This document shows, one piece after another, positions 1-64,000 of a stretch of DNA of 64,000 nucleotides. Every line of letters begins with the position of its first letter. The first letter of the stretch is position 1. The position numbers and the translations under genes were made by a program. Below the pieces are notes generated by a model. That model made no database searches. It was given only the letters and a program-made list of their open reading frames with translations, and had not been told where the DNA came from. Location: assembly GCF_053078305.1 (NCBI RefSeq), contig NZ_CP166879.1. One strand, given 5' to 3'.

Positions 1-222
1 CTGTGGGTCCCCAATTTCGGTGTCCAGGAATACATGGGTTATTCCGAACAAATGCTCGAAGTCTTCCCGCACAACTGGACTTTCGATAACGGCTATATGC
101 ATCCGGGAGACAAACCGGGTCTTGGCATCGAATTCGATGAAAAGCTGGCGGCGAAATATCCCTATGAACCTGCTTATCTGCCAGTCGCACGTCTGGAAGA
201 TGGCACGCTGTGGAACTGGTAA
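1..222 (+). CDS. rspA: C-terminal end of enolase-superfamily dehydratase-like starvation-sensing protein RspA (5' end outside window)
   Basis: Frame open from base 1 to TAA 220-222. The tail [32 protein letters not shown] fits recalled E. coli RspA, and rspB follows as in E. coli. Confidence 0.75.
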
Positions 223-233
223 GGAGTAAGATA

Positions 234-1253
234 ATGAAAAGCATATTAATTGAAAAACCGAATCAACTGGCGATTGTCGAACGTGAAATACCCACCCCGT
301 CAGCGGGTGAAGTTCGAGTAAAAGTAAAACTTGCCGGAATTTGTGGTTCAGATAGCCATATTTATCGTGGGCATAATCCTTTTGCGAAATATCCGCGCGT
401 CATTGGACATGAATTCTTTGGCGTCATTGATGCGGTGGGTGAAGGTGTGGCAAGCGCCAGAGTCGGTGAACGTGTTGCTGTCGATCCGGTGGTCAGCTGT
501 GGTCATTGCTATCCGTGCTCTATAGGTAAGCCGAACGTTTGTACGACACTGGCTGTATTAGGTGTGCACGCTGACGGTGGTTTCAGTGAATATGCCGTGG
601 TTCCGGCAAAAAATGCGTGGAAAATTCCTGAAGCAGTGGCCGATCAATATGCGGTGATGATCGAACCTTTTACCATTGCGGCTAACGTAACCGGTCATGG
701 TCAACCGACTGAAAATGATACCGTTCTGGTTTACGGTGCCGGTCCAATCGGCCTGACGATCGTTCAGGTATTAAAAGGCGTCTATAACGTTAAAAATGTG
801 ATTGTTGCCGATCGCATTGATGAACGACTGGAAAAAGCGAAAGAGAGCGGGGCTGACTGGGTGATTAATAACAGCCAGACACCGCTTGGCGAGATTTTCG
901 CTGAAAAAGGCATCAAGCCGACATTAATTATCGATGCGGCTTGTCATCCTTCTATCTTGAAAGAGGCCGTAACGCTGGCTTCTCCAGCGGCACGTATTGT
1001 ATTGATGGGGTTCTCCAGTGAACCGTCTGAAGTGATTCAGCAAGGAATTACCGGAAAAGAACTCTCTATTTTCTCTTCACGCTTAAATGCAAATAAATTT
1101 CCGGTCGTTATCGACTGGTTAAGTAAAGGGTTAATTAAACCAGAAAAATTAATTACCCATACGTTTGATTTTCAGCATGTTGCTGATGCCATTAGTTTAT
1201 TTGAACAGGATCAAAAACATTGCTGCAAAGTCTTACTCACTTTTTCTGAATAA
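234..1253 (+). CDS. rspB: Zn-dependent alcohol/threonine dehydrogenase-family protein RspB
   Basis: Starts MKSILIEKPNQ with RBS AAGGAG at 221-226. Has GHEFFGVI, a CGHCYPCSIGKPNVC zinc cluster and GAGPIG nucleotide-binding motif. Confidence 0.85.
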   Translation: MKSILIEKPNQLAIVEREIPTPSAGEVRVKVKLAGICGSDSHIYRGHNPFAKYPRVIGHEFFGVIDAVGEGVASARVGERVAVDPVVSCGHCYPCSIGKPNVCTTLAVLGVHADGGFSEYAVVPAKNAWKIPEAVADQYAVMIEPFTIAANVTGHGQPTENDTVLVYGAGPIGLTIVQVLKGVYNVKNVIVADRIDERLEKAKESGADWVINNSQTPLGEIFAEKGIKPTLIIDAACHPSILKEAVTLASPAARIVLMGFSSEPSEVIQQGITGKELSIFSSRLNANKFPVVIDWLSKGLIKPEKLITHTFDFQHVADAISLFEQDQKHCCKVLLTFSE

Positions 1254-1310
1254 TACCAATAACGGCGAGTAAGTAGTACGCATCTTACCTCTTTTTTAGA
1301 GATAACCATT

Positions 1311-1403
1311 ATGACAATAGAAAAACACGAAAGAAGCACTAAGGATTTGGTGAAAGCAGCGGTATCGGGATGGCTGGGCACTGCGCTTGAATTTATGGAT
1401 TTC
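1311..1403 (+). pseudogene. ydfJ: 5' fragment of MFS transporter gene ydfJ, truncated by prophage integration
   Basis: MTIEKHERSTKDLVKAAVSGWLGTALEFMDF matches the recalled YdfJ N-terminus. The frame then diverges and stops. ydfJ is the gene split by Qin in K-12. Confidence 0.55.
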
Positions 1404-1446
1404 AAGAGTCATGCATAGTAACCATTTGATAAATATTAAATTAATT

Positions 1447-2721
1447 TTACCCCGCCTTGTTATGGGGCATGGTTGGGGCAAACTCGCTTAGCTGTGTATT
1501 TAACAGCGTTACCTGTGCATTATTATTTTCTGACATCCATTTTCCGTACACCTGAAACACCATTTGCGCATCGGCATGCCCCATCTGGTTTGCTATGAAT
1601 GCAGGATTAGCACCAGCTGTTAGCGACCAGCAGGCATAAGTATGTCTCGACTGATATGATTTTCGGTGGCGGAGTCCTGCTCGTTTTATTGCTGCGTCCC
1701 ACATCTGTCTTATTGAGTCAACAGTAAAATGGTCACCATAATTTTTTACTCTCGCTGACACTTCAGGTTGAAAAACAAAGGTGCATTTTTGTTTTTCTGT
1801 TCTGCCATACTCTCTGAGGTGAACATCAATGATATGCTCTTTGCTCAGTCTCGTTAGTGTCATCTGATTCTGGAGGGCCTCGATTGCTGGCTTAATAAGG
1901 TGAATTACACGATTAGTCCCCGCCTGTGTTTTTGGTACCGTAAAATGGTCTTTTGCTAAATTTCTCCTGATCATCATTGTTCCATTTTTCAGATCTATGT
2001 CCTCCCATCCAAGTGCACACAACTCACCAGGGCGAACGCCAGTATAAACAGAAACACACCACAAATTTTTGGCTTGCTGATTTCTGCACGCATCTATAAG
2101 GCGGATAAATTCCTCCCGCGAAAGAGGATCTGGAATGGTTCTTGATTCCTTTAATGGCGATATCCCCTTAAACGGATTATCTGCCAGGTAGCTGTTATCA
2201 ACACCAAACTGGAACACGGCGTTAAGATTTGTCATGTAATTATTTACGGTAACAGCCGATCTCCCGGGTTGTGTAACAATATAGTTACTTTTGGGGATCT
2301 GGTATCCAGTCAGTAACTCTTTACGAACCTCCAGTAATTTTTCTTTATTAATCGATGAGGCAAGATTTTTTTCACCGATTATGCTCAGGATATTTTTGAT
2401 GACGGCACGGTATGTATTGAGTGAACTTCTGGCAACTTCGGCCTCTTTTAGTGCCAGAAATTTTTCGGCCAGTTCACCTATAGTCAAATTTTGTCTGGCT
2501 TCCCCAAATTTTTCCAGATTGTGGGAGTAGGGGAACTGTTTTGCGTAGTCAAAAATCCCCGTTTTTATTGCGTAACAAACAGAAGCGCGTAGTTCACCAG
2601 CGATGCGTCTGTTTTTTACTGTGTCAGGGACACCGAGGTTTTCCCTGACTCTTACGCCTTTATAAACAAACCAGATGCGTAATGTCCCCCCGTGTTTTTC
2701 TACGCCTGTCGGATATTTCAT
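1447..2721 (-). CDS. int: Prophage tyrosine integrase
   Basis: 424 aa. C-terminal catalytic region reads SRHTYACW...MGHADAQMVFQVYGKW. It is the first gene inside the junction. Confidence 0.9.
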   Translation of the reverse strand: MKYPTGVEKHGGTLRIWFVYKGVRVRENLGVPDTVKNRRIAGELRASVCYAIKTGIFDYAKQFPYSHNLEKFGEARQNLTIGELAEKFLALKEAEVARSSLNTYRAVIKNILSIIGEKNLASSINKEKLLEVRKELLTGYQIPKSNYIVTQPGRSAVTVNNYMTNLNAVFQFGVDNSYLADNPFKGISPLKESRTIPDPLSREEFIRLIDACRNQQAKNLWCVSVYTGVRPGELCALGWEDIDLKNGTMMIRRNLAKDHFTVPKTQAGTNRVIHLIKPAIEALQNQMTLTRLSKEHIIDVHLREYGRTEKQKCTFVFQPEVSARVKNYGDHFTVDSIRQMWDAAIKRAGLRHRKSYQSRHTYACWSLTAGANPAFIANQMGHADAQMVFQVYGKWMSENNNAQVTLLNTQLSEFAPTMPHNKAG

Positions 2722-2755
2722 GCCAGCTTCTCTCGTTGATTAGTGTTGTTTTGGA

Positions 2756-3007
2756 TTAAGCAAGGTGACGTCTTGGCCTTGCCGATGCCTGACGCTCGAT
2801 CCAGCGATCAATTTCTTCCAGATTGTAAAAACATGGGCTGTTATCCCACGGCATGCCGTCATGAGCGACATGTTTATACTCTCTCCCTTCCATAAATGAT
2901 TTTTCCCTGGCTTTTTTCAGTGTTCCTTTTTTTATTCCTTTCAGCGCAATTAACTGCTCTTCAGATACCCATTTGCCGGGAGAGACAATCATGATTACTT
3001 CACTCAT
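2756..3007 (-). CDS. xis: Excisionase-like small DNA-binding protein
   Basis: 83-aa ORF directly upstream of int in the same orientation, the typical xis position. Sequence family not firmly recognised. Confidence 0.55.
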   Translation of the reverse strand: MSEVIMIVSPGKWVSEEQLIALKGIKKGTLKKAREKSFMEGREYKHVAHDGMPWDNSPCFYNLEEIDRWIERQASARPRRHLA

Positions 3008-3077
3008 CGCTTTTTATCTCTTACATCAGATGAGCGCCGGTTGCAGAATACCAGTCACAACCGGCGACGGTTGAACA

Positions 3078-5597
3078 TTAAAAATCAGCCTGATTCGGGA
3101 ACAGTTTTTGCCAGATAACTGAAACGTATTTTGCCTGGTAACGCGCATCGTGCAGGGCATTATGGCGTTCACCCTCAAATGTGATGACGTTGCGGGCATC
3201 GAAATCCATCACCAGTCCCAGGGCAACAATCGTTCTTACATCACGATCGTTGTAGTGACGCCACGGGCAGGGGATTTCTTGTCGTTTATATGAACGGCTT
3301 AAAATTACGTTGTCGAAGTTGGCTCCATTTCCCCAGACCTGAACAAAAAACTCACCGGAGTTTTCGTCTATAAATTCCCGTAATTGTAAAAGCGCATCAT
3401 CAAGCGGTATTCGATCAGCTAAAATGGCGGCACGGGCTTCGCCAGAGCGTTGAAGCCACCATTCGATGGTGCTTATGTCTACAGTGCCACCACATGTATC
3501 CATATCAATTATTTTGCTGAATTCTGGCCCCAGTTCTCCGGTTTGCGGATCGAAAAAGACTGCGCCTATTGAGGCTATTGGTGCGTCAGGATTTTTGCCC
3601 ATCGTTTCAAGGTCAATCATCAGGTGATCCCACATTCTGCTGGTGGATGTGCTTTCACGATGACCGTTCACCTTAATTAAGGGATTTGCTGTCTCGCCTG
3701 TTTCATTATTGCCATTGGCATGTTGATCGCCTTCGGTGCACTCCTTGTTCGGGTGTCCGGCACTTTCCATTTCCTCCAGATCTTTTTCCCGGGCTTCATC
3801 CTGGCTTTCTTCGTTGAATGTCTCCTGGTATGTTGCGTCGCCCATCACCGCGCCACAGTCAGGACAGTTGCCGCCACCGCTCTGACCGCAGGCGGTGCAG
3901 ACTTTTTCCTCTTCCTGTTGCGCTACTGGTTCGGATTGTTTCGTTTCTGGCTCGTCTTGTAACGCATTTTGGCTGTTTTGTTCTGCTTTCTGGTCGTTCT
4001 GTTCCGTTTCTTGCTGGTTCTGGTTCACAGAATCGCAGGTTTCAATCCCCTTAACCCATTTCGAATCATTCGGGTCGCTAATCCCTTCAACAAACTCACC
4101 ACGGGAAGCGGCAAGCAATTTGTCGGCATCTGGTCGACTGATGTCTGCTGCCTCCATAATTTTATTTACTTCTTCAGCAGTAACTTTTACCTGTGACTTG
4201 TCATCCAGCGGCTGCGGGTCCTGATGATGTTCAACTGTATCCGCTGCCATTGTTTCAGCCGTTGCCTGTTCATCTGCCATTGCGCCAGATGGCTGCGGTT
4301 TTTCTTCATCATCCTGTTTTCCTTCTTTTGTTACACGCTGAGGGATAGGGGCAGAGGAGCGACCGCAGGCAATATCCACGATTTCCGGATCAGGGTTGGC
4401 ATGATCGGTTTCGGTCAGTACTTTGTTCAGATATTCGGTAACACGGTGGGGAGTAGCCTCGATACCAATTGGTGCTTCTTTCACGGACGCAACTACTATC
4501 GCGCGGGAATAATCCAGGTGACCAGGCATGGCGATGAATTTGTCACGAAAAACAGAAAAGGGCGGCTTATTCTCTGAAACGATTTCTTCAATGCGTTTGG
4601 CGTGTGCCGGATGTGGATTGTAAATATCGATGTCCATTGAACGGGCCAGAACGCCAGCGGCAACGTCACGTTCCACTGACGCATCATCGTGGACAAAACC
4701 TTCACCGCGATCGGTAAGAATTCCTCCGCCAGCATTAGCGCCGGACGGGGTGCGATTGATTTCAGATACGCAATTTCCCTTTGCCCACTCTTTTGTCAAC
4801 AGCCCCTGATCAAGGTAGTCAGTCTTCATCCAGGTGGAAATGAACTTGTCGAATTCTGCCGGGCTGATACGGCGTGTTGTTGCGTGAGTGAATGCCTTTT
4901 CCACCGAATGCGCCAGTCTTCCAAGATGATGGTTTGTCAGCTTATCCAGCTCAGGATGCGAACGTACTGCAGTAAGCAGGCTCTGTATGTTTCCATCTTC
5001 CATATCCATTTCGATGCGGATCACGTCCTTGCGTTGTTCTGGTGTGGCGTGATGTTTGTATTTCTCGTCGAACTCCTGACCAAAGAAGTAGAGGTGCAGG
5101 AAGCGATGGGTAAGACTCAGGGTGGAGACGGGGATTTCACATTCAGGGCAGTCATCGTTGCTGTCCGGGGATTCGCTTTTATCTGCGTTCTCTGTCTGAG
5201 AGTCACTTTGTTCATCGCAGTCACGGCTGACACCTGTAACAGCTTCGCCGCTGGTATTGTCAGTGCTGGCAGGTTTGTCCTGAGCTGAAGGGGAAGGAGC
5301 TATAAATATCATTGTGATACCATCTTCCCCGCCTTTTTCGTAACGGTTGCAGAATTCAGTATCAAACACGCCTTCTGGAGGAAGGTCATTCACAACGGGT
5401 AAATGGACGCGAACAGGTTTTTTAAAGTCGTCCTCGTCATAATCATTATCATCCATTGCGGTAATGCAGCGGGAGATGGCAACAGATAATTTTTTTGCTG
5501 TAGTCCAGTAAAAACCACCTTTAATCCCAAGGCGTTTTCTGACCTTGTCATTTTTTGCTTCGCAATATAGTGCAAAAGTTTCTTTATCAGTGCTCAT
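3078..5597 (-). CDS. Large early protein with C-terminal DEDDh-type 3'-5' exonuclease domain
   Basis: 839 aa. C-terminus has MIDLETMG...WGNGANFDNVIL...HNALHDARYQA (DnaQ-like Exo I-III motifs). An acidic Q/E-rich linker and a CTACG..CPDCG zinc ribbon lie in the middle. Confidence 0.6.
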   Translation of the reverse strand: MSTDKETFALYCEAKNDKVRKRLGIKGGFYWTTAKKLSVAISRCITAMDDNDYDEDDFKKPVRVHLPVVNDLPPEGVFDTEFCNRYEKGGEDGITMIFIAPSPSAQDKPASTDNTSGEAVTGVSRDCDEQSDSQTENADKSESPDSNDDCPECEIPVSTLSLTHRFLHLYFFGQEFDEKYKHHATPEQRKDVIRIEMDMEDGNIQSLLTAVRSHPELDKLTNHHLGRLAHSVEKAFTHATTRRISPAEFDKFISTWMKTDYLDQGLLTKEWAKGNCVSEINRTPSGANAGGGILTDRGEGFVHDDASVERDVAAGVLARSMDIDIYNPHPAHAKRIEEIVSENKPPFSVFRDKFIAMPGHLDYSRAIVVASVKEAPIGIEATPHRVTEYLNKVLTETDHANPDPEIVDIACGRSSAPIPQRVTKEGKQDDEEKPQPSGAMADEQATAETMAADTVEHHQDPQPLDDKSQVKVTAEEVNKIMEAADISRPDADKLLAASRGEFVEGISDPNDSKWVKGIETCDSVNQNQQETEQNDQKAEQNSQNALQDEPETKQSEPVAQQEEEKVCTACGQSGGGNCPDCGAVMGDATYQETFNEESQDEAREKDLEEMESAGHPNKECTEGDQHANGNNETGETANPLIKVNGHRESTSTSRMWDHLMIDLETMGKNPDAPIASIGAVFFDPQTGELGPEFSKIIDMDTCGGTVDISTIEWWLQRSGEARAAILADRIPLDDALLQLREFIDENSGEFFVQVWGNGANFDNVILSRSYKRQEIPCPWRHYNDRDVRTIVALGLVMDFDARNVITFEGERHNALHDARYQAKYVSVIWQKLFPNQADF

Positions 5598-5689
5598 TGA
5601 TAAACCTCATTACTATTTTAAGGTTGTGCGAATCCCTGCCATTGCTGGCATTTTTAATCCGTTTGTATGGCGTTAATATGGCTGGTGGG

Positions 5690-5878
5690 TTATCCAGCCG
5701 GTATTTCGTTATTCAGGTACAGCGATACTTTTTTTAACGGGAGGCATTCGCCAGAAATTTTTTGCTCGTCTCTTGCACGGAGGCATGATTCTTTACTGGC
5801 ATAAATTCCGGTAATCACATTCTGTGGCTCACCCGTTATAAGAAAAACAGTCATTACCAGTGCAAATGCAGAAGTCAC
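5690..5878 (-). CDS. Hypothetical small protein
   Basis: 62-aa ORF in the early-left operon with a hydrophobic N-terminus. No family recognised. Confidence 0.3.
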   Translation of the reverse strand: MTSAFALVMTVFLITGEPQNVITGIYASKESCLRARDEQKISGECLPLKKVSLYLNNEIPAG

Positions 5879-6063
5879 TGCTGCCCCCCGAAAATACCAA
5901 GTTTAAGAAGGGCAATTCTGGAGAGTATGGAATTATCATTGAGAAGATAAGGCTCATATTTTCTCATCTTAATGGCATCTTCAGTAAACTCCCGGTTACT
6001 GAGCAGAACACCAATATCAAAACACCCTTCAGACGTATTAACGTTTGGTAATAACGTTTCCAT
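5875..6063 (-). CDS. Hypothetical small protein
   Basis: 62-aa ORF overlapping the start of the next gene by 4 nt (coupled). No family recognised. Confidence 0.3.
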   Translation of the reverse strand: METLLPNVNTSEGCFDIGVLLSNREFTEDAIKMRKYEPYLLNDNSILSRIALLKLGIFGGQQ

Positions 6064-6073
6064 TATCGCGTCC

Positions 6074-6631
6074 TCAACAATGAATTTTTAGTAATTGCTC
6101 CACAGTCATATTTTTAATTGCGCTCCGGTTTACAAGAGTCCAGCCTTGTTTCTCCAGATAAAACTGGAAGGTATCCAGGGTGCAGACCATTGCGCCGTCC
6201 GGAACGGTTTCAGTGAATTTGATATTGCCGTGTTCGTCGAGACGGATAACCAGGGTACGTCCGTCCCCGTGAATCATTTTGTCGGGAGACGGGGCGTTAT
6301 TCTGGCGCAGTTCTTTCTCCATGCGATCGAACTCAGCGATGTAGGCTTCTTTAAATGCAGCGGCTTTTTTGCCGGTGAAGCCCATCACCAGGAAAACGAA
6401 GCCGTTTTTGGTGATTTGGTACATGGGGCGTTTTTCGCCTTTGGCATCGGTGTAGGTAACCGACACAAAATTGTGTTCGTTAAAATTTGATGAGCAGTCT
6501 AAATTGCGAATTTTATCCAGTACTCGCTCGTGACGCTTACCAAAGAACTCTGCAATTGCAACAGACGTAGTGACAGCGCGACCATTTTTGATGGTTACGT
6601 CAGGGTGAGAAAGGGTAGGGATAGTAGCCAT
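6074..6631 (-). CDS. Rha-family phage regulatory protein (antirepressor-type)
   Basis: Starts MATIPTL at 6631 with RBS AAGAGG. Contains ...TTSVAIAEFFGKRHERVLDKIRNL..., a Rha-like N-domain. The upstream 99 codons of the long ORF are an RNA leader. Confidence 0.7.
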   Translation of the reverse strand: MATIPTLSHPDVTIKNGRAVTTSVAIAEFFGKRHERVLDKIRNLDCSSNFNEHNFVSVTYTDAKGEKRPMYQITKNGFVFLVMGFTGKKAAAFKEAYIAEFDRMEKELRQNNAPSPDKMIHGDGRTLVIRLDEHGNIKFTETVPDGAMVCTLDTFQFYLEKQGWTLVNRSAIKNMTVEQLLKIHC

Positions 6632-6800
6632 AATGGCAGCCTCTTGGTTGAGTATTAATAACTCACCACCAAGGTTTTCCACGACCATAAGGGTGGTGAG
6701 ACGTACAGGGGTGGAAATACCGGTCAACCAAGAATCCGGCCAGCCTTGCGGCTGCCCTGCACGCCCCACCATAATCTGAATGTGGCTGTGCATTACGCAT

Positions 6801-6877
6801 AAAAAAACCGCCTGAGCGCGGTTATGCGCTTGATTGAATTCCGGGTTTCCACGCCCGGCACCCGCTTTATGAGGTGC
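6801..6877 (-). ncRNA. C4 / IsrK / P4-CI-like small RNA element in the rha leader
   Basis: 77 nt: hairpin GCACC-TCATAAAGCG-GGTGC, hairpin CCGGG-CGTGGAAA-CCCGG, terminator AACCGC-GCTCAG-GCGGTT plus T7. Loop 2 is complementary to TTTCCAC at 6717-6711. A homologous element lies at 35806-35883. Confidence 0.55.
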
Positions 6878-7119
6878 AGATGAACTATAATTCCACCCGT
6901 TCTGGTTTTCAATAGCTACATTCAACATTTTCTCTTACCCTTCATCACCGAAGTGAACTTTGTTGATGCAGTGCCTGGTGCCTCCAGGTGACGTTAACCA
7001 GTTAACAATTAACGCCGGAATACAGAAGTATGCCCGTTACGCCCCGTAAAAGACCACTTTACGGTTTTAACTGTTCCGCGTGCGCTTAGCCGCATTCACC
7101 GCATCACAAAATTCACTTT

Positions 7120-7176
7120 AAAAAGGGTGGCAGAGCAGTCACGGAGTAGAACTGATGCCACCAAAGACTACACATG
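7120..7176 (-). ncRNA. dicF: DicF-like sRNA
   Basis: Minus strand reads ...GGTGGCATCAGTTCTACTCCGTGACTGCTCTGCCACCCTTTTT, very close to recalled E. coli DicF including the terminator. Lies downstream of a ydfA-like gene as in Qin. Confidence 0.65.
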
Positions 7177-7428
7177 GGTATTGTGGCGGGGCTGTCACTT
7201 AAGCGTATGGTCAACCTGACAACCCGGTGCATTTTCTGGAGCAATGGAGGAAACCCCAGCCATACTTACCGCCGCGCCATTTCGCGGAGTGCCACAACCG
7301 GAAGCGCACGTTCGAAGAAATCTAACGACAAGCCTTCTAAGGGAAAGAGCTTCGCCGTACGCTTTCGCGTTATGCCCTGACTTTTCAGGGTAAATTAACC
7401 AGTGGCAACCTGTTTTTACTGGTGCTAA

Positions 7429-7581
7429 TCAGTTAGTGTTTCTTGCTAACCAGCGACGCGCGCCAGCTTCGGTTTTAAACTTTTTACTTTTGGTATACGT
7501 CATCGCGGTAAACGTGCCGTCCTGGTTAGGGAACACACCGCATACCAGAGATTCGTTGTTGCCAAGATTGAGCGTATCCAT
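7429..7581 (-). CDS. ydfA: YdfA-like (DUF1391) small protein
   Basis: MDTLNLGNNESLVCGVFPNQDGTFTAMTYTKSKKFKTEAGARRWLARNTN closely resembles recalled Qin YdfA. The internal Met is used as start. Confidence 0.6.
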   Translation of the reverse strand: MDTLNLGNNESLVCGVFPNQDGTFTAMTYTKSKKFKTEAGARRWLARNTN

Positions 7582-7771
7582 GTTGACCTCATTTCCCCTT
7601 AACGCCGGGGTAGCGGAACTGTTTGCTGAGAACACCGTGCGGTGTCTTGATGGATGGTAATTTAGTTTTCTCATTGCGCTTGGTCAAATGTTTTTGATGA
7701 GAAATCTCAATATTTAATACAAAACAAAGCCAATACATTGAAATGTAAGGCTTTAAATTTTGTGAAGGGGG

Positions 7772-8179
7772 TTATTGATGTTTGTTACGTTTGCGAGCTT
7801 CTAGTAGCTCGGTGAATAGGCGATTAAAATTCTCAACGCGGGCACGGAGTTCGCTGATCTGTGCTTGCTGCTCTGATTTTGGAAGTGCGCGATACAATCG
7901 CAACATCTCCAACTCATCTTCCGATAAGTCTAAGGCGCTGTTGAGTGCAACTGGTGGATCTGGTGTTTTATCCTCGTCACCAAACAGTATCCAAGTTGGT
8001 GAACATTGCAATACCTCAGCTAGGCGATGCAAATTTTGCCCGCGCGGGGCTGTATGGTCGCTTTCCCATAGTGAAATTGATGAGCCAGATACGCCAGCAG
8101 CTTTGCTTAAATCGTTTTGACTTAAACCAACCTGTTTGCGTCTTTCTCTAATTCGTTGACCTAAAGTTTTCTCGTTCAT
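7772..8179 (-). CDS. dicA: DicA-type HTH repressor (CI position)
   Basis: XRE HTH, then ...LQCSPTWILFGDEDK...SEQQAQISELRARVENFNRLFTELLEARKR, as in recalled DicA. Divergent from a cro-like gene. Confidence 0.75.
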   Translation of the reverse strand: MNEKTLGQRIRERRKQVGLSQNDLSKAAGVSGSSISLWESDHTAPRGQNLHRLAEVLQCSPTWILFGDEDKTPDPPVALNSALDLSEDELEMLRLYRALPKSEQQAQISELRARVENFNRLFTELLEARKRNKHQ

Positions 8180-8256
8180 ATTTAGATATCTTAATAACCC
8201 TTGACTTGAGATTCCTTGAGTGATTACTATTGAGAAAACTCAAGCCTGGAGGGGTG
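8180..8256. promoter_or_regulatory. Divergent immunity promoter/operator region
   Basis: 77-bp intergenic region between divergent repressor genes with repeated CTTGAG/CTCAAG half sites (e.g. TTGAGAAAACTCAA). Confidence 0.4.
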
Positions 8257-8484
8257 ATGTTTAAATCAGACGTAATTAATTTTTATGGGACGAAAGCCAA
8301 AGTAGCGAAAGCTGCTGGTGTTGATCCATCTGCTGTTTCTCAATGGGGGGAACTGGTCCCTGAAGGTCGCGCGATGCGCCTGCAAGAGGCATCCGGCGGG
8401 GAGCTTCAGTATGACCCCAAAGTTTATGACGAATATCGTAAGACGAAGCGGGCGGGGCGGGTGAACAATGAAAATCACTCCTGA
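8257..8484 (+). CDS. dicC: DicC/YdaS-type Cro-like regulator
   Basis: MFKSDVINFYGTKAKVAKAAGV...VPEGRAMRLQEASGGELQYDPKVYDEY resembles recalled DicC. RBS GGAGGGG. Confidence 0.65.
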   Translation: MFKSDVINFYGTKAKVAKAAGVDPSAVSQWGELVPEGRAMRLQEASGGELQYDPKVYDEYRKTKRAGRVNNENHS

Positions 8485-8989
8485 ACAGGTTTGCGAGGCT
8501 CTGGATGCCTGGGTATGCAGACCAGGAATGACACAGGAGCAGGCGACGATATTAATCACCGAAGCATTCTGGGATCTGAAAGAGCGCCCGAACATCGATG
8601 TTCAGCGTGTCACGTTTGATGATGGCGCGGTTGATCAACGGGCGCTTGGCGTTAACCGGGTGAAGATATTCGAACGCTGGAAGGCTATCGACACCAGGGA
8701 TAAGCGTGAAAAATTCACGGCGCTGATTCCGGCAATTATGGAGGCTATCCGGATTAGTGATTTCAGGTTGTACCGCGAAATTACTGACGGAAAAAGCATT
8801 ACGTACATGATTGCCGGGTTAAACAAAGAATATGGCGATGTGGTGGAGTCCGGGCTGCTTTTTGCAGATCCAGCTGTTGTGGAACGTGAGACAGACGAGC
8901 TTATAGAAAAAGCAATCGCTTTCAAGCGTGCCTATCGTCACCAGTACCAACAAAAAGCCGGATGGAATTATGAGCCTTCTTTTTGCTGA
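8468..8989 (+). CDS. YdaT-family protein (CII position)
   Basis: 173 aa. The block KREKFTALIPAIMEAI resembles recalled YdaT (REKIQKLIPAILAIL). Position is right after cro. Confidence 0.45.
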   Translation: MKITPEQVCEALDAWVCRPGMTQEQATILITEAFWDLKERPNIDVQRVTFDDGAVDQRALGVNRVKIFERWKAIDTRDKREKFTALIPAIMEAIRISDFRLYREITDGKSITYMIAGLNKEYGDVVESGLLFADPAVVERETDELIEKAIAFKRAYRHQYQQKAGWNYEPSFC

Positions 8990-9935
8990 ACGCCCGCTGG
9001 TTATAAACACACAGCTGGCGATGAAGATTGGTTTAAACGAAGCCATTGTGTTGCAGCAACTGCATTACTGGTTAAGGGATACCAGTTCCGGCATGGAATG
9101 TGATGGCGTTCGCTGGATTTACAACACAACGGAACAATGGCTGGAACAGTTTCCGTTCTGGTCAGAGTCAACGTTAAAGCGTGCGTTTGCAAGTCTGAAA
9201 GCGCTGGGGCTTTTGCGTAGCGAAAAGCTCAATAAATCGAAGCGTGATATGACTAATTTTTACACAATTAACTACGATAGCGCGCTTTTAGATGATGGCA
9301 AAGTGAACGAATCCATCGGGGCAAAATGCGCCACTCCATCAGGTCAAAATGACACGATGGAAGAGGTCAAAATGAAACGTTCCATTGGTTCAAAACGGCC
9401 CAATGTCATCAGGTCAAAATGGCCCGATGATCCTACAGAGAATACAACAGAGAATACAACAGAGAATAAAAAACTCTCTTGTCCGGACGCTTCGCAACCG
9501 GACGAGTTGACGGCTGAACAGGCGTTTTTAACCCGCCATCCTGATGCAGTTGTGTTCAGCGTGAAAAAACGCCAGTGGGGAACCCGGGAGGATTTGACAT
9601 GTGCGCAGTGGATCTGGGGGCGGGTTGTAAACCTGTACGAACAGGCTGCCAGTGACGATGGTGAGATCACGCGACCGAAAGAGCCCAACTGGACGGCGTG
9701 GGCCAATGACGTGCGCACAATGCGGATGCTGGATGGAAGAAGTCACAGACAAATTTGCGAAATGTTCAGTCGGGCACAACGGGATCCGTTCTGGATAAAA
9801 AACATCAAGAGCCCGGAAAAACTCCGTGAGAAATGGGATGAACTGGTTATTCGACTGTGGCGTGGTCCCGCGCAGCGTTGCGTGAATCATATTTCTGAAC
9901 CGGATACCGAAATTCCGCCGGGTTTCAGGGGGTAG
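8970..9935 (+). CDS. Replication initiator (lambda O-position, winged-helix N-terminus)
   Basis: N-terminal LNEAIVLQQLHYWL...STLKRAFASLKALGLL. Internal iterons are present, and a DnaC-like gene follows. Start uncertain (8928 or 8970). Confidence 0.55.
   Translation: MSLLFAERPLVINTQLAMKIGLNEAIVLQQLHYWLRDTSSGMECDGVRWIYNTTEQWLEQFPFWSESTLKRAFASLKALGLLRSEKLNKSKRDMTNFYTINYDSALLDDGKVNESIGAKCATPSGQNDTMEEVKMKRSIGSKRPNVIRSKWPDDPTENTTENTTENKKLSCPDASQPDELTAEQAFLTRHPDAVVFSVKKRQWGTREDLTCAQWIWGRVVNLYEQAASDDGEITRPKEPNWTAWANDVRTMRMLDGRSHRQICEMFSRAQRDPFWIKNIKSPEKLREKWDELVIRLWRGPAQRCVNHISEPDTEIPPGFRG
9318..9470. repeat. Putative prophage ori iterons inside the initiator gene
   Basis: Five GG(T/G)(T/C)CAAAA(T/C)G repeats starting near 9318, 9342, 9365, 9387 and 9412 (22-24 bp spacing). 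Three tandem 12-mers ACAGAGAATACA follow (9435-9470), then an A-rich stretch. Confidence 0.5.
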
Positions 9936-9941
9936 CGCACC

Positions 9942-10682
9942 ATGAAAAACATTACGTCAGGTGGTGTTCTGGCAAGAGTCAGCAGATTTGTGCCGCAGGA
10001 TGCAATCCCTCCGTACCGTACGGTGGCGGAGTGGCGGGAATGGCAGCTTGCTGAAGGGCGTAAGCGAAGCGAGGAGGTTAATCGTCTGAATCATCAGACG
10101 CGGGTTGAAAAAATCATTAACCGCTCCGGTATCCAGCTGCTTCACCGGAAGTGTACGTTCGGTAACTACCGGGTGCAGAACGATGGTCAGCGCCATGCCC
10201 TGAGTCAGGCGAAATCCATTGTGGCAGAGCTGGAAGGCGGCTGTACGAATTTTGTTTTCAGTGGCAGGCCTGGCACAGGAAAAAACCACCTGGCGGCGGC
10301 TATTGGCAACCACCTTCTGGCGAAAGGTCGCAGTGTGATTGTGATAACAGTGGCGGATGTGATGCTGGCGTTACATGGCAGCTACGACAACAAAAACTCG
10401 GGCGAAAAATTTTTGCAGGGATTGTGTGGCGTTGACCTGCTGGTACTGGATGAAATTGGCATGCAACGGGATACGCGTAATGAGCAGGTCACGCTTAATC
10501 AGATTGTTGACCGCAGAACGGCATCGTTACTCAGTGTGGGGATGCTGACAAATCTTAATCATGCAGCGATGAATACACTTCTCGGCGAGCGGGTAATGGA
10601 CCGCATGTCCATGAACGGTGGTCGCTGGGTGACTTTTAACTGGGAGAGCTGGCGTCCGAACGTCAGCCAGCACAGGAACTGA
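9942..10682 (+). CDS. DnaC/IstB-like AAA+ helicase loader
   Basis: Walker [16 protein letters not shown] and Walker B LLVLDEIG. Position downstream of the initiator. Confidence 0.75.
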
Positions 10683-10711
10683 GAAGTAATTTTTATCCGG
10701 AGGAAATTTTA

Positions 10712-11473
10712 ATGGAAACCGTATTGCATGCACTGAAAGCGATGGGTAAAGCCAATTCTGTTGAACTGGCGGCGCGGCTTGATATCAGCCGTGAAGAAGT
10801 TCTCAACGAACTGTGGGAACTCAAAAAAAATGGCGTTGTTGATAAAACGGGTCACACCTGGTTTCTGGCTGGTGAAGGTGAATCCGGGGTAACCGAAGAG
10901 CAGCCAGCACAGTCTGAAGTACCGGATGTGCTGACCGGGGAGGTCGAACAAAAAGTTACCGCGGACATGATGATTGAGTTTATCTGTCAGGATGGGGCTA
11001 AAACGTGTGAGGAACTGGCGGATAAGTTCGGTGTTAGCATTCGCAAGGTTGCTTCCACGTTGGCGGTCGTAACAGCAACGGGGCGCCTGGCACGCGTAAA
11101 TCAGAACGGTAAATTTCGTTACTGCATACCGGGCGCTGATTTACCGGCAGAGCCGGAAGCTGCATCCGTAGCGGAAACCGATGGTAAAGCCTTTCCTCAG
11201 CCAGCAGGTGTTGCGTTACCAGTCCGGGAAGCTGCAACACAGGAAGAAATAAAAACGGAAAGTGTGGCGGTCACAGTGCAGTCACAGCCGTCGTTCACCA
11301 GAAAGCATCCGGATGGTCTGATTTTACCATCGCTGCATGTGGCTAACCGCGAGCTGCGCCGGGCAAAAGGTCAGGTTCAGAAGTGGGAGCGAGTCTGCGC
11401 CGCGCTGCGGGAGCTGAACAAGTGCCGGGATATTCTCCGGGATATTACCGCCACCAGAGAACACCAGCGGTGA
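10712..11473 (+). CDS. Hypothetical protein (DUF1627-like, N-terminal wHTH)
   Basis: 253-aa ORF in the Nin region. Family assignment from memory only. Confidence 0.4.
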
Positions 11474-11787
11474 GTGGGTGGAAGACGTGGTGCCGGGCTG
11501 AAATTCTGATACTCCGGCAGTGCGCGGGAACAATGAAGGTAAAAAGCATTGGCGCACTTATCGGACGAACTGAAGCGGCAGTGAGAACGAAGGCACGGGA
11601 GTTGGGCATCAGCATGATGTTACGTGGTGATTTTCACCCGTCGGCAAAATATTCACAACGTGATATTGAGCTGGCGCGGCAACTGCATCAGCGCGGTGTA
11701 CCCCGACGGGAAATTGCCGAAAAGTTCGGAATGAAGTTGCGCACAGTGAATAACTACGTTTATTTCGACAGGAGGGTTCAGGCGTGA
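11470..11787 (+). CDS. Hypothetical HTH-like protein
   Basis: GTG at 11470 overlaps the upstream stop. Two repeats resemble HTH units ([16 protein letters not shown]; [15 protein letters not shown]). Confidence 0.35.
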
Positions 11788-12080
11788 GGGTGAGAATTTA
11801 TATCGCCGGTCCGATGACGGGATATGAAAATTTCAACCGCGAGGCGTTTCACAGGGCGGAAGAAGCACTGAAACGGGAAGGGCATACCGTTTTAAACCCG
11901 GCAGTACTTCCGGACGGGCTGACTCAGCCGCAGTACATGGATATTTGCATGGCAATGATTCGTTGTGTGGATGCGGTTTATATGCTGAAAGGCTGGCAGC
12001 GGTCGGCAGGCGCTAAGGCAGAGCTGGCACTGGCGGAGAAACTGGGGCATGCGGTGATTTATCAGGAGGTGGCTCAATGA
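11784..12080 (+). CDS. DUF4406-like (nucleoside deoxyribosyltransferase-fold) protein
   Basis: [22 protein letters not shown]...VLNP pattern typical of this family. Confidence 0.5.
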   Translation: MRVRIYIAGPMTGYENFNREAFHRAEEALKREGHTVLNPAVLPDGLTQPQYMDICMAMIRCVDAVYMLKGWQRSAGAKAELALAEKLGHAVIYQEVAQ

Positions 12081-12538
12081 GAGAGGTTAACTATGAGGCG
12101 CTTCGTGAGGCAGCACAAAACTATCAGTCGACGCTGGCGTGGTATCAGGCTATCCCGGACAGCCCAAATGCTGAACGGGATTGTGATGCGGCTCTTGCTG
12201 CGTTTAAGCGTCACATCCGTCATCGGGAAGCGGATATTATCGCTGATTTGCTGGATGGACTGGAAGAAGCAAAATCACAACTCAACGAGCAACGTGAGTA
12301 TTACGAAGGTGTTATCTCGGATGGGAGTAAGCGCATTGCTGAACTGGAAGCGCGGGAAGTTCAATTACCGACTCGCTACGACCTTCGATATGGACACCCG
12401 ATAAATGCAGATGAGCGACAAGTCATGATACCTAAAGAAAATGGCAGTTGGCTTTACCTGATTGACCTAGAACACGCATTACGCGTCGCTGGCATTCGCA
12501 TCAAAGGAGAGGAGCATGGAAATAAAACCAGAGGATGA
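12077..12538 (+). CDS. Hypothetical protein
   Basis: 153-aa ORF translationally coupled to neighbours. Confidence 0.35.
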   Translation: MREVNYEALREAAQNYQSTLAWYQAIPDSPNAERDCDAALAAFKRHIRHREADIIADLLDGLEEAKSQLNEQREYYEGVISDGSKRIAELEAREVQLPTRYDLRYGHPINADERQVMIPKENGSWLYLIDLEHALRVAGIRIKGEEHGNKTRG

Positions 12539-12872
12539 GTTAAGCAATATCGTTTTATTTCCGGTAAAAGAGGATGACCCTCGTAATCAGGTTAATTTTC
12601 TTTATGAGCCATCGGAAAGACCATATTGTCATCACGCCTCTGTTCGGGTTGACGAAAAAGAGCGTCAGGTCCGCTGTAAAATCTGCGGTGCAGTTGTGGA
12701 GCCGTTTGACTGGATGCTCTCTGTGGCGAAAAGAGAAACCAGACTGGCAGATGATGTAAGGCTATTGCACCAGGAGGAACAGGAAAGGCGGAAAAATATA
12801 GAAAAGTTAATTCAGATTGAGCGTAACGCGAAAGCGCGGATACGCAGGGCGACAAAATCCAGAACTGAATAA
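12516..12872 (+). CDS. Hypothetical zinc-ribbon protein
   Basis: 118 aa with CHH...CKICG motif. Confidence 0.35.
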   Translation: MEIKPEDELSNIVLFPVKEDDPRNQVNFLYEPSERPYCHHASVRVDEKERQVRCKICGAVVEPFDWMLSVAKRETRLADDVRLLHQEEQERRKNIEKLIQIERNAKARIRRATKSRTE

Positions 12873-12922
12873 ATAAATTTAGCGCTGTAAATAAAATCTA
12901 ATCCTTAACTGGAGGTATATTT

Positions 12923-13135
12923 ATGTTAAATACACAGAAATCCATTAATGCGGAAAAATATAACGAGTGGGCAAGAAAATTCTCTGAGCAGATTTTTAAA
13001 ATTACTGGCGATGAGAATGCGGCAAAAAATGAATTAGAACCGTGGACGCCTGAAGGAGCCGACCCAAATTATTGCTGGAGGGAGGTTGATCCAGTTGATG
13101 CTGCAAATGAAGCTATGAGTTATCACAACGATTAA
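12923..13135 (+). CDS. Hypothetical protein
   Basis: 70-aa ORF with RBS GGAGG upstream. Confidence 0.35.
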   Translation: MLNTQKSINAEKYNEWARKFSEQIFKITGDENAAKNELEPWTPEGADPNYCWREVDPVDAANEAMSYHND

Positions 13136-13167
13136 TGTCAGGAGGCCGCCCGAAAGGGCGGTAATGA

Positions 13168-13386
13168 ATGGTCACATTATTTAGAAAAAAATATCCGCGA
13201 AAGAGTAGAACAACAGAATTTCTGTTTCTCATTCTGTTTATCGTGTTGATGATACCGATATCCCCGTTAATCCTAGTCTGGATAATCGGAAAAATAATTG
13301 AGCCAGTTATTGAATTGTATAACGACGTGGTATGGGCGTCATTCAACACACTGCACAATAAAATTAATCCGTATAAGGAAAGCTGA
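13168..13386 (+). CDS. Hypothetical small membrane protein
   Basis: 72 aa with one clear TM segment (FLFLILFIVLMIPISPLILVWIIG). Confidence 0.3.
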   Translation: MVTLFRKKYPRKSRTTEFLFLILFIVLMIPISPLILVWIIGKIIEPVIELYNDVVWASFNTLHNKINPYKES

Positions 13387-13387
13387 T

Positions 13388-13753
13388 ATGGCACTGACGA
13401 AAAAACAACGCGCAGAACTGCGCATGAAGTTCGGTGGTCGCTGTGCTTATTGCGGCTGCGAACTTGGCGAAAAGTGGCATGCAGACCATGTAAAACCGGT
13501 CATTCGTTTTGATGGAAATATGCTTCACCAGGAACGTGACGATATATCCAACATGGTTCCGGCATGCCACCCATGCAATCTGCACAAGCATTGCAGTAGT
13601 CTGGAAGATTATCGGCGAATTATCAGTGATGGTCGTCGTGAATTCCTTGCGTCCGGGAAAGGCAAAGCGCTGGTTCGTATGGGATTGGTTGAAATGAAAT
13701 CTGACCCGGTTGTGTTCTGGTTTGAAAAATATCAAGAAGGGGCTACGGCATGA
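13388..13753 (+). CDS. HNH endonuclease
   Basis: CAYCGC...HADHVKP...[13 protein letters not shown], an HNH/zinc motif. Confidence 0.7.
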
Positions 13754-14094
13754 CGACTTTTACCAGAGAGCAGTTAATAGCTCACGCAGAGGAGACTATT
13801 GAAGCACAGAGACTGTGCATACCGGGCACAATCGACCATGACATCATCCGCACATATAAGATGGATATTGCTGTTCTGGAAATCGCACTGGTATCGCTGG
13901 CAGCAGAGCCAGCCGGTAAATTGCATGAATACAAACCAGTGGGATATCAGCGTCTGGTCGATGAGTTAACCATGCTGGTAAAGCAGTTAACCTGGCAACT
14001 GAGGAAAGCGAAGCCAGACTGCAAATTACCGGATAAGGCGATGAGTTATCTGGAGCGGAACGGACTGATAAGCGTGGAGGATATTTTACGATGA
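13750..14094 (+). CDS. Hypothetical protein
   Basis: 114-aa ORF, coupled (ATGA overlap). Confidence 0.35.
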
Positions 14095-14174
14095 CCTGGC
14101 CTGAAGCATTAACAACGGTAGGAATTGCGATGGCGGTGGCGCTGGTGGTGTATTCGATTTGCCGCTGGGGATAA
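14091..14174 (+). CDS. Possible 27-aa membrane peptide
   Basis: ATGA overlap with the upstream stop. Sequence [27 protein letters not shown]. Confidence 0.25.
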
Positions 14175-14385
14175 AAACGGTTTGCGGGAAAAGGAGAGTT
14201 AAGTAGAATTGCAGCGGGTGCTTGAGGCTATCTGTCTCAGGCATGAACACCAAAAGGCAGATAGAGAAAAGCCCCAGTTAACATTACGCGTCCGGCAAGA
14301 CGCTTAACATTAATCTGAGGCTCAATCTGTGAACGGCAAATCTAGGTTAGCCTCTTACGCGCCGAAAGGCAAGGAGAAGCAGGCT

Positions 14386-14541
14386 ATGAAGCAGCAAAAG
14401 GCGATGTTAGTCGCCCTGATCGTCATCTGTATTACCGTCATTGTGACGGCACTGGTAACGAGGAAAGACCTCTGCGAGGTACGAATCCGAACCGGCCAGA
14501 CGGAGGTCGCTGTCTTCACAGCTTACGAACCTGAGGAGTAA
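14386..14541 (+). CDS. hokD: Hok/Gef-family type I toxin (HokD/RelF-like)
   Basis: MKQQKAMLVALIVICITVIVTALVTRKDLCEVRIRTGQTEVAVFTAYEPEE is near-identical to recalled RelF/HokD. The sok-type antisense RNA was not located. Confidence 0.75.
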   Translation: MKQQKAMLVALIVICITVIVTALVTRKDLCEVRIRTGQTEVAVFTAYEPEE

Positions 14542-14643
14542 GAGACCAGGCGGGGGAGAAATCCCTCGCCACCTCTGATGTGCCAGGCATCCTCAACGCA
14601 CCCGCACTTAACATGCTTCGGCGGGTTTTGTTGTATTAGAATA

Positions 14644-14961
14644 TCAGGATATTACCTGGATCCCGTTTTTCTCGACAACTGAAAGAAGCCGAAGAGCTGC
14701 ACCTCCCGGGCGTTTCACTCCTCGTTCCCAGTCTGATATCAGGTTTTTACTGACGTTGAGGTATCTGGCAAAAACAGGTTGAGACAGATGCTCTCGTTCT
14801 CGCAGTGCACGGATCCTTTCTGGAGACATTACCGGCGCAGGCTGAAGACAAGTTTCATCGAATTCGCGCATAGTTTGTTTTGTGATTGCACCGATATCAT
14901 GGAGTGACTCCATCATTTCATGTACAGATGCAAGTGCATCACTGCGGTAATTTTTACTCAT
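14644..14961 (-). CDS. HTH antitoxin (HigA/NadS-like)
   Basis: 105 aa with a C-terminal XRE HTH (LSQPVFARYLNVSKNLISDWERG). Overlaps the upstream toxin gene by 8 nt. Confidence 0.65.
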   Translation of the reverse strand: MSKNYRSDALASVHEMMESLHDIGAITKQTMREFDETCLQPAPVMSPERIRALREREHLSQPVFARYLNVSKNLISDWERGVKRPGGAALRLLSVVEKNGIQVIS

Positions 14962-15325
14962 TGGGTACCTCCGTGAACTGGCCTTGTTGAATCAATTGTG
15001 CCAGCTGTTCATCAGTAAGATTGAGGACATGGGGAGCGGCTTTTCGAAAAGCATTTTCCTCTATAGCAGTGATATTCTCTCGTTCATTCTTTGCGTATGC
15101 GTAGATGAAAAAGGCTTTTTCTGCAACGCGGTAAAAAATTATTGTCCGGTAACCGCCTGATTTTCCGCCACCACTTCGGGCTAATCTTTGTTTAATGACA
15201 CCACTACCCAAATTTGCGGATATGATCCCCTTATCGGCCAGCTCCACGATTTTGCGCAGCGATTTATCGGAAATCCGATGTTTTCGGGCGAAACGTTCAA
15301 ACCAGGCGTTTTTGAAAATTCGCAT
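14954..15325 (-). CDS. RelE/ParE-superfamily type II toxin (HigB-like, toxin-first order)
   Basis: 123 aa with ...GGKSGGYRTIIFYRVAEKAFFIYAYAKNEREN.., typical of this toxin family. Confidence 0.65.
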   Translation of the reverse strand: MRIFKNAWFERFARKHRISDKSLRKIVELADKGIISANLGSGVIKQRLARSGGGKSGGYRTIIFYRVAEKAFFIYAYAKNERENITAIEENAFRKAAPHVLNLTDEQLAQLIQQGQFTEVPNE

Positions 15326-15345
15326 ACCTGCCTCTGCATTTTATA

Positions 15346-15360
15346 TAACACATAGTGTTA
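15346..15360. promoter_or_regulatory. Palindromic operator candidate for the TA operon
   Basis: TAACAC-ATA-GTGTTA lies 21 bp upstream of the toxin start. Confidence 0.4.
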
Positions 15361-15548
15361 CACCATGTGGACTATGGAGGCAATCTTTATTTGAGAATGC
15401 TTGCTGATTTATCGGTGTTCAAAAAACAGACGTAATTCAGATTGTATAAACGGCAGACAGAAAAAGTCATTGTTCTTGCGCATAAAATCCTCAGATTTAC
15501 TGAGTGAAATGCGTCTCTTTTCATGGTTATAGTCCGAGAGAAGCGATA

Positions 15549-15776
15549 ATGCATTTCATTTCCTTTACGTCAGGAGGTGTTGTGAAAATCCCAGCCAGTT
15601 TGATCCCGGGGTTTTATGAGAGCACGCGCCCGGTTGTTGTTTACAGAAACAGTGATGGTTCTTTTCAATGTGGTTTTGTTATGCGAAGTAATGAGGTTGT
15701 TGTAAGCCTTTCTCTTCTTTCTGAGGTAAGAGAGTTGGCAGGATTACCTGTTGATGATATTCAGAAGCAGCTATAA
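15549..15776 (+). CDS. Hypothetical protein
   Basis: 75-aa ORF (MHFISFTSGG...). Start uncertain. Confidence 0.3.
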   Translation: MHFISFTSGGVVKIPASLIPGFYESTRPVVVYRNSDGSFQCGFVMRSNEVVVSLSLLSEVRELAGLPVDDIQKQL

Positions 15777-15829
15777 AATCAGGCTGACTTGAACCGTCGC
15801 TGAGAAACACCGTGCCACCGGAGATCCCG

Positions 15830-16102
15830 ATGGCGCACGATATCAAACATCACAATTCTGATACCGGCCCTGCCAGCAGGCACGGGCGGCGTTCTCACAC
15901 ATTCAAATCTGACTGGTTCCTGCATGACCCATGCACTGAAGAACAGGCCGAATGGCTGATTCAGTGCTACCGCAGACGCGGGTATAAGTTTGAGAAAGCC
16001 CTCAGTCTTGACCGTCGCCACTGGATAATCTCCGTCAGGCTCCCTTATTCCGAACGCCCACCGCGTCCGTCCCGTACATTCCAGCAGCGCATCTGGAGGT
16101 AA
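15830..16102 (+). CDS. Hypothetical protein
   Basis: About 90-aa ORF immediately upstream of and coupled to the DUF968 gene. Confidence 0.35.
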   Translation: MAHDIKHHNSDTGPASRHGRRSHTFKSDWFLHDPCTEEQAEWLIQCYRRRGYKFEKALSLDRRHWIISVRLPYSERPPRPSRTFQQRIWR

Positions 16103-16103
16103 C

Positions 16104-17153
16104 GTGCGGGTATTACTTCGACCTGTTCTGGTACCGGAACTCGGGATGGTGCTCCTAAAGCCGGGCCGTGAATCAATGTCAGCATTCCATAACGGCAGAA
16201 TATTGGTGGAGCCGGAACCGAAAAACATGCGCGGTCTGCCGTCCGGAGTCGTTCCTGCCGTTCGACAGCCGCTGGCAGAGGATAAAACATTACTGCCATT
16301 TTTCAGCAACGAACGGGTGATTCGTGCTGCGGGTGGCGCTGGTGCACTGTCTGACTGGTTATTACGTCACGTGAAATCCTGCCAGTGGCCACACGGTGAT
16401 TATCATCACAGCGAAACTGTCATTCACCGTTACGGTACCGGCGCGATGGTGTTGTGCTGGCACTGCGACAACCAGCTGCGCGACCAGACATCAGAATCAC
16501 TCGATCAACTTGCTCAGCAGAATCTGGTTGCCTGGATGATTGACGTTATCCGTCACGCAATAAGCAGTACGCAGGAGAGGGAGTTATCGCTGGCCGAATT
16601 ATCCTGGTGGGCGGCCTGCAATCAGGTGGTGGATGCACTACCTGAGGCAGTAGCGCGTCGTTCGCTGGGATTACCAGCGGAAAAAATCCGCTCCGTATAC
16701 CGTGAGAGTGACATCGTACCGGGAGAACAGACAGCCATCAGCATACTGAAGCAGCGCACAAAAAATATTGCGCTGCCACTTCACGTCCACCAGCAACAAA
16801 ATCCACCACAGAAAAAAACGGTTGTCAGTATCGCCGTTGATCCGGAGTCTCCTGAATCGTTCATGAGGCGGCCTAAACGTCGCCGTTGGGTTAATGAGAA
16901 ATACACGCGCTGGGTAAAGACACAGCCGTGTGCGTGTTGTGGTAAGCCTGCTGACGATCCGCATCACCTGATTGGTCATGGTCAGGGGGGAATGGGGACA
17001 AAGGCCCACGATATTTTCACGCTACCGTTGTGCCGGGAGCACCACAACGAACTTCATGCAGACCCGCTGGAGTTTGAGAAAAAGTACGGCTCTCAGATTG
17101 AGTTAATTTTTCGTTTTCTTGATCACGCCTTTGCGACTGGCGTGCTCGGGTAA
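16104..17153 (+). CDS. DUF968 (YdfU-like) protein
   Basis: C-terminal CACCGKPADDPHHLIGHGQGGMGTKAHD...LCREHHNELH motif. RBS GGAGG, GTG start. Confidence 0.65.
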   Translation: MRVLLRPVLVPELGMVLLKPGRESMSAFHNGRILVEPEPKNMRGLPSGVVPAVRQPLAEDKTLLPFFSNERVIRAAGGAGALSDWLLRHVKSCQWPHGDYHHSETVIHRYGTGAMVLCWHCDNQLRDQTSESLDQLAQQNLVAWMIDVIRHAISSTQERELSLAELSWWAACNQVVDALPEAVARRSLGLPAEKIRSVYRESDIVPGEQTAISILKQRTKNIALPLHVHQQQNPPQKKTVVSIAVDPESPESFMRRPKRRRWVNEKYTRWVKTQPCACCGKPADDPHHLIGHGQGGMGTKAHDIFTLPLCREHHNELHADPLEFEKKYGSQIELIFRFLDHAFATGVLG

Positions 17154-17165
17154 AAGAGGTGACTG

Positions 17166-17525
17166 ATGCTCATAGATTTGGTTTTACCTTACCCGCCGAC
17201 GGTGAACACTTACTGGCGACGCCGTGGCAGCACATATTTTGTATCAAAAGCAGGGGAGCGTTATCGCCGGGCAGTGGCACTTATTGTTCGCCAGCAGCGG
17301 CTGAAATTAAGCCTGTCCGGACGGCTGGCAATAAAAATTATTGCAGAGCCACCGGATAAGCGTCGTCGTGACCTGGACAATATTCTGAAAGCACCGCTGG
17401 ATGCGCTGACGCATGCGGGAGTGCTCATTGATGACGAGCAGTTTGATGAAATCAATATTGTACGTGGTCAGCTTGTTCCTGGTGGTCGGTTGGGTGTGAA
17501 GATTTACAAAATTGAGAGTGAGTGA
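17166..17525 (+). CDS. rusA: RusA Holliday-junction resolvase
   Basis: LPYPPTVNTYW...RRRDLDNILKAPLDALTHAGVLIDDEQ, the RusA signature. Confidence 0.85.
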   Translation: MLIDLVLPYPPTVNTYWRRRGSTYFVSKAGERYRRAVALIVRQQRLKLSLSGRLAIKIIAEPPDKRRRDLDNILKAPLDALTHAGVLIDDEQFDEINIVRGQLVPGGRLGVKIYKIESE

Positions 17526-18094
17526 GCGTAAATATGATATATCCGGAAATTACAGGCAAAAGCGGCGAACATTTACGCCTGAACACGCTGGAAGCAGTCT
17601 GGATCCAGGGGAAATTACGGATGTGGGGGCGGTGGTCGTATATCGGTGGGGGTAAATCCGGAAATATGTTTAACCGGTTACTGGTTTCGAAGAAGCTGAC
17701 GAAAACAGCAGTTAATGAGGTTTTACGCAGAATGAAGAAATCCGGGCTGGAAAAACCGGAACTTGAGGCATTTTTTCGGGATATGACCAGAGGGAAGCAG
17801 AAGAGCTGGTTGTCACATTGTACAGACACAGAGGCGTTGATTATTGATCGCGTTATCAGTGAGGTGCTTGGGGAATATCCCGGGCTAATCAATATTCTCC
17901 GGCAAAGGTACGAAGGACGGGGAATGAGCAAACTGAAAATGGCCGAAAGGTTAAATGCAGATCATCCTGAGTGGACGTTGGTTACGTGCAGACGCCGAAT
18001 TGATCAGTGGTTGGGGATATCTGAATTTATGTTACATGCCCCCATGCGTATGGCTTTTGTTACAGAGAAAAAAATGTTGCAAACTGATCAATAA
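17522..18094 (+). CDS. Late antiterminator Q (phage-82/Qin type)
   Basis: 190 aa after rusA. Contains WIQGKLRMWGRWSYIGGG...ILRQRYEGRG, an AntitermQ-like pattern. A promoter/terminator region follows. Confidence 0.7.
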   Translation: MSVNMIYPEITGKSGEHLRLNTLEAVWIQGKLRMWGRWSYIGGGKSGNMFNRLLVSKKLTKTAVNEVLRRMKKSGLEKPELEAFFRDMTRGKQKSWLSHCTDTEALIIDRVISEVLGEYPGLINILRQRYEGRGMSKLKMAERLNADHPEWTLVTCRRRIDQWLGISEFMLHAPMRMAFVTEKKMLQTDQ

Positions 18095-18165
18095 ACTGCT
18101 TCAATCCGTATAAGCTTCGCAAGGCTGTATCGCGAGGCGAAACGCAAGTTTTTTCGCACAAGGAA

Positions 18166-18187
18166 GCCACCGGAAGGTGGTTTTTTT
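18166..18187 (+). terminator. tR'-like intrinsic terminator downstream of Q
   Basis: GCCACC-GGAA-GGTGG followed by T7. Confidence 0.6.
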
Positions 18188-18310
18188 GTGTCCGTAATAT
18201 ACAGCAGCGCAATAAATTCGCTGGTGGTTATTAATACCGTTCTTTCAGCTTGCTGGCTTGTTCGACAAGAGTTATTGGTGTGTCACGTTAACCGGAAAAA
18301 GGAAAAAGAC

Positions 18311-18508
18311 ATGCTGAAACAGCAGGATATGACCGAAACCGCCAGAGTGGTGTTTAATGAATTAAGCGTCACAGAACCGGCGACAGTCGGGGAGATTGCG
18401 CAGAATACTTACCTTTCACGCGAACGCTGTCAGTTAATACTGACCCAGCTGGTTATGGCGGGTCTGGCAGACTATCAGTTCGGTTGTTACAGACGCCTTC
18501 AGTCCTGA
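18311..18508 (+). CDS. Hypothetical small wHTH-like protein
   Basis: 65 aa (MLKQQDMTETARV...), followed by hairpin terminator 18495-18518. Confidence 0.35.
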   Translation: MLKQQDMTETARVVFNELSVTEPATVGEIAQNTYLSRERCQLILTQLVMAGLADYQFGCYRRLQS

Positions 18509-18658
18509 AGGCTTTTTTATTTGTGGTAAATGGGCGGCTGGTGGGTGTTAGGGGCACTCACCAGCCATCTGCTCATGCGTCCGGATCACAAGCAAACCTC
18601 AGGCCCACTGCTTTGCGCAAAAGCAGAATGAGCCTATCAGAGACAGGCTTAATGATCC

Positions 18659-19717
18659 ATGCTTAATACTGTAAAAATATCCAGTTGTGAGTTAATCAAC
18701 GCCGACTGCCTGGCATTTATCCGGTCGTTACCCGAAAATTCTGTTGACCTGATAGTCACGGACCCGCCGTACTTTAAAGTGAAGCCTGAGGGCTGGGATA
18801 ACCAGTGGAAGGGCGACGATGATTACCTGAAGTGGCTGGACCAGTGTCTTGCGCAGTTCTGGCGGGTGCTGAAACCTGCCGGAAGTCTTTACCTGTTCTG
18901 TGGCCATCGCCTGGCATCTGATATCGAAATCATGATGCGTGAACGCTTCAGTGTGCTGAACCATATTATCTGGGCAAAGCCGTCCGGACGCTGGAACGGG
19001 TGCAACAAGGAAAGCCTGAGGGCGTATTTCCCCGCCACAGAGCGCATTCTGTTCGCGGAACATTATCAGGGGCCGTATCGTCCGAAAGATGCCGGGTATG
19101 AGGCGAAGGGCAGGGCACTGAAACAGCATGTGATGGCCCCGCTGATTGCTTACTTTCGTGATGCGCGTGCTGCCCTGGGGATAACGGCAAAACAGATTGT
19201 GGATGCCACAGGAAAGAAAAACATGGTGTCGCACTGGTTCAGTGCCAGTCAGTGGCAGCTACCGAACGAAAGCGATTATCTGAAATTACAGGCGCTGTTT
19301 GCCCGGGTGGCAGAAGAGAAGCATCAGCGCGGTGAACTGGAAAAGCCCCACCACCAGCTGCTGGAGACGTATACTTCACTGAACCGGCAGTATGCGGAAC
19401 TGCAGAGTGAATATAAGCATCTGCGGCGGTATTTTGGCGTGACGGCGCAGGTGCCGTACACCGATGTGTGGACGCATAAACCGGTGCAGTACTATCCCGG
19501 GAAACATCCGTGCGAAAAACCGGCAGAAATGCTGCAGCAGATAATCAGCGCGAGCAGTCGTCCGGGGGACCTGGTTGCAGATTTTTTCATGGGGTCGGGT
19601 TCGACAGTCAAAGCCGCGATGGCGCTGGGGCGTCGTGCAACTGGCGTTGAGCTGGAGACTGAACGTTTTGAGCAGACGGTCAGGGAAGTACAGGATTTAG
19701 CCAGTCAGAACGGATGA
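18659..19717 (+). CDS. Beta-class N6/N4 DNA methyltransferase
   Basis: DPPY motif near the N-terminus (LIVTDPPYF) and FMGSGST near the C-terminus. Same position as the methylase upstream of tRNAs in Stx-type phages. Confidence 0.8.
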   Translation: MLNTVKISSCELINADCLAFIRSLPENSVDLIVTDPPYFKVKPEGWDNQWKGDDDYLKWLDQCLAQFWRVLKPAGSLYLFCGHRLASDIEIMMRERFSVLNHIIWAKPSGRWNGCNKESLRAYFPATERILFAEHYQGPYRPKDAGYEAKGRALKQHVMAPLIAYFRDARAALGITAKQIVDATGKKNMVSHWFSASQWQLPNESDYLKLQALFARVAEEKHQRGELEKPHHQLLETYTSLNRQYAELQSEYKHLRRYFGVTAQVPYTDVWTHKPVQYYPGKHPCEKPAEMLQQIISASSRPGDLVADFFMGSGSTVKAAMALGRRATGVELETERFEQTVREVQDLASQNG

Positions 19718-19757
19718 TATTGCAGTATTAGTTACGTACCGTTATTATCCTGCACCC

Positions 19758-19833
19758 GGCCCTTTAGCTCAGTGGTGAGAGCGAGCGACTCATAATCGCC
19801 AGGTCGCTGGTTCAAATCCAGCAAGGGCCACCA
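19758..19833 (+). tRNA. ileZ: tRNA with CAU anticodon (Ile2/Met, ileZ-like)
   Basis: Cloverleaf folded by hand: acceptor GGCCCTT/AAGGGCC, anticodon loop CTCATAA, T-loop TTCAAAT, encoded CCA. Confidence 0.85.
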
Positions 19834-19842
19834 TATCACATA

Positions 19843-19919
19843 CCGCCATTAGCTCATCGGGACAGAGCGTCAGCCTTCGAAGCTGGTTGCGCGGGGTTCG
19901 AGTCCTCGATGGCGGTCCA
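19843..19919 (+). tRNA. argN: tRNA-Arg (UCG)
   Basis: Acceptor CCGCCAT/ATGGCGG, anticodon loop CTTCGAA, T-loop TTCGAGT, encoded CCA. Confidence 0.8.
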
Positions 19920-19932
19920 TTATCGGTATTCA

Positions 19933-20009
19933 GCGTTGTTAGCTCAGCCGGACAGAGCAATTGCCTTCTAAGCAATCGGTCACTGGTTCGAATCCAGTAC
20001 AACGCGCCA
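19933..20009 (+). tRNA. argO: tRNA-Arg (UCU)
   Basis: Acceptor GCGTTGT/ACAACGC, anticodon loop CTTCTAA, T-loop TTCGAAT, encoded CCA. Confidence 0.85.
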
Positions 20010-20178
20010 TACTTATTTTTCTGGCTCGCTTTTGCGGGCCTTTTTTGTATCCGCGCCACGCCCGGCGCATATCAACCACAGAGCCTTTCGGGGGTGAGCT
20101 TACGGAGTGGTCAGTGTGACTTTCTCTGTGGGCAGATCGCTCCCGGGCGTTGGCTCACCCACCCAAAGGAACGTCACG

Positions 20179-20610
20179 ATGTTTGGTATTTTCAAAAAGA
20201 AAACCCGCAGAGCAGCAACGGAAATTAAAAAGTTTGAGAAACGCGATCTGGCACAGGCGGTTATTAATGCTGCCTACCTGGTAGCCTATGCAGATGGTGA
20301 ATGTGAGGCTTCAGAGAAAGCGAAGATCGAACAGGTATTACGTAACCAGCCTGCGTTGTCCGCGTTTACGTCAGAAATTAATGCCATCAGTGCCACGATC
20401 ACAGGTCAGCTTGACACCAACTTTAAAATTGGTCGTCGAGCGGCGTTGCGTGAAATTGAAGATGTGAAACACGATACGCGTGAAGCGGAAGATGTGCTGG
20501 ATGTGGCGGTGGCTATTGCTGAAGCAGATGGTGAAATTGAGCCGGAAGAGCGTAAGGTTCTGGAAGAGATTGCAGGTGTTCTTGGCCTGCGACTGGAGAA
20601 CCACCTGTGA
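20179..20610 (+). CDS. TerB-like (tellurite-resistance TerB fold) protein
   Basis: 143 aa with two ADGE..E.E acidic repeats (AYADGECEASEKAKI; AEADGEIEPEERKVL), typical of TerB-family metal-binding helices. Confidence 0.5.
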   Translation: MFGIFKKKTRRAATEIKKFEKRDLAQAVINAAYLVAYADGECEASEKAKIEQVLRNQPALSAFTSEINAISATITGQLDTNFKIGRRAALREIEDVKHDTREAEDVLDVAVAIAEADGEIEPEERKVLEEIAGVLGLRLENHL

Positions 20611-20771
20611 CGGTAAAACTGCGTCTGGCCGCTGTGGCACTCCTGCTGTTTCTGGTGGTGATGGTGGATTTCACCAGCAGGATCATGTCGGTGCTGGCGG
20701 ATGGAGTGCTGGTGGTCGGTATTGTGGTGGTGCTTTTTCCTTTGGTGAAAAAGGACATGCCAGGTAGTTAG
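20607..20771 (+). CDS. 54-aa two-TM membrane peptide coupled to the TerB-like gene
   Basis: GTG overlaps the TerB stop (GTGA). Sequence MTVKLRLAAVALLLFLVVMVDF...GVLVVGIVVVLFPLV. Confidence 0.4.
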   Translation: MTVKLRLAAVALLLFLVVMVDFTSRIMSVLADGVLVVGIVVVLFPLVKKDMPGS

Positions 20772-21072
20772 CCGGGTATCAGTCATGCCCCGAAAATTTT
20801 AAATGTCTCACAATTCAGACGGTTGACAGTTGTCTGTTTTGCGGGGAGTTTGTTAAAAGAAACTGGCATGGTGAATCCCCCTGAGCGGAGGGGCGACTGG
20901 TGCATTAGGTGTTATCTTTGATACCTAGGAAAGTGAACGCGCGGGTTTGGTTGCACCGGGCTGAACTCACCGGGAGGCACCCGGCATCATGCGCATGATG
21001 ATACAGATACGCGGCTTTAGCCCCTCTCCGGAGGGGCTTTTATATGAATTTTGTAAGATATGAGTAAACTAA

Positions 21073-21408
21073 TTATGGACACTGTTGTTTTAGTCCGTAA
21101 GGGCATATTTGCAGAATGCAATGATTATTAAAGCATTCTTTCAATACGTTATCTGAATTTGCAGGACATTCCTGGCTGTTTTTGATTAAATCCCAGAATC
21201 TTTTATTGAATGGTACAACGTTGTAAATGGTTACAGGTAGCACTTTGTTATTAAGTACGATACCTGTGTGAGTCAACGTAAATATACTTTCAGGAGGTAA
21301 GAAAACATCCGATTGATACCAGATTATTAATTTTATTTTACTCCATATGGCTGAAAAAGATATTCCGCATGATGGCTGGATAACTGTATCAATCACAATC
21401 CACTTCAT
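21073..21408 (-). CDS. Hypothetical protein in an AT-rich moron
   Basis: 111-aa ORF on the opposite strand to the late operon. Local AT-rich block spans 21060-21650. Confidence 0.35.
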
Positions 21409-21661
21409 TTAGCCTCCTTATTTATGCTGTGCTGGTGATGTTCTGAAAAGTATAAATGATAATTTTGAATGTAAACCATAGAGCAGAATTATTTTTCTGA
21501 TGTTGTTTATTTAAATACAGGTTTTTTATATCCCGTCTTGTAGTTTATCCATGCATACCTGCTTTATGATGAGGTTTTCATTTAAGGTATGGTTTTGTGT
21601 TTTTTTCTGTATTTCATGTCAGGTATTTTAAAGAATTGTTTTTAATATGGTGGAAAGAACC

Positions 21662-23629
21662 ATGGCATTTAAACACTACGATGTGGTCAGGGCGGCGTCG
21701 CCGTCAGACCTTGCGGAGCGACTGACTCAAAAACTGAAGGAGGGGTGGCAGCCATTTGGCAGTCCTGTCGCCATCACGCCTTATACCCTGATGCAGGCCA
21801 TTGCGGCGGAAGGTGATGTCACCACACCTGTGCTGGTGAAGCCGTCGGATGGAGAAGGCACAGTTATCAGCACCACCAGCGAACCGGAGTATTACTTTGT
21901 TGTTGTTCTGGCGGGGCAGTCAAACAGCATGGCATATGGTGAAGGCCTTCCGCTGCCGGAGACATATGACCGTCCGGACCCGCGTATTAAGCAGCTGGCG
22001 CGCCGCAGTACGGTGACACCGGGCGGTGCCGCCTGTAAGTATAACGACATTATTCCGGCGGACCATTGTCTGCATGATGTGCAGGACATGAGCCGTCTTA
22101 ACCATCCGAAAGCGAACCTGTCAAAGGGGCAGTACGGAACCGTGGGGCAGGGGCTGCATATCGGCAAAAAACTGCTGCCGTTTATACCGGCGAATGCGGG
22201 CATTCTGCTGGTTCCGTGCTGCCGTGGTGCTTCGGCATTCACAACGGGTGCAGACGGCACATACAGCGAATCAGCCGGTGCATCGGAAAATTCACTGCGC
22301 TGGGGTGTGGGTAAGCCGCTGTATCAGGATTTGGTGAGCCGGACTAAAGCCGCACTGGCGAAGAACCCGAAAAACCGTCTGCTTGCGGTGGTGTGGATGC
22401 AGGGAGAAGGTGATGCGGCAGTGGGGACGCATGCGCAGCATCCGGGGCTGTTTAGTGCGATGGTGAATCAGTTCAGAACGGAGCTTGCCGGTCTGGCATC
22501 ACAGAGCACAGGAGGCAGCGCATCAGCGGTACCGTGGATTTGCGGGGACACAACGTATTTCTGGAAGCAGCGTCATGCGGAAGGGTATGCATCAGTATAC
22601 GGAGGGTATAAGGGTAAGGAGTCGCAGAACATTTTCTTTGTACCGTTAATGACGGATGAGAATGGTGCGAATGTGCAGACCAATGACCCGGCAGAAGACC
22701 CGGACCTGGAAGCCGTCGGTTATTACGGTTCAAAGTGGCGTAATGACCAGAAGACCTGGACATCTGTGGACAGGGCAAGCCATTTCAGTTCATGGGCACG
22801 CCGTGGGATTATTTCCGACCGTCTGGCAACGGCGATTCTGGTGCATGCCGGGAGAACTGCTGAATTCATTACCGGAAAACAGCCTGATACGGTGAAGCCC
22901 ACCGGACCTTCCGGTGAAGGCCCGGAGAGAGAGCCGGAAGCCCCGGTCAGTAACCGAACCCTGATGAGTCTGCTGGCGTCCGGTGAAGACCTGGCATCAC
23001 AGGGCTGGCGCTATTATCACAAACCGGCGAGCGGAGACAATGTTGATAAAAACATCGCTGAGGCTGTGGTCAGTGATGAGGGTGCCACCGGTGGTAAGGC
23101 CCTGCAACTGAACAAACCGGAAAGCCACATCTGGTTTCTGGAGCATGATGCCGCCGGGCAGGGGGCAGAGTTGCTGAAGAAAGGCGGACGTGTGAGCGTA
23201 CGGTTTAAGGTGCCGGGCTCACTGGTGCCGAATCAGTTTGCCCTGGGTATTTACTGGCAGTTGTCGTCCCTGCCGGAGGGAGTGACGCTGGCAGAGGAAG
23301 GCAACGACATGCTGATGTCCTTCTTCCTGCAGACGGATGCGACGAACCTGAACGCGATGTACCACAAGAAGCAGAATGCGAAGCTGGATACGTTCGGGGT
23401 CTTTGATAACGGATGGCACACACTGGCTTTTGAGTTTGCCGGAAACAACAGCATTCAGGTGACGCCGGTACTGGATGAGAAACGGGGTACACCGTTCACA
23501 CTGGTGAAATCTCCGGCATCAGGGGCGGCGGACAAACTGCAACTGACAGGCATATCAAAGGCGGCGACATATACGTTGCTGATTGACAGTGTGAAGGTGG
23601 AAGTGAACAACGCGGACGCCGCGGCATGA
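21662..23629 (+). CDS. nanS-p: Prophage sialate O-acetylesterase NanS-p (DUF1737 + SGNH/SASA esterase + C-terminal lectin-like domain)
   Basis: MAFKHYDVVRAASPSDLAE... N-terminus and the VLAGQSNSMAYGEG esterase motif, as recalled for EHEC prophage NanS-p. Lies in the post-stx position. Confidence 0.75.
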   Translation: MAFKHYDVVRAASPSDLAERLTQKLKEGWQPFGSPVAITPYTLMQAIAAEGDVTTPVLVKPSDGEGTVISTTSEPEYYFVVVLAGQSNSMAYGEGLPLPETYDRPDPRIKQLARRSTVTPGGAACKYNDIIPADHCLHDVQDMSRLNHPKANLSKGQYGTVGQGLHIGKKLLPFIPANAGILLVPCCRGASAFTTGADGTYSESAGASENSLRWGVGKPLYQDLVSRTKAALAKNPKNRLLAVVWMQGEGDAAVGTHAQHPGLFSAMVNQFRTELAGLASQSTGGSASAVPWICGDTTYFWKQRHAEGYASVYGGYKGKESQNIFFVPLMTDENGANVQTNDPAEDPDLEAVGYYGSKWRNDQKTWTSVDRASHFSSWARRGIISDRLATAILVHAGRTAEFITGKQPDTVKPTGPSGEGPEREPEAPVSNRTLMSLLASGEDLASQGWRYYHKPASGDNVDKNIAEAVVSDEGATGGKALQLNKPESHIWFLEHDAAGQGAELLKKGGRVSVRFKVPGSLVPNQFALGIYWQLSSLPEGVTLAEEGNDMLMSFFLQTDATNLNAMYHKKQNAKLDTFGVFDNGWHTLAFEFAGNNSIQVTPVLDEKRGTPFTLVKSPASGAADKLQLTGISKAATYTLLIDSVKVEVNNADAAA

Positions 23630-23768
23630 TAAAAAGAGCCGCCAGCGGCAGGAATGGAAGCTGGCGGAGGTAATCCCAATGGAGAATGTAAAGAAAAGAT
23701 GCTTTCGTACATCGGTTGTTTTTTTAAATGAAAACAGTTCTCATTGTCAACCATAACGGTAAGAAATT

Positions 23769-23948
23769 ATGACATTTATTCATCAGGTGATGCTGTACTT
23801 CTGTACGGCGGTCTGTGTGCTGTATCTTCTTTCGGGTGGGTACAGGGCCGTGCGCGATTTCTGGCGCAGGCAGATTGATAAAAGGGCCGCAGAGAAAATC
23901 AGCGCCAGTCAGTCAGCCGGAAGCAAACCCGAAGAGCCGCTCATTTAG
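23769..23948 (+). CDS. 59-aa membrane protein
   Basis: MTFIHQVMLYFCTAVCVLYLLSGGY..., below the ORF-track cutoff. Read directly from the DNA. Confidence 0.4.
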   Translation: MTFIHQVMLYFCTAVCVLYLLSGGYRAVRDFWRRQIDKRAAEKISASQSAGSKPEEPLI

Positions 23949-23988
23949 CTGCAACTTTCTTAACAACCATTTTCAACGAGAAAATCCC

Positions 23989-24234
23989 ATGTCAGAAATC
24001 ACATCCCTGGTCACTGCAGAGGCAGTGAAGGAAGTCCTGCGCTCTGAAGAAGTCCTGAGCGCACTGAAACAGAAACTCCGCCAGAACCTTGAGTCGCGTC
24101 TTGATGCAGAAGTGGATGCCATTCTGGATGAACTGCTGGGCGCACCGGCTGTTCCGGAGCCGGAAGGCATTGCGGGTGACGGGAGTGCTTCAGATGGCGG
24201 TGAACCCACACCCGACAGCGACATGATGATGTAA
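23989..24234 (+). CDS. Hypothetical acidic protein
   Basis: 81 aa starting [13 protein letters not shown]. Lies upstream of the holin. Confidence 0.45.
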
Positions 24235-24310
24235 GCATGCGCAAGGGACCATCGGTGTGTGCCGGTGGTCTTTATATTGTTGTGAGCTTCCGGATTGCGG
24301 GAGACGGGGT

Positions 24311-24526
24311 ATGTACCAGATGGAAAAAATCACAACAGGTGTGTCATACACCACGTCAGCGGTGGGAACGGGCTACTGGTTCCTGCAGTTGCTGGACAGG
24401 GTTTCCCCGTCTCAGTGGGCGGCAATAGGCGTGCTGGGGAGTCTGCTGTTTGGTCTGCTGACATACCTGACGAACCTGTATTTTAAAATCAGAGAAGACC
24501 GGCGTAAGGCGGCCCGGGGAGAGTAA
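24311..24526 (+). CDS. S: Holin S (dual-start motif)
   Basis: [29 protein letters not shown]...[25 protein letters not shown] matches recalled Stx-phage holin. Met codons at 24311 and 24320. Confidence 0.8.
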
Positions 24527-24530
24527 AGCG

Positions 24531-25517
24531 ATGAATAACAAATATGAACTGGTTGTAAAAGGGATAAATCATTACCCGGATAAGATAACTGTTACGGTGG
24601 CACTGGAAATTGCCGGTCAGCCGTCGTTGTTGTCGCCATATGTGGCGATTAGTCTTGACCGTACTGAAGGTGCCACGCTGGAATTTTACGAAGCTGAGGC
24701 GAAAAAACAGGCGAAGCAGTTTTTCATGGATGCGGCTCTCGGATTACGCGAAGGGACTGCGCGATGTGGCTTTCAGAATATTTCTTCATGGACAATGCCG
24801 GAAAAAATCGCCACTTACCCGGGGCGTGAAAAGGTCAACGAACCGGTAAAAAATGCGCCTGATGATGTGCAGAGCGCGATGGTTAATGTGGAGCTTCCGG
24901 CACGTGTGACACCAGGAGTGAAAGTCGGGGAAGATTCTCGTCTTGTGCTGACCAAAAGAATAGGCAGCGTGGTCAGTGTTCATATTGATCATGAGGAAGT
25001 TCTGTCGGTTATGTACAGGGAAGACTACGATCCGAAAACAACATTCAGCGACTATGAAGCGAGAGCAAAGGAGTATGCCTTGTCGGTATTTGCTGCGGTA
25101 CGTGGCGAGGACTGTCGTAAAAACGGGCATGAAAGTGATTTTACTGTGCCTGTGTCGGACAAAAACCAGGAACGGGAGTGTAACCGGCCATCCTTTGTTG
25201 TATCCGGTGATGACGGGAAAATCACCATATCAGAAAATGGAAAAGTAACACCGCCATCGCACCAGCACAGTGAGACGCTCATTGAATTTGCCATTGATTA
25301 CCTGAAGAACAATAAAAAACAGGGGCTGATGAAGCGCATTGGTCGCTGCATGGGATATCTGCAGCTGGCGGCAGAGATTGAAGCACTTGCCAGTGGTGCA
25401 GACAGGGATGCTGCGGTGCGGGAGGCTCTTCTTTGTGATTTCAATACGCCACCCTTTAAGAAAGAGCCTGATGGCTGGATCCAGCCGGGGCTGACTTATC
25501 TTAAAGTGCGTATTTAG
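24531..25517 (+). CDS. Unknown 328-aa protein inserted between holin and endolysin
   Basis: Tight spacing (4 nt after the holin stop). No recognisable motif. Confidence 0.6.
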   Translation: MNNKYELVVKGINHYPDKITVTVALEIAGQPSLLSPYVAISLDRTEGATLEFYEAEAKKQAKQFFMDAALGLREGTARCGFQNISSWTMPEKIATYPGREKVNEPVKNAPDDVQSAMVNVELPARVTPGVKVGEDSRLVLTKRIGSVVSVHIDHEEVLSVMYREDYDPKTTFSDYEARAKEYALSVFAAVRGEDCRKNGHESDFTVPVSDKNQERECNRPSFVVSGDDGKITISENGKVTPPSHQHSETLIEFAIDYLKNNKKQGLMKRIGRCMGYLQLAAEIEALASGADRDAAVREALLCDFNTPPFKKEPDGWIQPGLTYLKVRI

Positions 25518-25553
25518 TGGGCCAGGGACAGCGGCTGAATATTTAATATATAC

Positions 25554-26087
25554 ATGAACGCAAAAATCAAATACGGCCTGTCAGCTGCTGTTCTGGCGCT
25601 GATTGCCGCAGGTGCGCCTGCGCCTGAAATCCTCGACCAGTTTCTTGACGAAAAAGAAGGTAACCACAGCACGGCATACCGTGATGGTGCGGGTATCTGG
25701 ACCATCTGCCGTGGTGCCACCCGGGTGGATGGTAAGCCTGTCGTCCCTGGCATGAAGCTGTCGAAGGAAAAATGCGACCAGGTTAACGCCATTGAACGTG
25801 ATAAGGCGCTGGCATGGGTGGCGAAAAACATCAAAGTGCCACTGACTGAACCCCAGAAAGCGGGGATCGCGTCATTCTGTCCTTACAACATTGGCCCAGG
25901 TAAGTGTTTCCCGTCGACGTTTTATAAACGAATTAATGCAGGCGATCGCAGGGGAGCGTGTGAGGCGATTCGCTGGTGGATTAAGGACGGTGGCAGAGAC
26001 TGCCGTATTCGCTCAAATAACTGTTACGGTCAGGTATCCCGGAGAGACCAGGAGAGCGCGCTGGCGTGCTGGGAAATCGACAGATAA
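25554..26087 (+). CDS. R: SAR-type endolysin (GH24 lysozyme)
   Basis: N-terminal Gly/Ala-rich SAR segment GLSAAVLALIAAGAPA, then the catalytic region EGNHSTAYRDGAGIWTICRG. Confidence 0.85.
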   Translation: MNAKIKYGLSAAVLALIAAGAPAPEILDQFLDEKEGNHSTAYRDGAGIWTICRGATRVDGKPVVPGMKLSKEKCDQVNAIERDKALAWVAKNIKVPLTEPQKAGIASFCPYNIGPGKCFPSTFYKRINAGDRRGACEAIRWWIKDGGRDCRIRSNNCYGQVSRRDQESALACWEIDR

Positions 26088-26243
26088 GCAGAATATTTTG
26101 CTGAAAAATGAGGTTTGCTTACATGGACGGATAACACGAAATCCTGCGAACTGGCAAAATGTAAGTGAATAAAAGTAAAAACCCCGTTTGTTGGCAGCAA
26201 GCGGGGTTTTGTGTTTCTGACCTTGGATAAGGCAAGGGAGAAC

Positions 26244-26426
26244 ATGGAAAAGTATAAACGAATTCTGTTGAGGTTGACTATGAAAAACGGCCTTGAACTG
26301 AAAGCGCCAGTAACTGATGACATCAGCAGAGCACTGGCTTTTGCTATTAAGTGGGTGGCGGTCGGTATCGCTGTGTCTCCGATGCTGTATGGGCTGGCAA
26401 AACTGGTCATTGCGTTGAAATCGTGA
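26244..26426 (+). CDS. 60-aa membrane protein
   Basis: Starts after terminator 26179-26212 with RBS AGGGAG. C-terminal TM segment WVAVGIAVSPMLYGLAKLVIAL. Confidence 0.45.
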   Translation: MEKYKRILLRLTMKNGLELKAPVTDDISRALAFAIKWVAVGIAVSPMLYGLAKLVIALKS

Positions 26427-26440
26427 AGGGAGGATTAAAC

Positions 26441-26572
26441 ATGTCAGACAAACTCATAATGCTGGCGAAGATCCTCTGTGTAATCGTCGGCATTTCATTT
26501 TCACTAATGCTGGTTGCTATTTGCTTTTCCACTGCCTGGCGCGTCTTAACTCTGTCAGGGCTGGTGGGGTGA
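26441..26572 (+). CDS. 43-aa membrane protein
   Basis: RBS GAAGGGAGG. Sequence MSDKLIMLAKILCVIVGISFSLMLVAICFSTAW... Confidence 0.45.
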   Translation: MSDKLIMLAKILCVIVGISFSLMLVAICFSTAWRVLTLSGLVG

Positions 26573-26579
26573 CAGAAAC

Positions 26580-27515
26580 ATGAAATGTGTACTGTATTCC
26601 GGTGACTGTCTTGATGTTATGCCTTCATTACTACCGGGAAGTGTTGACCTGGTTTTATGTGACCCGCCGTATGGAACCATTAAAGGGCTTACACTCCGTA
26701 CATGGGATAAGAGTACGACAGCATGGGACGATGCCTTAAATCCTGAAGATATTTTCACACAGTGCGAACGACTGCTGAGGGTGGGCGGTGTGCTGGTCAT
26801 GTTCAGCCAGGAGCCGCATACAAGCACGATGATTACTCTGGCGGATAAAAACCTGCCGTTTTTATATCGTATGGTGTGGAAGAAGGAGCATTTCCCCAAC
26901 CCGCTTTCAGTAAAAAAAGCACCTGTATCTTTATTCGAGGATATCGTTGTTTTCCGGAAAAAATATGACAGTGAGAAAAACCACCCGCTGAGGGAGTACG
27001 CCCGAAATATCCTTTCTTTCATTGGCCACAGGACAGACAAGGAAGTTAACAAAACACTGGGGCACTGTCGGGCAGAGCATTTTTTTCGCGTGAACACAGT
27101 CCAGTTTTCCCTCTGCTCACAGGATACGTACAACGAGTTAATTAAACGCTTTGGTATCGACCGTATGCCGGGTTTCATGACATATGAAGAAATGTGCAAA
27201 GTGAATTCCGGTTACGGCACTGTGGTTTTTAATCTCCCTCAGGGGAAAAAATACCGCGCAAATATTCTGGAGTACGCGCGGGAGCGGGAGCGATGGCATC
27301 CGACCCAGAAGCCAGTTGCATTACTGGAAGAGCTGATTCAGACGTACAGCAACCCTGGCGACAGGGTACTGGATTTTACTATGGGGAGTGGTTCAACAGG
27401 TGTTGCATGTATCCGGACGGGGAGACGGTTTACCGGAATAGAAAAGGATGACCGGTATTTCGCTGTTGCAAAAAAACGTCTGGAAAAAGAAAACAGTGAA
27501 ATGGTGGTGATATGA
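26580..27515 (+). CDS. Second beta-class N6/N4 DNA methyltransferase
   Basis: LVLCDPPYG near the N-terminus, then HPTQKP and FTMGSGSTG near the C-terminus. Overlaps the Rz start by 4 nt. Confidence 0.8.
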
Positions 27516-27979
27516 ACCGTGTTCTGTGTGTGGTGATTATTGTCCTGCTGGTGGCCTGTGGTGCGCTTAGTCTGGGGCTGAATCATTACCGCGATAACGC
27601 CATCACCTACAAAGCGCAGCGCGATAAAAAAGCCAGAGAGCTGGAGCTGGCAAACGCAACCATTACTGATATGCAGCAGCGCCAGCGCGATGTTGCTGCG
27701 CTCGATGCTAAATACTCGAGGGAATTAGCCGATGCGAGAGCTGAAAATGAAACTCTGCGTGCTGATGTTGCCGCTGGTCGTAAGCGCCTGCGGGTTAAAG
27801 CCACCTGTCCAGGCTCCGTGCGTGAAGCCCCCACCACCTCCGGCGTGGATAATGCAACCGGCCCCCGACTGGCAGACACCGCTGAACGGGATTATTTCAT
27901 CCTCAGAGAACGGTTGATGACAATGCAGAAGCAGCTGGAAGGGGCGAAGGAATATATCCGCACTCAGTGTATTAACTAG
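27512..27979 (+). CDS. Rz: i-spanin Rz
   Basis: N-terminal TM segment followed by a coiled-coil. Resembles recalled lambdoid Rz. Confidence 0.8.
27747..27917 (+). CDS. Rz1: o-spanin Rz1 (embedded, +1 frame)
   Basis: [15 protein letters not shown] lipobox and a proline-rich body, fully embedded in Rz. Confidence 0.7.
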
Positions 27980-28002
27980 TATTTTTGTTATCCGGAGAAT
28001 GC

Positions 28003-28227
28003 ATGAAGAAATTACTGGTAACCGTAAAGCCTTTTCAGGGAACAATTCCGTTCCGTATTTTGCAGTGTGGTCGTGTTCTTGTTGAAGGTTCGTTCAGTGG
28101 TAAATGTACGCAATTACACTCCCGGACCTTTCAGGTGAATGCCACGAATGAAGAGCTAACCGTTGAGTGTACGATGAATGCAGCTAAATGCCGCATGGTA
28201 TCGGCTGCATTACAGCCAGTGTGTTGA
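28003..28227 (+). CDS. Hypothetical protein (bor position)
   Basis: 74-aa ORF after the spanins. It is not Bor-like. Confidence 0.35.
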   Translation: MKKLLVTVKPFQGTIPFRILQCGRVLVEGSFSGKCTQLHSRTFQVNATNEELTVECTMNAAKCRMVSAALQPVC

Positions 28228-28456
28228 GCGACCTTATTATCCATGCGCGGTATTGTCGCCGTATTCCTGCATTAACAGAGACCGCAGCCCGACAGGGAGA
28301 CTCCTCTGCGCGAGTGTGCGGGGATAATCAAAAACGATACACACCGGGGTTTACCGCGTTAACGGAGCGCGGCGTTGTCCCCTCATGGTCGCTGGTCCGG
28401 TGCGATGGTGGAAGAAACTGGATTTTGTTGCAACTGATAATCATTATCATTTTCTC

Positions 28457-28640
28457 GGGTCCTTTCCGGCATATGGACCCGTTACGGGGCGGCGACCTCG
28501 CGGATTTTCACTATTTATGAAAATTTTCCGGGATCCATGTCCGGTTTCTCTGCAAGTTAACCATATGAAAAATATAAAAACATGCTTTCCATGAACCGGA
28601 CATGCGCAAAAAATAGACACTAAAACCGGACATGACCGGT
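28457..28640 (+). promoter_or_regulatory. Helper cos site (cosQ side, cosN, cosB)
   Basis: GGGTCCTTTCCGG...CCGTTACG then GGGCGGCGACCT (28487-28498, the lambda cohesive-end sequence as recalled), then CGCGG..TATTTATGAAAATTTTCCGG. Three AACCGGACATG repeats at 28536-46 (inverted), 28594-604 and 28624-34. Confidence 0.85.
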
Positions 28641-28681
28641 TTTGTTGTGATTGTGAGGTGAGAGTTTTTGCGAGGTGAGGA

Positions 28682-29191
28682 GTGGCTACGCAGACTGAAG
28701 TTGCCAGGCATTTAAGTCTGACCGATCGCCAGCTTCGCAGATTGCAGAAATTGCCGGGTGCCCCGATATCGAATAAGCGAGGGCAACTGGATCTGGATGC
28801 CTGGCGCGATTTTTACATATCGTATCTGAGAAGAAGTAAAAACGATGTGCCTGATGGCGATAGCGAAGACGACTATGAGGAGAAATTGCTTATTGCCAGA
28901 TGGGAACTGACAGCAGAACAGGCTGTTACACAGCAGTTAAAAAATGAGGTGTCAAAAGGAAAACTTATTGACACCGGGTTCTGTATTTTTGCCCTCAGCA
29001 AGCTGGCAATGGCGTTATCCAGTACGCTTGATTCCATCCCTTTATCCATGCAGCGACAGTTTCCTGATTTAACACCGCGCCATCTTGACCATCTGAAAAC
29101 CCTTATTGCGAAGGGGGCAAATCAGTGTGCGCGGGCGGGGGATAAATTACCGGATTTACTCGATGAATATATCAGAGCAACAACTGAATAA
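28682..29191 (+). CDS. nu1: Terminase small subunit (Nu1 family C-terminal part, distinct N-terminal HTH)
   Basis: GTG start. The C-terminal part FCIFALSKLAMALSSTLDSIPLSMQRQFPDL...LLDEYI aligns with recalled lambda Nu1. Confidence 0.8.
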   Translation: MATQTEVARHLSLTDRQLRRLQKLPGAPISNKRGQLDLDAWRDFYISYLRRSKNDVPDGDSEDDYEEKLLIARWELTAEQAVTQQLKNEVSKGKLIDTGFCIFALSKLAMALSSTLDSIPLSMQRQFPDLTPRHLDHLKTLIAKGANQCARAGDKLPDLLDEYIRATTE

Positions 29192-31091
29192 TATGATGAG
29201 CGCTGTCACAACAGCATTACAGCCCCTGATAAGGGCATTGCCGGTGACGCCAGTTGAATGGGCTGATCAAAATTATTATCTGCCTAAAGAATCTTCATAT
29301 GGTGAGGGAGAATGGAAAACGCTGCCGTTCCAGATCGCCATCATGAACAGCATGGGGAATGATCAGATCCGGACTGTTAATCTGATTAAATCTGCCCGTG
29401 TTGGCTATACAAAGATGTTGCTGGGAGTCGCCGGGTATTTTATTGAGCATAAATCCCGAAACAGTCTGCTTTTTCAGCCCACGGATTCTGCCGCTGAAGA
29501 TTTTATGAAGTCTCACGTGGAGGCGACGATTCGCGATGTTCCCTGCCTGAAAAAACTTTCTCCCTGGCTGGGACGTAAACATCGTGATAATACCATCACG
29601 CTGAAACGCTTTTCATCGGGTGTGGGTTTCTGGTGCCTGGGTGGTGCGGCAGCAAAAAACTACCGTGAAAAATCCGTGGATGTGGTCTGCTATGACGAGC
29701 TTTCCTCGTTCGAGCCGGATGTTGAAAAAGAGGGCTCGCCAACCCTGCTGGGGGATAAGCGTATTGAGGGCTCGGTATGGCCAAAATCCATTCGCGGCTC
29801 GACGCCAAAAATAAAAGGTTCCTGCCAGATCGAAAAAGCGGCCAACGAGTCGGCGCATTTTATGCGTTTTTATGTGCCCTGCCCACACTGCGGGGAGGAG
29901 CAGTATCTGAAATTTGGCGATGAGTCCACGCCTTTTGGCCTTAAATGGGAGAAGGACAGCCCCGAAAGCGTTTTCTACCTCTGTGAACATCATGGCTGCG
30001 TGATCCATCAGTCTGAGCTTGACCAGAGCAACGGGCGGTGGATCTGTGAAAACACGGGGATGTGGACCCGTGATGGTCTGACGTTTTTCAGCGCTGCGGG
30101 TAATGAAATTCCACCGCCGCGCTCCATCACGTTCCACATCTGGACGGCGTACAGTCCGTTCACCACCTGGGTACAGATAGTCTATGACTGGCTGGATGCA
30201 CTGAAAGATCCCAACGGCGTGAAAACCTTTGTGAACACCACGCTGGGCGAGACCTGGGAAGAGGCCGTGGGCGAAAAACTCGATCACCAGGTGCTGATGG
30301 ATAAGGTTGTGCGTTACACAGCGGCGGTGCCTGCCCGGGTGGTTTATCTGACGGCGGGTATTGACTCGCAGCGAAACCGTTTTGAGATGTATGTCTGGGG
30401 ATGGGCTCCGGGAGAGGAAGCCTTTCTGGTGGATAAAATCATCATTATGGGGCGTCCCGATGAGGAAGAGACGCTGTTACGTGTGGATGCGGCGATCAAC
30501 AAAAAATACCGCCATGCAGACGGAACCGAAATGACCATTTCCCGTGTCTGCTGGGACACAGGGGGGATCGATGGCGAAATTGTCTATCAGAGGTCAAAAA
30601 AACACGGTGTTTTCCGGGTGCTGCCGGTAAAAGGTGCATCTGTTTATGGCAAGCCGGTGATCACCATGCCAAAAACCCGCAATCAGCGGGGCGTGTATCT
30701 GTGCGAAGTGGGGACGGACACCGCAAAAGAAATTCTCTATGCCCGTATGAAAGCCGATCCCACGCCTGCGGATGAAGCCACGTCGTATGCCATCCGTTTT
30801 CCTGATGATCCGGAGATTTTTTCGCAGACAGAGGCGCAGCAACTGGTGGCGGAAGAGCTTGTGGAGAAGTGGGAAAAAGGAAAGATGCGTCTGCTGTGGG
30901 ATAACAAAAAGCGGCGTAACGAAGCGCTGGACTGCCTGGTGTATGCCTACGCGGCATTACGTGTGTCCGTGCAACGCTGGCAGCTTGATCTGGCTGTACT
31001 GGCAAAATCCCGGGAAGAAGAGACGACCCGGCCAACCCTTAAAGAACTGGCAGCGAAGCTGTCCGGAGGAGTGAATGGTTACAGTCGCTGA
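29163..31091 (+). CDS. A: Terminase large subunit gpA
   Basis: MNISEQQ...VEWADQNYYLPKESSYGEGEWKTLPFQIAIMN...KNYREKSVDV..YDEL is collinear with recalled lambda gpA throughout. Confidence 0.95.
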   Translation: MNISEQQLNNMMSAVTTALQPLIRALPVTPVEWADQNYYLPKESSYGEGEWKTLPFQIAIMNSMGNDQIRTVNLIKSARVGYTKMLLGVAGYFIEHKSRNSLLFQPTDSAAEDFMKSHVEATIRDVPCLKKLSPWLGRKHRDNTITLKRFSSGVGFWCLGGAAAKNYREKSVDVVCYDELSSFEPDVEKEGSPTLLGDKRIEGSVWPKSIRGSTPKIKGSCQIEKAANESAHFMRFYVPCPHCGEEQYLKFGDESTPFGLKWEKDSPESVFYLCEHHGCVIHQSELDQSNGRWICENTGMWTRDGLTFFSAAGNEIPPPRSITFHIWTAYSPFTTWVQIVYDWLDALKDPNGVKTFVNTTLGETWEEAVGEKLDHQVLMDKVVRYTAAVPARVVYLTAGIDSQRNRFEMYVWGWAPGEEAFLVDKIIIMGRPDEEETLLRVDAAINKKYRHADGTEMTISRVCWDTGGIDGEIVYQRSKKHGVFRVLPVKGASVYGKPVITMPKTRNQRGVYLCEVGTDTAKEILYARMKADPTPADEATSYAIRFPDDPEIFSQTEAQQLVAEELVEKWEKGKMRLLWDNKKRRNEALDCLVYAYAALRVSVQRWQLDLAVLAKSREEETTRPTLKELAAKLSGGVNGYSR

Positions 31092-31281
31092 ACTGCAGGC
31101 GCTGCGTCAGGCGCGCCTTGATTTATTAACCGGTAAACGGGTGGTGTCTGTCCAGAAAGATGGTCGCAGAATTGAATATACGGCGGCCTCTCTGGATGAG
31201 CTTAACCGTGCGATCAATGATGCTGAGTTGGTACTGGGGACAACCCGCCGTCGCCGTCGTCCGCTGGGAGTGAGGTTATGA
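31075..31281 (+). CDS. W: Head-tail joining protein gpW
   Basis: 68 aa in the lambda W position, with a basic C-terminus. Confidence 0.8.
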   Translation: MVTVAELQALRQARLDLLTGKRVVSVQKDGRRIEYTAASLDELNRAINDAELVLGTTRRRRRPLGVRL

Positions 31282-32098
31282 AACGAACGCCTGTCCTGAT
31301 TGATGTGAACGGCGTTCCGCTTCGGGAGAGCCTAAGCTACAACGGGGGCGGCGCAGGATTTGGCGGGCAAATGGCAGAGTGGTTGCCACCCTCGCAGAGT
31401 GCCGATGCGGCCCTGCTGCCCGCGTTGCGTCTGGGGAATGCCCGTGCAGATGATCTGGTGCGCAATAACGGAATAGCGGCCAATGCGGTGGCCCTGCATA
31501 AGGATCACATTGTCGGGCATATGTTTCTGATTAGCTACCGTCCGAACTGGCGCTGGCTGGGGATGCGGGAGACCGCGGCAAAAAGTTTTGTCGATGAGGT
31601 GGAGGCGGCCTGGTCAGAATACGCAGAAGGGATGTTTGGTGAGATCGACGTGGAAGGGAAACGCACGTTTACGGAATTTATCCGTGAAGGTGTGGGCGTT
31701 CATGCGTTTAACGGCGAAATCTTTGTGCAGCCGGTCTGGGATACGGAGAGCACGCAACTGTTTCGTACGCGTTTTAAAGCCGTGAGTCCGAAACGGGTGG
31801 ACACGCCAGGACACGGTATGGGGAACCGTTTTCTGCGGGCCGGTGTGGAGGTCGATCGATATGGTCGTGCCGTTGCGTACCATATCTGTGAGGATGATTT
31901 TCCTCACTCCGGGAGTGGACGATGGGAACGGATCCCGCGTGAACTTCTCACCGGGCGTCCGGCCATGCTGCATATTTTCGAGCCGGTGGAGGACGGGCAG
32001 ACCCGTGGGGCCAATCAGTTTTACAGCGTCATGGAACGGCTGAAGATGCTCGATTCCCTGCAGGCAACACAGCTTCAGTCGGCCATTGTTAAAGCCAT
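31278..32098 (+). pseudogene. B: Portal protein gpB, 5' part (about 273 codons), interrupted by island insertion
   Basis: Lambda B-like up to ...TQLQSAIVKA, then 17 unrelated codons and a stop at 32150. Confidence 0.9.
32091..32098. repeat. attL core (AAAGCCAT)
   Basis: Identical octamer at 43930-43937. TATG follows 1 nt downstream at both junctions. Confidence 0.7.
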
Positions 32099-32227
32099 TT
32101 ATGTCTATCATCTCCCCGTAGTTGTCCGCATCGTTCGCCAACTCCACTGAAACCCTTGCTGCGGCTGGAATGTCGTTTTCCATACTTTTGATGACCGTTC
32201 ATCACACTTCCAGGTTTTCGCGGTTTT

Positions 32228-32280
32228 GTGTATTGCAATGTGTATTGCAAATTGGCGATCGGGATGGGTGTGTATTGCAA
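32228..32280. repeat. GTGTATTGCAA repeats (candidate integrase arm-type sites, left arm)
   Basis: Three copies at 32228-38, 32240-50 and 32270-80. Two more lie at 43835-57 near the other end. Confidence 0.5.
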
Positions 32281-32298
32281 ATCTCTTGAGGGCTGTTA

Positions 32299-33540
32299 AT
32301 GGCTATTGAAAACAAACTCAGTGACAAACTGTTAAAGAGTCTTGTCGGAAAACGGCAGGACAAACAAAAAACAATAGCGGATGGGCGCGGGTTGTCTGTG
32401 CGTGTAAGCATGGTTGGGGGGATCAGCTTTGTTTTTTACTATCGTCTTGGTGGCAGGGAATCCCCTCCGGTATGGCTTACACTTGGGCGCTATCCTGATA
32501 TGTCTCTTGCAACAGCCAGGCGCATGCGTGATCAGTGCCGTGAGTGGCTGGCTGAAAATCTGGACCCCCGCAGGCAAATAAAACTTGCCGCCGAAAAAAC
32601 CATGCAACCAGTGACCGTAAGGGATGCGCTGTTTTACTGGTACGACAATCACGCCACAACAGCCAGAAAAGAGCATGAATATTTAATAAAACGATTTGAA
32701 AAGCATATCTTCCCCTATATCGGTGATATGGCTATAGAACAGTGCAAATTACACACATGGCTTGCCGTCTTTGACAGGATCAAAAAAAATGCGCCTGTTA
32801 TGTCTGGTGCAATTTTTCTTGATATCAAACAGGCGTTGCGTTTTTGTCGCGTCAGGCAATACATCGCGTGCGATCCCTTTGGCGATATTAACGTAAGTTA
32901 TGTCGGGCGCTCATCCGGTATAAGGGATCGCGTTCTTAATATCAATGAAACAGCGGATGTATGGTCTTATGCTTACGGTAATAATTTGCTGACACTGTCA
33001 TCAATACATAACAGAAGAATAATGGTTATCTGCCTGGTGTTTGGTTGCCGTCAGCAGGAGGCGAGGTTATCCACATGGGACGAATGGGATTTAAAAAACT
33101 GGGTATGGACAGTCCCAAAAGAGCACAGCAAAAACAAGGAGGCCATAGTAAGGCCTGTTCCTGACGGCATAAAACAATGGCTCGTTAATCTTTACGCAGA
33201 AACAAAAAATCGCGGTTATGTTGTCGGTTGTGCTTTGCAAAGGGCGACAATAACAGGGGCTGCAAACAGAATATGCAGGCGTCTTGGTCATGATATTAAT
33301 GGCTTGTGGTGCATACATGATTTCAGGCGCACATTTTCCACTGCGCTTAATGATATGGGGGCGGATCCTTATATTGTCGAACTTCTTTTAGGTCATAAAG
33401 TGAAAGGGGTTGCCGGTGTTTACAATAAAAGCAGGCATATAAAGAAAAAACTTGAGGTGCTTAATATGTGGGTTAATTACCTTAATACGATAGCAGGATT
33501 TAACAACAACGTTATCGAGCTTAATAAAGAGGTGGTGTGA
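32299..33540 (+). CDS. int: P4-type tyrosine integrase
   Basis: 413 aa. N-terminal KLSDKLLKSL...DGRGLSVRV...FVFYYRLGG (DUF4102-like arm-binding domain). C-terminal HDFRRTFST...LLGHKV..VAGVYN. Confidence 0.9.
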   Translation: MAIENKLSDKLLKSLVGKRQDKQKTIADGRGLSVRVSMVGGISFVFYYRLGGRESPPVWLTLGRYPDMSLATARRMRDQCREWLAENLDPRRQIKLAAEKTMQPVTVRDALFYWYDNHATTARKEHEYLIKRFEKHIFPYIGDMAIEQCKLHTWLAVFDRIKKNAPVMSGAIFLDIKQALRFCRVRQYIACDPFGDINVSYVGRSSGIRDRVLNINETADVWSYAYGNNLLTLSSIHNRRIMVICLVFGCRQQEARLSTWDEWDLKNWVWTVPKEHSKNKEAIVRPVPDGIKQWLVNLYAETKNRGYVVGCALQRATITGAANRICRRLGHDINGLWCIHDFRRTFSTALNDMGADPYIVELLLGHKVKGVAGVYNKSRHIKKKLEVLNMWVNYLNTIAGFNNNVIELNKEVV

Positions 33541-33541
33541 T

Positions 33542-33799
33542 ATGGCAATTTATTCTCTTGTTGATGAAAACGATTTGCGCACAATGAAGGACATTGATCG
33601 GTTCATTCGTGAAAAAGAGTGCATAGCACTTACCACGCTGGCAAACTCAACACGCTGGAAAATGGAGCAGGCAGGTAAATTCCCGCGACGTATCAAGATC
33701 GGTGAACGTGCGGCAGGGTATCGACTTTCAGAGGTTCAGGCATGGATCCGTGGTGAGTGGCATCCTGGATGGAAACCTGGAAAAACAAAACAGCAATAA
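33542..33799 (+). CDS. alpA: AlpA-family regulator/excisionase
   Basis: 85 aa with ...STRWKMEQAGKFPRRIKIGERAAGYRLSEVQAWI, the AlpA/Vis-type HTH. Directly after int. Confidence 0.75.
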   Translation: MAIYSLVDENDLRTMKDIDRFIREKECIALTTLANSTRWKMEQAGKFPRRIKIGERAAGYRLSEVQAWIRGEWHPGWKPGKTKQQ

Positions 33800-33812
33800 C
33801 CAGTAAATAACG

Positions 33813-33834
33813 CCCCTCATCAAGAGGGGTTTTT
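33813..33834 (+). terminator. Intrinsic terminator after alpA
   Basis: CCCCTC-ATCAA-GAGGGG followed by T5. Confidence 0.6.
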
Positions 33835-33853
33835 GTCTATAGGGTAAAACGCG

Positions 33854-34432
33854 ATGAATAAAAATATTGCCGTGACGGGCAAGGGGTACGCTCGTCCAGT
33901 GAAAAAATTCTGTGATATTCGTGATCTTGTCGTTCTGCGCTTTGATGGTGTGAGCGTTCGCGTGGTGTATGTGAACGGCGATCCGTGGTTTGTTGCCGTT
34001 GACGTGTGCGCTGCGCTGGAAATTGTTGATCACAAGGTTGCGTTACGCCGTCTCGATGATGATGAAAAGGGGGAGTGTTTAATACCCACCCCAGGTGGAA
34101 ATCAAACAATGCGAACGGTATGCGAGTCAGGGTTCTACAAACTAATCGCCAGAAGTCGGAAAGCTGTTACTCCTGGCACGTTCGCCCGTCGTTTCAGTAA
34201 CTGGGTATTCAGAAATGTGATACCAGGTATCAGAAAAACGGGGGCTTATGGTATCCCGTGGGGGGCATTACAGGATTTTTCCCGCCGTAAAGAGCAATAT
34301 CAAATAAGTGCCAGCGAGAAGGGGAGGGAGCTACAGGCATGTAAGCGCAAAAAACGTGAACTGGAGGAAGAAGAAAAAAGGCTGATACGTGAATATCAGC
34401 CTGAGTTTTACTTTGGTGAGCGTATTCAGTAA
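33854..34432 (+). CDS. BRO-N domain protein (antirepressor-like)
   Basis: ...LRFDGVSVRVVYVNGDPWFVAVDVCAALEI...GGNQTMRTVCESGFYKLIARSR, a Bro-N pattern. Confidence 0.65.
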   Translation: MNKNIAVTGKGYARPVKKFCDIRDLVVLRFDGVSVRVVYVNGDPWFVAVDVCAALEIVDHKVALRRLDDDEKGECLIPTPGGNQTMRTVCESGFYKLIARSRKAVTPGTFARRFSNWVFRNVIPGIRKTGAYGIPWGALQDFSRRKEQYQISASEKGRELQACKRKKRELEEEEKRLIREYQPEFYFGERIQ

Positions 34433-34770
34433 CCACACGCGGTGCTGATTATACGGTACATCGTGTTAACCGAGAAGCTACCCACCAGCAAGGCAAAATC
34501 TTCTGCTAAAAAATGACATATGGCCAGTCGTCCGGAAAGCATGAAATTTTACAAAAATGGAAAATGAAGATTTTTATTGTGCTGGTGGGTAAAAACAAAA
34601 AGCGCCCCGTTGCCGGAGCGCCCTTGTGAACAATTAACCTGCTGCGAAAAAATTGGATCAGTGCAGGGAAATTATATCAACTGTGTGAAGAAGCGCCACA
34701 ATTGCCAGTTTAGCTTTGCGGCGAACGCGTCAATAAAGAATATTCTTTCTTTAAATTCTGTTTGTGTATT

Positions 34771-34800
34771 TTTTCGTAGTTTTTCGTAGTTTTTCGTAAG
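34771..34800. repeat. Three tandem 10-bp repeats TTTTCGTAGT
   Basis: Exact 10-bp periodicity. The same CTACGAAA half site forms a palindrome at 43442-43458. Confidence 0.6.
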
Positions 34801-34895
34801 GAGAAAGAGCGGCGCGTATGCACCGCTAAGGAGTTTATTTTCATGACTTATGCAGCTTTCAATCTTAGCACCGCCGTAGCTGGTGGACAAGGCTA

Positions 34896-35123
34896 TCAGC
34901 CAGGCGGTCGGTTTTTAGTGGCTTTTAACCGCCGTGGGTATTTCTCGACAAAATCTTCAAGGGCAAATTTTTCTGGTGGCACTAAGCGCGGCGCTGGTGG
35001 TGGTATTTTTGTTCTGGTTAGTTCTTCCTCAAGTCTGGCGCAGGCTTCTAACTGCCTTTGCCGGATGATTTCATCATCTTGCGTTTGCGTGTCTTGTATT
35101 GGTGATAGTGTGTTGTTGGTCAT
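34896..35123 (-). CDS. Hypothetical protein (second gene of the leftward regulatory operon)
   Basis: 75-aa ORF downstream of the RHH gene. Confidence 0.4.
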   Translation of the reverse strand: MTNNTLSPIQDTQTQDDEIIRQRQLEACARLEEELTRTKIPPPAPRLVPPEKFALEDFVEKYPRRLKATKNRPPG

Positions 35124-35180
35124 GATACTGCCCTGTAAAGCAATGCGCCGGAGTACCTCACGCCACGGCGCTGATAGTGA

Positions 35181-35486
35181 TTATTCTGATTCTTGGGTCT
35201 TGCGACGCTGGAGTTCTTCGCGTGCAACGGTGACAAGTTGCCCGATTTCTTCCGCTGCTTTGATGCCGATTTGTTCGACCTTAGCCAGAGCATCCAGTGA
35301 AGACACAAGGGGATTTTCTCCGCTGCCTTCTGCCTGGCGGCGGGCGATTTCACCGCGCATGGCGGTTACTATGAATCCGGCGTTGCTTTCACCGTCCAGT
35401 TTTACGGATTCCATGCCTTCAATAACATCATGCGGGATCCGAGCTGTCAGTGATTGTGATTTTGCGTTTTTTGAACCTGTAGCCAT
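35181..35486 (-). CDS. Ribbon-helix-helix (Arc/CopG-like) regulator
   Basis: ATG at 35486 with RBS GAGAGGA. N-terminal KSQSLTARIPHDVIEGMESV beta-strand/helix pattern. Divergent from the rightward operon. Confidence 0.55.
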   Translation of the reverse strand: MATGSKNAKSQSLTARIPHDVIEGMESVKLDGESNAGFIVTAMRGEIARRQAEGSGENPLVSSLDALAKVEQIGIKAAEEIGQLVTVAREELQRRKTQESE

Positions 35487-35507
35487 CTGTAATCCTCTCA
35501 ATGAAAG

Positions 35508-35576
35508 TGTAAGACAATATACACATAAAAAGTCTTACATAAAAGCATTGACATGTAAGCCACCTATAAATAAAGT
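35508..35576. promoter_or_regulatory. Operator palindrome plus rightward promoter
   Basis: TGTAAGAC (35508-15) and GTCTTACA (35532-39) form an inverted repeat. TTGACA (35548-53), 17 bp, TAAAGT (35571-76). Confidence 0.45.
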
Positions 35577-35805
35577 TACTTACACCTTGTTAATGCAAGG
35601 TGCAGAAACGACGAAACCCGGCAGTGCGCTAACACTAACCGGGCTTCTAACCACCAACGATAGAAAGCGTATCGAGGTAGCTATGAGAAATCATACCACA
35701 CACCCGCAAGGGCGGGACTCGCACAACCTGAATAAATACATCTGGCGTTTTCTGGCCCGAAAAAACCAGTTGATCGCCAGTGTCGAAAATAGCTATGATT
35801 CCCGC

Positions 35806-35883
35806 GCACCTCATAAAACGGGTGCCGGGATTGGCGTCCTGGGCAAAACTGAAGCGCATAACACGCGCCCCGCGTGTTTTTTT
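35806..35883 (+). ncRNA. C4 / IsrK / P4-CI-like small RNA element in the island leader
   Basis: GCACC-TCATAAAACG-GGTGC; CCGGGA-TTGGCG-TCCTGG; ACACGCG-CCC-CGCGTGT plus T7. Loop 2 is complementary to ACGCCAA at 35963-69. Homologous to 6877-6801. Confidence 0.55.
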
Positions 35884-36045
35884 GTGCCGCATAGTCACAC
35901 CTTATCAATGGTGGGCTGTACGGGGGCGGAGCAATCCGCGCCGGTTTCTTCAGTGTCCGGTTACGCCAACCCTGTACAGTCCGCCACCAGCGAAATTGGC
36001 GTTTCCGGTGGCGGTTATCTTAACCACACTGAGGAGGCTGCCAAC

Positions 36046-36237
36046 ATGGCTACTATCCCTACCCTTGTACATTCTCAAACCGCCTTTCTCTGGCGCTTTA
36101 TCATCTTTGGCGCGTCAGACCATCAAATCATCCACGTCACCGCCTGGACGGAACGCGAAGCGCGTAGCCGTTGCCCGTCCGGTTGTGTTGCTGTATTCGC
36201 CGCCCGTATTCGTCAGGAGGTGTGCCATGTGCAATAA
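36046..36237 (+). CDS. Icd-like small protein (host cell-division inhibitor family of P1/P4-type elements)
   Basis: RBS GAGGAGG. MATIPTLVHSQTAFLWRF...VTAWTEREARSRCPSG... Has the same first 7 codons as the helper rha gene. Confidence 0.5.
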   Translation: MATIPTLVHSQTAFLWRFIIFGASDHQIIHVTAWTEREARSRCPSGCVAVFAARIRQEVCHVQ

Positions 36238-36484
36238 AACCACACCGGACGCAGCCGCCGCGCTCACTACACTGATGCACGCGCTGATTGATATTTCTGT
36301 TATTGCTGACAGGGCGCATAAGCACGCCACCAGTGAAACAGAATATGCCGGGGCTTTCGTTCCTCATTCGCTGGCGGTTATGCAACTTAGTGCTGATATG
36401 GCGCTGAATGAGGCCAAAGCTATCCTGATTTCTGATTGTGAAAATGGGGGGGGGTTATGCGTGATGATCGTTTTAATGCCCTGA
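36227..36484 (+). CDS. Hypothetical protein
   Basis: 85 aa, RBS AGGAGG. Overlaps the icd-like stop. Confidence 0.4.
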   Translation: MCNKTTPDAAAALTTLMHALIDISVIADRAHKHATSETEYAGAFVPHSLAVMQLSADMALNEAKAILISDCENGGGLCVMIVLMP

Positions 36485-36678
36485 AACAGGAGTTTGATGG
36501 TGCGCCTGATGATGCAGGTGATGCGCTTTCGTCAATATCCGAACTGATAAGAGTGGCCTTTTTCTTACTTGGCACGAAAGAATATAAATCAACTGGAATA
36601 GACGTACTGAATATTACTGCTGATTATGCGGAATATATGGCAGAAGTGGATTTAAGAAAGATAACGGACAGGGGGTAA
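36457..36678 (+). CDS. Hypothetical protein
   Basis: 73-aa coupled ORF. Confidence 0.4.
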   Translation: MRDDRFNALKQEFDGAPDDAGDALSSISELIRVAFFLLGTKEYKSTGIDVLNITADYAEYMAEVDLRKITDRG

Positions 36679-36679
36679 T

Positions 36680-36913
36680 ATGCGTGATATTTACCACGAA
36701 ACAATAGACCGCGCATTTAGTGCCCTTGCTTACGCTGAAGGTATGTACGAAATATTGCAAATGTGTCTGGAAACATTTGGCGATAATGAGCGTGATGTAA
36801 AGAAGGCGCGGATTATTAAATCACTGATAACTCTCCTTGAACCTGTAATAACAGAGTTGCAGGAAATAGACTTATTGCACGACAGATATAACGAACAGCA
36901 CACCGGAGAATAA
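36680..36913 (+). CDS. Hypothetical protein
   Basis: 77-aa coupled ORF. Confidence 0.4.
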   Translation: MRDIYHETIDRAFSALAYAEGMYEILQMCLETFGDNERDVKKARIIKSLITLLEPVITELQEIDLLHDRYNEQHTGE

Positions 36914-36918
36914 AAATA

Positions 36919-37218
36919 ATGAAACTTAAATATCCTGGCTTAACTGCCAGTGGCAACACTCACCCTAAATTTACGCGCGGTGATATTTACCGCGACCAGT
37001 ACGGCGGCACGGTAATGATTAAGGGCGTGGCGGGACGGTGCGTAACTTACCGCCGTGAAGGCTACGAATATGATTGCGTGATGCCTGTTTATCAGTTCCG
37101 GCGTGATTTTTCTCTGGTACAGACCGCGCCGCATAACGTGCCCACCAGCAACGCCAGGGCACGGGCAAACATCCAGAAGCTGAAAACCATGATTAACGGA
37201 TTCAGGGGTAAAAAATGA
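36919..37218 (+). CDS. Hypothetical protein
   Basis: 99-aa coupled ORF. Confidence 0.4.
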   Translation: MKLKYPGLTASGNTHPKFTRGDIYRDQYGGTVMIKGVAGRCVTYRREGYEYDCVMPVYQFRRDFSLVQTAPHNVPTSNARARANIQKLKTMINGFRGKK

Positions 37219-38624
37219 AACTGGCACCGAACGTAAAACGATTACCGAAAGATAAATACACCGAAGCGGTTATTTTTGCGGGTATTGATGCTCACTCATT
37301 CGCAGAGCATTACATCATTGCACAGGCCAAAAAAGCAGGCGATCCAGTCCCTCCCGTTTATCTGGGGCGTTATCAGTTAAGCGAACTGGATAACCTCCAG
37401 ATTGTTGATGATGGGCGATACAGGGCGACGGTGATACGCGCCGGAAATATTGAAGAGCCGCAGCTGTTAACCATCGCCACGAAACTGGCGAGCGCCGGAG
37501 TCCAGGAGGCGCGGCTACTTTCTGAAAATTTCGAATTGCTGGAGGAATGGAGCGACCAGCTTCCACGGCTTAGGGAGGCATGGGAACGCGGGGAAAGCCT
37601 GGTCATGAAAAAAATTCCCCAGCGAAAAACCACGCTACCGATGAGCGTTGGATCTACCGGATACGACACACAGCTTGATTACGTGGTAAAGGGGATTATT
37701 CCGGCATCGTCGCTTTGCAGCATATACGGGGCGAGCGGTTCCTATAAATCATTCCTTGCCGGATCGTGGGCGTGTCACGTTTCCACGGGCCGCCAGTGGG
37801 GAGGCCGCAGGGTGGCGCATGGCGCTGTTCTCTATGTGGTTGGTGAAGGCGGTATCGGCGTTCCGCGTCGTGTAAAAGCCTGGGAGGTTGTGCACGGTGA
37901 GCAGGTGAAAAATCTGTATCTGGTAAACCGTCCCATCTTTCCGGCTGTCCCGCTTGATGTTGATGAACTGGTTATTGCTGCCAGTCAGGTGGAGAGGGAA
38001 ACGGGTAAACCTGTTCGCATGATTATTCTGGACACGCTGGCGCGTTGCTTTGGCGGCAATGATGAAAATGACTCCCGCGACATGGGGGCATTTATCCGTG
38101 GTTGTGACGAGCTTAAACGGCGCACAGGGGCTACGGTGCTGGTGGTTCACCATTCCGGCAAGGATGAAACAAAGGGGGCGCGTGGTTCCAGTGCATTTCG
38201 TGCATCACTGGACGCTGAATACCGGATACGCAGGGAGGACGCAGGAAGCGAAGCGCTGGTTATCTCATGCACCAAAATGAAGGACGCGGAGGAACTCAAA
38301 GAGGCTGCCTATGATTTGCGGGTGGTGGAGCTTTTTACCGACGCTGACGGGGAGTTAATTACGTCGCTGGTGGTGGTGGATAAGCCGCGCCCTCCCGTTG
38401 AACTGGAGCGCATCGAGGAGGCAGGCAACAAGACGGAAAACCATACCGCGCTATGGGGGTGCATCCGTTCACGCACACAGAACGGCGACAAGTGCACGAT
38501 CCCGCTGTTACGTGACGATATGAAAAAGCTGGGGTATGACACAAAACACCTTAAACGATGGTTAGCCAAACTGGAAAAAGACGACGTGATCTACATTGAC
38601 GGTGATGATGTAGGACCACTGTAA
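37215..38624 (+). CDS. Replication protein with RepA/AAA_25-type RecA-fold ATPase domain
   Basis: Walker A-like YGASGSYKSF, MIILDTLARCFGG..ENDSRDM and LVVHHSGKDETKGARGSSA motifs typical of RepA-like helicases. Iterons follow. Confidence 0.65.
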   Translation: MKLAPNVKRLPKDKYTEAVIFAGIDAHSFAEHYIIAQAKKAGDPVPPVYLGRYQLSELDNLQIVDDGRYRATVIRAGNIEEPQLLTIATKLASAGVQEARLLSENFELLEEWSDQLPRLREAWERGESLVMKKIPQRKTTLPMSVGSTGYDTQLDYVVKGIIPASSLCSIYGASGSYKSFLAGSWACHVSTGRQWGGRRVAHGAVLYVVGEGGIGVPRRVKAWEVVHGEQVKNLYLVNRPIFPAVPLDVDELVIAASQVERETGKPVRMIILDTLARCFGGNDENDSRDMGAFIRGCDELKRRTGATVLVVHHSGKDETKGARGSSAFRASLDAEYRIRREDAGSEALVISCTKMKDAEELKEAAYDLRVVELFTDADGELITSLVVVDKPRPPVELERIEEAGNKTENHTALWGCIRSRTQNGDKCTIPLLRDDMKKLGYDTKHLKRWLAKLEKDDVIYIDGDDVGPL

Positions 38625-38825
38625 AAAGTGGGCATTAAAAGTGGGAAAGGTGGGCGATTTAACGTAATTTTAACAAAATCACCCACTTTCCCACGTGTAT
38701 ATATCCCAAAAAGTGGGCACTAAAAAAATACCTATGAAACAAGATGATATAAATCCCAAACTTCCCACGTTGGACGAAGTGGGAAAACGTAAAAAGTGGG
38801 CGAAAAAAGTGGGTAGAGGTGGGCG
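38620..38825. repeat. Island ori candidate: AAAGTGGG iterons
   Basis: At least 8 direct (A/G)GTGGG copies (38627, 38640, 38649, 38712, 38778, 38795, 38808, 38818). Inverted copies at 38682-94 and 38764. Located directly 3' of rep. Confidence 0.6.
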
Positions 38826-38826
38826 A

Positions 38827-39078
38827 ATGACTCAAAAACACAGAGACAGAACAGAGCCAAAATATAAAGCGTTAGACATGACAGAGCACGCTTTAAAGGT
38901 GGCAATCAGGGTAATAGACCGCCACACGCGGGAAGGATACGCGAAGGAACATCCCGACCTGATAAGCGCATTCATGACCACAGCGGCGGCAAACTTTGCC
39001 ACGCTGACAGAACGGGAGATAGCCGAAGCGGAACAGGTAACAACCATCAACGTTAAAACCGGAGAGGTGGAATCATGA
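38827..39078 (+). CDS. Hypothetical protein
   Basis: 83 aa from the ATG at 38827. Longer starts (38695 GTG) would read through the iterons. Confidence 0.35.
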   Translation: MTQKHRDRTEPKYKALDMTEHALKVAIRVIDRHTREGYAKEHPDLISAFMTTAAANFATLTEREIAEAEQVTTINVKTGEVES

Positions 39079-39485
39079 CAGCACAGATAGCCGCTTACGG
39101 GCGGCTGGTGGACGACCCGCAGGTAAAACAAACCAGCAAGGGCACACCGATGACGCTGGCGCGTATGGCGGTATCTCTGCCATGCAGCCAGGCACAGGAC
39201 GGGCAGGCTACGTTATGGCTATCAGTGATGGCATTTGGTAAGCAGGCCGACTTCCTGGCTAAACATCAAAAAGGCGATGTTGCCAGCGTATCCGGCACGA
39301 TGCAGGTAAGCCAGTGGACCAGACAGAACGGGGAAACGCGGCAGGGTTATCAGGTTATTGCAGACAGTGTAATCAGTGCCCGTGCTGCCCGTCCTGGCGG
39401 GAGCAGACGTACAACCACAGGCACACAGGGTAATCAGCCACCAGCGGGAGGCGATGACCCTTACGGTGACGGTATTCCGTTCTGA
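39075..39485 (+). CDS. ssb: Single-stranded DNA-binding protein
   Basis: OB-fold N-terminus, Gly/Pro-rich linker and an acidic tail DDPYGDGIPF. Confidence 0.8.
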   Translation: MTAQIAAYGRLVDDPQVKQTSKGTPMTLARMAVSLPCSQAQDGQATLWLSVMAFGKQADFLAKHQKGDVASVSGTMQVSQWTRQNGETRQGYQVIADSVISARAARPGGSRRTTTGTQGNQPPAGGDDPYGDGIPF

Positions 39486-39495
39486 GGGGGTGACG

Positions 39496-39768
39496 ATGGT
39501 ACATGACCGCATAGCGGAGGAACTCGAGGCAAAAGGCTTTTACCGGAGGGCGGCGGCGCGATGGGGTGAAGTTATGCAGCTGGTGGAGACAGACAAGGAA
39601 CGGCATCAGGTTACGATGCGACGGCTGGAATGTTCCAGGAAGGCACAGAGGCCACCGGAGCCGCCGGATAACTTCGGAGACCTGAAAAAAGCAGTAGATC
39701 GCACTTATGCCGAAATGGGTATGGATGGTGTAAGCGATGAAATATGGCGTAATTACCCAGACAGCTAA
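39496..39768 (+). CDS. PerC-like transcriptional activator
   Basis: MVHDRIAEELEAKGFYRRAAARWGEVM.. resembles the recalled PerC-family N-terminus. Confidence 0.45.
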   Translation: MVHDRIAEELEAKGFYRRAAARWGEVMQLVETDKERHQVTMRRLECSRKAQRPPEPPDNFGDLKKAVDRTYAEMGMDGVSDEIWRNYPDS

Positions 39769-39774
39769 TCAACA

Positions 39775-39796
39775 GCCGGAGAAATCCGGCTTTTTT
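39775..39796 (+). terminator. Intrinsic terminator
   Basis: GCCGGAGAAATCCGGC plus T6, identical to the hairpin at 42049-42071. A second hairpin lies at 39810-39845. Confidence 0.65.
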
Positions 39797-40007
39797 GTAC
39801 CCAAAAAAAGCCCGATAAGTACAGGAGGCATCTTATCGGGCTTTTGCATATGAGGTTTTTTTGGTGCACTGACACACATGATCGGGGTAATCATTTCATA
39901 ATTTGCAACACAACTCAACATCATTGCACAAAATGCAATCCTGATTATAATCAGAGCTGGATGAACATCCAGTTCTGATTTTTTAAGTCAAAGAGGAATT
40001 TCTTACT

Positions 40008-40214
40008 ATGGCTGAAGAGAAAAAAGGCGGTGTTTCGGTGTACATAAGCCCCGAAATCGTGGAGGTGCTCAAGCAGCGCCACAAAAAAAACTATGAGGCT
40101 GGCGTAGCGGCTGGACTGGATCCGCTGATGACGCCGGAGCCGTCGATAGGTTCACTTGTGCGCTCTTATTTACTTGCGGCGCTTGGGATGCATAAAAATT
40201 ATGGTGGTGAATAA
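40008..40214 (+). CDS. Hypothetical small protein, first gene of the island head operon
   Basis: 68 aa, RBS AAGAGGA. Stop overlaps the capsid-gene start. Confidence 0.4.
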   Translation: MAEEKKGGVSVYISPEIVEVLKQRHKKNYEAGVAAGLDPLMTPEPSIGSLVRSYLLAALGMHKNYGGE

Positions 40215-41269
40215 TGACAGTAAAAGCAATGGCACTTACAACTAACCAGCTTTTCGCGTACCTGAATCGCGGGGATATTGCAGAATTTAAATTCAGTCCG
40301 CTGTTTACCACGCTGTTTTTCCCGAACGTGGCGACCTTCAACACCCAGAACATCATGCTGGACACCCTGGACATTGAAGAGGTTACGATGTCAGCGTTCT
40401 GTTCGCCTATGGTGGGTAGTCAGGTCCAGCGCGATAAAGGGTACGAAACCAGCACGATTAAACCAGGCTACATGAAACCCAAACACGAAATCGATCCAAC
40501 AAAAACCATCATGCGCATGGCTGGAGAAGATCCGGCACAGCTTAACGACCCTACCTACCGCCGTATGCGCCTGATTACTGGCAACATGCGCCGCCAGATA
40601 AACGCCATTAAAGCGCGCGTGGAATGGCTGGCGGTGAATGCGATAACGACCGGAAAAAACATCATTGAGGGCGAAGGCATAGAACGCTATGAAATCGACT
40701 GGAAAATACCGGAAAACTGCATCATAGAGCAGGCCAAGGGTAAAAAATGGTCCGAGCATGATAAAGATATTTACGATCCAATCTATGACATCGAACTATA
40801 CGCAGATCAGGCAGGTTGCCCCGCCAACGTCATGATTATGGGCGCTGAGGTATGGCGCACGTTACGCAGCTTTAAAAAATTCCGCGAACTGTACGATCTT
40901 TCCCGTGGTTCAGAATCCGCCGCAGAACTGGCCTGTAAAAACCTGGGTGAAGTAGTGAGCTTTAAAGGCTATCTGGGCGATATTGCCCTTATCGTCTATT
41001 CCGGCAAATACACTGACAGCGACGGTACCGAAAAATATTTCCTTGAGCCTGATTTGCTGGTCCTGGGTAACACCAACAATAAAGGGCTGGTGGCCTATGG
41101 TGCGATTATGGATCAGGAAGCGGTAAGAACGGGCGCAACGCAAAACATGTTCTACCCGAAAAACTGGATTGAAGACGGCGATCCGGCGATTGAGTACGTT
41201 CAGACGCACAGCGCACCGCAGCCGGTACCGGCAGATATTCGCAAATTTGTTACCGTCAAAATTGCTTAA
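40214..41269 (+). CDS. Lambda gpE-family major capsid protein paralogue (E')
   Basis: 351 aa. Shares PGY.KPKHE, GEDPAQLNDP.YRR, VVSFKGY.GD, DGTEK, YPK.W and GDPA.E blocks with helper E (46646-47674). Confidence 0.85.
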   Translation: MTVKAMALTTNQLFAYLNRGDIAEFKFSPLFTTLFFPNVATFNTQNIMLDTLDIEEVTMSAFCSPMVGSQVQRDKGYETSTIKPGYMKPKHEIDPTKTIMRMAGEDPAQLNDPTYRRMRLITGNMRRQINAIKARVEWLAVNAITTGKNIIEGEGIERYEIDWKIPENCIIEQAKGKKWSEHDKDIYDPIYDIELYADQAGCPANVMIMGAEVWRTLRSFKKFRELYDLSRGSESAAELACKNLGEVVSFKGYLGDIALIVYSGKYTDSDGTEKYFLEPDLLVLGNTNNKGLVAYGAIMDQEAVRTGATQNMFYPKNWIEDGDPAIEYVQTHSAPQPVPADIRKFVTVKIA

Positions 41270-41280
41270 CGGGGGATTCT

Positions 41281-41616
41281 ATGGACACTCCATACATTGA
41301 GTTATTTGCAGGCAGTCAGCAGGTATCCACGACGCTGGTACATTTTGCCGCTGATGCTGGCGTTATTCAGGAATTTACCCCGCTGATGCTGGCGGACAAT
41401 GGCGAGTTTAAGCCGTGGGATGGTCAGGAATCTGGCAAGGCTGTTTATCTGACCTCGTACCCCGTGGACACGTCAAAGCAGAAATCAGCACAGTGTTACA
41501 AGACGGGGATATTTAATATCGCCGCCGTAAACTGGCCTGAGAGCGCCGACACTGACGCGAAAAAATGCGCCGCCTTTGCGGGTTCTGGCGTATCCGTTCA
41601 GCCGCTGGCGCGATAA
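41281..41616 (+). CDS. Lambda gpD-family head decoration protein paralogue (D')
   Basis: 111 aa. Shares TPLML, WDGQ, YK.G.F, WPES and AF.G blocks with helper D. Confidence 0.75.
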   Translation: MDTPYIELFAGSQQVSTTLVHFAADAGVIQEFTPLMLADNGEFKPWDGQESGKAVYLTSYPVDTSKQKSAQCYKTGIFNIAAVNWPESADTDAKKCAAFAGSGVSVQPLAR

Positions 41617-41628
41617 GCAGGGGAAACG

Positions 41629-42042
41629 ATGGCAACGAATGAAAGCATCATGGCGCTACCGCTGGCGAGTAAATTTAAAGCAGAAGCGCGGGCAATGGCT
41701 GACAGAGGTTTATCAACCTACGAGGCCGTATATCAACTCAACAAACTGGAAGAGCAGGACAAGCCGCGCGCTGATGCGATTATGGCGCTTCATGAACATA
41801 ACGACTATCAGCCGCTGTTACGTGCAATGGCAAACGTGCCATGTATTAGCGTCGATAATGCTCGTGAAATCCTGAACATGACCATAGAGCAGGAGCGCCC
41901 AAAGGTTGCGCCGGAGCTTACCGCAGCCTTTGAAAACTTTATGGACATGCACAGCCCGAAAGCCGTATCACCCGGCATGGCATACGACGGCAGAAACCAG
42001 GGCGATGAAGGCGACGTCGATCGCATACTGAAAACCATCTGA
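41629..42042 (+). CDS. Nu3-like scaffolding protein (Nu3')
   Basis: The tail LTAAFENFMDMHSPKAVSPG...GDEGDVDRIL parallels the helper gpC tail TTALFEHFMANHSPAAVQGG...GDADVKML. Also IMALHE...ISVDNAREIL versus IMALDE...MTVESARAVL. Confidence 0.65.
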   Translation: MATNESIMALPLASKFKAEARAMADRGLSTYEAVYQLNKLEEQDKPRADAIMALHEHNDYQPLLRAMANVPCISVDNAREILNMTIEQERPKVAPELTAAFENFMDMHSPKAVSPGMAYDGRNQGDEGDVDRILKTI

Positions 42043-42048
42043 CATAAG

Positions 42049-42071
42049 GCCGGAGAAATCCGGCTTTTTTT
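42049..42071 (+). terminator. Intrinsic terminator abutting the island cos
   Basis: GCCGGAGAAATCCGGC plus T7. Confidence 0.65.
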
Positions 42072-42073
42072 AC

Positions 42074-42140
42074 GGGTCCTTTCCGGCATATGGACCCGTT
42101 ACGGGGCGGCGACCTCGCGGTTTTTCGCTATTTATGAGCT
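42074..42140 (+). promoter_or_regulatory. Island cos site 2 (same orientation as helper cos)
   Basis: 42074-42120 is identical to helper 28457-28503, including GGGCGGCGACCT (42104-42115). The downstream cosB-equivalent is different. Confidence 0.85.
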
Positions 42141-42248
42141 TTTTTCGGGTGCTGGTGGTGGTTTTGTTGTTCGCTCTATCTCTATGAATAAAAAGGGAAA
42201 GATAAAACCAATACACCAACCTGAAACATTACTTAAGTGGGGATATTG

Positions 42249-42791
42249 ATGAAATCGCACCTGATGAACAAAAAAAACATGGCGCAAAGCTGCCGTGTAA
42301 GTGCGACAGCGTTCGACAAGTGGGGAGTGACTCCCGTTGAACGTAAAGGACGCGAGGCTTTTTACGATGTTGCCAGCGTGATAGACAATCGGGTAAGCAA
42401 TGCAATTAACCAGGTTACAAACGACAAAGGCGAGATTGATGATGATGAACTCTTACGAGTCAGGATCAGATTACTGACCGCCCAGGCTGAGGCGCAGGAA
42501 CTTAAAAACGAGCGCGATCGCGGTGACGTAATTGATACTGAGTTTTGCCTGTACGCGCTTTCAAAGCTGGCGAGTCAGATTTCTTCAATCATGGACAGTT
42601 TGCCGCTTACCATGCAAAGGCGCTTCCCGCAGATTACTCCCGCTATGCTGGATGGGCTTAAAAGGGAAGTGGTTAAAGCCTGTAATGCCAGTGCCACAGT
42701 TGCCGACAACCTCCCGAAGATACTGGCTGATTACCTGATGGAAACTACCGGAGACGTACCGGAGAAGTTGCTACAGAAGAAAGGCGAGTAA
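42249..42791 (+). CDS. Nu1-family terminase small subunit paralogue (TerS')
   Basis: N-terminal MNKKNMAQSCRVSATAFDKWGV resembles lambda Nu1 (VNKKQLADIFGASIRTIQNW). The C-terminal FCLYALSKLASQISSIMDSLPLTMQRRFPQI..ILADYL parallels the helper TerS. Start 42237, 42249 or 42264. Confidence 0.8.
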   Translation: MKSHLMNKKNMAQSCRVSATAFDKWGVTPVERKGREAFYDVASVIDNRVSNAINQVTNDKGEIDDDELLRVRIRLLTAQAEAQELKNERDRGDVIDTEFCLYALSKLASQISSIMDSLPLTMQRRFPQITPAMLDGLKREVVKACNASATVADNLPKILADYLMETTGDVPEKLLQKKGE

Positions 42792-42940
42792 CAGACGCGC
42801 AATTATTGAACAAAAGTAAGGCCCGACATGAAATCACCCAAAAATGCCTTTTTCATGCGTTTGTATGTCTGACCTTTTACGGTTTCGATATTATAAAAAA
42901 CAAATAGTTACGCTCGAGAGGTACCGACACGCATTTTTCA

Positions 42941-43014
42941 GGAAAATTTTCATAAACAGATAAAAACCGCGAGGTCGCCGCCCCGTAACGGGCCATAATT
43001 CCAGGAAGGACCCG
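42941..43014 (-). promoter_or_regulatory. Island cos site 3 (inverted, diverged flanks)
   Basis: Reverse complement reads GGGTCCTTCCTGGAATTATGGCCCGTTACG-GGGCGGCGACCT-CGCGGTTTTTATCTGTTTATGAAAATTTTCC. The core lies at 42972-42983. Confidence 0.8.
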
Positions 43015-43047
43015 ACGACACCAGGCTATCAGAACGATGAGGGCACA

Positions 43048-43329
43048 ATGACAGAAGCCGAACTACTGGGATTAATCCGCTACGTTACCGGAATCAGCCA
43101 GCAGCATGACGAACAGGCCACGCAGCCGGACAGCGTGACCGCTGAAAATTATGCGCGTGTTGTTGCTGAGGTGATGCGCCGTGATGGTATCCAGCTTAAT
43201 GATGCAGATATGCGCGACATACGGATCCGCGTTCTTGAAATGCTGGCCTACCGTCGCCGCGTGCAGACGTACAGGGAAAAAGCAAAAATAACGTACCAGT
43301 GGAAGAAGCCGGAGCGATTACGGCGGTAA
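43048..43329 (+). CDS. Hypothetical protein
   Basis: 93-aa ORF, last gene before the right arm. Confidence 0.4.
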   Translation: MTEAELLGLIRYVTGISQQHDEQATQPDSVTAENYARVVAEVMRRDGIQLNDADMRDIRIRVLEMLAYRRRVQTYREKAKITYQWKKPERLRR

Positions 43330-43441
43330 CTTGCTGATATTCCCGATAACGCAAAATTGCGCTCTGTCCTAACCCGTTGATATTTTCGGGAACAGCCAAC
43401 GGCTGAGGCCGGAACAACGATTATCTTTCAGATAGTCAGAG

Positions 43442-43458
43442 CTACGAAATTTTCGTAG
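43442..43458. repeat. Palindrome CTACGAAA-T-TTTCGTAG
   Basis: Perfect 8+1+8 inverted repeat of the half site that is repeated at 34771-34800. Confidence 0.6.
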
Positions 43459-43724
43459 TTTAATTACTCGCCAGTTTATCGTTAACTCGTTGATATTTTC
43501 GGTAACCTCAATTTGAGGAGATCGGAAACATAACCCTTCACATTCTGAATGGTTATAATGACCACTCAGACCATCAAGGCAACCATAACGAACATCGTTA
43601 CGGTTGGAGCTTTTACCCCACTGGGGGGAAGGTGCACATCTGGATCATCATTACCGTGATCAAGGGTATGTAAAACCCACCAGCCTGATTAACTGTTAAC
43701 CGGAAAAAAGCCAGGTAGCCAATC

Positions 43725-43748
43725 TCGATATGGGGATCCCCATATCGA
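43725..43748. repeat. 24-bp perfect palindrome TCGATATGGGGATCCCCATATCGA
   Basis: Read directly from the sequence, in the ORF-free right arm. Confidence 0.6.
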
Positions 43749-43834
43749 CATTAACGCCCCCTAGAACTGCGCATATCTGCATATAAAAACATCCACCAGC
43801 TTTATGACGGATGCCGCTCATCTGATAAATAATC

Positions 43835-43857
43835 GTGTATTGCAATGTGTATTGCGA
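43835..43857. repeat. GTGTATTGCAA repeats (right arm)
   Basis: GTGTATTGCAA at 43835-45 and GTGTATTGCGA at 43847-57. Confidence 0.5.
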
Positions 43858-43929
43858 CTCCTTTAAACGATAGGTTTGAGCATTCGTAATGTACTGTTTT
43901 TAAATTTTATTTTTTCCTGTCTTTTCATA

Positions 43930-44709
43930 AAAGCCATGTATGCAGCGACGATTGAAAGTGAACTTGATACCGAAAAGGCCTTTGAATATATCGCCGGTGC
44001 GCCGCAGGGGCAGAAGGATAATCCGCTTATTAATATTCTGGATAAGTTCTCCACCTGGTATGACACGAATATCGTGACGCTGGGCGGTGTCAAAATTCCG
44101 CACCTTTTCCCCGGTGATGATCTGAAACTTCAGACCGCGCAGGATTCAGACAATGGATTTTCGGCGCTTGAACAGGCGCTGCTGCGGTATATCGCCGCCG
44201 GTCTTGGCGTTTCCTACGAACAGTTGTCCCGTGATTACTCGAAGGTCAGTTATTCAAGTGCCCGCGCCTCCGCCAATGAGTCGTGGCGCTATTTTATGGG
44301 ACGACGAAAATTTATTGCAGCCCGGCTGGCCACGCAGATGTTTTCCTGCTGGCTGGAAGAGGCACTTCTTCGGGGGATTATCCGTCCGCCACGGGCACGT
44401 TTTGATTTTTATCAGGCGCGTTCAGCCTGGTCGCGGGCAGAGTGGATTGGCGCAGGAAGAATGGCCATTGACGGGCTCAAGGAGGTCCAGGAATCAGTGA
44501 TGCGCATTGAGGCCGGACTGAGCACGTATGAGAAAGAGCTGGCGCTGATGGGTGAGGATTATCAGGACATTTTCCGCCAGCAGGTCAGGGAATCCGCAGA
44601 GCGGGAAAAAGCCGGACTCTCACGTCCGGTGTGGATAGCGCAGGCGTATCAGCAGCAGATAGCAGAGAGCCGCAGGCCGGAAGAGGAGACAACACCACGT
44701 GAGACGTAA
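43930..44709 (+). pseudogene. B: Portal protein gpB, 3' part
   Basis: KAMYAATIESELD...LLRYIAAGLGVSYEQLSR...ARASANESWRYFMGRRKF...GAGRMAIDGLKEVQE is collinear with the recalled lambda B C-terminal half. Codons upstream of 43930 are island DNA. Confidence 0.9.
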
Positions 44710-46204
44710 TCTTTCACACATTATTGCCGCAGCATTCAATGAACCGCTGCTTCTGGAGCCCGCCTATGCGCGGGTTTTCTTTTGCGCGCTCGGGCGCGAG
44801 ATGGGGGCAGCAAGTCTTTCGTTACCACAACAGCAGGTACAGCTTGATGCTCCCGGGATGCTGGCTGAAACGGACGAGTACATGGCCGGAGGTAAACGAC
44901 CGGCCCGTGTTTACCGGGTGGTGAACGGTATTGCGGTACTGCCGGTGACCGGCACGCTGGTGCACCGGCTGGGTGGTATGCGGCCATTTTCCGGAATGAC
45001 AGGCTATGACGGCATTGTTGCCTGTCTTCAGCAGGCAATGGCGGACACCTCTGTCCGGGGCGTACTGCTGGATATTGACAGTCCGGGCGGGCAGGCCGCC
45101 GGTGCGTTTGACTGCGCTGACATGATTTACCGCCTCCGGCAGCAGAAGCCGGTCTGGGCACTGTGTAATGACACGGCCTGTTCTGCGGCCATGCTGCTGG
45201 CGTCGGCCTGCTCCCGACGGCTGGTTACCCAGACATCCCGTATCGGCTCCATTGGCGTGATGATGGGCCATGTCAGCTATGCCGGTCATCTGGCGCAGGC
45301 CGGAGTGGATATCACGCTGATTTATGCCGGGGCGCATAAGGTGGATGGCAATCAGTTTGAAGCGTTGCCGTCAGAGGTTCGCCAGGACATGCAGCAGCGG
45401 ATTGATGCGGCGCGCCGGATGTTTGCCGAAAAAGTGGCGATGTATACGGGGCTGTCTGTGGAAGCTGTCACGGGGACAGAGGCTGCCGTTTTTGAAGGTC
45501 AGTCCGGTATTGAAGCCGGGCTGGCGGATGAATTAATCAATGCGTCGGATGCCATCAGTGTGATGGCTGCGGCGTTGAACACACATGATACAGGAGGCAC
45601 TATGCCGCAATTAACTGCAACGGAAGCCGCCGCGCAGGAGAACCAGCGAGTGATGGGGATCCTGACGTGTCAGGAAGCGAAAGGACGTGAACAGCTTGCC
45701 ACGATGCTGGCAGGACAACAGGGCATGAGCGTTGAACAGGCCCGGGCGATTCTGGCCGCGGCGGCACCACAGCAGCCGGTGGCATCCGCGCAGAGTGAAG
45801 CCGATCGCATTATGGCGTGTGAAGAAGCTAAAGGTCGTGAACAACTGGCGGCAACGCTGGCGGCGATGCCGGATATGACGGTGGAAAAAGCCCGCCCGAT
45901 CCTGGCGGCTTCACCGCAGGTGGATGCCGGCCCCTCACTCCGTGATCAGATTATGGCTCTGGATGAGGCAAAAGGGGCTGAGGCGCAGGCTGAACAGCTG
46001 GCTGCCTGCCCGGGAATGACAGTGGAGAGCGCCCGGGCTGTGCTGGCTGCGGGATCAGGTAAGGCAGAACCGGTTTCTGCATCAACAACCGCCCTGTTTG
46101 AACATTTCATGGCGAACCATTCACCGGCAGCCGTGCAGGGTGGCGTGTCACAGACGTCGGCAGACGGTGATGCGGACGTGAAAATGCTCATGGCCATGCC
46201 ATGA
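44699..46204 (+). CDS. C: Head protease/scaffold gpC (S49 ClpP-like) with nested Nu3-type C-terminus
   Basis: FNEPLLLEPAYARVFF..., SPGGQAAGAFDCAD and RIGSIGVMM are collinear with recalled lambda C. The C-terminal scaffold module is triplicated. Confidence 0.9.
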   Translation: MRRNLSHIIAAAFNEPLLLEPAYARVFFCALGREMGAASLSLPQQQVQLDAPGMLAETDEYMAGGKRPARVYRVVNGIAVLPVTGTLVHRLGGMRPFSGMTGYDGIVACLQQAMADTSVRGVLLDIDSPGGQAAGAFDCADMIYRLRQQKPVWALCNDTACSAAMLLASACSRRLVTQTSRIGSIGVMMGHVSYAGHLAQAGVDITLIYAGAHKVDGNQFEALPSEVRQDMQQRIDAARRMFAEKVAMYTGLSVEAVTGTEAAVFEGQSGIEAGLADELINASDAISVMAAALNTHDTGGTMPQLTATEAAAQENQRVMGILTCQEAKGREQLATMLAGQQGMSVEQARAILAAAAPQQPVASAQSEADRIMACEEAKGREQLAATLAAMPDMTVEKARPILAASPQVDAGPSLRDQIMALDEAKGAEAQAEQLAACPGMTVESARAVLAAGSGKAEPVSASTTALFEHFMANHSPAAVQGGVSQTSADGDADVKMLMAMP

Positions 46205-46240
46205 AGTCAGTGCTGACCATCAATATGAGGTTTTTACAAT

Positions 46241-46588
46241 ATGGTAACGAAAACCATCACTGAACAACGTGCGGAAGTACGTATTTTTGCCGGTAATGAT
46301 CCGGCTCATACCGCCACAGGCAGCAGCGGGATTTCTCAGGCAACACCGGCACTGACGCCCCTGATGCTGGATGAAGCCAGCGGGAAACTGGTGGTCTGGG
46401 ACGGACAGAAAGCCGGTAATGCGGCTGGCATACTGGTACTGCCGCTTGAAGGCACAGAGACGGTGCTGACGTATTACAAGTCGGGGACCTTTGCGACGGA
46501 GGCAATCCGCTGGCCTGAAAGTGTGGATGAACACAAAAAGGCCAACGCCTTTGTCGGCACAGCCCTGAGTCACGCGGCGCTGCCGTAA
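46241..46588 (+). CDS. D: Head decoration protein gpD
   Basis: NDPAHTATG...TPLMLDEASGKLVVWDG...YYKSGTF resembles lambda D. Confidence 0.85.
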   Translation: MVTKTITEQRAEVRIFAGNDPAHTATGSSGISQATPALTPLMLDEASGKLVVWDGQKAGNAAGILVLPLEGTETVLTYYKSGTFATEAIRWPESVDEHKKANAFVGTALSHAALP

Positions 46589-46645
46589 CACGTTATCAGG
46601 CCACCGCGTTGGCCTGACTGATTTCTGAATGAAAGGAACTGATTT

Positions 46646-47674
46646 ATGGGATTGTTTACGACCCGCCAGTTACTCGGTTATACCGAACAAAAAGTGAAAT
46701 TTCGTGCGCTGTTTCTGGAGCTGTTTTTCCGCCGTACGGTGAATTTCCACACCGAAGAGGTGATGCTGGATAAAATTACCGGAAAAACGCCGGTGGCAGC
46801 CTATGTCTCCCCGGTTGTTGAAGGAAAAGTGCTGCGTCATCGTGGTGGTGAAACCCGCGTGTTGCGTCCGGGCTACGTCAAGCCGAAACACGAATTTAAT
46901 TACCAGCAGGCGGTGGAGCGCCTTCCCGGTGAAGATCCGGCGCAACTGAACGACCCGGCCTACCGTCGTCTGCGTATCATCACTGATAACCTCAAACAGG
47001 AAGAGCATGCCATTGTCCAGGTGGAGGAAATGCAGGCGGTGAATGCCGTGCTGTATGGCAAATACACCATGGAAGGGGAGCAGTTTGATACTGTCGAGGT
47101 GGATTTCGGGCGCTCTGAAGGAAATAACATTGAGCAGGCTGACGGTAAAAAATGGTCTGAGCAGGACCGTGATACGTTTGATCCGACGCATGATATTGAC
47201 CTCTACTGCGATCAGGCCAGCGGTCTTGTGAATATCGCCATTATGGACGGTACGGTCTGGCGTCTGCTGAATGGCTTTAAGTTGTTCCGCGAAAAACTGG
47301 ATGCCCGTCGCGGCTCAAATTCACAACTCGAAACAGCAGTGAAAGACCTGGGGTCGGTGGTGTCCTTCAAGGGGTATTACGGCGATCTGGCCATTGTGGT
47401 GGCGAAAACGTCTTATGTGGCAGAGGACGGTACCGAAAAACGTTATCTGCCGGAGGGCACGCTGGTCCTGGGAAATACGTCAGCGGAGGGCATCCGTTGC
47501 TATGGTGCCATTCAGGATGCGCAGGCGTTGTCCGAAGGTGTGGTGGCCTCTTCCCGTTATCCGAAACACTGGATGACCGTGGGCGATCCGGCCCGTGAAT
47601 TCACCATGACGCAGTCCGCGCCGCTGATGGTGCTGCCGGATCCGGATGAGTTTGTGGTGGTACAGGTGAAATAA
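46646..47674 (+). CDS. E: Major capsid protein gpE
   Basis: Collinear with recalled lambda E (PGYVKPKHE, VEEMQAVNAVLYGKYTM, RRGSNSQLETAVKDLG, GDPAREFTMTQSAPLM). Confidence 0.95.
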   Translation: MGLFTTRQLLGYTEQKVKFRALFLELFFRRTVNFHTEEVMLDKITGKTPVAAYVSPVVEGKVLRHRGGETRVLRPGYVKPKHEFNYQQAVERLPGEDPAQLNDPAYRRLRIITDNLKQEEHAIVQVEEMQAVNAVLYGKYTMEGEQFDTVEVDFGRSEGNNIEQADGKKWSEQDRDTFDPTHDIDLYCDQASGLVNIAIMDGTVWRLLNGFKLFREKLDARRGSNSQLETAVKDLGSVVSFKGYYGDLAIVVAKTSYVAEDGTEKRYLPEGTLVLGNTSAEGIRCYGAIQDAQALSEGVVASSRYPKHWMTVGDPAREFTMTQSAPLMVLPDPDEFVVVQVK

Positions 47675-47725
47675 TCCGGGAGCGGGGGCGAAATGCCCCC
47701 GTGTCTTTTTTCACAGGGGGCTGAG

Positions 47726-48109
47726 ATGGCAACAAAAGAAGAAAATCTGAATCGTCTTCGTCAACTGGCTGGTCTGCTGGGGCGCGAGGCGGATATGTCG
47801 GGGAGTGCTGCGGATATTGCTCTGCGTGTGTCTGAGTGGGAAGAGGAGCTTGCAGCTTCCCGGGAGGGCATTATGCACTCTGATGAGAGCGGGTCTGATC
47901 AAAATGACACAGACGATGGTGAGCAGTTGAACAACACGGATTCTCCGGATGATGTTAAAGCCGTCCGGGTACGGAAGTGCCTGCAAGTGATGGGGTATTG
48001 CCCGGAGACAGGTCGTCCCGTTGAGCTGGCGTTACGGGGTATGCGTGTTCTGGTGCCATCATCACTGGCAACGGCCATGATACAGCACGGAACGGCTGAA
48101 TATGCGTGA
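47726..48109 (+). CDS. FI: DNA-packaging protein FI
   Basis: MATKEENLNRLRQLAGLLGREADMSGS...ALRVSEWEEEL with an acidic linker, lambda FI-like. Correct position. Confidence 0.7.
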   Translation: MATKEENLNRLRQLAGLLGREADMSGSAADIALRVSEWEEELAASREGIMHSDESGSDQNDTDDGEQLNNTDSPDDVKAVRVRKCLQVMGYCPETGRPVELALRGMRVLVPSSLATAMIQHGTAEYA

Positions 48110-48455
48110 TTTTCAGAATGCCTTTGATGCTGCCCTCGCCGGGGTGGACAGTACGATCGTTGAAGTGATGGGGATCCGTGCGCAGTTCACCTCCGGTGCA
48201 CAGCGTGGCGGCGAAGTTCAGGGGGTTTTTGACGATCCGGAGTCGCTGGGTTTTGCCGGTGGCGGGGTCCGTATTGAAGGAAGCAGCCCGTCATTATTTG
48301 TGCGGACGGATACGGTGCGTGCTGTGCGGCGTGGTGACACGCTGACCATTAACGGCGAGATGTTCTGGGTGGATCGTGTTTCTCCGGATGACGGGGGCAG
48401 CTGTTATCTCTGGCTCAACCGTGGGCAACCACCCGCTGTTAACCGGCGACGATAA
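48102..48455 (+). CDS. FII: Head-tail connector FII
   Basis: ...GVFDDPESLGFAGGGVRIEGSSPSLFVRTD..RRGDTLTI...FWVDRVSPDDGGSCYLWL..PPAVNRRR is near-identical to recalled lambda FII. Confidence 0.9.
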   Translation: MRDFQNAFDAALAGVDSTIVEVMGIRAQFTSGAQRGGEVQGVFDDPESLGFAGGGVRIEGSSPSLFVRTDTVRAVRRGDTLTINGEMFWVDRVSPDDGGSCYLWLNRGQPPAVNRRR

Positions 48456-48470
48456 ACGCAGGGTGAAATT

Positions 48471-48940
48471 ATGGCGATAAAAGGGCTTGATCAGGCGATT
48501 GATAATCTGAGCCGGGTTCGTAAAAACGCCATTCCTGCTGCTTCAGCAATGGCCATTAACCGCGTGGCCACAACGGCAATAAATCAGTCTGCGTCACAGG
48601 TTGCCCGTGAGACAAAGGTACGCCGGAAACTGGTAAAGGAAAGGGCCAGGCTGAAAAGGGCCACGGTAAAAAATCCGCAGGCCAGAATCAAAGTTAACCG
48701 GGGGGATTTGCCTGTAATCAGGCTGGGTAATGCGCGGGTTGTCCTGTCCCGACGCAGGCGACGTAAAAAGGGGCAGCGTTCATCCCTGAAAGGTGGCGGC
48801 AGTGTGCTTGTGGTGGGTAACCGTCGCATTCCCGGCGCGTTTATTCAGCAACTGAAAAATGGGCGGTGGCATGTCATGCAGCGTGTGGCCGGGAAAAACC
48901 GTTACCCCATTGATGTGGTAAAAATCCCGATGGCGGTGCC
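48471..48940 (+). pseudogene. Z: Tail protein gpZ, truncated at about codon 157 by the Mu-like insertion
   Basis: MAIKGLDQAIDNLSR...YPIDVVKIPMAVP matches recalled lambda Z. The frame then reads VTR-stop in foreign DNA. Confidence 0.85.
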
Positions 48941-49115
48941 TGTAACCAGGTAAATCATTTGATACCGACAAGGGTTTTAGTGAAAGGAGGTGAAATCACC
49001 TGTAAGATACTGAAATAAAACAGGTGATCGATGATTCTGGAGGTTGTTTAGTTTTGATACTGATTAAATAAAATCCGGTATAAAATTAAGGTATCGGCAA
49101 CAAATTTGATACTGC
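48941..49115. repeat. Left-end transposase binding-site region (attL of Mu-like phage)
   Basis: TTTGATAC at 48958-65, 49053-60 and 49105-12. Related AAGATAC at 49004 and inverted GTATC at 49091. The terminal dinucleotide is TG. Confidence 0.6.
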
Positions 49116-49245
49116 ACATACTGCTTATGGACGTTTTTAAAAGTACTTAAAATGTCTTTTATGCTAAAAAGTTTATATCAATATCGATCTGGTCACAAAT
49201 CAAGTTGAAAGTGCTCGCTAAGTGCATAGCCTGGGCTTCATGGGG

Positions 49246-49764
49246 TTACGCTTTGGCTTCTTTATGGGTTAAATTGAAATGATGCTCCTTGGTTTCATCT
49301 CCCTCGAAAATCTCTCTAACCTTTTGATCTGATAAATTATTAAGGCTCAATGCTGCCAGGCGTCGAATACCTGTTAAAGCGATCAACTCTTGATTCTCTT
49401 GATTGCAGAATTCCAGCAATTTTTCTACCCCTTTCCTTCTCAAGGTGTAAATAACTAATTCTTGCTCTTCTTGGCTCAAAGTGTCGATGAGTTCGAGCAA
49501 CTCGCTATTGCCACCGTTCTTTTGAGGGGGCTGGTGTTTTATTTCTGCACTACCTGTAATGATGGAAACAACATGTGCAGGTAAGTCGCTTAAACGGTAG
49601 GCAAATGCTCTCCCTCTGATACCAGGTGTAGTTACCGAACGTTTTTCCCATCCTTCATTTTTTGCTCGTTTATGAAGCCCAGCCAGAGATGAAGGAAGAC
49701 CTCCAACCCCCAACAAGTCACTGGCAAGGATCCATTCTTGGTCAAGGATCATATCAAACTCCAT
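49246..49764 (-). CDS. Mu-type repressor
   Basis: 172 aa on the minus strand at the left end. N-terminal domain LLGVGGLPSSLAGLHKRAKNEGWEKR is shared with the transposase N-terminus, as in Mu c/A. Confidence 0.7.
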   Translation of the reverse strand: MEFDMILDQEWILASDLLGVGGLPSSLAGLHKRAKNEGWEKRSVTTPGIRGRAFAYRLSDLPAHVVSIITGSAEIKHQPPQKNGGNSELLELIDTLSQEEQELVIYTLRRKGVEKLLEFCNQENQELIALTGIRRLAALSLNNLSDQKVREIFEGDETKEHHFNLTHKEAKA

Positions 49765-49981
49765 TTGATATTAACTTTTGTTTATATCTTTTATGCGGTT
49801 TATTTCAAAAATAACTCAATAAAAAACAAATAGATACAGAGCAAATTTAAAAATTTGAAATTAACCAGTTGATATTTACTAAGTTAATATCTAACATATC
49901 AAACATACACTAGTGAGTAACTCAATAGAGTAGCACACATGAGTAATAAAGTTTGCCATAGAAAGTACACAGGGGGCCATT

Positions 49982-50227
49982 GTGAGTCTTATTGAAGATT
50001 GGTCTTCCGCCGATATAAAGGCAGCCTTAGAAAAACGCGATACCAATTTGTCACGTTTATCAAGGGAAAATAATTTGCAGCCTAGGACTTTGGGTAATGC
50101 TTTGCGAGTTCCCTACCCTAAAGGTGAAAAGATAATTGCTAGGGCTATAGGTGTAGAGCCACAGGTTATTTGGCCTACTAGATATGAACGACGTGCGCGG
50201 AGGAAATATGTGGGTTGCAATGACTGA
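49982..50227 (+). CDS. ner: Ner-like early regulator
   Basis: DWSSADIKAALEKRDTNLSRLSRENNLQPRTLGNAL...KGEKIIARAIGVEPQVIWPTRYE resembles recalled Mu Ner. Confidence 0.75.
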   Translation: MSLIEDWSSADIKAALEKRDTNLSRLSRENNLQPRTLGNALRVPYPKGEKIIARAIGVEPQVIWPTRYERRARRKYVGCND

Positions 50228-52292
50228 ATTGATTTCATTCAGTGACCTACCTAGTTCTTTGGCAGGTCTGCACAAAAAAGCAAAGAGGGAAGCGTGGAAA
50301 ACGCGGCTAAAACCAGGGGTAAAAGGGAAAGTTTTAGAGTGTGAAATAGGAGCTTTGCCTTTAACTGTTCAGCAGGCAGTACGCGAACGCCATGCCCTGC
50401 AACTGATGACGCAAAAAGCCGATGAATCACCGGCTCCGGTGGTGACAAAGGCCAGACGCTCACCTGCCGTGGTTGATGCGGTGGAGGCATATCGCGGATC
50501 ACCCCAACTGATGGTCGAACGCCTCAATGCCCTGACTGAAAATCAGCGCCAGGTGGCTGATGCACGAATCGCGATCGTCAGCGAAGTTCTGAAAGTCGCG
50601 CAACAACCTGGTTTCAGCTGTGCGAAGGCTATCCGGTTTATCGTTGACAACCTGGCACGTTCGCAGTTGGACGAGCGCATTGTGGCAATGGTTGAGACGG
50701 CGAACGCCAAAAAGGGAAACAGCCGCGCGTTAAGTGAAATCACGCTGAAACGCTGGATTGCGGCCTTTAACAAGGCGCAGAACGCCGCTGAACGCCTGCT
50801 TTTACTGGCACCGGGTAAGCGCCAGGAAATAAAAGCCGAAGATATTAACTGGCTGCCCGAATTTCTGGCGCAGTATCGCCAGTCAAACGGCCGACCAATG
50901 ACCGAGGCTTACGAGGATTTTGTCGCTGAATGGCAGCACCGGCACGCCGATGAGCCTTATATGCTCGATATCATGCCGTCTTATGACACCATTCGCCGCG
51001 CAATGAAGAAACTGCCGGAAGTGGTGAAACAAAAAGGCCGGGTGACCGGCAGTGAATACCGCCAGCTTGAGGGATTCACGCGCCGCGACTGGTCAAAAAT
51101 GCCGGTGAATTATGTCTGGATTGGTGACGGTCACGGCATGAAGCTGAAATGCGCACACCCGGTTCACGGTCGGCCATTTGCACCGGAAGTGACCTTTGTT
51201 ATCGACGGTGGCACGCGCTTTGTGGTGGGCTGGAGCCTTGACCTGGCTGAAAATGTTTTCGCCGTAGCCGGTGCCATACAGCACGGCATTCGCCATCACG
51301 GCAAACCGTTTCTGTATTACTCGGATAACGGCTCCGGGGAAACCGCCGACATCCTGGATAAGGAGGTTGTGGGGATACTGCCGCGACTGGGGATTAATCA
51401 CCCGACCGGGATTGCCGGTAATCCGCAGGGACGAGGCATTATCGAACGGCTTAACCGCACATTACCGATGCGCATAGCCCGTAAATACCGCACCTATTTC
51501 GGGAAAGGTGCAGATCGCGAGACGTTACGCAAAACCAACCGCGATTTACGCTCGGCATTTACTGCCCTGCAACAGGGCAAACGGCTGAACGCCCGGCAGC
51601 AGTCAGCGATGCGTGATTTACCGTCCTGGTCTGAACTGATTGATGCCATTCGTGACGGTGTTGAGTGGTACAACAACCGGCCGCACGATGAATTACCGGT
51701 GAAGCCGAACGGCAAGCATTACAGCCCGGCGGAGTTCAGAAAAAAACGCCTGGCGGAAGAGGACACGGAAATTGAATGGCTGTCCGATGTTGAGCTGCGG
51801 GATATGTTCCGGCCGATGGTGGAACGCCCTGTAAGACGCTGTGAAATACGCTGGCTGAATAATATTTACTACGCGCCCGAGCTGCGTGACGAGCATGGTC
51901 GTAAGGTGCTTATCAGCTATGACATTCATGATGCCGAACGAATTACCGTACGTCGCCTGGATGGCAGCGTGATTTGCGAGGCGGTATGGGACGGTAATAA
52001 ACGCGAAGCCTTCCCGGTTAGCGCGGAATACTACAAACAGCAGCAACGCCTTAAAGGCATGCGTAAACGCGCAGAGGAAAAAATCCGTGATGCCGAGGAT
52101 GAGGTTGTCAACGTGCTGGAGCACAAGCCGCAGGAGCCCTGGCTGGAAAACATATACCGCCCTGTGGGTAATACGGTGACCGTTCAGCAACCGGTCGCTG
52201 ACGATGAACCTGATGAAGAATACGAGCGTAATTTCCAGCGGGGATTGCAGTTGCTGGAAGCGAAATTAAAAGAAAATGACCCGCTGGCCTGA
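50208..52292 (+). CDS. A: MuA-like DDE transposase
   Basis: About 694 aa. N-terminal site-binding domain, then an rve core WIGDGHGMK...YYSDNGSGE...GRGIIERLN. Confidence 0.85.
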   Translation: MWVAMTELISFSDLPSSLAGLHKKAKREAWKTRLKPGVKGKVLECEIGALPLTVQQAVRERHALQLMTQKADESPAPVVTKARRSPAVVDAVEAYRGSPQLMVERLNALTENQRQVADARIAIVSEVLKVAQQPGFSCAKAIRFIVDNLARSQLDERIVAMVETANAKKGNSRALSEITLKRWIAAFNKAQNAAERLLLLAPGKRQEIKAEDINWLPEFLAQYRQSNGRPMTEAYEDFVAEWQHRHADEPYMLDIMPSYDTIRRAMKKLPEVVKQKGRVTGSEYRQLEGFTRRDWSKMPVNYVWIGDGHGMKLKCAHPVHGRPFAPEVTFVIDGGTRFVVGWSLDLAENVFAVAGAIQHGIRHHGKPFLYYSDNGSGETADILDKEVVGILPRLGINHPTGIAGNPQGRGIIERLNRTLPMRIARKYRTYFGKGADRETLRKTNRDLRSAFTALQQGKRLNARQQSAMRDLPSWSELIDAIRDGVEWYNNRPHDELPVKPNGKHYSPAEFRKKRLAEEDTEIEWLSDVELRDMFRPMVERPVRRCEIRWLNNIYYAPELRDEHGRKVLISYDIHDAERITVRRLDGSVICEAVWDGNKREAFPVSAEYYKQQQRLKGMRKRAEEKIRDAEDEVVNVLEHKPQEPWLENIYRPVGNTVTVQQPVADDEPDEEYERNFQRGLQLLEAKLKENDPLA

Positions 52293-52363
52293 AATAAAAA
52301 AATAACCCGAGCGGCGACTCAGGTTATTTGATTAAACAAGGTATCAAATGAAAGGTTAATAAT

Positions 52364-53296
52364 ATGACTGATATTAACGATGTAATCAAGACCATTGATG
52401 AACTTATTGATGGCGGCGTACTGACGCAGTATGCCATCGCCAGAGAGGCGGGAATTTCCGACGGCACATTATCGGCTTTCCGTAAGGGAAAATATAAAGG
52501 CGATAACGCTGCTGTGGCTGCTTCCCTGCGTTCCTGGTATGAGAACTGGAATAAACAAAGCGCACTGCCGGAACCGCCGCAGTTTGTGGAAACGCAGACA
52601 GTCCAGGAGCTGCGCACACTGTTTCAGGCGGTTCGTCTGATGGGCTGTATTAACGTTATTGTGGGCGTACCGGGTGTGGGTAAAACGGCCACTGCCCGTA
52701 ATTACTGCCAGGAGCAACCAAACACCTGGATGATCACCCTGTCACCCGCGCACTCCAGCGTCACGGAGTGTCTGCTGGAGCTGGCCGATGCGCTGGGGAT
52801 TGATTACACCCGCGCGAACAAAGGGGCATTATCCCGCGCCATCCGCCGTCGCCTGATGGGAACGCGTGGACTGGTGATTGTGGATGAGGCGGATCATCTT
52901 GGTATTGACGGTCTGGAGCAACTCCGGGCAATTCAGGACGCCACGGGGATCGGGATGGTGCTTATTGGTAACCCGCGCGGATTGTTTAAAGGTGGACGCC
53001 GCGCCTTTGATGATTTATCGCGCCTGTTCAGCCGTCTTGCCCGTACAAAACAACTTCGCAAGGCCAAAAAGGCGGATGTGCTGGCCATTGCCAGTGCGTG
53101 GGGGATCAGTGGTGAGGCCGAGCTGGCCGTCATGCAGGCTATCGCTGAAAAGCCGGGAGCGTTACGCGTTCTGACACATACGCTTAACCAGGCGTGGCTC
53201 ACCGCCAGCGGTGAAGGCGCGGCGCTGACAGAAAAACATATTAATGCGGCCTTTAAAGAGGTTTATACCAACCCTGAATTACTCTCACAGGTGTGA
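52364..53296 (+). CDS. B: MuB-like AAA+ transposition ATPase
   Basis: N-terminal HTH, Walker A GVPGVGKT, Walker B LVIVDEADHL. Confidence 0.85.
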   Translation: MTDINDVIKTIDELIDGGVLTQYAIAREAGISDGTLSAFRKGKYKGDNAAVAASLRSWYENWNKQSALPEPPQFVETQTVQELRTLFQAVRLMGCINVIVGVPGVGKTATARNYCQEQPNTWMITLSPAHSSVTECLLELADALGIDYTRANKGALSRAIRRRLMGTRGLVIVDEADHLGIDGLEQLRAIQDATGIGMVLIGNPRGLFKGGRRAFDDLSRLFSRLARTKQLRKAKKADVLAIASAWGISGEAELAVMQAIAEKPGALRVLTHTLNQAWLTASGEGAALTEKHINAAFKEVYTNPELLSQV

Positions 53297-53520
53297 TTAT
53301 GGCGGTATTTAATATTCCTGATATTTACGGACGCTTTTACCTGGTTAATTTCGATAACGTGAAGGTGATTTCACTGGCCGAAAATAAAGAATGTGGCGAT
53401 TTACTTTTTGAATTTAATGACCGCACACGAATGGTGATATCTGCCGGACTTGATCGCGAAGGTGCGACAGACGTTTACAGCGGAATATGCCGTTCTGTTG
53501 GTGCGAAACAAGTCAGCTAA
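53293..53520 (+). CDS. Hypothetical early protein
   Basis: 75-aa coupled ORF. Confidence 0.35.
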   Translation: MIMAVFNIPDIYGRFYLVNFDNVKVISLAENKECGDLLFEFNDRTRMVISAGLDREGATDVYSGICRSVGAKQVS

Positions 53521-53787
53521 ATGAGGTGTTATATGAATATGCAATCCTGCGGTAACAAAATGAATTTATTCGACTCCCTGAACAGCGCGCGCCGTCTGAC
53601 CGAACTTGCCGGTGCGGTACTGGAACGCAGTAAGCGCTATCCGCAACGTTTTGCACTGAAAACCACGCCGCCGGTAGGCAACGTGCAGGGAACCGGTGAA
53701 ATTGAAATCACCATACAGACCAACGGCCTGCGCCGCCGTGTGAAGGCCACCCGCATCAGCGGCTGCACGGTTTACTGGGAGGTGTGA
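53521..53787 (+). CDS. Hypothetical early protein
   Basis: 88-aa ORF. Alternative start at 53533. Confidence 0.35.
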   Translation: MRCYMNMQSCGNKMNLFDSLNSARRLTELAGAVLERSKRYPQRFALKTTPPVGNVQGTGEIEITIQTNGLRRRVKATRISGCTVYWEV

Positions 53788-53788
53788 G

Positions 53789-54071
53789 GTGAAAAAAAAA
53801 TCTCATTGCATGGGCGTGGTCGAGTGGTCTTATTGAGTTTGGTTACGTCCTGCCGGAAGGTGCATTGCCGATAGTTGCCGGAAAGCCTGCCACGGTACGG
53901 CATGTGATTGAGGTTATGGCGCGTCATGGACGTGATGAACAGGAGCAGTTACTGGTTCCGGGGATACCGGAAGCGGTGACGGAGGAAGAAGCCTTTAATG
54001 CCATGATTCGGTTCTGCCGTGAGGTCAGACGCCGGGTCAGTTATCCAAACAGAACGAGGACCAGAGGATGA
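53789..54071 (+). pseudogene. Early gene whose GTG start is out of frame across an A9 tract
   Basis: GTG 53789 plus A9 (53792-53800) stops after 15 codons. The downstream frame (KKNLIAWAWSSGLIEFG...) is open from 53793 but has no start until the TTG at 53865. Confidence 0.4.
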
Positions 54072-54340
54072 GTAAAGTCGTACGCATTATTTTCGAATAC
54101 AAGGAGCACGTTATCCATAAAAACGCGGATGGAACAGTGCGCATGGGGATAAGTCTGGACATACGTTCAACCGGGATAAAGCAGAAAGGTGATGGACCTG
54201 CCATGATTTTTGGGGTGGTTATGCTCGCGGAAAGCAGAGACTTTGCTGAACTTGTGGCAATGAAAGCCAGTGCGCTCATGAAAGATATGAGCATGCGTTC
54301 CGGGGTTATTAAAGGTAATGAATTTAATCAGCAGGGGTAA
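54068..54340 (+). CDS. Hypothetical early protein (paralogue 1)
   Basis: Starts MSKVVRIIFEYKEH. Tandem with a related gene. Confidence 0.4.
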   Translation: MSKVVRIIFEYKEHVIHKNADGTVRMGISLDIRSTGIKQKGDGPAMIFGVVMLAESRDFAELVAMKASALMKDMSMRSGVIKGNEFNQQG

Positions 54341-54344
54341 TTCC

Positions 54345-54638
54345 ATGAGCAAAGTACGCGTTATTTTTGAATTTAAGCATGTTTCGCATGACGAAAAACC
54401 GGCAGGCAATGACTGTGTTGAAGTGCATGAAAAGATTGGTGTGGATGTAAAAACAGAACGTGATACGAATAACAGGCCGACGTCACTCTGTGACGTTTAT
54501 GTAAGTATTCTCCAGTATCACAGTCCTGAAATTATTCAGTTTCTCTCAGCGGAATTTCAGGCATCTGTACAGGCTTTTGGGGCGGATGCCATCATTAAAC
54601 GCCACCGCGTGCATAAAGCATCAGGCACACTGCAATAA
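54345..54638 (+). CDS. Hypothetical early protein (paralogue 2)
   Basis: Starts MSKVRVIFEFKH. Confidence 0.4.
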   Translation: MSKVRVIFEFKHVSHDEKPAGNDCVEVHEKIGVDVKTERDTNNRPTSLCDVYVSILQYHSPEIIQFLSAEFQASVQAFGADAIIKRHRVHKASGTLQ

Positions 54639-54649
54639 GGAAAAACAAA

Positions 54650-55180
54650 ATGGCAAAACGCGTTACAAAATTAAAGGCCGCAGCAGAGGCGGCACCGCAG
54701 ACCCGTGAAGAGGTCAGCCGCGATATCCGCACCCTGGGCGATATTCAGCGAGAGGCGCTGCGCCTGGAAACAGCGATGAATGATGAAGTGGCAGAAATCA
54801 CCGCCCGTTATACGCCGCAGATTGAAAACCTTAAAAAAGAAATCAAAGTGCTTTTTAAGGGGATTCAGGACTGGTGCAAAACCAACCGTGATGAGCTGAC
54901 GAACGGCGGCAAAACCAAAACTGCCAATCTGACCACCGGAACAGTGTCATGGCGGCTGGGAAATCCATCATGCAGCGTCAGCCGTGATGTGGAAGGTGTG
55001 ATTGAAATGCTGCGCCGTATGGGGCTTGAGCGATTCATCCGCACGAAAGAGGAAGTGAACAAGGAAGCGGTCCTGGCGGAGCCGGATGCAGTGAAAGGCA
55101 TTGCCGGTATTAAGGTGAATAAAGGCGCTGAAAGTTTTTATGTCGAGCCTTTTGAACAGGACGCCGGACTGAATAAATAA
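54650..55180 (+). CDS. gam: Gam-like host-nuclease inhibitor
   Basis: 176 aa in the Mu Gam pattern (..REEVSRDIRTLGDIQRE...YTPQIENLKKEI...NGGKTKTANLTTGTVSWR). Confidence 0.8.
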   Translation: MAKRVTKLKAAAEAAPQTREEVSRDIRTLGDIQREALRLETAMNDEVAEITARYTPQIENLKKEIKVLFKGIQDWCKTNRDELTNGGKTKTANLTTGTVSWRLGNPSCSVSRDVEGVIEMLRRMGLERFIRTKEEVNKEAVLAEPDAVKGIAGIKVNKGAESFYVEPFEQDAGLNK

Positions 55181-55277
55181 CACCGCATTAAATCTTTAAA
55201 TATCACATCGTTTTAAGTATGGCGCTCGCGTCAGGGGACTGTCTGCGCCTGTAAACTGAAAATAAGGAACAGGATAT

Positions 55278-55820
55278 ATGGCATATTTTTATTTCAAATT
55301 AGACCGTGTGCAGACAAATAAATATTTCACCAAATATCAACAGACTGTTTTACCGCTACGCAACAGTATTCTTCGGGCATTACTGAAAAATACAGGCGCT
55401 GCCGGATTGCGCTTAAAGCCGTTTGCCATGGACGTAATCAGTGAGTTTTATTTTTCTGGTACTCTGCCTGCGGGCTGGCGTAAGCGCGATGATGTGGCTT
55501 TTATCGGGGACGGACCGTGCTTTATTGCCAGACCTGATGAGTCATGCCCTGAAGGACCGGCGATTGCCGCAATGATTGAAGCCGCTGAACGCGAGTTAAG
55601 AAAGCGTCCTGATTTCCTTGTCTGGCTCTGTGAAAAGCTGGGGGTAATGAGAATCCCCTCCATGTTTAACATGGACTCCTGGTGGACCCCGTCGCTCTCC
55701 CGTGATGCCCTGTGCGTGGTGTTTAAAGTAGGCGCTTATGGCAGGGAAATAAAAGGGGGTATTCCTGAAGAATGCCAGGAGATTAAACATTCTGAATATG
55801 TGGCGCTGACGGAGGAATAA
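55278..55820 (+). CDS. Hypothetical protein
   Basis: 180-aa ORF in the semi-essential early region. Confidence 0.4.
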   Translation: MAYFYFKLDRVQTNKYFTKYQQTVLPLRNSILRALLKNTGAAGLRLKPFAMDVISEFYFSGTLPAGWRKRDDVAFIGDGPCFIARPDESCPEGPAIAAMIEAAERELRKRPDFLVWLCEKLGVMRIPSMFNMDSWWTPSLSRDALCVVFKVGAYGREIKGGIPEECQEIKHSEYVALTEE

Positions 55821-55823
55821 TTC

Positions 55824-56357
55824 ATGATTGATGCAAAAGTGCTTGAAGGGGTTAAAAACTGGCTGAGTATTTACGGGCGTCTGACCTGCGGAGTTCTGGC
55901 TGAAAAAATGAATATGCCGCCATCCTCGATGGTTTATTTTCTGCGTGATGCGGTTGATGCCGGGGTGCTGACGGAATGTAACGGTTTTTATGATATTCCG
56001 CGTCCCCGCCCGGTGCAGCCGGTTCGTCGCAAATGCAGCCAGGAGTCTGCGGCTGATGATGTTCAGTGGTGCAGCTTCAGAAAATCCCTGCCGTGGATTG
56101 AGGGGCATGATATTCCGTCGATGGCGTGGGAATTTGCTCAGGGCATACTGACCTGTGAAACCGTTTATGTGGTGGCTGAAGTTGATGAGCAGGCCATGAA
56201 AGAAGGCGTGCCCCAGTTTGTGATGGCGTATATCGACATACGCCTGGGTGTCATTATCTGCGGTTTAAGCGGCTGGAATATCACCTCGCGCGTTCTGCGT
56301 TACCTGATTGTTGACCGGACGGCCGCGCCTGCCGGGATATCTGCGGAGGTGGCGTAA
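55824..56357 (+). CDS. Hypothetical protein (N-terminal wHTH-like)
   Basis: 177-aa ORF. Confidence 0.4.
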   Translation: MIDAKVLEGVKNWLSIYGRLTCGVLAEKMNMPPSSMVYFLRDAVDAGVLTECNGFYDIPRPRPVQPVRRKCSQESAADDVQWCSFRKSLPWIEGHDIPSMAWEFAQGILTCETVYVVAEVDEQAMKEGVPQFVMAYIDIRLGVIICGLSGWNITSRVLRYLIVDRTAAPAGISAEVA

Positions 56358-56872
56358 TGTTCTTTAAAACATCAAACCCTTCCGCGCTGGCCGCGTGGCA
56401 AAAATATCAGCAGGACTGCCAGAAAGTTAAGGATGAGGCAAAACGCCTTGAGGCCGTGCTGAATGTTGCGTGCCGGTCGGTATTTGTATCCGGTATCAGT
56501 GGCTTTTGTTTTAAAGGGCTGCGCTTTATGGATGACAAATATCCTTTTCATCGCGACTTATGGCGAAAACCGACTGCGTCGAATGGCTGGAGCTGCACAC
56601 CGCGCACATCACGTATTCCCAAAGCCCTGCGCGTTGCCTCTGACGAACTTAACAGTCTGTGGCGTGAATATTCGCCCGTCACGTATGCCAGAACCGATGC
56701 ACTGTTGTTCTGGCTGGGTATTGATTTCTCGGCAATCATGTTTGGCCCTGTGAAGTGGTTCTGCGTTGACGATGTGATTTACCTTGAGTGCGGCGTAAAA
56801 CCCGCAAATCAGAAAATGACCGAAATTCTGTCTGATGAGTTTTATGCTGCTGAAAAGCGAGTCAGGGGGTGA
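56357..56872 (+). CDS. Hypothetical protein
   Basis: 171-aa ORF with ATGA-type coupling. Confidence 0.4.
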   Translation: MFFKTSNPSALAAWQKYQQDCQKVKDEAKRLEAVLNVACRSVFVSGISGFCFKGLRFMDDKYPFHRDLWRKPTASNGWSCTPRTSRIPKALRVASDELNSLWREYSPVTYARTDALLFWLGIDFSAIMFGPVKWFCVDDVIYLECGVKPANQKMTEILSDEFYAAEKRVRG

Positions 56873-56875
56873 TGT

Positions 56876-57427
56876 ATGATGATTTTACAACCCATGGGGC
56901 GAAAAGGTCAGGCACCTGCTCATGTCCGTGCGTGGACACCTGAAGAAGATGCGCTGCTGATTGCGCTTTATCCATCCACCCCGGTTAAGGATATTGCTGT
57001 CAGGGTAAAAAGAAGTTTCTGGGGTGTACATAACCGGATTGTTTTATTACGCGGTACTTACCCGGAGTTGCTCAAATGCAAACGTCCAAGATTTAAACAT
57101 GATGAAGATAAATTTATCCGAAAAAATGCCAGAACGATGACCGGTAAGCAAATAGGAGAATATCTGGGGCGAGACCGGGATTCTGTCCACAATCGGGCGC
57201 GATATATTGGCGTAAGCATGAAAAAATACGGAGAATTGCTGCCCTTCACCCGTATACCTGACGATGATGTTCATCTTATTCGTGAATTACGGGATGCTGA
57301 ATCACCACGACGTCTTACCTTCCGGGAAATAGGCGAGAAATTTGAATTATCCGAGAGTACGGTGAATTTTATTTATCACCATCGCCGGACTGCCGAGGAC
57401 GCTGTATTACGGGAGTTAACGCCATGA
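56876..57427 (+). CDS. Hypothetical DNA-binding-like protein
   Basis: 183 aa with repeated HTH-like segments (e.g. RLTFREIGEKFELSESTVNFIY). Confidence 0.4.
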   Translation: MMILQPMGRKGQAPAHVRAWTPEEDALLIALYPSTPVKDIAVRVKRSFWGVHNRIVLLRGTYPELLKCKRPRFKHDEDKFIRKNARTMTGKQIGEYLGRDRDSVHNRARYIGVSMKKYGELLPFTRIPDDDVHLIRELRDAESPRRLTFREIGEKFELSESTVNFIYHHRRTAEDAVLRELTP

Positions 57428-57609
57428 TAAAGAGACTTGTATTTTTCGCAATTTTCGTTCCGGTGTTGGGGGTTGGTTTTATATTTGCGATTACAGGAAA
57501 CCTGTCCATGATGCCAGATATTTGGTTCTTTATCAGGATGTCGCTCTTCCTGTTTATTATGAATCTTCTTATCGACATATATATCCGTATTACTGGAAAA
57601 CATAAATGA
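57424..57609 (+). CDS. Small membrane protein
   Basis: 61 aa with two TM segments. Confidence 0.35.
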   Translation: MIKRLVFFAIFVPVLGVGFIFAITGNLSMMPDIWFFIRMSLFLFIMNLLIDIYIRITGKHK

Positions 57610-57980
57610 GAAAAATCACGTCCTTGTCAGAGTTACAGGAGATGAATATGAGTATTGAATTAAGATCGTCTTATGAGTATCGCAAATTTCTTATCGCCGG
57701 AGGCATGAAACCGGAAGATGTGGAAAAAATCGTTTCTTTTATGGATAAGGAATGTGACAAGCGGGATGTGTCAGAAATTATTATGGATGACATGATTCTG
57801 GATTCAGTCGTGGCGTTAAGTCCGTTATGGATTGTGCATTCTCTTGCGGAAATTGCCAAAGGCACCGATAAACAGGCAGCTGTTGCTGCCCTTCAGACGC
57901 TTAATGAAATGCGTATATCTCCACGCCCGACATTAATACAGATGATTTTGTCCAGTATGGAGGATAAAGCAAATGAATAG
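57606..57980 (+). CDS. Hypothetical protein
   Basis: 124-aa coupled ORF. Confidence 0.35.
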   Translation: MRKITSLSELQEMNMSIELRSSYEYRKFLIAGGMKPEDVEKIVSFMDKECDKRDVSEIIMDDMILDSVVALSPLWIVHSLAEIAKGTDKQAAVAALQTLNEMRISPRPTLIQMILSSMEDKANE

Positions 57981-58170
57981 TCTACCCGCTGGATGGGCGC
58001 GCCCTCTGATGGCTAAGAAGCATCATTTTTTTAAAACTGGCGATAATATCAGTATATGTAGGCGGTGGTTATATCTGGCTCATAATCGCGAGCCGGATAC
58101 ATTTGAAAGCCCTGATGACTGTGCCGAATGTCGCAGAAGACTGAATAAGGAGAAAGATAATGGACAGTAG
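57973..58170 (+). CDS. Hypothetical small protein
   Basis: 65 aa with Cys pairs (ICRRW...CAECRRR). Confidence 0.35.
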   Translation: MNSLPAGWARPLMAKKHHFFKTGDNISICRRWLYLAHNREPDTFESPDDCAECRRRLNKEKDNGQ

Positions 58171-58456
58171 TTCGCAGTTGTTCTGGTGTTTATATATCAC
58201 ATCGTTTTTCGGTGCATTCGTCATTACACGATGGCTGTGCCGGAAAGTTATCAGTATTTTTCATAAAAAATACCTGATTGGGCTGGCGGCGACTTCTCTG
58301 ATTAATGCACTTGCCAGATATCATAAGGGGGAATACTACTCAAGAATAAAAACTGATGATGGTTTTAATATTTTTGTGATTCCTCCGGAGTATCGGGTTC
58401 AGCTCGATCGGGAAAGTAATATCTATCATATCAGCAGGAGTGTTGATACAGCATGA
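58160..58456 (+). CDS. Small membrane protein
   Basis: 98 aa with an N-terminal TM segment. Confidence 0.35.
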   Translation: MDSSSQLFWCLYITSFFGAFVITRWLCRKVISIFHKKYLIGLAATSLINALARYHKGEYYSRIKTDDGFNIFVIPPEYRVQLDRESNIYHISRSVDTA

Positions 58457-58962
58457 GAGGGAAACTGATATCCGCTATTCATGTGGCAAAGCGCGAGCTT
58501 GCCCTGGATGATGAGACCTACACATTCGTACTACTGGCAGCCACCGGCAAAACCAGTTGCCGGGATATGTCACCGGATGAGTTATCCCGCGTGCTGGATG
58601 TTTTCAAAAAACGCGGTTTTAAAGTGCGTCAGAAACCGGTTAACCGGGCCTTAAAACCGGGTACGGTGACCGCCAAAATTCGCGCCATCTGGAAAGTGAT
58701 GCACTGGCAGGGCTTTATCTCTGATGGTGCGGAAACCGCTCTTAACCGCTGGGTGAAATCGCAGACGGCCGCGCAGAACGGCGGCGAAGGTGTGGCAAAC
58801 TGGCAGTGGCTGGAGCAACACCCCGCCCTGGCCTCAGATGTGCTGGAGCGTCTCAAGCGATGGCACCGCCGCAAAATGCTGGCCGCGATGGGAATGCCCG
58901 AACGCACGCTGATGGGGTATGACGCCGTTTGCAGGCAGTATGAAAAATCACTTCCCCGTTAA
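58453..58962 (+). CDS. gemA: GemA-like (Mu gp16, DUF1018) regulator
   Basis: LISAIHVAKRELALDDETY...MSPDELSRVLDVFKKRGF pattern. Confidence 0.7.
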   Translation: MRGKLISAIHVAKRELALDDETYTFVLLAATGKTSCRDMSPDELSRVLDVFKKRGFKVRQKPVNRALKPGTVTAKIRAIWKVMHWQGFISDGAETALNRWVKSQTAAQNGGEGVANWQWLEQHPALASDVLERLKRWHRRKMLAAMGMPERTLMGYDAVCRQYEKSLPR

Positions 58963-59031
58963 CCCCAAATCCCGCCACAACGCGGGATTTTTATTTTAAA
59001 CTTACCGGGAACGCGAGAACCGGAGGCTGAT

Positions 59032-59457
59032 ATGGCAGAAACTCAGATGAGCATGTTTGGTGGTGACAGTGAGCAACTGCACGCCCTTATCGACCGCCTT
59101 GATGACATCCCTGATGATGTTCTCAAAAAGAACTGGCCGCGTACCCTGTCTGAACTGGTTGAAGTCACCGGCGCAGAACTTCAGCGTCAGGGGATTGAGC
59201 CGGTACTGGCCGGTAAACTGGCACGCAAGGTGGCTGCGGCTCAGGCCGCCTATATGGGCGGACGGGGTTATTACCTGCCGGTCGGGGAATCTCTCTTTGC
59301 CGAGCTGCGAAACAATGAGATATTTTCGCGCTGGGACCGGGGCGAGAAAATTGAATCCCTTCGCCGCCATTACCGGATGTCAGAAACCCAGATTTATACC
59401 GTCATACGTGAACAGCGCCGTCTGCATCTGGCAAGAACACAACCGCCACTTTTCTGA
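59032..59457 (+). CDS. mor: Mor-family middle-operon activator
   Basis: C-terminal ...RNNEIFSRWDRGEKIESLRRHYRMSETQIYTVIREQR HTH as in Mor/C. Confidence 0.75.
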   Translation: MAETQMSMFGGDSEQLHALIDRLDDIPDDVLKKNWPRTLSELVEVTGAELQRQGIEPVLAGKLARKVAAAQAAYMGGRGYYLPVGESLFAELRNNEIFSRWDRGEKIESLRRHYRMSETQIYTVIREQRRLHLARTQPPLF

Positions 59458-59528
59458 TATTCCGCAAAGCCTGCCGCCTTTCCTTCACCGTTACGCTGAC
59501 TCAGAGAACATCATGAGACAGCGTAACA

Positions 59529-60029
59529 ATGCCAAAACTCCCCGCACCACTGCGTAAAAAGCTGATTGCCCTTGTTCTGGCCGGTGCCGGGACGTTCACG
59601 ATTGCCACGCATTACACCGGTTACTGGGAAGGGAAAGAAAACTCCACGTATATCGATCCCACCGGTACACCCACCATCTGTTACGGCCATACCGGCCCGG
59701 ATGTGAAACCGGGTATGACCCTGACGGATGAAGAATGCCTGGAACTACTGGAAAAGGACATGAAATGGGCCTTTGCGGCCATTGATCGGCGTGTTCAGGT
59801 GCCGCTTACCCGTGGTCAGACGGTGGCGCTGGCTTCGTGGATCTTCTGGGCCGGTGAAACGAACTTTCGCAACTCCACGCTTCTGCGCCTGATCAATGCC
59901 GGGCAGATGCCCGCGTCCTGTAAGCAGTATATCCGCTGGATTTATTCAAAGGGGGTGAAGCTCCCCGGCCTTGAGGCCCGCCGTTCGGCGGATGAATGGT
60001 TATGTCGCTACGATTTGCCGAAAGTCTGA
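59529..60029 (+). CDS. Endolysin (GH24 lysozyme, SAR-like N-terminus)
   Basis: LIALVLAGAGTFTIA, then EGKENSTYIDPTGTPTICYGHT, the catalytic E-D-T pattern. Confidence 0.85.
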   Translation: MPKLPAPLRKKLIALVLAGAGTFTIATHYTGYWEGKENSTYIDPTGTPTICYGHTGPDVKPGMTLTDEECLELLEKDMKWAFAAIDRRVQVPLTRGQTVALASWIFWAGETNFRNSTLLRLINAGQMPASCKQYIRWIYSKGVKLPGLEARRSADEWLCRYDLPKV

Positions 60030-60106
60030 ACCGCTTCTGGCGACCGATCATGATAGCGCTGCTGTGTGCGGTACTGCTGTTACGGGGTGTCCTGTGGCTG
60101 CGGTGA
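60002..60106 (+). CDS. Possible 34-aa membrane peptide overlapping the endolysin end
   Basis: MSLRFAESLNRFWRPIMIALLCAVLLLRGVLWLR. Below the ORF cutoff, read from the DNA. Confidence 0.3.
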   Translation: MSLRFAESLNRFWRPIMIALLCAVLLLRGVLWLR

Positions 60107-60492
60107 ATAATGCCTTACCGGCCCTGATTGCCGGGGCGTGCATGGCGGCGCTGGGGATTATCGCTGTACTGGTTGCCGCGATATGGGGAATGCACCAGAA
60201 GACGCAGCGCCTTGAAGACAATAATCAGGTGCTTGTGCGTGAGCGGGATGAGGCGCGTCAGGTGCTGGCAAATCAGCAGCACACCCTGCAACTCATTTCA
60301 CAAATCAGTGAGGCGGCCACGAATGAAAAACAACAGAACATTCAGCACAGCGAGGGGCAGCAGAGCGTTGTCCGCCGGTCGCTGGCAGCAGTGCCTGCGG
60401 CCTCTGCCCCTGTTCCTGATGATGTGGCTGATCGGGTGCGCCGGGCCGTCTGTGAAATACGTGCCTGTGAAGCCGGTGCCGATCCCCGCTGA
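60103..60492 (+). CDS. i-spanin candidate
   Basis: GTG start. TM segment ALPALIAGACMAALGIIAVLVAAIW, then a coiled-coil-like Q/E/R-rich region. Confidence 0.55.
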   Translation: MNNALPALIAGACMAALGIIAVLVAAIWGMHQKTQRLEDNNQVLVRERDEARQVLANQQHTLQLISQISEAATNEKQQNIQHSEGQQSVVRRSLAAVPAASAPVPDDVADRVRRAVCEIRACEAGADPR

Positions 60493-60694
60493 ATGGCTGG
60501 CTGACTGCCTGGTCCCTCCTGCGCCGGAGCCGTTCACGTTTGGGGCATCGGTCACTTACAACCTGCAACTGCTGGCGGTGATCAAGAACTGCAACGTGGA
60601 CAAGGCCAGTATTCGTCGTCTGGAGGCGCGGCGACAACATGAATTTACTGATATGGCCGGAACGCCTGCTGTTCCGGCAGGAAAGACGAAGTAA
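60323..60694 (+). CDS. o-spanin candidate (lipoprotein, overlapping frame)
   Basis: Lipobox LMMWLIGC followed by a Pro-rich segment. Overlaps the i-spanin 3' end. Confidence 0.55.
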   Translation: MKNNRTFSTARGSRALSAGRWQQCLRPLPLFLMMWLIGCAGPSVKYVPVKPVPIPAEWLADCLVPPAPEPFTFGASVTYNLQLLAVIKNCNVDKASIRRLEARRQHEFTDMAGTPAVPAGKTK

Positions 60695-60704
60695 GGAAAA
60701 AGGT

Positions 60705-60932
60705 ATGGATGATTCAGATCGTGCTCAGGCTGTGATGGAGCGGGGATCAGAACGCGCCCTTTGTAACCGGCTGACACGTAAGCGCCGGGCAGTGGATGCT
60801 CCGGGCAGACGTGTCTGCGCAGACTGTGGCGGAGAGATCCCCGCCGCACGTCTTGTTGCTGTGCCGGATGCCATCCGTTGTGTGAACTGCCAGAACATCA
60901 TGGAGGCCCGTCATGTGGGTCAGCATCGTTAA
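60705..60932 (+). CDS. TraR/DksA-type zinc-finger protein
   Basis: CADCGGEIPAARL...IRCVNCQ four-Cys finger. Confidence 0.7.
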   Translation: MDDSDRAQAVMERGSERALCNRLTRKRRAVDAPGRRVCADCGGEIPAARLVAVPDAIRCVNCQNIMEARHVGQHR

Positions 60933-61221
60933 AGATTATGTTGTGCCGATCCTTTCGGCGACGGCAACCGCTGGCGGGATATTCATGGCGCTGATGCGCA
61001 AAACGTTTGTCCCCCGCGAGGCCTTTGAAAAACTCTCCGACCGCGTTGAGAAGGTGGAAACCCGCCTGTCGTCACTGCCGACAGAAGCCGAGGTCAACCG
61101 TCTGAATGTGGAAATCGTGACCCTGCGGGGTGAACTGAAAACCACGAACGCCACGCTCCGCTCTGTCTCCTATCAGAACGAACTGCTGCTGGAGCAGGCT
61201 GTAAGGAAAAAAACGCAATGA
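60913..61221 (+). CDS. Mu gp25-position protein (TM plus coiled-coil)
   Basis: 102 aa with an N-terminal TM segment and a heptad-like region. Confidence 0.45.
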   Translation: MWVSIVKDYVVPILSATATAGGIFMALMRKTFVPREAFEKLSDRVEKVETRLSSLPTEAEVNRLNVEIVTLRGELKTTNATLRSVSYQNELLLEQAVRKKTQ

Positions 61222-61508
61222 GTGATTTCATTACTGAAGATCAGCGTCTGGTCATTCTGCGGTCGCTGGCAGATTACAACGGTGAACTGGGTGAATCCGT
61301 GCTCCAGGACTGTCTGGATGATTACGGCCACCGCGTGTCCCGCGACACCGTTCACACCCACATAGCCTGGCTTGCCGAGCAGGGACTGGTGCGCAAACGC
61401 GTTCTGATTAACGGTTATTTCATCGCGGAACTGACCGGTCGTGGGCAGGATGTGGCGGAAGGCCGGGCCTGCGTTCCGGGTGTGAAGAAACCACGCGCAA
61501 GGGGGTAA
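61218..61508 (+). CDS. Mu gp26-position wHTH protein
   Basis: 96-aa coupled ORF. Confidence 0.45.
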   Translation: MSDFITEDQRLVILRSLADYNGELGESVLQDCLDDYGHRVSRDTVHTHIAWLAEQGLVRKRVLINGYFIAELTGRGQDVAEGRACVPGVKKPRARG

Positions 61509-61510
61509 CG

Positions 61511-62092
61511 ATGGACAAGCCGACGCGTGGTCGTGTACGCAAGGTGGATTTGCTCCCCGACAGCATCCGTAAGCCGCTGCTGGAAATGCTGCGTGAAAAA
61601 CGTCTGACGCAGGTCCAGATCCGCGAGGAAATCAACCGTCTGATCCGTGAGGCGGGCCTGCCGGAAGAGCAGCAGCTTTCACCGGCGGCCATCAGCCGGG
61701 AAGCCTCCCGTAATGAGCTGATTGCCCGTAACCTGCGTGATTTACGCGAGCAGACAAAAGCCATGATGGCCGAACTGGGGGACAAGCCAACCGGTGAAAC
61801 CACAGCGCTGATTCTGGAAATGTCCCGCGCCCTGATGTACCGCCGCCTGCGTGCCGCGACCGAATCTCTGAACAGCGACAGCGACGTGGATATGCGCCTC
61901 ATCAAAGACATCCTCCTGTCAGCACAGCGTGCGGAAAGTGCCGCCGAGCGCAGCATTAAGCGTGAAAAAGAAATCCGGGCCGCATTTGCTGAAGAGATGG
62001 CAAACGCGGTCACCGACGAGCTGCGCGGCGTGGATGGCATGAGCGAGCAGATAGAATTTCGTATCAGGCAGATGCTGCTGGGTAAAGCGTAG
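61511..62092 (+). CDS. Mu gp27-like terminase small subunit (DUF3486-like)
   Basis: 193 aa immediately upstream of the large terminase, with a basic N-terminus. Confidence 0.6.
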   Translation: MDKPTRGRVRKVDLLPDSIRKPLLEMLREKRLTQVQIREEINRLIREAGLPEEQQLSPAAISREASRNELIARNLRDLREQTKAMMAELGDKPTGETTALILEMSRALMYRRLRAATESLNSDSDVDMRLIKDILLSAQRAESAAERSIKREKEIRAAFAEEMANAVTDELRGVDGMSEQIEFRIRQMLLGKA

Positions 62093-62102
62093 GAGGTGAA
62101 TC

Positions 62103-62351
62103 ATGGCAACAGATAACCGCTCACTGATGATCTGTGCCCATCAGAAGGCATTCAGTCTTGCAACACAGTTACCTCCTGAAACCATAAAAGTGTGTCGTGA
62201 GTTGACTGAACTCTGCATTGCCGGGGAAATCTCCCTGAAACAACTGCATTCGCTGCTGGCAGAGGCTGTCACTGATGAATTGAGCAGCGTGGACGTGATG
62301 ACTGAAGAGCTTGAGTCCCGAATCAGGGGCATTCTGACAGGTAAAGCATGA
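62103..62351 (+). CDS. Small protein duplicating the C-terminal segment of the gp27-like protein
   Basis: AVTDELSSVDVMTEELESRIRGILTGKA versus AVTDELRGVDGMSEQIEFRIRQMLLGKA. Confidence 0.45.
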   Translation: MATDNRSLMICAHQKAFSLATQLPPETIKVCRELTELCIAGEISLKQLHSLLAEAVTDELSSVDVMTEELESRIRGILTGKA

Positions 62352-64000
62352 TGAGCAAAGCCAAAGAAACGTCTCCTTCACTGATGCAAATGACGCCTCC
62401 CCGCAAAATTGATCTGGCCGGTGAAAAAGCCCTGCTGGGCGTGGATGTGCCGGACAGCCTTGATTTACCCGGTGATATGCCGGTGTTTCTGGATTATCAG
62501 GCCCGCTGGTTTGAGGATGAAAGTCAGGTCTGCATCGCGGAAAAATCCCGACGCACCGGGCTGACCTGGGCGGAAGCCGGGCGTAACGTCATTACCGCCG
62601 CAAAGCCTAAGCGTCGTGGTGGCCGTAATGTGTTTTATGTGGGGTCAAAGCAGGAGATGGCGCTGGAATATATTTCTGCCTGCGCCCTGTTCTCCCGTGC
62701 CTTTAACCAGCTGGCAGATGCTGATGTGTATGAGCAGACCTTCTGGGATCGGAATAAAAAAGAAGAAATTCTGACCTACATGATCCGCTTTCCGAACAGT
62801 GGATTCAAAATTCAGGCACTGTCTTCCCGTCCGTCAAACCTGCGCGGCCTTCAGGGGGATGTGGTGATTGATGAAGCCGCGTTCCACGAGTCACTGGATG
62901 AGCTTCTCAAGGCGGCAATGGCGCTCACCATGTGGGGCGCGCGCGTGCGTATTATCTCCACGCATAACGGCGTCGATAATCTGTTTAATCAGTACATTCA
63001 GGAAGCCCGCGAGGGGCGCAAGGATTACAGCGTCCACCGCATAACCCTGGATGATGCCATTGCGGACGGGCTGTACCGTCGTATCTGTTATGTCACCGGC
63101 CGCGAATGGTCACCGGAAAGCGAGCAGAAGTGGCGTGATGATCTCTACAAAAACGCCCCGACCCGTGAGGATGCCGACGAGGAATACGGCTGTATCCCGA
63201 AAAAATCCGGCGGTGCCTATATTCCTCACGCGCTTATTGAAATGGCGATGCTCCGCGACATCCCGATTCTGACGTTTGAAGCCCCGGACGACTTCATCAG
63301 CCGTGCCGCATGGCTGCGTGAATCGGAGGTTTTAACCTGGTGTGAAGAACATTTAAAACCGCTTTTAGAGGCGTTAAATCCCCGTTCCCGCTTCAGCTTC
63401 GGGGAAGACTTTGCCCGCACCGGTGACCTCTCCTGCTTTGTGCTGCTGGAAATCACTGAATCCCTGGCAAAACGCGAGGTGTTTCGCGTGGAGCTGCGCA
63501 ACCTGCCGTATGCCCAGCAGGAGCAGGTGATGATGTACATCCTGACCCGCGTTCCGGCGCTGGTCGGTGCGGCGTTCGACGCCACCGGTAACGGCGGCTA
63601 TCTGGCCGAAGCCGCGCTGCTGGCCTTTGGCCCGGACATCATCGACTGCGTGATGTTATCGCCGAAGTGGTACGGCGAGTGGATGCCAAAACTGAAGGCC
63701 GAGTTTGAGGATCAGAATATCCTCGTCGCCCGCCATCAGACCACGCTTGATGATTTGCGCCATGTGAAGGTGGTGAACGGTATCCCGCAAATCGACAAGG
63801 GGCGTACGAAGGACCAGAACGCAACGGCTGTGAACGCCCGCCGCCATGGCGATTTTGCCGTGGCGCTCTGTATGGCAAACCGGGCGTCGTACATGGAGGG
63901 CTTCATCCTGGATGAATCAGCCTGTCAGGCGCTGCCGGAGCGGTCGCGGGCCATGGAGGGCGGTTATCGTGATGACGATGAGGCATATCATGAATTTGAT
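62348..64000 (+). CDS. Mu gp28-like terminase large subunit (3' end outside window)
   Basis: ATG overlaps the upstream stop. The frame is open for 551 codons to the window end. Not in the ORF track because no stop is reached. Walker-B-like VVIDEAAF. Confidence 0.75.
   Translation, partial: MMSKAKETSPSLMQMTPPRKIDLAGEKALLGVDVPDSLDLPGDMPVFLDYQARWFEDESQVCIAEKSRRTGLTWAEAGRNVITAAKPKRRGGRNVFYVGSKQEMALEYISACALFSRAFNQLADADVYEQTFWDRNKKEEILTYMIRFPNSGFKIQALSSRPSNLRGLQGDVVIDEAAFHESLDELLKAAMALTMWGARVRIISTHNGVDNLFNQYIQEAREGRKDYSVHRITLDDAIADGLYRRICYVTGREWSPESEQKWRDDLYKNAPTREDADEEYGCIPKKSGGAYIPHALIEMAMLRDIPILTFEAPDDFISRAAWLRESEVLTWCEEHLKPLLEALNPRSRFSFGEDFARTGDLSCFVLLEITESLAKREVFRVELRNLPYAQQEQVMMYILTRVPALVGAAFDATGNGGYLAEAALLAFGPDIIDCVMLSPKWYGEWMPKLKAEFEDQNILVARHQTTLDDLRHVKVVNGIPQIDKGRTKDQNATAVNARRHGDFAVALCMANRASYMEGFILDESACQALPERSRAMEGGYRDDDEAYHEFD

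Follow-up and report, generated by a model that had tools for sequence, protein, structure and literature searches.

Exchangeable units, among them a stand-alone adenine-type methyltransferase, between the endolysin and Rz genes of a lambdoid Escherichia coli prophage

The interval between the endolysin gene and Rz in the prophage studied here consists of independently exchangeable units and is not a single module. It was analysed as part of a window of 64,000 nucleotides from contig NZ_CP166879.1 (assembly GCF_053078305.1). We consider the stretch to be the variable middle of the lysis cassette (pinholin, SAR endolysin and spanins) in a lambdoid E. coli prophage, and this explanation, taken as a whole with the roles proposed below, is in our judgement the probable one. 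The first unit would consist of an intrinsic terminator of conserved structure and, after it, pep1, a small membrane protein with a C-terminal helix as its anchor, and the second would be pep2, a 43-aa membrane peptide that normally adjoins Rz. The third would be the actual cargo, a stand-alone beta-class adenine methyltransferase (MT311) that sits precisely at the junction of pep2 with Rz and whose translation is coupled to that of Rz. The features of the prophage that are referred to in the text, all on the plus strand, are as follows.

18659-19717, +, MT352, second beta-class methyltransferase of this prophage (Pfam PF01555, E = 5.8e-44)
24311-24526, +, class II (P21 S-type) holin, start of the cassette (Pfam PF04971, E = 9e-33)
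25554-26087, +, endolysin R, phage lysozyme (Pfam PF00959, E = 4.6e-25)
26088-26177, +, conserved 3' untranslated stretch of R (alignments)
26178-26218, +, hairpin (AAAACCCCG...CGGGGTTTT) resembling an intrinsic terminator, T-rich tail, opens the exchangeable pep1 unit (fold, covariation)
26244-26426, +, pep1, 60 aa, N-terminal half basic, transmembrane helix at the C-terminus (PHROG phrog_1115, a family without assigned function)
26441-26572, +, pep2, 43-aa single-pass membrane peptide (PHROG phrog_4906, a family without assigned function)
26580-27515, +, MT311, stand-alone beta-class N6-adenine-type DNA methyltransferase, 311 aa (Pfam PF01555; PHROG phrog_67)
27502-27514, +, junction motif TGGTGGTGATATG, a Shine-Dalgarno-like linker (junction table)
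27512-27979, +, Rz (i-spanin), whose start codon overlaps the MT311 stop (Pfam PF03245, E = 5.9e-48)
27732-27917, +, Rz1 (o-spanin lipoprotein), inside Rz in the +1 frame (Pfam PF06085, E = 5.2e-20)

Slots of the endolysin-Rz interval and the hairpin

The N-terminus of endolysin R is Gly/Ala-rich and weakly hydrophobic, as in signal-arrest-release (SAR) endolysins, a class to which similar endolysins of Stx phages have been assigned (PMC8136144). Little space separates the genes downstream of R: the gaps measure 14 and 7 nt, and the last gene overlaps Rz by 4 nt. The GC content of 0.45-0.50 over positions 26100-27450 differs slightly from that of R (0.52-0.53) and Rz (0.50-0.57).

By comparison with related loci, three exchangeable slots were recognised between R and Rz. 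The first holds either the hairpin with pep1 or another hairpin with Ant, the second holds pep2, and the third is empty or filled by an MT311-type methylase or by an unrelated Dam. It was found that related prophages (L002) carry the hairpin, pep1 and pep2 with no methylase, and that Ant together with a 49-aa form of pep2 occurs in the Sakai prophages Sp6 and Sp10, where a 48-aa form is annotated. The same Ant arrangement is followed by an MT311-type methylase in L004 and by a D12 Dam, unrelated to MT311, in L003, the latter being convergent cargo in the same pre-Rz slot. In four loci (L089, L180, L186 and L187) the methylase comes straight after the endolysin gene with no peptide between. These differing fillings bear out the proposal of the first-pass annotation that the R-Rz junction is a cargo hotspot. 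In other phages, unrelated small membrane ORFs occupy the same slot as the peptides. The K-12 Qin prophage has no homologous peptides, and its rrrQ adjoins rzpQ.

The frequencies of the units were very different. Of 5426 complete E. coli genomes, 1031 (~19%) contained the hairpin with the two peptides, which is a common variant of the lysis cassette, whereas the MT311-type methylase was rare, being found in 11 of the same genomes, so that the peptide unit is ~100 times commoner. The hairpin followed by a small C-terminally anchored peptide, a methylase and Rz does recur in lambdoid (L092, L183) and P2-like (L095) prophages, as would be expected if hairpin, peptides and methylase were one co-functioning module, for example of exclusion peptides and an anti-restriction methylase. 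Such a module, which had been raised in the first-pass annotation, nevertheless appears very improbable, in view of the unequal frequencies, the four loci with a methylase and no peptides, and the pairing of the methylase with Ant in the place of pep1. Moreover, the order is reversed in L178, where the hairpin and two peptides lie 3' of the methylase, in one complete, closely related genome with the methylase the annotation marks pep1 as frameshifted, and the peptides have no defence-family matches.

The stem-loop AAAACCCCGTTTGTTGGCAGCAAGCGGGGTTTT at 26178-26210 is followed by GTGTTTCTG, so that the hairpin with a T-run initially read at 26179-26212 could be confirmed, with its limits now placed at 26178-26218. 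It was the top terminator-like site within 23.5-29.5 kb (15 pairs); 14 such sites were counted in this region, compared with 5.8 ± 2.5 in shuffles. The hairpin folds as predicted. Across ten variants from different phages 96.9% of the cells were paired, one pair occurred as 5 pair types, and the covariation score was reached by 0 of 500 shuffles. The same hairpin precedes the peptide genes in L092, L095, L183 and L178. An A-tract 5' of the hairpin gives it a bidirectional look. In P2-like prophages, which have no Q antitermination, the same hairpin lies in the middle of a late operon running on into the tail genes. Because this operon continues past the hairpin, the hairpin may be an attenuator or an RNA-stability element rather than a strict terminator.

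The preceding stretch at 26088-26177 is common to pep1-type and Ant-type cassettes, with a mosaic boundary at its 3' end (GTGAATAAA). A long hairpin predicted within this untranslated stretch had no covariation support and was dropped. No RNA family was detected in the R-pep1 spacer by Rfam searches of the whole window at the gathering threshold and of 25900-26700 at E ≤ 5. Known prophage sRNAs were rejected as the identity of the spacer or hairpin RNA, as AgvB, AsxR and the Pas sRNAs are located between the esterase and holin genes and the EcOnc10-12 group 3' of Rz (EcOnc11 was checked directly); none of the EcOnc sites checked against annotation fell within the R-Rz interval.

At the other end of the interval, the linker TGGTGGTGATATG is read in another frame as the final codons of MT311 (..E-M-V-V-I-stop). 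In other phages this linker is found between a peptide and a methylase, between a peptide and Rz, or between a remnant ORF and Dam.

The two small membrane proteins

Sequence and hydropathy agreed with the initial description of two single-TM ORFs of 60 and 43 aa with strong ribosome-binding sites. The site of pep1 is AAGGGAG, four bases 5' of the ATG, and pep2 has a very strong Shine-Dalgarno, GAAGGGAGGA, 5' of its start. Each protein contains a single hydrophobic stretch of 19 aa, with a Kyte-Doolittle mean of 1.9 in pep1 and 2.9 in pep2. Members of the pep1 family occurred in Escherichia and Salmonella, and its cluster also included one from Shigella; the homologues of pep2 that were found are E. 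coli proteins only. In relatives with no methylase, pep2 lies 5-10 nt 5' of Rz.

The pooled pN/pS of pep1 was 0.14, comparable to that of the endolysin (0.11), and 18 of its 30 variable sites were third codon positions. Clearly, pep1 is under purifying selection. The coding signal of pep2 was weak, with a pN/pS of 0.58 and no excess of third-position changes; among the IMG/VR loci pep2 was cut down in about 9 of 80 and absent in 4. These observations, together with the annotated frameshift of pep1 in the related genome, might suggest that no functional protein is made from pep2, perhaps not from pep1 either, and that the region is kept only as a spacer or ribosome-loading sequence for Rz. We consider this unlikely. 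The low pN/pS of pep1 speaks against it, as does the 129-nt frame of pep2, which was intact in all 19 full-length alleles analysed despite ~17% synonymous divergence. The N-terminal 26 aa of pep2 were near-invariant in these alleles, and an S-x-A/G-W...L...G-L pattern was kept across diverged C-terminal haplotypes. The very strong Shine-Dalgarno of pep2 and the analogous, unrelated small membrane ORFs in the same slot of other phages also speak against it.

A type I toxin-like role of pep1 is the least probable of all the readings considered. A minus-strand promoter-like site (TAGTCA-18-TATACT) at 26280-26251 could give rise to an antisense RNA of ~75 nt that ends at the hairpin, which the A-tract would make readable as a terminator on the minus strand too; this transcript would span the ribosome-binding site of pep1, a small protein with a hydrophobic C-terminus. 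However, 1 promoter-like site was found in the region where 6.6 would be expected by chance, and it was missing in L178 and L095, in which the same hairpin is followed by peptides of other types. There was no Rfam match, pep1 has no plus-strand promoter of its own, and none of the checked Hfq-bound candidate sRNAs of Sakai, whose cassette is of the Ant type, lies in the R-Rz interval.

Neither peptide had a Pfam or NCBIfam match, and neither fits the profile of a known holin family; a P21-type holin is already present in the cassette. PADLOC returned nothing for pep1 or pep2 and, with no Pfam match either, the exclusion function that had been suggested for the peptides found no support. Our best guess is that pep1 and pep2 are accessory membrane proteins of the lysis cassette. 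Both are among the commonest uncharacterised genes of E. coli lysis cassettes.

The MT311 methyltransferase, its position and its proposed role

MT311 matched PF01555 over residues 22-299 (E = 1.3e-32, 114 bits, cut-off 26.7). Its motifs stand in the beta-class order, with D28-P-P-Y31 (motif IV) preceding F266-T-M-G-S-G-S-T273 (motif I). Both motifs were invariant or nearly so in 28 homologs, and every invariant residue of the 28-sequence family alignment was present in MT311; the dN/dS was 0.10-0.24, which indicates purifying selection, with synonymous sites saturated between lineages. Between the motifs lies a helical insertion of roughly 100 residues (about 130-215), which is presumed to be the target-recognition domain. 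PDB sequence matches were CcrM, DpnA/M1.HpyAVI and M.RsrI. The AlphaFold2 model (pLDDT 82.6) had M1.HpyAVI, M.BceJIV and CcrM as its top Foldseek matches, and the Foldseek probability was 1.00 for these three as well as for RsrI and MboIIA. Judging from the DPPY (not SPPY) motif and the nearest structures, we favour adenine N6 as the predicted target of modification.

The TGA of MT311 lies within the ATGA at 27512-27515, which holds the Rz start. Together with the PF01555 match, this overlap confirmed the original reading of a DPPY...FTMGSGST methyltransferase whose stop overlaps the start of Rz. No restriction endonuclease gene was found beside MT311, whose neighbours are pep2 and Rz, and such a gene was likewise absent beside the methylase in the 10 related loci with gene maps that were examined. 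PADLOC gave generic methyltransferase matches only.

It was found that all 11 examined members of the enterobacterial clade of MT311 (55-100% identity) lie between an endolysin gene and a PF03245 Rz, and that this holds in lambdoid, P2-like and another myovirus-type prophage. In contrast, the 4 examined homologs with ≤54% identity all lie elsewhere. Relatives in IMG/VR were mostly from metagenomic phages and 40-52% identical, and the isolated phages of INPHARED contained no homolog above 54% identity. Literature searches turned up no relevant account of a methylase located in a lysis cassette. As phage cargo the methylase is of an ordinary kind, and what appears to be new here, from the sequence comparisons, is the constant endolysin-Rz position of the clade.

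Between P2-like and other prophages nucleotide similarity was confined to the methylase and Rz, and the methylase-Rz block moves as a unit. The methylase was present or absent among otherwise similar prophages. The clade would have been resident at the endolysin-Rz junction for long, and the block would pass between lambdoid, P2-like and other prophages via recombination in the widely shared Rz and at the short conserved gene-junction linkers. A methylase clade tied to this junction across three phage architectures, with a Dam that landed there independently, illustrates in a concrete case how cargo exchange can use conserved lysis genes and short junction linkers as landing pads.

A scan of 23.5-29.5 kb with the sigma-70 consensus only, and hence a weak negative, found no plus-strand sigma-70-like promoter. 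The only strong hairpin, at 26178-26210, is upstream of the inserted genes. Since no promoter of its own was found for MT311, and since it has a terminator upstream, no partner nuclease and a coupling to Rz, its expression would most likely depend on read-through of the late operon by Q-modified RNA polymerase, late in lytic growth, and it would be silent in the lysogen. Most likely, the enzyme would methylate replicated phage DNA before packaging, allowing the progeny to escape restriction in the next host. This anti-restriction role is plausible; methylation at such a late stage might come too late to cover all packaged genomes. Phage-encoded stand-alone adenine methylases are thought to shield phage DNA from host restriction, and the prophage methylases M.EcoGI and M.EcoGII are not expressed in the lysogen and do harm under constitutive expression (PMC5778455).

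The inserted genes had initially been called a moron, a term that does not apply in its strict sense, given the lack of a plus-strand promoter, a terminator that is upstream and not downstream, and the tight packing. MT311 might still be a true moron that is expressed from the prophage and epigenetically reprograms host or prophage expression in lysogeny, in the manner of M.EcoGIII or Dam. Stand-alone methylases can be regulators, and M.EcoGIII, on an Stx phage, was reported to affect the expression of 1,951 genes, according to a citation in PMC6602927; the presence/absence polymorphism among related prophages would also fit. This possibility is nonetheless decidedly unlikely, as no plus-strand promoter-like site was found, a conserved terminator lies immediately upstream, translation is coupled to a lysis gene, and the analogous M.EcoGI/GII enzymes are not expressed in lysogens.

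The least unlikely of the alternatives, to which we give a minor but real chance, joins two proposals: that the hairpin and tiny peptides are an unrecognised regulatory component of the lysis cassette and not cargo, and that, separately, methylase and Rz form a dedicated mobile anti-restriction cassette. Such a hairpin-peptide unit could set lysis timing or spanin dosage, and the position just 5' of Rz is filled by several unrelated peptide families in lambdoid and P2-like prophages. The methylase-Rz cassette may be expressed late for anti-restriction and selected for exactly that position.

If expression is confined to the lysis stage, the activity of such an enzyme would escape detection in the methylomes of uninduced lysogens. 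Stand-alone phage methylases shape the host reach of temperate phages, including Stx-converting relatives.

Comparison with known systems

The initial reading had pointed to a second beta-class methylase at 18659-19717 that differs in sequence, and indeed MT352 matched PF01555 and was 25% identical to MT311. It is located 3' of Q (according to the annotation of a related locus) and 5' of three tRNA genes (Rfam). From its PF01555 match, its position after Q and a 90% identity cluster shared with 349-aa proteins, MT352 is probably a member of the M.EcoGI/GII family; the length of M.EcoGII is 349 aa (PMC5778455). M.EcoGI and M.EcoGII of E. coli O104:H4 are like MT311 in having the beta-class order, a lambdoid prophage as their location and no partner nuclease, and their expression, silent in the lysogen, is presumed to occur on induction (PMC5778455). 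MT311 differs from this family in its length (311 versus 349-352 aa), its central insertion and its site within the lysis cassette instead of downstream of Q, and the non-specific activity of M.EcoGI/GII should not be assumed for it.

The same catalytic core fold as in MT311 is seen in M1.HpyAVI (5hfj), M.BceJIV (8urk), CcrM (6pbd), M.RsrI (1eg2) and M.MboIIA (1g60), with Foldseek E-values of about 1e-15 and TM-scores up to 0.83 (target-normalised). The HPTQKP and FxGxG region is common to MT311 and these enzymes, whereas the overall identity is about 20%, the ~100-residue helical insertion has no counterpart in them, and none of them is a lysis-cassette gene. P1 Dam, T4 Dam and Stx-phage Dam homologs such as M.EcoVT2Dam are late- or lytic-phase anti-restriction methylases. 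They belong to another class (alpha/D12, GATC) than MT311, for which we infer the anti-restriction role.

Lambdoid morons, a concept of Hendrix and Juhala exemplified by lambda bor and lom, have their own promoter and a downstream terminator and are expressed from the prophage. The cargo between R and Rz resembles them in being extra genes that are present or absent between conserved late-operon neighbours, but no promoter was detected for it, its terminator precedes the genes, and these are coupled to Rz.

Small one-helix proteins are found in lysis cassettes using SAR endolysins, namely the S107 and S21-71 antiholins, T4 RI and the Mu releasin gp25. In size and in their single helix pep1 and pep2 are similar to these lysis regulators, although no sequence similarity was detected with Pfam and PHROG. 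Finally, Ant (P22_AR_N antirepressor) of Stx phages and O157 Sakai prophages occupies the same first R-Rz slot as pep1; a hairpin of its own lies before it and the 48- or 49-aa form of pep2 after it. Ant is a soluble regulator unrelated to pep1, and its presence in the slot of pep1 therefore indicates that the slot is generic and not specific for membrane peptides.

Organization of the lysis cassette

The content described by the first-pass annotation, a hairpin, two small membrane peptides and a methylase overlapping Rz, was confirmed by coordinates, Pfam matches and ORFs.

Features of the lysis cassette, with the other methylase of the window
18659-19717, other methylase (PF01555)
24311-24526, P21-type holin (PF04971)
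24531-25517, 328-aa protein with an N-terminal DUF1327 domain
25554-26087, phage lysozyme (endolysin R) with a Gly/Ala-rich N-terminus of SAR type (PF00959), followed by a 156-nt spacer with the hairpin at its end
26178-26210, hairpin AAAACCCCGTTTGTTGGCAGCAAGCGGGGTTTT, then GTGTTTCTG
26244-26426, pep1, 60 aa
26441-26572, pep2, 43 aa
26580-27515, MT311, 311-aa methyltransferase (PF01555)
27512-27979, Rz (i-spanin), starting within the ATGA that also holds the MT311 TGA
27732-27917, Rz1 (o-spanin), embedded in Rz

Both pep1 and pep2 have a strong Shine-Dalgarno sequence and one hydrophobic helix. The methylase at 18659-19717 is indeed a second, differing beta-class enzyme, only 25% identical to MT311. 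IMG/VR contig 2617271340_000015 was identical to the window. Another contig from this genome (L019, IMG/VR 2617271340_000013) matched 23243-28527, MT311 included, with 99.5% identity across 5.3 kb (the holin-to-Rz stretch) and divergence beyond, indicating that two co-resident prophages have the cassette in common. The holin-endolysin junction (24531-25517) was a second cargo slot, holding here the DUF1327 protein; in related prophages the protein at this place varies in length, roughly 110-210 aa.

About 330 nt downstream of Rz, the minus strand at 28307-28355 shared 95% identity with the site in Sakai Sp10 of EcOnc11, a candidate Hfq-bound sRNA; EcOnc10-12 are three sites with near-equal signal (Tree et al. 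2014, Table S2). Rfam matches elsewhere in the window were at 20837-21049, 14216-14391, 6689-6877, 35806-35991, 7125-7176 and 19758-20006, and comprised STnc100, a sok-like antitoxin RNA, two oppositely oriented pairs of isrK with C4, DicF and three tRNA genes lying 3' of the first methylase. That isrK/C4 occurs twice suggests a rearrangement or the presence of more than one prophage. Near the window end, at 59535-59954, tblastn found a distant second endolysin-like sequence with 32% identity to R, suggestive of a further phage-derived region.

Assortment of units at the R-Rz junction

Sequence comparison of related loci indicated a mosaic of three slots at the R-Rz junction. Slot 1, whose boundary lies just 5' of the hairpin and past the conserved R 3' UTR, holds either the hairpin and pep1 or a different hairpin and the P22_AR_N antirepressor Ant. 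Slot 2 is pep2, of 43 aa behind pep1 and 48-49 aa behind Ant. Slot 3, which adjoins Rz, is usually empty and otherwise holds MT311 or an unrelated D12 Dam. These varied contents supported the earlier view of the junction as a cargo hotspot.

Of 5426 complete E. coli genomes, 1031 contained the hairpin-pep1-pep2 unit and 11 contained MT311 (both at least 80% complete), and 4 had the Dam-Rz junction. Retrieval with pep1 gave 80 IMG/VR loci, of which only two, both from the present genome, carried MT311, and in a closely related complete genome with the methylase, pep1 was annotated as frameshifted. These results demonstrated that the peptides and the methylase assort independently, and the proposal that they form one module was not supported.

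A Shine-Dalgarno-like linker, TGGTGGTGA-N-ATG, was found at four kinds of junction. It joins a peptide gene to the methylase in L092 and L095 and to Rz in L178, a remnant ORF to Dam in L003, and MT311 to Rz in the window. In the window it lies in another reading frame and encodes the final MT311 codons (..E-M-V-V-I-stop). This arrangement resembles a scar left by insertion ahead of an older peptide-Rz junction, and it also suggests that exchange takes place at short, conserved sequences on gene boundaries.

The hairpin and the small membrane peptides

The hairpin was the top terminator-like site within 23.5-29.5 kb, and its predicted fold was as expected. In ten sequence variants drawn from prophages of lambdoid and P2-like type, 96.9% of cells were paired, both sides were altered in three pairs, and five standard pair types occurred at one pair. 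The covariation score was reached by 0 of 500 shuffles and slid controls collapsed; the structure is therefore under selection. In L178 the methylase comes first and the hairpin and two peptides after, which indicated that the hairpin belongs to the peptide unit. In P2-like phages it lies mid-operon, without Q, and may be an attenuator of transcription rather than a terminator. The R 3' UTR (26088-26177) was conserved up to GTGAATAAA in pep1-type and Ant-type cassettes alike, and a motif resembling GGATAACAC(G/A)AAAT was seen again in L092. A long hairpin predicted in this UTR had no covariation support.

pep1 is a real gene: its pooled pN/pS was 0.14 (0.11 for the endolysin), 18 of 30 variable sites were third codon positions, and both alternative frames looked non-coding. 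The signal of pep2 was weaker (pN/pS 0.58); its 129-nt frame was kept in all 19 full-length alleles analysed, with residues 1-26 almost invariant and a common pattern retained by diverged C-terminal haplotypes, and a minority of loci had a truncated or missing copy. pep1 was present in both Escherichia and Salmonella, its cluster also includes a Shigella member, and the pep2 homologs found were E. coli proteins only. Each matched a PHROG family without assigned function, and neither matched Pfam, NCBIfam or PADLOC.

The reading of pep1 as a type I toxin with an antisense RNA came solely from one minus-strand promoter-like site, TAGTCA-18-TATACT at 26251-26280, inside the first pep1 codons. Together with the bidirectional-looking hairpin, this site could yield a ~75-nt antisense RNA over the pep1 ribosome-binding site. 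It was no better than chance, and it was missing in L178 and L095, where the same hairpin precedes other peptide types. pep1 and pep2 may have an accessory role in lysis, as suggested by their invariable position ahead of Rz in cassettes that combine a SAR endolysin with a pinholin. In L095, L183 and L178 the same slots hold other small peptides of 41-55 aa, unrelated in sequence, each with a C-terminal helix. An 8-codon mini-ORF lies 3' of the hairpin in L092 (3800-3830; ATG TGT AGG GAG GCG TGT TCC CTG TGA) and, with two base differences, in L178 (4045-4075). The mini-ORF stop overlaps the GTG that starts the peptide gene, a possible case of coupling through a leader peptide.

Position and proposed role of MT311

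MT311 retained all invariant residues of a 28-member alignment, with dN/dS of 0.10-0.24. Its AlphaFold2 model (pLDDT 82.6) matched solved beta-class m6A methyltransferases, but with an extra helical insertion. Homologs at 55-100% identity were numerous, mostly in Salmonella enterica and fewer in E. coli; among INPHARED isolated phages, no homolog above 54% identity was found. In 11 of 11 independent contexts (window, L004, L005, L089, L092, L095, L178, L180, L183, L186, L187), the methylase lay between the endolysin gene and the PF03245 Rz gene. The backbones were varied: lambdoid prophages that differ in their Q and holin families, two P2-like prophages with the order X - holin - K - methylase - Rz - R - S, and one further myovirus-type prophage. 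All four relatives examined at 54% identity or less sat elsewhere: in the early region, beside a primase, 3' of the lysis genes rather than between them, or beside other methylases. This consistent placement is tidy and, within the literature searched, undescribed. Nucleotide similarity of the P2-like locus to the others (73-80%) was limited to methylase and Rz, which indicated that the pair moves as a block.

Because Dam arrived there independently, it is argued that a late-expressed methylase is favoured at the slot before Rz. Alternatively, the R-Rz junction may simply be the easiest place for cargo exchange, flanked by two of the most widely shared phage genes; Rz-like DNA was present in 4226 of the 5426 genomes.

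As to a late-expressed methylase, a consensus scan for sigma-70-like promoters found none on the plus strand at 23.5-29.5 kb. Because of this, the selected upstream terminator, the tight packing and the coupling to Rz, we infer that MT311 would be expressed only once Q-modified polymerase reads the late operon, and the designation as a moron was not upheld. No partner nuclease was found among neighbouring genes or in PADLOC, so the most likely role of MT311 would be methylation of progeny DNA, protecting it from restriction in the next host. MT311 is a stand-alone phage methylase of a known kind. Lysogens are silent for M.EcoGI/GII, whose constitutive expression is harmful, and the late expression proposed for MT311 fits this precedent (PMC5778455).

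What the first reader, a model, noticed from the sequence alone, without database searches (positions are those of the whole stretch)
31278..48940. Three-layer nesting leaves the helper doubly crippled
Seen: within 18 kb of one head-tail operon there are two independent interruptions, portal by the island and Z by the Mu-like phage. Inference: the portal lesion is reversible through excision, while the Z lesion is not. If the Mu-like insertion is recent, the island is stranded in a helper that can no longer make infectious tails. It would then need another lambdoid phage with the same cos and a compatible portal and TerL. This would select for the island's generic cosN and for a conserved portal attB.
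Basis: inference. Interest (0 to 1): 0.5.

Follow-up and report, generated by a model that had tools for sequence, protein, structure and literature searches.

The report
Satellite and Mu inside one prophage
An E. coli lambda-like prophage carries a known kind of satellite island in its portal gene and a Mu-like phage in its tail gene Z, but the island is not stranded, because what is very probably the same strain holds a second copy in another prophage with an intact Z.

Summary
The portal gene is split at 32091-32098 / 43930-43937 by an 11.84-kb island. Tail gene Z is cut after 48940 by the left end of a Mu-like prophage of about 40 kb.

The island is not a new kind of element. [quoted passage not shown] Its attL/attR closely match a catalogued member.

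Precise excision would restore a 530-residue portal. The Mu insertion is a simple insertion with a 4-bp duplication. It is absent from 5,426 complete E. coli genomes, so it is strain-specific. All other helper genes in the window are full length.

The inference that the island is stranded fails. A draft assembly matching the window without a mismatch holds a second island copy. That copy differs at 2 bases and sits at the same portal site in a second lambdoid prophage, whose Z, U, V and G are full length. The resident helper also still encodes terminase, portal and head genes upstream of the Mu, so only tail functions are at risk.

The idea of abandoned HE-PICIs awaiting a new helper is already published. 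This is an ordinary accident on a known system, and interest is low.

The parts
1450..3007 (-). Integrase and excisionase of the lambdoid helper prophage, at its left end next to chromosomal rspA/rspB
   Evidence: tblastn with the L003 proteins gives 99.8% and 100% identity over their full length.
28450..28532 (+). Helper cos core (cosQ, cosN at 28487-28498, start of cosB). Its own cosB type, with CCGGACATG-like repeats, follows up to about 28680.
28682..31281 (+). Helper TerS (28682-29191), TerL (29163-31091) and W-like head-tail joining gene (31075-31281), all full length
31278..32098 (+). Portal gene, N-terminal part. The ORF runs on into the island and stops at 32150.
   Evidence: Phage_portal_2 profile positions 2-241. 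Alignment to an intact portal.
32091..32098 (+). attL identity block AAAGCCAT
32099..43937 (+). HE-PICI satellite island, 11,839 bp, co-oriented with the helper late operon
32227..32249 (+). Doubled TGTATTGC motif (putative arm-type site), starting 132 bp downstream of the attP centre
   Evidence: The position matches PMC10111431.
32299..33799 (+). Integration zone: tyrosine integrase (32299-33540) and AlpA (33542-33799)
   Evidence: Pfam. The integrase is 99% identical to WP_000963723-type integrases and scores 467 bits against the 11capE integrase.
33854..35991 (+). Bro/immunity zone: Bro-N protein (33854-34432), isrK-like RNA (35806-35882) and C4-like RNA (35904-35991). A YlcI-like ORF lies on the minus strand at 35181-35501.
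36919..39485 (+). Replication zone: DUF4222 (36919-37218), RepA/AAA_25 helicase (37215-38624), a gene of unknown function (38695-39078) and SSB (39075-39485)
39376..39768 (+). PerC-family regulator gene. The domain begins at residue 41 of the ORF.
40214..42042 (+). Island late zone: gpE-like major capsid protein (40214-41269), gpD-like decoration protein (41281-41616) and a 137-residue protein (41629-42042) that resembles the C-terminal scaffold part of head proteases
42067..42149 (+). Island cos(+), with cosN at 42104-42115, followed by an island-type cosB
42237..42791 (+). Island Nu1-like TerS. Its C-terminal 115 residues are 48% identical to the helper TerS; its N-terminal part does not align with it.
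42800..43015 (-). Second, inverted cos, with cosN at 42972-42983 and a phage-21-type cosB on its low-coordinate side
43834..43856 (+). Doubled TGTATTGC motif, ending 81 bp upstream of the attP centre
43930..43937 (+). attR identity block AAAGCCAT
43938..44709 (+). Portal gene, C-terminal part
44699..48455 (+). Helper head genes C (S49 protease/scaffold), D, E, FI and FII, all full length
48471..48940 (+). Tail gene Z, truncated after codon 156 of 192. TGCC at 48937-48940 is the target-site duplication.
48941..64000 (+). Left 15 kb of a Mu-like prophage, co-oriented with the late operon: c-like repressor (49246-49764, minus strand), ner (49982-50227), MuA-like gene (50184-52292), MuB-like gene (52364-53296) and onward

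Best explanation
The window holds a lambdoid prophage with phage-21-type head genes, integrated next to rspB. It carries two unrelated inserts.

**Insert 1 is a helper-embedded PICI** of site group B:Phage_portal_2:241. A site-specific tyrosine integrase placed it in the portal gene, co-oriented with the late operon.

The following steps are inferred from the anatomy and from the published 11capE experiments:
1. On induction the composite excises and replicates.
2. Late transcription runs from terS, terL and W into the island's int and alpA.
3. Int and AlpA excise the island within AAAGCCAT and restore the portal ORF.
4. The island replicates with its own helicase and SSB.
5. It makes its own gpE-like shell, gpD-like decoration protein and scaffold-like protein.
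6. It is packaged from its own cos by its own TerS working with the helper TerL.
7. It borrows the portal, protease, connectors and tails.

**Insert 2 is an accidental, strain-specific transposition** of a Mu-like phage of about 40 kb into codon 157 of Z.
- It truncates gpZ.
- It puts about 40 kb between the late promoter and genes U to J.
- It makes the helper genome far too long to package from cos to cos.

The helper is therefore dead as a phage. It can probably still supply terminase and head parts.

The island is not trapped. What is very probably the same strain has a second copy, 2 SNPs apart, in the lambda-type portal of another prophage with intact tail-proximal genes. That prophage could supply Z and tails in trans.
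For: **The island is an HE-PICI.**
- att site and Pfam position.
- Close match of its attL and attR to the catalogued Eco14761.12.B_Phage_portal_2_241.
- Doubled motif ending at -81 and starting at +132: compared.
- Integrase scores 467 bits against the 11capE integrase.
- Four-zone gene order with isrK/C4 RNAs.
- The same integrase lies next to a split portal in 60 of 5,426 complete genomes.

**Reversibility.** The reconstructed portal has 530 residues and is 98.7% identical to an intact one.

**The helper is otherwise intact**.

**The Mu insert.**
- Conserved terminus found at many different loci.
- Both junctions with a TGCC duplication.
- A 39,968-bp relative whose depositors annotated a 4-bp duplication.
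- 0 of 5,426 genomes share the junction.

**Second island copy and second helper:**

**The island's own packaging specificity:**
Against: - No induction, excision, packaging or transfer was measured, so every functional step is inferred.
- That the window comes from the strain of IMG genome 2617271340 rests on sequence identity and on the unique junction. It does not rest on a record name.
- The left 21 kb of the second helper could not be read. Whether it is inducible is unknown, and its closest relatives in complete genomes lack the early region.
- The effect of losing the last 36 residues of gpZ is unknown.
- The J region in the draft record L008 is broken into several ORFs. Another record of that assembly (L006) shows 11 indels against the window, so this cannot be interpreted.
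Confidence: 0.8

Rival explanations
1. The Mu insertion has stranded the island in a dead helper. The island now depends on an incoming lambdoid phage with the same cos and a compatible portal and TerL. This dependence selects for a generic cosN and a conserved portal attB.
For: - Z is truncated and the Mu is strain-specific.
- cosQ-cosN is nearly identical between the island and several lambdoid phages.
- The same integrase is found in both 21-type and lambda-type portals.
- The paper itself notes abandoned HE-PICIs in truncated helpers.
Against: - A second island copy and a second prophage with full-length Z, U, V and G are present in the matching assembly.
- The resident helper still encodes cos, TerS, TerL, portal, C, D, E, FI and FII upstream of the Mu.
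- The island has its own TerS and cosB.
- A single recent accident in one strain cannot have shaped features shared by hundreds of islands.
Confidence: 0.12
2. Landing pad only. The portal gene is merely the integrase's target. The embedding prophage is not the functional helper, so damage to it has no bearing on the island.
For: - Both relatives examined among the 60 complete genomes sit in prophages that lack the early region.
- The island's replication and late zones are about 90% identical to those of chromosomal PICIs at roxA-phoQ.
- Neither island cos carries the resident prophage's cosB type, although other islands do carry it.
Against: - The island is co-oriented with the late operon.
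- The island TerS C-terminal half is 48% identical to the resident TerS.
- The cos core is 90% identical to the resident one.
- The 11capE composite showed ordered excision and replication.
Confidence: 0.2
3. Assembly artefact. One or both junctions are chimeric joins between repeated phage sequences.
For: Lambdoid and Mu-like sequences are repeated in such genomes.
Against: - Both Mu junctions occur in separate IMG/VR records, with a matching 4-bp duplication and an in-frame continuation of Z.
- The island junctions reproduce a catalogued att site with its flanking motifs.
Confidence: 0.02

Closest known systems
HE-PICI, site group B:Phage_portal_2:241 (Tommasini, Mageeney and Williams 2023, PMC10111431), for example Eco14761.12.B_Phage_portal_2_241
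   Same: - Same portal codon and the same AAAGCCAT identity block.
- The attR flank is identical and the attL flank differs at two bases.
- Same doubled TGTATTGC motif at the same spacing.
- Same integrase clade and the same int-alpA-Bro-replication-late order.
- Co-oriented with the late operon.
   Different: - 11,839 bp here against 11,970 bp there.
- A mosaic backbone: RepA-type helicase rather than a primase, a PerC gene, and a second inverted cos.
- Here the helper also carries a Mu-like prophage.
- What is very probably the same strain has two copies in two types of portal gene.
EcCICFT073-type cos PICIs of E. coli (Fillol-Salom et al. 2018 and 2019, PMC6092414 and PMC6739421)
   Same: - int-alpA start.
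- cos packaging by lambdoid helpers.
- Two cos sites with conserved cosQ/cosN but a cosB unlike the phage's.
- A capsid gene in the late zone.
   Different: - EcCICFT073 lies in the chromosome, lacks terS and uses Rpp to retarget the phage TerS.
- This island has a full Nu1-like TerS. The 137-residue protein just upstream of its cos had no match at all among solved-structure sequences.
- It lies inside the helper.
Mu-like prophages inserted in lambdoid (Stx) prophages of STEC, for example LC727881 and LC727895
   Same: The same Mu-like family (96-97% identity), inserted inside a lambdoid prophage. The depositors annotated a 4-bp duplication.
   Different: The insertion site differs. Here it is in Z of a prophage that also holds an HE-PICI.
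Defective prophage pool of E. coli O157 (Asadulghani et al. 2009, PMC2669165)
   Same: Lambdoid prophages with genetic defects co-reside with related prophages. According to the paper's abstract, many are still induced, packaged and even transferred through inter-prophage interactions.
   Different: That study did not involve satellites. No experiment exists for this strain.

Membership tests
HE-PICI (helper-embedded PICI) | Integrated inside a prophage late gene, which it disrupts without carrying a replacement copy of the gene's end | tested here: met
   The portal is split at profile position about 241. The island side of attL runs into a stop at 32150, with no portal-like replacement sequence.
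HE-PICI (helper-embedded PICI) | Key island genes co-oriented with the interrupted late operon | tested here: met
   int, alpA, the helicase gene, the capsid gene and terS all lie on the + strand, as do terS, terL, the portal gene and C to Z.
HE-PICI (helper-embedded PICI) | Integrase in the 11capE-related clade (the paper's cut-off is 400 bits) | tested here: met
   467 bits and 53% identity to the NRG857c 11capE integrase. No phylogenetic tree was built.
HE-PICI (helper-embedded PICI) | Doubled motif tgTGTATTGCantgTGTATTGCa in two co-oriented copies, 81 +/- 2 bp upstream and 132 +/- 2 bp downstream of the attP centre | tested here: met
   Half-sites lie at -100 and -88 (the motif ends at -81) and at +132 and +144 in the reconstructed attP.
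HE-PICI (helper-embedded PICI) | AlpA gene next to int, and the four zones Integration, Bro, Replication and Late | tested here: met
   Pfam Phage_AlpA, Bro-N, AAA_25, SSB, Phage_cap_E, HDPD and Phage_Nu1 in that order, with isrK and C4 RNAs in the Bro zone.
HE-PICI (helper-embedded PICI) | Induction-dependent excision after composite replication, followed by transfer in helper-derived particles | not testable with these tools
   This needs mitomycin C induction with att-site quantification and transduction assays.
Mu-like transposable phage | Left-end gene order of c repressor (divergent), ner, transposase A and ATPase B | tested here: met
   HTH_Tnp_Mu_1, HTH_35, Mu-transpos_C and Phage-MuB_C domains in that order.
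Mu-like transposable phage | The same termini at unrelated loci in different genomes, flanked by a short target duplication | tested here: met
   The left end TGTAACCAGG... lies next to ypdA, hyfF, yahO, torZ and other genes. TGCC is duplicated at both junctions. The duplication is 4 bp, as annotated in LC727881, not the 5 bp of Mu itself.
Mu-like transposable phage | Complete element of about 37-40 kb with a com/mom right end | tested here: inconclusive
   Only 15 kb lie in the window. A relative (L007) runs about 38.7 kb to com/mom-like genes. About 10.7 kb of the contig carrying L008 precede the right-end junction, but only the last 2.9 kb were read here.
Lambdoid helper prophage | cos, Nu1, A, W, B, C, D, E, FI, FII, Z in that order, together with early, lysis and integration modules | tested here: met
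   All are found full length apart from B and Z. U to I follow the Mu right end in L008, where the J region is fragmented.

The most novel reading that the evidence does not exclude
The island's second, inverted cos may be a swappable mimic of a helper cos.

In this PICI backbone, terS is flanked by two convergent cos sites. One has the island's own cosB. The other has a cassette that copies the cosB of one or another lambdoid phage type. Here the cassette is phage-21-like. In relatives it belongs to other types, including the cosB type of this window's own prophage.

If so, the island can be packaged either by its own TerS or by a helper's TerS. Swapping the cassette would then reset its helper range. 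That would bear on the question left open by Fillol-Salom et al. [quoted passage not shown]
Probability: 0.3. Interest if true: 0.45.

Novelty: new member of a known kind. Interest (0 to 1): 0.2.

Why it matters
This is a clear natural example of nested mobile elements: chromosome, then prophage, then a satellite and a transposable phage side by side. It shows that what very probably is one strain can carry the same helper-embedded satellite in two different portal genes, which fits recent movement between co-resident helpers.

It adds no new principle. Helper embedding, reversible gene disruption and abandoned satellites in decayed helpers are all published. Mu-like insertions in lambdoid prophages are already in GenBank.

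Its practical value is as a test strain. Heads could come from the Mu-damaged helper and tails from the second helper. That would allow a direct test of how far an HE-PICI depends on the prophage it sits in.

Tried and rejected
- **Exact-protein look-ups** of the Z::Mu fusion ORF and the portal::island fusion ORF found nothing on record.
- **Scans for the Z::Mu junction** in species-representative genomes and in metagenomes found nothing. Only IMG/VR held it.
- **Reading more of the second helper contig.** A 120-nt pattern returned the same stored piece. A Z-start pattern did bring in L237, seen only through list_loci. A terL pattern did not bring in the left 21 kb. Whether that prophage is complete remains unknown.
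- **An Rpp-like protein was considered.** The 137-residue protein upstream of cos had no match among PDB sequences. It resembles a protease/scaffold C-terminus instead.
- **The L001 island in terL** was considered as a member of the same family and rejected. Its integrase is only 24-27% identical, it lacks the doubled motif, and its att core is absent from the paper's att files. Only 2 of the 5 genomes with that integrase have it in terL.
- **A canonical 5-bp Mu duplication was considered.** Both junctions here, the junctions in L007 and the LC727881 annotation fit 4 bp better.
- **The promoter/terminator scan** of the region gave nothing decisive.
Full report
**What is in the window.** Bases 1 to about 1,400 are chromosomal (rspA/rspB). 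A lambdoid prophage follows. Its integrase, excisionase, cI-like and cro genes, replication genes, Q-like gene, tRNAs and lysis genes match the prophage of E. coli FHI_NMBU_10 (87% coverage at 96.5% identity). From cos onward the late genes are of the phage-21 type. They are 93-97% identical to phage 21, to the PhiR12 phages and to many E. coli prophages. No complete E. coli genome in RefSeq holds 80% or more of bases 28000-50000.

**Check of the portal interruption.** An uninterrupted portal gene (L002) aligns to the window up to 32103 and resumes at 43930. The shared sequence is AAAGCCAT[T/G]TATG. The N-terminal fragment covers Pfam Phage_portal_2 positions 2-241 and the C-terminal fragment covers 235-354. 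Removing one copy of the core restores a 530-residue ORF that is 98.7% identical to an intact portal, without gaps. A crossover inside AAAGCCAT would regenerate the wild-type K-A-M-Y codons.

**Gene content of the insert.** The 11,839-bp insert carries, all on the + strand:
- a tyrosine integrase and AlpA;
- a Bro-N protein and an isrK/C4 RNA pair;
- DUF4222, a RepA/AAA_25 helicase and SSB;
- a PerC-family regulator;
- a gpE-like capsid protein, 47% identical to the helper's E;
- a gpD-like decoration protein;
- a 137-residue protein resembling the scaffold end of head proteases;
- a Nu1-like TerS.

**What the island is.** A literature search found Tommasini, Mageeney and Williams 2023 (PMC10111431). 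That paper defines helper-embedded PICIs (HE-PICIs). These are PICI satellites integrated in, and co-oriented with, late genes of lambdoid helper prophages. The paper maps them to 14 sites and finds that their integrases form one clade.

Every sequence criterion is met here:
- The site is B:Phage_portal_2:241.
- The identity block is AAAGCCAT, as in the catalogued Eco14761.12.B_Phage_portal_2_241. The attR flank is identical and the attL flank differs at two bases.
- The doubled motif TGTATTGC..TGTATTGC, which the paper found only in HE-PICIs, ends 81 bp upstream of the attP centre and starts 132 bp downstream of it. These are exactly the published spacings.
- The integrase scores 467 bits against the founding 11capE integrase, above the paper's 400-bit cut-off.
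- The four-zone gene order with P4-like immunity RNAs is present.

The same integrase lies next to a split portal gene in 60 of 5,426 complete E. coli genomes. Two of them have 21-type portals (one is EC28). The rest match only from about 130 bp before the junction, as expected for a diverged portal. The one examined, SCEC020022, has lambda-type head genes. In both examples the host prophage lacks its early region. The island is therefore a new member of a published family and not a new kind of element.

**Check of the Z interruption.** Lambdoid similarity stops at 48936-48940. Mu-like similarity starts at 48940/48941 in more than 100 genomes, where the same terminus TGTAACCAGG... adjoins unrelated genes such as ypdA, hyfF, yahO and torZ. 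The Z ORF keeps 156 of 192 codons, covering Pfam Minor_tail_Z positions 1-157 of 190. Beyond it lie a divergent c-like repressor, ner, a MuA-like gene and a MuB-like gene, and about 12 kb more of Mu-like genes, 97-98% identical to prophages of STEC strains.

The right end lies outside the window. However, IMG/VR holds records from one isolate genome (taxon 2617271340) that match the window:
- L006 spans the left junction with 0 mismatches over 12.7 kb.
- L035 is 100% identical to the region around cos.
- L008 holds the complementary junction: Mu right end ...CGCGCTATA, then TGCC, then the remaining 36 codons of Z in frame, then full-length ORFs sized for U, V, G, T, H, M, L, K and I and a fragmented J region.

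This is a simple insertion with a 4-bp duplication (TGCC). The depositors of LC727881 annotated the same size of duplication for a 39,968-bp relative inside an Stx2c prophage. No complete E. coli genome, species-representative genome or metagenome contig shares the Z::Mu junction.

**State of the helper.** All other helper genes in the window are full length and 71-100% identical to intact homologues, most above 95%. They are int, xis, the cI-like gene, cro, the replication genes, the Q-like gene, holin, lysozyme, Rz, TerS, TerL, W, C, D, E, FI and FII. This fits a recent Mu insertion.

The consequences are inferred from established lambda and Mu biology:
- The composite is about 100 kb from cos to cos and cannot be packaged.
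- gpZ lacks its last 36 residues.
- Genes U to J lie about 40 kb further from the late promoter.
- Mu-type phages have no excision pathway, so the lesion is effectively permanent.
- Everything needed for DNA-filled heads lies upstream of the Mu and is untouched, once the island has excised from the portal gene.

**Is the island stranded?** It is not, at the level of the strain.

A cos-pattern scan brought in another record of the same IMG genome, UViG _000010, which is 54,130 bp long. Its piece L025 contains a second copy of the island.
- The two copies differ at 2 positions (window 38825 and 42169) in 11,839 bp.
- The second copy sits at the same portal site, but in a lambda-type portal whose flanks are 98.4% identical to SCEC020022.
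- There attL reads AAGGCGAT and attR reads AAAGCCAT. The paper lists several portal-site entries with heterologous cores of this kind.

A further piece of the same contig, L237, shows full-length FI, FII, Z (192 residues), U, V and G. That Z is 89% identical to the truncated one, U is 83% identical and FII is 68% identical. Lambda heads and tails assemble separately and join afterwards, and heads and tails of related lambdoid phages are known to join. Trans supply of Z or of whole tails is therefore plausible.

Two caveats apply. The left 21 kb of that contig could not be read, so whether the second helper is inducible is unknown. That the window comes from this IMG genome rests on sequence identity and on the unique junction.

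**Packaging anatomy.** cosN (GGGCGGCGACCT) occurs three times: in the helper at 28487 and in the island at 42104 (+) and 42972 (-). An 83-nt cosQ-cosN core in the island is 90% identical to the helper's.

The cosB sides differ:
- The helper has its own repeat type, CCGGACATG-like.
- The island's cos(+) has an island-type cosB next to the island terS.
- The inverted cos(-) has a phage-21-type cosB, like those of the AREA_492 and EC28 prophages.

The island TerS shares 48% identity with the helper TerS in its C-terminal 115 residues. No alignment was found in the N-terminal part, where Nu1 carries its DNA-binding domain. The island therefore does not need the same cos as a helper. It needs a TerL that accepts its TerS.

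Two cos sites in E. coli PICIs are already known from EcCICFT073, and their purpose was left open (PMC6739421). Convergent cos pairs occur in 38 of 119 IMG/VR loci that carry this cos variant. Their cosB sides fall into at least 8 clusters, and one cluster is the window prophage's own type. This suggests an exchangeable helper-type cassette. It is a lead and not a result.

**Verdict.** It is wrong where it matters most, because the island is neither stranded nor in need of an outside portal, TerL or cos. The general idea of abandoned HE-PICIs awaiting a new helper is already stated by Tommasini et al.. The arrangement is best read as a chance Mu hit on one of two helper-satellite composites in what is very probably one strain.

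Noticed in passing
window 42067-42149 (+) and 42800-43015 (-); also L001, L010, L011 and 38 IMG/VR loci: The island's terS is flanked by two convergent cos sites. The cosQ-cosN cores are conserved, but the cosB sides differ and look like exchangeable cassettes (at least 8 clusters). One cluster matches this window's own prophage cosB, and the window's inverted copy is phage-21-like. EcCICFT073 is known to have cos1 and cos2, and their purpose is unexplained.
   Followed up: partly
L025 (IMGVR_UViG_2617271340_000010, contig 21445-35136) and L237 (contig 37322-43139): A second copy of the island, differing at 2 bases, lies in a lambda-type portal of another prophage in the genome that matches the window. 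Its att cores are heterologous (attL AAGGCGAT, attR AAAGCCAT). That prophage has full-length FI, FII, Z, U, V and G.
   Followed up: partly
L001 7936-19809 (E. coli AREA_492, NZ_CP123335): A related island with the same late zone sits in terL (core CATATCTGGAC). Its integrase is only 24-27% identical to HE-PICI integrases, it lacks the doubled TGTATTGC motif, and its att core is not in the paper's att lists. Only 2 of the 5 complete genomes with this integrase have it in terL, so it may be an off-target event or a separate lineage.
   Followed up: partly
window 48937-48941 and L008 2929-2945; L007; LC727881: This Mu-like family seems to make a 4-bp target duplication (TGCC here) and to end in ...CTATA-3'. 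Mu itself makes a 5-bp duplication and ends in CA-3'.
   Followed up: partly
window 35020-43760 compared with L010 and L011 (roxA-phoQ locus): The island's replication and late zones are about 90% identical to those of chromosomal PICIs at roxA-phoQ, which have a different integrase module. The integration zone appears to be exchanged as a unit between chromosomal and helper-embedded satellites.
   Followed up: partly
window 39376-39768: The island carries a PerC-family regulator gene. From general knowledge, PerC/Pch homologues regulate the LEE virulence island in EPEC and EHEC.
   Followed up: no
window 41629-42042: A 137-residue island protein matches the C-terminal (scaffold) part of head-maturation proteases (phrog_53). 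Together with the island's own gpE-like and gpD-like genes, this suggests that the island builds or resizes its own shell.
   Followed up: no
window 6689-6877 (-) and 35806-35991 (+): isrK plus C4 RNA pairs (P4-type immunity RNAs) occur both in the helper's early region and in the island. The helper also carries DicF, sok, STnc100 and three tRNA genes.
   Followed up: no
window 48941-52292: The Mu-like prophage is co-oriented with the lambdoid late operon. Antiterminated late transcription could therefore read into ner, A and B past the Mu repressor's control. This is pure inference.
   Followed up: no
L006, L008 and L035 (IMG/VR records of taxon 2617271340): L006 shows 11 indels and no mismatches against the window. 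By contig coordinates, the records holding L006 and L035 overlap by about 3 kb. The J region in L008 is split into several ORFs, which could reflect such indels.
   Followed up: no

What the first reader, a model, noticed from the sequence alone, without database searches (positions are those of the whole stretch)
32091..43937. An 11.8-kb integrase-bearing satellite-like island sits exactly inside the helper prophage's portal gene
Seen: ORF 31278-32150 is lambda gpB-like up to ...TQLQSAIVKA, then leaves the family and stops 17 codons later. The ORF ending at 44709 re-enters the family at KAMYAATIESELD. Deleting one repeat copy plus the intervening DNA joins both halves in frame with no codon lost. 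Both junctions carry AAAGCCAT (32091-98 and 43930-37), with TATG 1 nt further on each side. Just inside the left junction lie a P4-type integrase and AlpA. GTGTATTGCAA repeats sit 130-190 bp inside the left end and 75-100 bp inside the right end, the geometry of arm-type sites. Inference: this is a site-specific element whose attB is a conserved codon block of its presumed helper's portal gene, not a tRNA or host gene. While it is integrated the helper has no portal. Only precise excision recreates one, so head assembly, including the island's own, would depend on island excision. I am not aware of a described satellite family that uses its helper's portal gene as attB.
Basis: partly seen in the sequence, partly recalled or inferred. 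Interest (0 to 1): 0.92.

Follow-up and report, generated by a model that had tools for sequence, protein, structure and literature searches.

The report
Known satellite embedded in prophage portal gene
An 11.8-kb phage satellite really does sit precisely inside the portal gene of a lambda-like E. coli prophage, but this arrangement (a "helper-embedded PICI" at portal site B:Phage_portal_2:241) was described and catalogued in 2023, so it is a clean new instance of a known thing, not a discovery.

Summary
The portal gene is split at 32098/43938. Removing the insert and one copy of AAAGCCAT restores an in-frame 530-aa lambda-type portal. That restored junction occurs uninterrupted (up to 99.7% identity over 300 bp) in 1853 of 5426 complete E. 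coli genomes.

The insert is a gram-negative PICI-type satellite. It carries int, alpA, a Bro-N gene, isrK/C4 RNAs, a RepA-type helicase, SSB, homologues of capsid E, decoration D and a Nu3-like scaffold, a Nu1-type TerS, and two lambda-type cos sites.

The novelty claim fails. Tommasini, Mageeney and Williams (NAR Genom Bioinform 2023, PMC10111431) described "helper-embedded PICIs" at 14 sites in nine lambdoid late genes, including B:Phage_portal_2:241. Their tables list Eco14761.12.B_Phage_portal_2_241 with the same AAAGCCAT block. Its attL and attR are 159/163 and 151/154 identical to this window. The idea that the late gene stays off until the satellite excises is theirs too, shown experimentally only for a sister element in capsid gene E.

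Separately, a Mu-like prophage is inserted in the helper's gpZ at 48940/48941, so this helper is probably crippled.

The parts
31278..32098 (+). 5' half of the helper prophage portal gene (lambda gpB family), codons 1-273 plus the first bases of the core
   Evidence: Pfam Phage_portal_2 profile 2-237; 99.4% identical to intact E. coli portal genes
32091..32098 (+). attL core AAAGCCAT; the next bases, TTATG, come from the island's attP side
   Evidence: Same identity block as the published Eco14761.12.B_Phage_portal_2_241
32227..32279 (+). Doubled motif tgTGTATTGCaatgTGTATTGCa (32227-32249) plus a third half-site (32271-32278), between attL and int
   Evidence: The motif starts +132.5 bp from the attP centre, against a published 132 +/- 2. 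Spacing is identical in L001 and L002, and 138 bp in L004
32299..33540 (+). Tyrosine integrase of the HE-PICI clade
   Evidence: Pfam Arm-DNA-bind_3, Phage_int_M and Phage_integrase. 53% identical to the 11capE Int, 41% to a chromosomal PICI Int, unrelated to the helper Int
33542..33799 (+). AlpA-family regulator / presumed excision directionality factor
   Evidence: Pfam Phage_AlpA, E 5e-14; 67% identical to the 11capE AlpA
33854..34432 (+). Bro-N domain protein resembling an anti-repressor ('Bro zone')
   Evidence: Pfam Bro-N; phrog_2593 anti-repressor, E 1.5e-78
35181..35501 (-). Small ORF on the opposite strand, function unknown; its counterpart in related islands is annotated YlcI/YnfO family
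   Evidence: phrog_6522, E 6e-59; annotated counterparts in L001-L004
35806..35991 (+). isrK-like (35806-35882) and C4 antisense (35904-35991) RNA pair, a P1/P4-type immunity RNA module
   Evidence: Rfam RF01394 at 66 bits and RF01695 at 77.6 bits, both above gathering score. The published paper reports such hits in some HE-PICIs
36457..37218 (+). Three small ORFs of unknown function; the last (36919-37218) corresponds to the ORF annotated DUF4222 in related islands
   Evidence: phrog_24341, phrog_2196 and phrog_285; annotation of L003
37215..38624 (+). RepA-type replicative helicase (replication zone)
   Evidence: Pfam AAA_25, E 6.5e-44; annotated 'helicase RepA family protein' in homologous islands
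39075..39485 (+). Single-stranded DNA-binding protein
   Evidence: Pfam SSB, E 3e-17
40214..41269 (+). Island copy of the major capsid protein (lambda gpE family)
   Evidence: Pfam Phage_cap_E, E 2.5e-50; 47% identical to the helper gpE at 46646-47674
41281..41616 (+). Island copy of the head decoration protein (lambda gpD family)
   Evidence: Pfam HDPD; 34% identical to the helper gpD
41629..42042 (+). Homologue of the C-terminal (Nu3 scaffold-like) part of the head protease gpC
   Evidence: phrog_1999; phrog_53 positions 494-567 of 583; 35% identical to helper gpC residues 416-493
42066..42137 (+). Island cos site 1, upstream of terS. The cosN 24-mer at 42097-42120 is identical to the helper's at 28480-28503
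   Evidence: 94% identity over 72 bp to helper 28450-28520; alignment; 24-mer search
42237..42791 (+). Island small terminase subunit (lambda Nu1 family). The C-terminal half resembles the helper Nu1; the N-terminal DNA-binding part does not
   Evidence: Pfam Phage_Nu1, E 6e-24; 48% identity over residues 58-171 only
42941..43015 (-). Island cos site 2, inverted, downstream of terS
   Evidence: 88% identity to the helper cos; exact cosN 24-mer at 42967-42990 on the minus strand. The same pair is present in L003. Two cos sites are published for EcCICFT073
43048..43329 (+). Conserved small ORF of unknown function
   Evidence: phrog_1561, E 1.5e-55
43834..43856 (+). Doubled motif cgTGTATTGCaatgTGTATTGCg near the right end
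   Evidence: The centre of the second half-site lies -82 bp from the attP centre, against a published 81 +/- 2. The 94-bp spacing to the core is identical in L001 and L002
43930..43937 (+). attR core AAAGCCAT; the next bases, GTATG, belong to the portal gene
   Evidence: The attR of Eco14761.12 is 151/154 identical
43938..44709 (+). 3' half of the helper portal gene
   Evidence: Pfam Phage_portal_2 profile 238-354; in-frame join
28450..31281 (+). Helper late genes upstream of the portal and co-oriented with the island: cos (28450-28520), Nu1 (28682-29191), terminase large subunit (ends at 31091), gpW-like (31075-31281)
   Evidence: ORFs; cos alignment; annotation of the equivalent genes in L001 and L002
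48471..48940 (+). Helper gpZ (minor tail protein Z), truncated at about residue 157 of 190 by insertion of a Mu-like prophage that starts at 48941 and runs past the window end
   Evidence: Pfam Minor_tail_Z 1-157/190, with MuA at 50184-52292 and MuB at 52364-53296. Homology breakpoints

Best explanation
The 11.8-kb insert (32099-43929, plus one core copy) is a helper-embedded phage-inducible chromosomal island (HE-PICI) of the published site group B:Phage_portal_2:241.

A P4/PICI-type tyrosine integrase recombined the island's attP (TTCATAAAAGCCATTTATGTC) with an 8-bp identity block in codons Lys-Ala-Met (residues 272-274) of the lambda-type portal gene. The host prophage is a lambdoid integrated next to rspB in an E. 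coli chromosome. The island has the same orientation as the late operon.

**Shown here**
- The exact junctions and the in-frame restoration of the portal.
- The existence of the empty site in other genomes and phages.
- Recurrence of the same int module in split portal genes of other genomes, in prophages at different chromosomal sites.
- The conserved doubled TGTATTGC motif at fixed distances from the core.
- The four-zone PICI gene order.

**Inferred** (from the published work on the sister element 11capE in capsid gene E, and on EcCICFT073)
1. After SOS induction the whole composite excises and replicates.
2. Q-antiterminated late transcription runs through nu1-A-W and the 5' portal fragment into int-alpA.
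3. Int, with AlpA, excises the island. This rebuilds the portal gene late and releases a circular satellite.
4. The satellite replicates with its own RepA-type helicase and SSB.
5. It is packaged from its own cos sites. Its Nu1-type TerS keeps a helper-like C-terminal half, presumably for docking to the helper's large terminase, and has a different DNA-binding N-terminus.
6. Its own E, D and Nu3-like proteins may take part in shell assembly. The portal, protease, large terminase and tails must come from a helper.

In this particular window the flanking prophage also carries a Mu-like prophage inside gpZ. It probably cannot make infectious particles itself, so the island would need another lambdoid helper in the cell.
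For: - **Junctions and frame:**
- **Empty attB in other genomes and phages:**
- **Recurrence:** the int module is present at >=80% coverage in 59 complete E. coli genomes. Every listed hit lies beside a 'phage portal protein' pseudogene. Full composites were seen in GZEC065 and EC93, inside prophages flanked by DLP12-type genes (essD, rrrD, nohD, emrE, ybcK). The window's prophage is at rspB.
- **Published class and site:** PMC10111431 abstract and sections 17-20.
- **Listed near-identical member:** Eco14761.12.B_Phage_portal_2_241 has block 'aaagccat', with attL 159/163 and attR 151/154 identical to the window.
- **Motif and spacing:**
- **Integrase relationships:** 53% identity to the 11capE Int, 41% to the Int of the chromosomal PICI with the most similar backbone, none to the helper Int.
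- **Gene content:**
- **cos and TerS:**
Against: - No experiment exists for the portal site group. Excision timing was measured only for 11capE in gene E, and even there no virions or plaques could be recovered.
- Read-through late transcription into int is a hypothesis. The simple scan found no terminator-like site between the portal fragment and int, which is weak evidence only.
- The Pfam coordinate of the junction is 237/238 in the current model, against '241' in the paper's naming. This is probably a difference in model version or in the central-codon convention.
- The helper here is broken in gpZ by a Mu-like insertion. The 'helper' relationship may no longer operate in this strain.
- I did not build an integrase phylogeny.
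Confidence: 0.9

Rival explanations
1. Stranded relic. The element is of the HE-PICI kind, but in this genome the composite is a dead end. The flanking prophage has lost function through the Mu-like insertion in gpZ, so the island is no longer mobilised from here. The split portal is then just one of several lesions in a decaying prophage.
For: - gpZ is truncated at about residue 157 of 190 by a Mu-like prophage whose end sits at 48941.
- Mu-type insertions are not known to excise precisely at useful frequency (established knowledge of Mu transposition).
- In EC93 the helper major capsid gene has an internal stop.
- The published authors could not recover virions from their model composite.
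Against: - The island's int, alpA, Bro-N, helicase, SSB, capsid, D and terS ORFs are all full length. Both att cores and all motif copies are intact.
- Other lambdoid prophages, common in E. coli, could supply Z, the portal and tails in trans.
- The rest of the helper tail region lies beyond the window and could not be inspected.
Confidence: 0.3
2. Accidental insertion. An ordinary chromosomal PICI landed in the portal gene at a fortuitous secondary site, with no specialisation for prophage late genes.
For: - The replication and late backbone is shared at about 90% identity with PICIs at chromosomal sites, for example between roxA and phoQ in RM14516.
- Off-target integration by these integrases is documented.
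Against: - The integration module differs from that of the chromosomal relatives (41% Int identity).
- This module is found beside a split portal gene in every listed E. coli hit, at the same codon, in prophages at different chromosomal sites.
- About 100 elements are listed at this site in the 2023 survey.
- The doubled motif specific to HE-PICIs is present here and absent from the chromosomal relative.
Confidence: 0.03
3. Assembly chimera. The junctions are artefacts that join unrelated contigs.
For: None found.
Against: - Both junctions share an 8-bp core, restore the reading frame exactly, and are reproduced in many independent complete genomes.
- They are also reproduced in published attL and attR alignments.
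Confidence: 0.01

Closest known systems
HE-PICIs of site group B:Phage_portal_2:241 (Tommasini, Mageeney & Williams 2023, PMC10111431), for example Eco14761.12.B_Phage_portal_2_241
   Same: - Same target gene and codon, and the same 8-bp identity block AAAGCCAT.
- attL and attR are 97.5-98% identical.
- Same doubled TGTATTGC motif at the same spacing.
- Same orientation relative to the late genes.
- Same Integration / Bro / Replication / Late order, and the same size class (about 12 kb).
   Different: - It is not sequence-identical, with a few substitutions in the att arms.
- The interior of Eco14761.12 could not be compared here because that sequence is not held.
- The E. coli relatives I could read (GZEC065, EC93) use the AAGGCGAT variant of the core and a primase-type replication module instead of the RepA-type helicase.
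- This window's helper sits at rspB and is additionally interrupted by a Mu-like prophage.
Eco567.11capE, the founding HE-PICI, in capsid gene E of prophage 50icd in E. coli NRG857c
   Same: - Int 53% and AlpA 67% identical.
- The doubled motif lies 138 bp downstream of the core.
- It has E, D and the same Nu3-like ORF family in the late zone, and a cos-like segment shared with the helper.
- It is the only member with induction data: the composite excises and replicates, then the satellite excises at about 2 h.
   Different: - It targets gene E (E:Phage_cap_E:80), not the portal.
- It lacks terS and carries a DUF262/HEPN pair instead.
- It has a primase-type replication protein.
EcCICFT073 and other gram-negative PICIs (Fillol-Salom et al. 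2018, PMC6092414)
   Same: - int-alpA-replication-late layout.
- Two lambda-type cos sites.
- Lambda and phi80-type helpers.
- Capsid homologues are common.
   Different: - They integrate at chromosomal sites and interact with the helper only in trans.
- EcCICFT073 lacks terS.
- According to the 2023 paper, the HE-PICI doubled motif is absent from other PICIs.
Capsid-forming PICIs (cf-PICIs)
   Same: A satellite that encodes its own capsid-related proteins.
   Different: By my recollection of the defining paper, which I did not read here, cf-PICIs encode a complete head module (portal, protease, large terminase, connectors) and take only tails from the helper. This island has no portal, protease or large terminase among its ORFs.
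Satellite phage P4
   Same: A related integrase superfamily, an AlpA/Vis-type regulator, and CI/C4-type immunity RNA.
   Different: No Sid, Psu, Delta or alpha-primase homologues appeared among the ORFs scanned. The helper type also differs (lambdoid, not P2). P4 integrates at a tRNA gene.

Membership tests
HE-PICI (helper-embedded PICI) | Integrated inside a late gene of a lambdoid prophage, disrupting it, with the empty site reconstructable | tested here: met
   The portal is split at 32098/43938 and the join is in frame. Empty sites are found in other genomes and phages.
HE-PICI (helper-embedded PICI) | Key genes (int, alpA, replication) co-oriented with the interrupted late gene | tested here: met
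   All lie on the + strand, like nu1-A-W-B-C-D-E.
HE-PICI (helper-embedded PICI) | Integrase belongs to the HE-PICI clade, with subclades matching the site | tested here: inconclusive
   No tree was built. Pairwise identity is 53% to the founder 11capE Int, 41% to a chromosomal PICI Int, and none to the helper Int. The int-alpA-bro segment (32099-34500) is 95-98% identical in nucleotides to copies beside split portals in E. coli.
HE-PICI (helper-embedded PICI) | Doubled motif tgTGTATTGCantgTGTATTGCa, in two co-oriented copies at about -81 and +132 bp from the attP centre | tested here: met
   The motif lies at 43834-43856 and 32227-32249. The downstream copy starts at +132.5 and the centre of the upstream second half-site is at -82. 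Spacing is identical in L001 and L002, near-identical in L004, and the motif is absent from the chromosomal PICI L003.
HE-PICI site group B:Phage_portal_2:241 | att identity block at the K-A-M codons of the lambda-family portal, with attL and attR alignable to listed members | tested here: met
   attL is 159/163 and attR 151/154 identical to Eco14761.12, with the same 'aaagccat' block. The junction falls at profile position 237/238 in the current Pfam model, against '241' in the paper's naming.
HE-PICI (helper-embedded PICI) | Excision after induction of the composite, restoring the late gene; helper-dependent transfer | not testable with these tools
   Excision was shown only for 11capE, by qPCR and deep sequencing. 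No virions were recovered.
Gram-negative PICI | Size 10-20 kb with the order int-alpA, then a regulatory/Bro zone, then replication, then late/packaging with cos | tested here: met
   The element is 11.8 kb. Pfam, PHROG and Rfam annotation give this order. cos sites are present.
cf-PICI | Own complete head module, including portal, protease and large terminase (definition from my own knowledge, not read here) | tested here: not met
   Only homologues of E, D, a Nu3-like protein and TerS were found among the island ORFs.
P4-like satellite | Sid, Psu, Delta, alpha primase, and dependence on a P2-type helper | tested here: not met
   None of these families appeared in the Pfam or PHROG scans of the island ORFs examined. 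The surroundings are lambdoid.

The most novel reading that the evidence does not exclude
The evidence does not exclude 'portal gating'. This island makes its own shell proteins (E, D, a Nu3-like scaffold), its own TerS and its own cos sites, but has no portal. By sitting in the helper's portal gene, it could time the appearance of the one head-initiating component it lacks to its own excision. Procapsids nucleated on the newly made portal would then be built mostly from island proteins and filled with island DNA. That would go beyond the simple 'delay of a helper late gene' already proposed.
Probability: 0.07. Interest if true: 0.45.

Novelty: already known. Interest (0 to 1): 0.15.

Why it matters
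Helper-embedded satellites are an interesting case of cis-coupling between a parasite and its helper virus. This window is a clean, fully mapped example at the portal site and could serve as one more instance for comparative work. It adds no new kind of element, site or mechanism, because the class, this exact att site, the flanking motif and the mechanistic hypothesis were all published in 2023. The only local peculiarity is three-level nesting: a lambdoid prophage at rspB carries both an HE-PICI in gpB and a Mu-like prophage in gpZ. That bears on whether this copy is still mobilisable.

Tried and rejected
- **Assembly artefact or chance repeat.** Rejected, because the join is in frame, the empty site exists and the arrangement recurs.
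- **Accidental secondary-site insertion of a chromosomal PICI.** Rejected, because the int module is distinct and is associated with the portal site.
- **The inverted second cos site (42967-42990) as something new.** It is absent from L001 and L002. It is present in the chromosomal relative L003, and two functional cos sites are already published for EcCICFT073. Not new.
- **Cross-talk between the island's and the helper's isrK/C4 RNAs.** A duplex-energy comparison gave better cognate pairs (-60.6 and -52.5) than cross pairs (-49.9 and -47.1). All values lie within about 1-3 sd of shuffled controls, so the result is inconclusive and I dropped it.
- **A phage record carrying the island.** None was found. 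Phage records match only the portal flank.
- **The same Z::Mu junction in complete E. coli genomes.** None was found.

Full report
**1.

The ORF at 31278-32150 follows the lambda gpB family up to ...TQLQSAIVKA. It then reads 17 unrelated codons and stops. The ORF ending at 44709 re-enters the family at KAMYAATIESELD.

AAAGCCAT lies at 32091-32098 and at 43930-43937. Each copy is followed by one variable base (T on the left, G on the right) and then TATG.

Joining 31278-32098 to 43938-44709 gives 1593 nt, in frame, encoding 530 aa. This protein matches Pfam Phage_portal_2 over the whole model (E 1.3e-100). Scanned separately, the two halves cover profile positions 2-237 and 238-354, so nothing is lost or duplicated.

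The empty site exists:
- A 300-bp reconstituted junction is uninterrupted at up to 99.7% identity in other E. coli genomes. It is present at >=80% coverage in 1853 of 5426 complete genomes.
- Isolated lambdoid phages such as phage 21 and PhiR12 have intact portals. Their homology to the window stops at 32103, the end of the 13-bp near-repeat.

The variable base shows which side each junction came from. GTATG belongs to the portal (attB) and TTATG to the island (attP).

**2. What the insert is**

On the + strand, in the same orientation as the helper late operon, the insert carries the following.

| Coordinates | Feature | Evidence |
|---|---|---|
| 32299-33540 | Tyrosine integrase with an arm-binding domain | |
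| 33542-33799 | AlpA | |
| 33854-34432 | Bro-N / anti-repressor-like protein | |
| 35806-35991 | isrK-like plus C4 antisense RNA pair | |
| 36457-37218 | Small conserved ORFs | |
| 37215-38624 | RepA-type helicase | |
| 39075-39485 | SSB | |
| 40214-41269 | Major capsid protein E homologue, 47% identical to the helper's | |
| 41281-41616 | Decoration protein D homologue | |
| 41629-42042 | Homologue of the C-terminal, Nu3-like part of the head protease | |
| 42237-42791 | Nu1-family small terminase | |

Only the C-terminal half of the island TerS resembles the helper Nu1 (48% identity).

Two lambda-type cos segments flank terS. Their cosN 24-mers are identical to the helper's. One is direct (42097-42120) and one inverted (42967-42990).

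This is the layout of a gram-negative PICI. The replication and late backbone is about 90% identical to islands at chromosomal sites in many E. coli genomes, for example RM14516 and O26:H11 11368. The integration module differs from theirs.

**3. The arrangement recurs**

The int-alpA-bro segment occurs at >=80% coverage in 59 complete E. coli genomes. In every listed hit it lies next to a 'phage portal protein' pseudogene.

I inspected two full composites, in GZEC065 and EC93. Both show the island between two portal fragments, inside a lambdoid prophage flanked by DLP12-type genes (essD, rrrD, nohD, emrE, ybcK) and with complete head and tail gene sets. They use a synonymous variant of the core, AAGGCGAT.

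The window's prophage is at a different chromosomal site, next to rspA/rspB. The association is therefore with the portal codon block, not with one prophage lineage.

**4. It is already described**

A full-text search found Tommasini, Mageeney and Williams, NAR Genomics and Bioinformatics 2023 (PMC10111431). The paper makes these points:
- It defines helper-embedded PICIs (HE-PICIs).
- It maps 491 of them to 14 sites in nine lambdoid late genes. 97% lie at five sites in genes A, B, C and E.
- It names three portal sites plus one putative site.
- It shows that the integrases form one clade, with subclades that follow the sites.
- It reports an HE-PICI-specific doubled motif, tgTGTATTGCantgTGTATTGCa. 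This lies 81 +/- 2 bp upstream and 132 +/- 2 bp downstream of the attP centre.
- It describes the four zones Integration, Bro, Replication and Late. It notes C4/isrK hits in some Bro zones and captured helper late genes in the Late zone.

The supplementary tables list site group B_Phage_portal_2_241. The string occurs 200 times in the element table, twice per row, so about 100 elements are listed. There are 38 aligned attL/attR pairs.

One listed element is Eco14761.12.B_Phage_portal_2_241, with identity block 'aaagccat'. Its published attL and attR segments are 159/163 and 151/154 identical to the window.

In the window, the downstream doubled motif starts +132.5 bp from the attP centre. The upstream copy's second half-site is centred at -82 bp. 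The distances from core to motif (138 bp) and from motif to core (94 bp) are identical in the window, GZEC065 and EC93. They are 138 and 96 bp in the founding element 11capE. The motif is absent from the chromosomal relative.

The window's Int is 53% identical over its full length to the 11capE Int, and AlpA is 67% identical. Int identity is 41% to the Int of the chromosomal PICI with the closest backbone, and there is no significant similarity to the helper's own Int.

The class is also cited in later satellite surveys and reviews.

**5. Mechanism**

Shown here:
- The anatomy of the element and its junctions.
- The restorable reading frame.
- The conserved att architecture.
- The co-orientation with the late operon.

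Inferred from the literature:
1. The composite excises and replicates first.
2. Helper late transcription reads into int-alpA.
3. The island then excises, rebuilding the interrupted late gene.

Steps 1 and 3 were measured for 11capE by qPCR and deep sequencing. Satellite excision was detected at 2 h, after composite replication. No virions could be recovered.

For packaging, the island has helper-type cosN sites and a TerS with a helper-like C-terminal half and a different N-terminal part. This fits redirection of the helper's large terminase to island DNA, but it is not tested. Two functional cos sites have been demonstrated for EcCICFT073.

The binding partner of the doubled motif is unknown.

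**6. A caveat specific to this window**

The helper's gpZ ORF (48471-48953) matches only positions 1-157 of the 190-position Pfam model. Homology to phage Z genes stops at 48940, and homology to a Mu-like phage begins at 48941. That Mu-like phage is annotated as an insert in two Stx phage records.

MuA-like (50184-52292) and MuB-like (52364-53296) genes follow. The same Mu-like end occurs at 100% identity inside many unrelated E. coli genes, and no complete genome shares this Z::Mu junction.

The putative helper is therefore interrupted twice. The second interruption is not expected to be reversible, so the island may be stranded here unless another lambdoid prophage helps. The helper's tail genes lie beyond the window.

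**7. Verdict**

The claim of an undescribed satellite family is not correct.

This is a further instance of a published class at a published site, with a near-identical listed member. I rate novelty 'already known' and interest low.

The least ordinary reading still open is that an island which makes its own shell, scaffold and small terminase, but no portal, uses its position in the portal gene to time head initiation in its own favour. I give this a low probability.

Noticed in passing
window 48941-64000 (left end at 48940/48941; c-repressor-like ORF 49246-49764 on the minus strand; MuA 50184-52292; MuB 52364-53296): A Mu-like transposable prophage is inserted in the lambdoid prophage's minor tail gene Z and truncates it at about residue 157 of 190. 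The same Mu-like end is found at 100% identity in many different E. coli genes and inside two Stx phage records. No complete E. coli genome shares this junction. The right end and the target duplication lie outside the window.
   Followed up: partly
window 42097-42120 (+) and 42967-42990 (-): The island's terS gene is flanked by two cos segments in inverted orientation. Their cosN 24-mers are identical to the helper's at 28480-28503. The pair is also present in the chromosomal PICI of RM14516 (L003 14989-15008 and 15854-15873). It is absent from the GZEC065 and EC93 islands. Two cos sites are published for EcCICFT073, but I did not check whether those are inverted.
   Followed up: partly
window 6689-7176 (-) and 35806-35991 (+): Helper and island each carry an isrK-like plus C4 antisense RNA pair. 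The two are about 80% identical over 231 bp. The helper's pair lies inside an Ash/Rha-type ORF (6074-6928) next to DicF (7125-7176). A duplex-energy check favoured cognate over cross pairing, but only weakly. Whether the two immunity RNAs cross-regulate remains open.
   Followed up: partly
window 41629-42042: An island ORF annotated elsewhere as 'HTH regulator' or 'head-tail connector' is instead homologous to the C-terminal (Nu3 scaffold-like) part of the lambda-type head protease. It is 35% identical to helper gpC residues 416-493. The island therefore carries E, D and a scaffold-like gene together.
   Followed up: partly
window 14216-14391, 19758-20009, 20837-21049: The helper prophage also carries a sok antitoxin RNA (hok/sok type I toxin-antitoxin), a cluster of three tRNA genes (Met-CAT, Arg-TCG, Arg-TCT) ahead of the late region, and an STnc100 sRNA.
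   Followed up: no
L002 33369-34394 (EC93) and L001 21756-22332 (GZEC065): In related composites some genes are decayed. The helper major capsid gene has an internal stop in EC93, and the island Bro-N gene is frameshifted in GZEC065. Not all helper/HE-PICI composites are functional.
   Followed up: no
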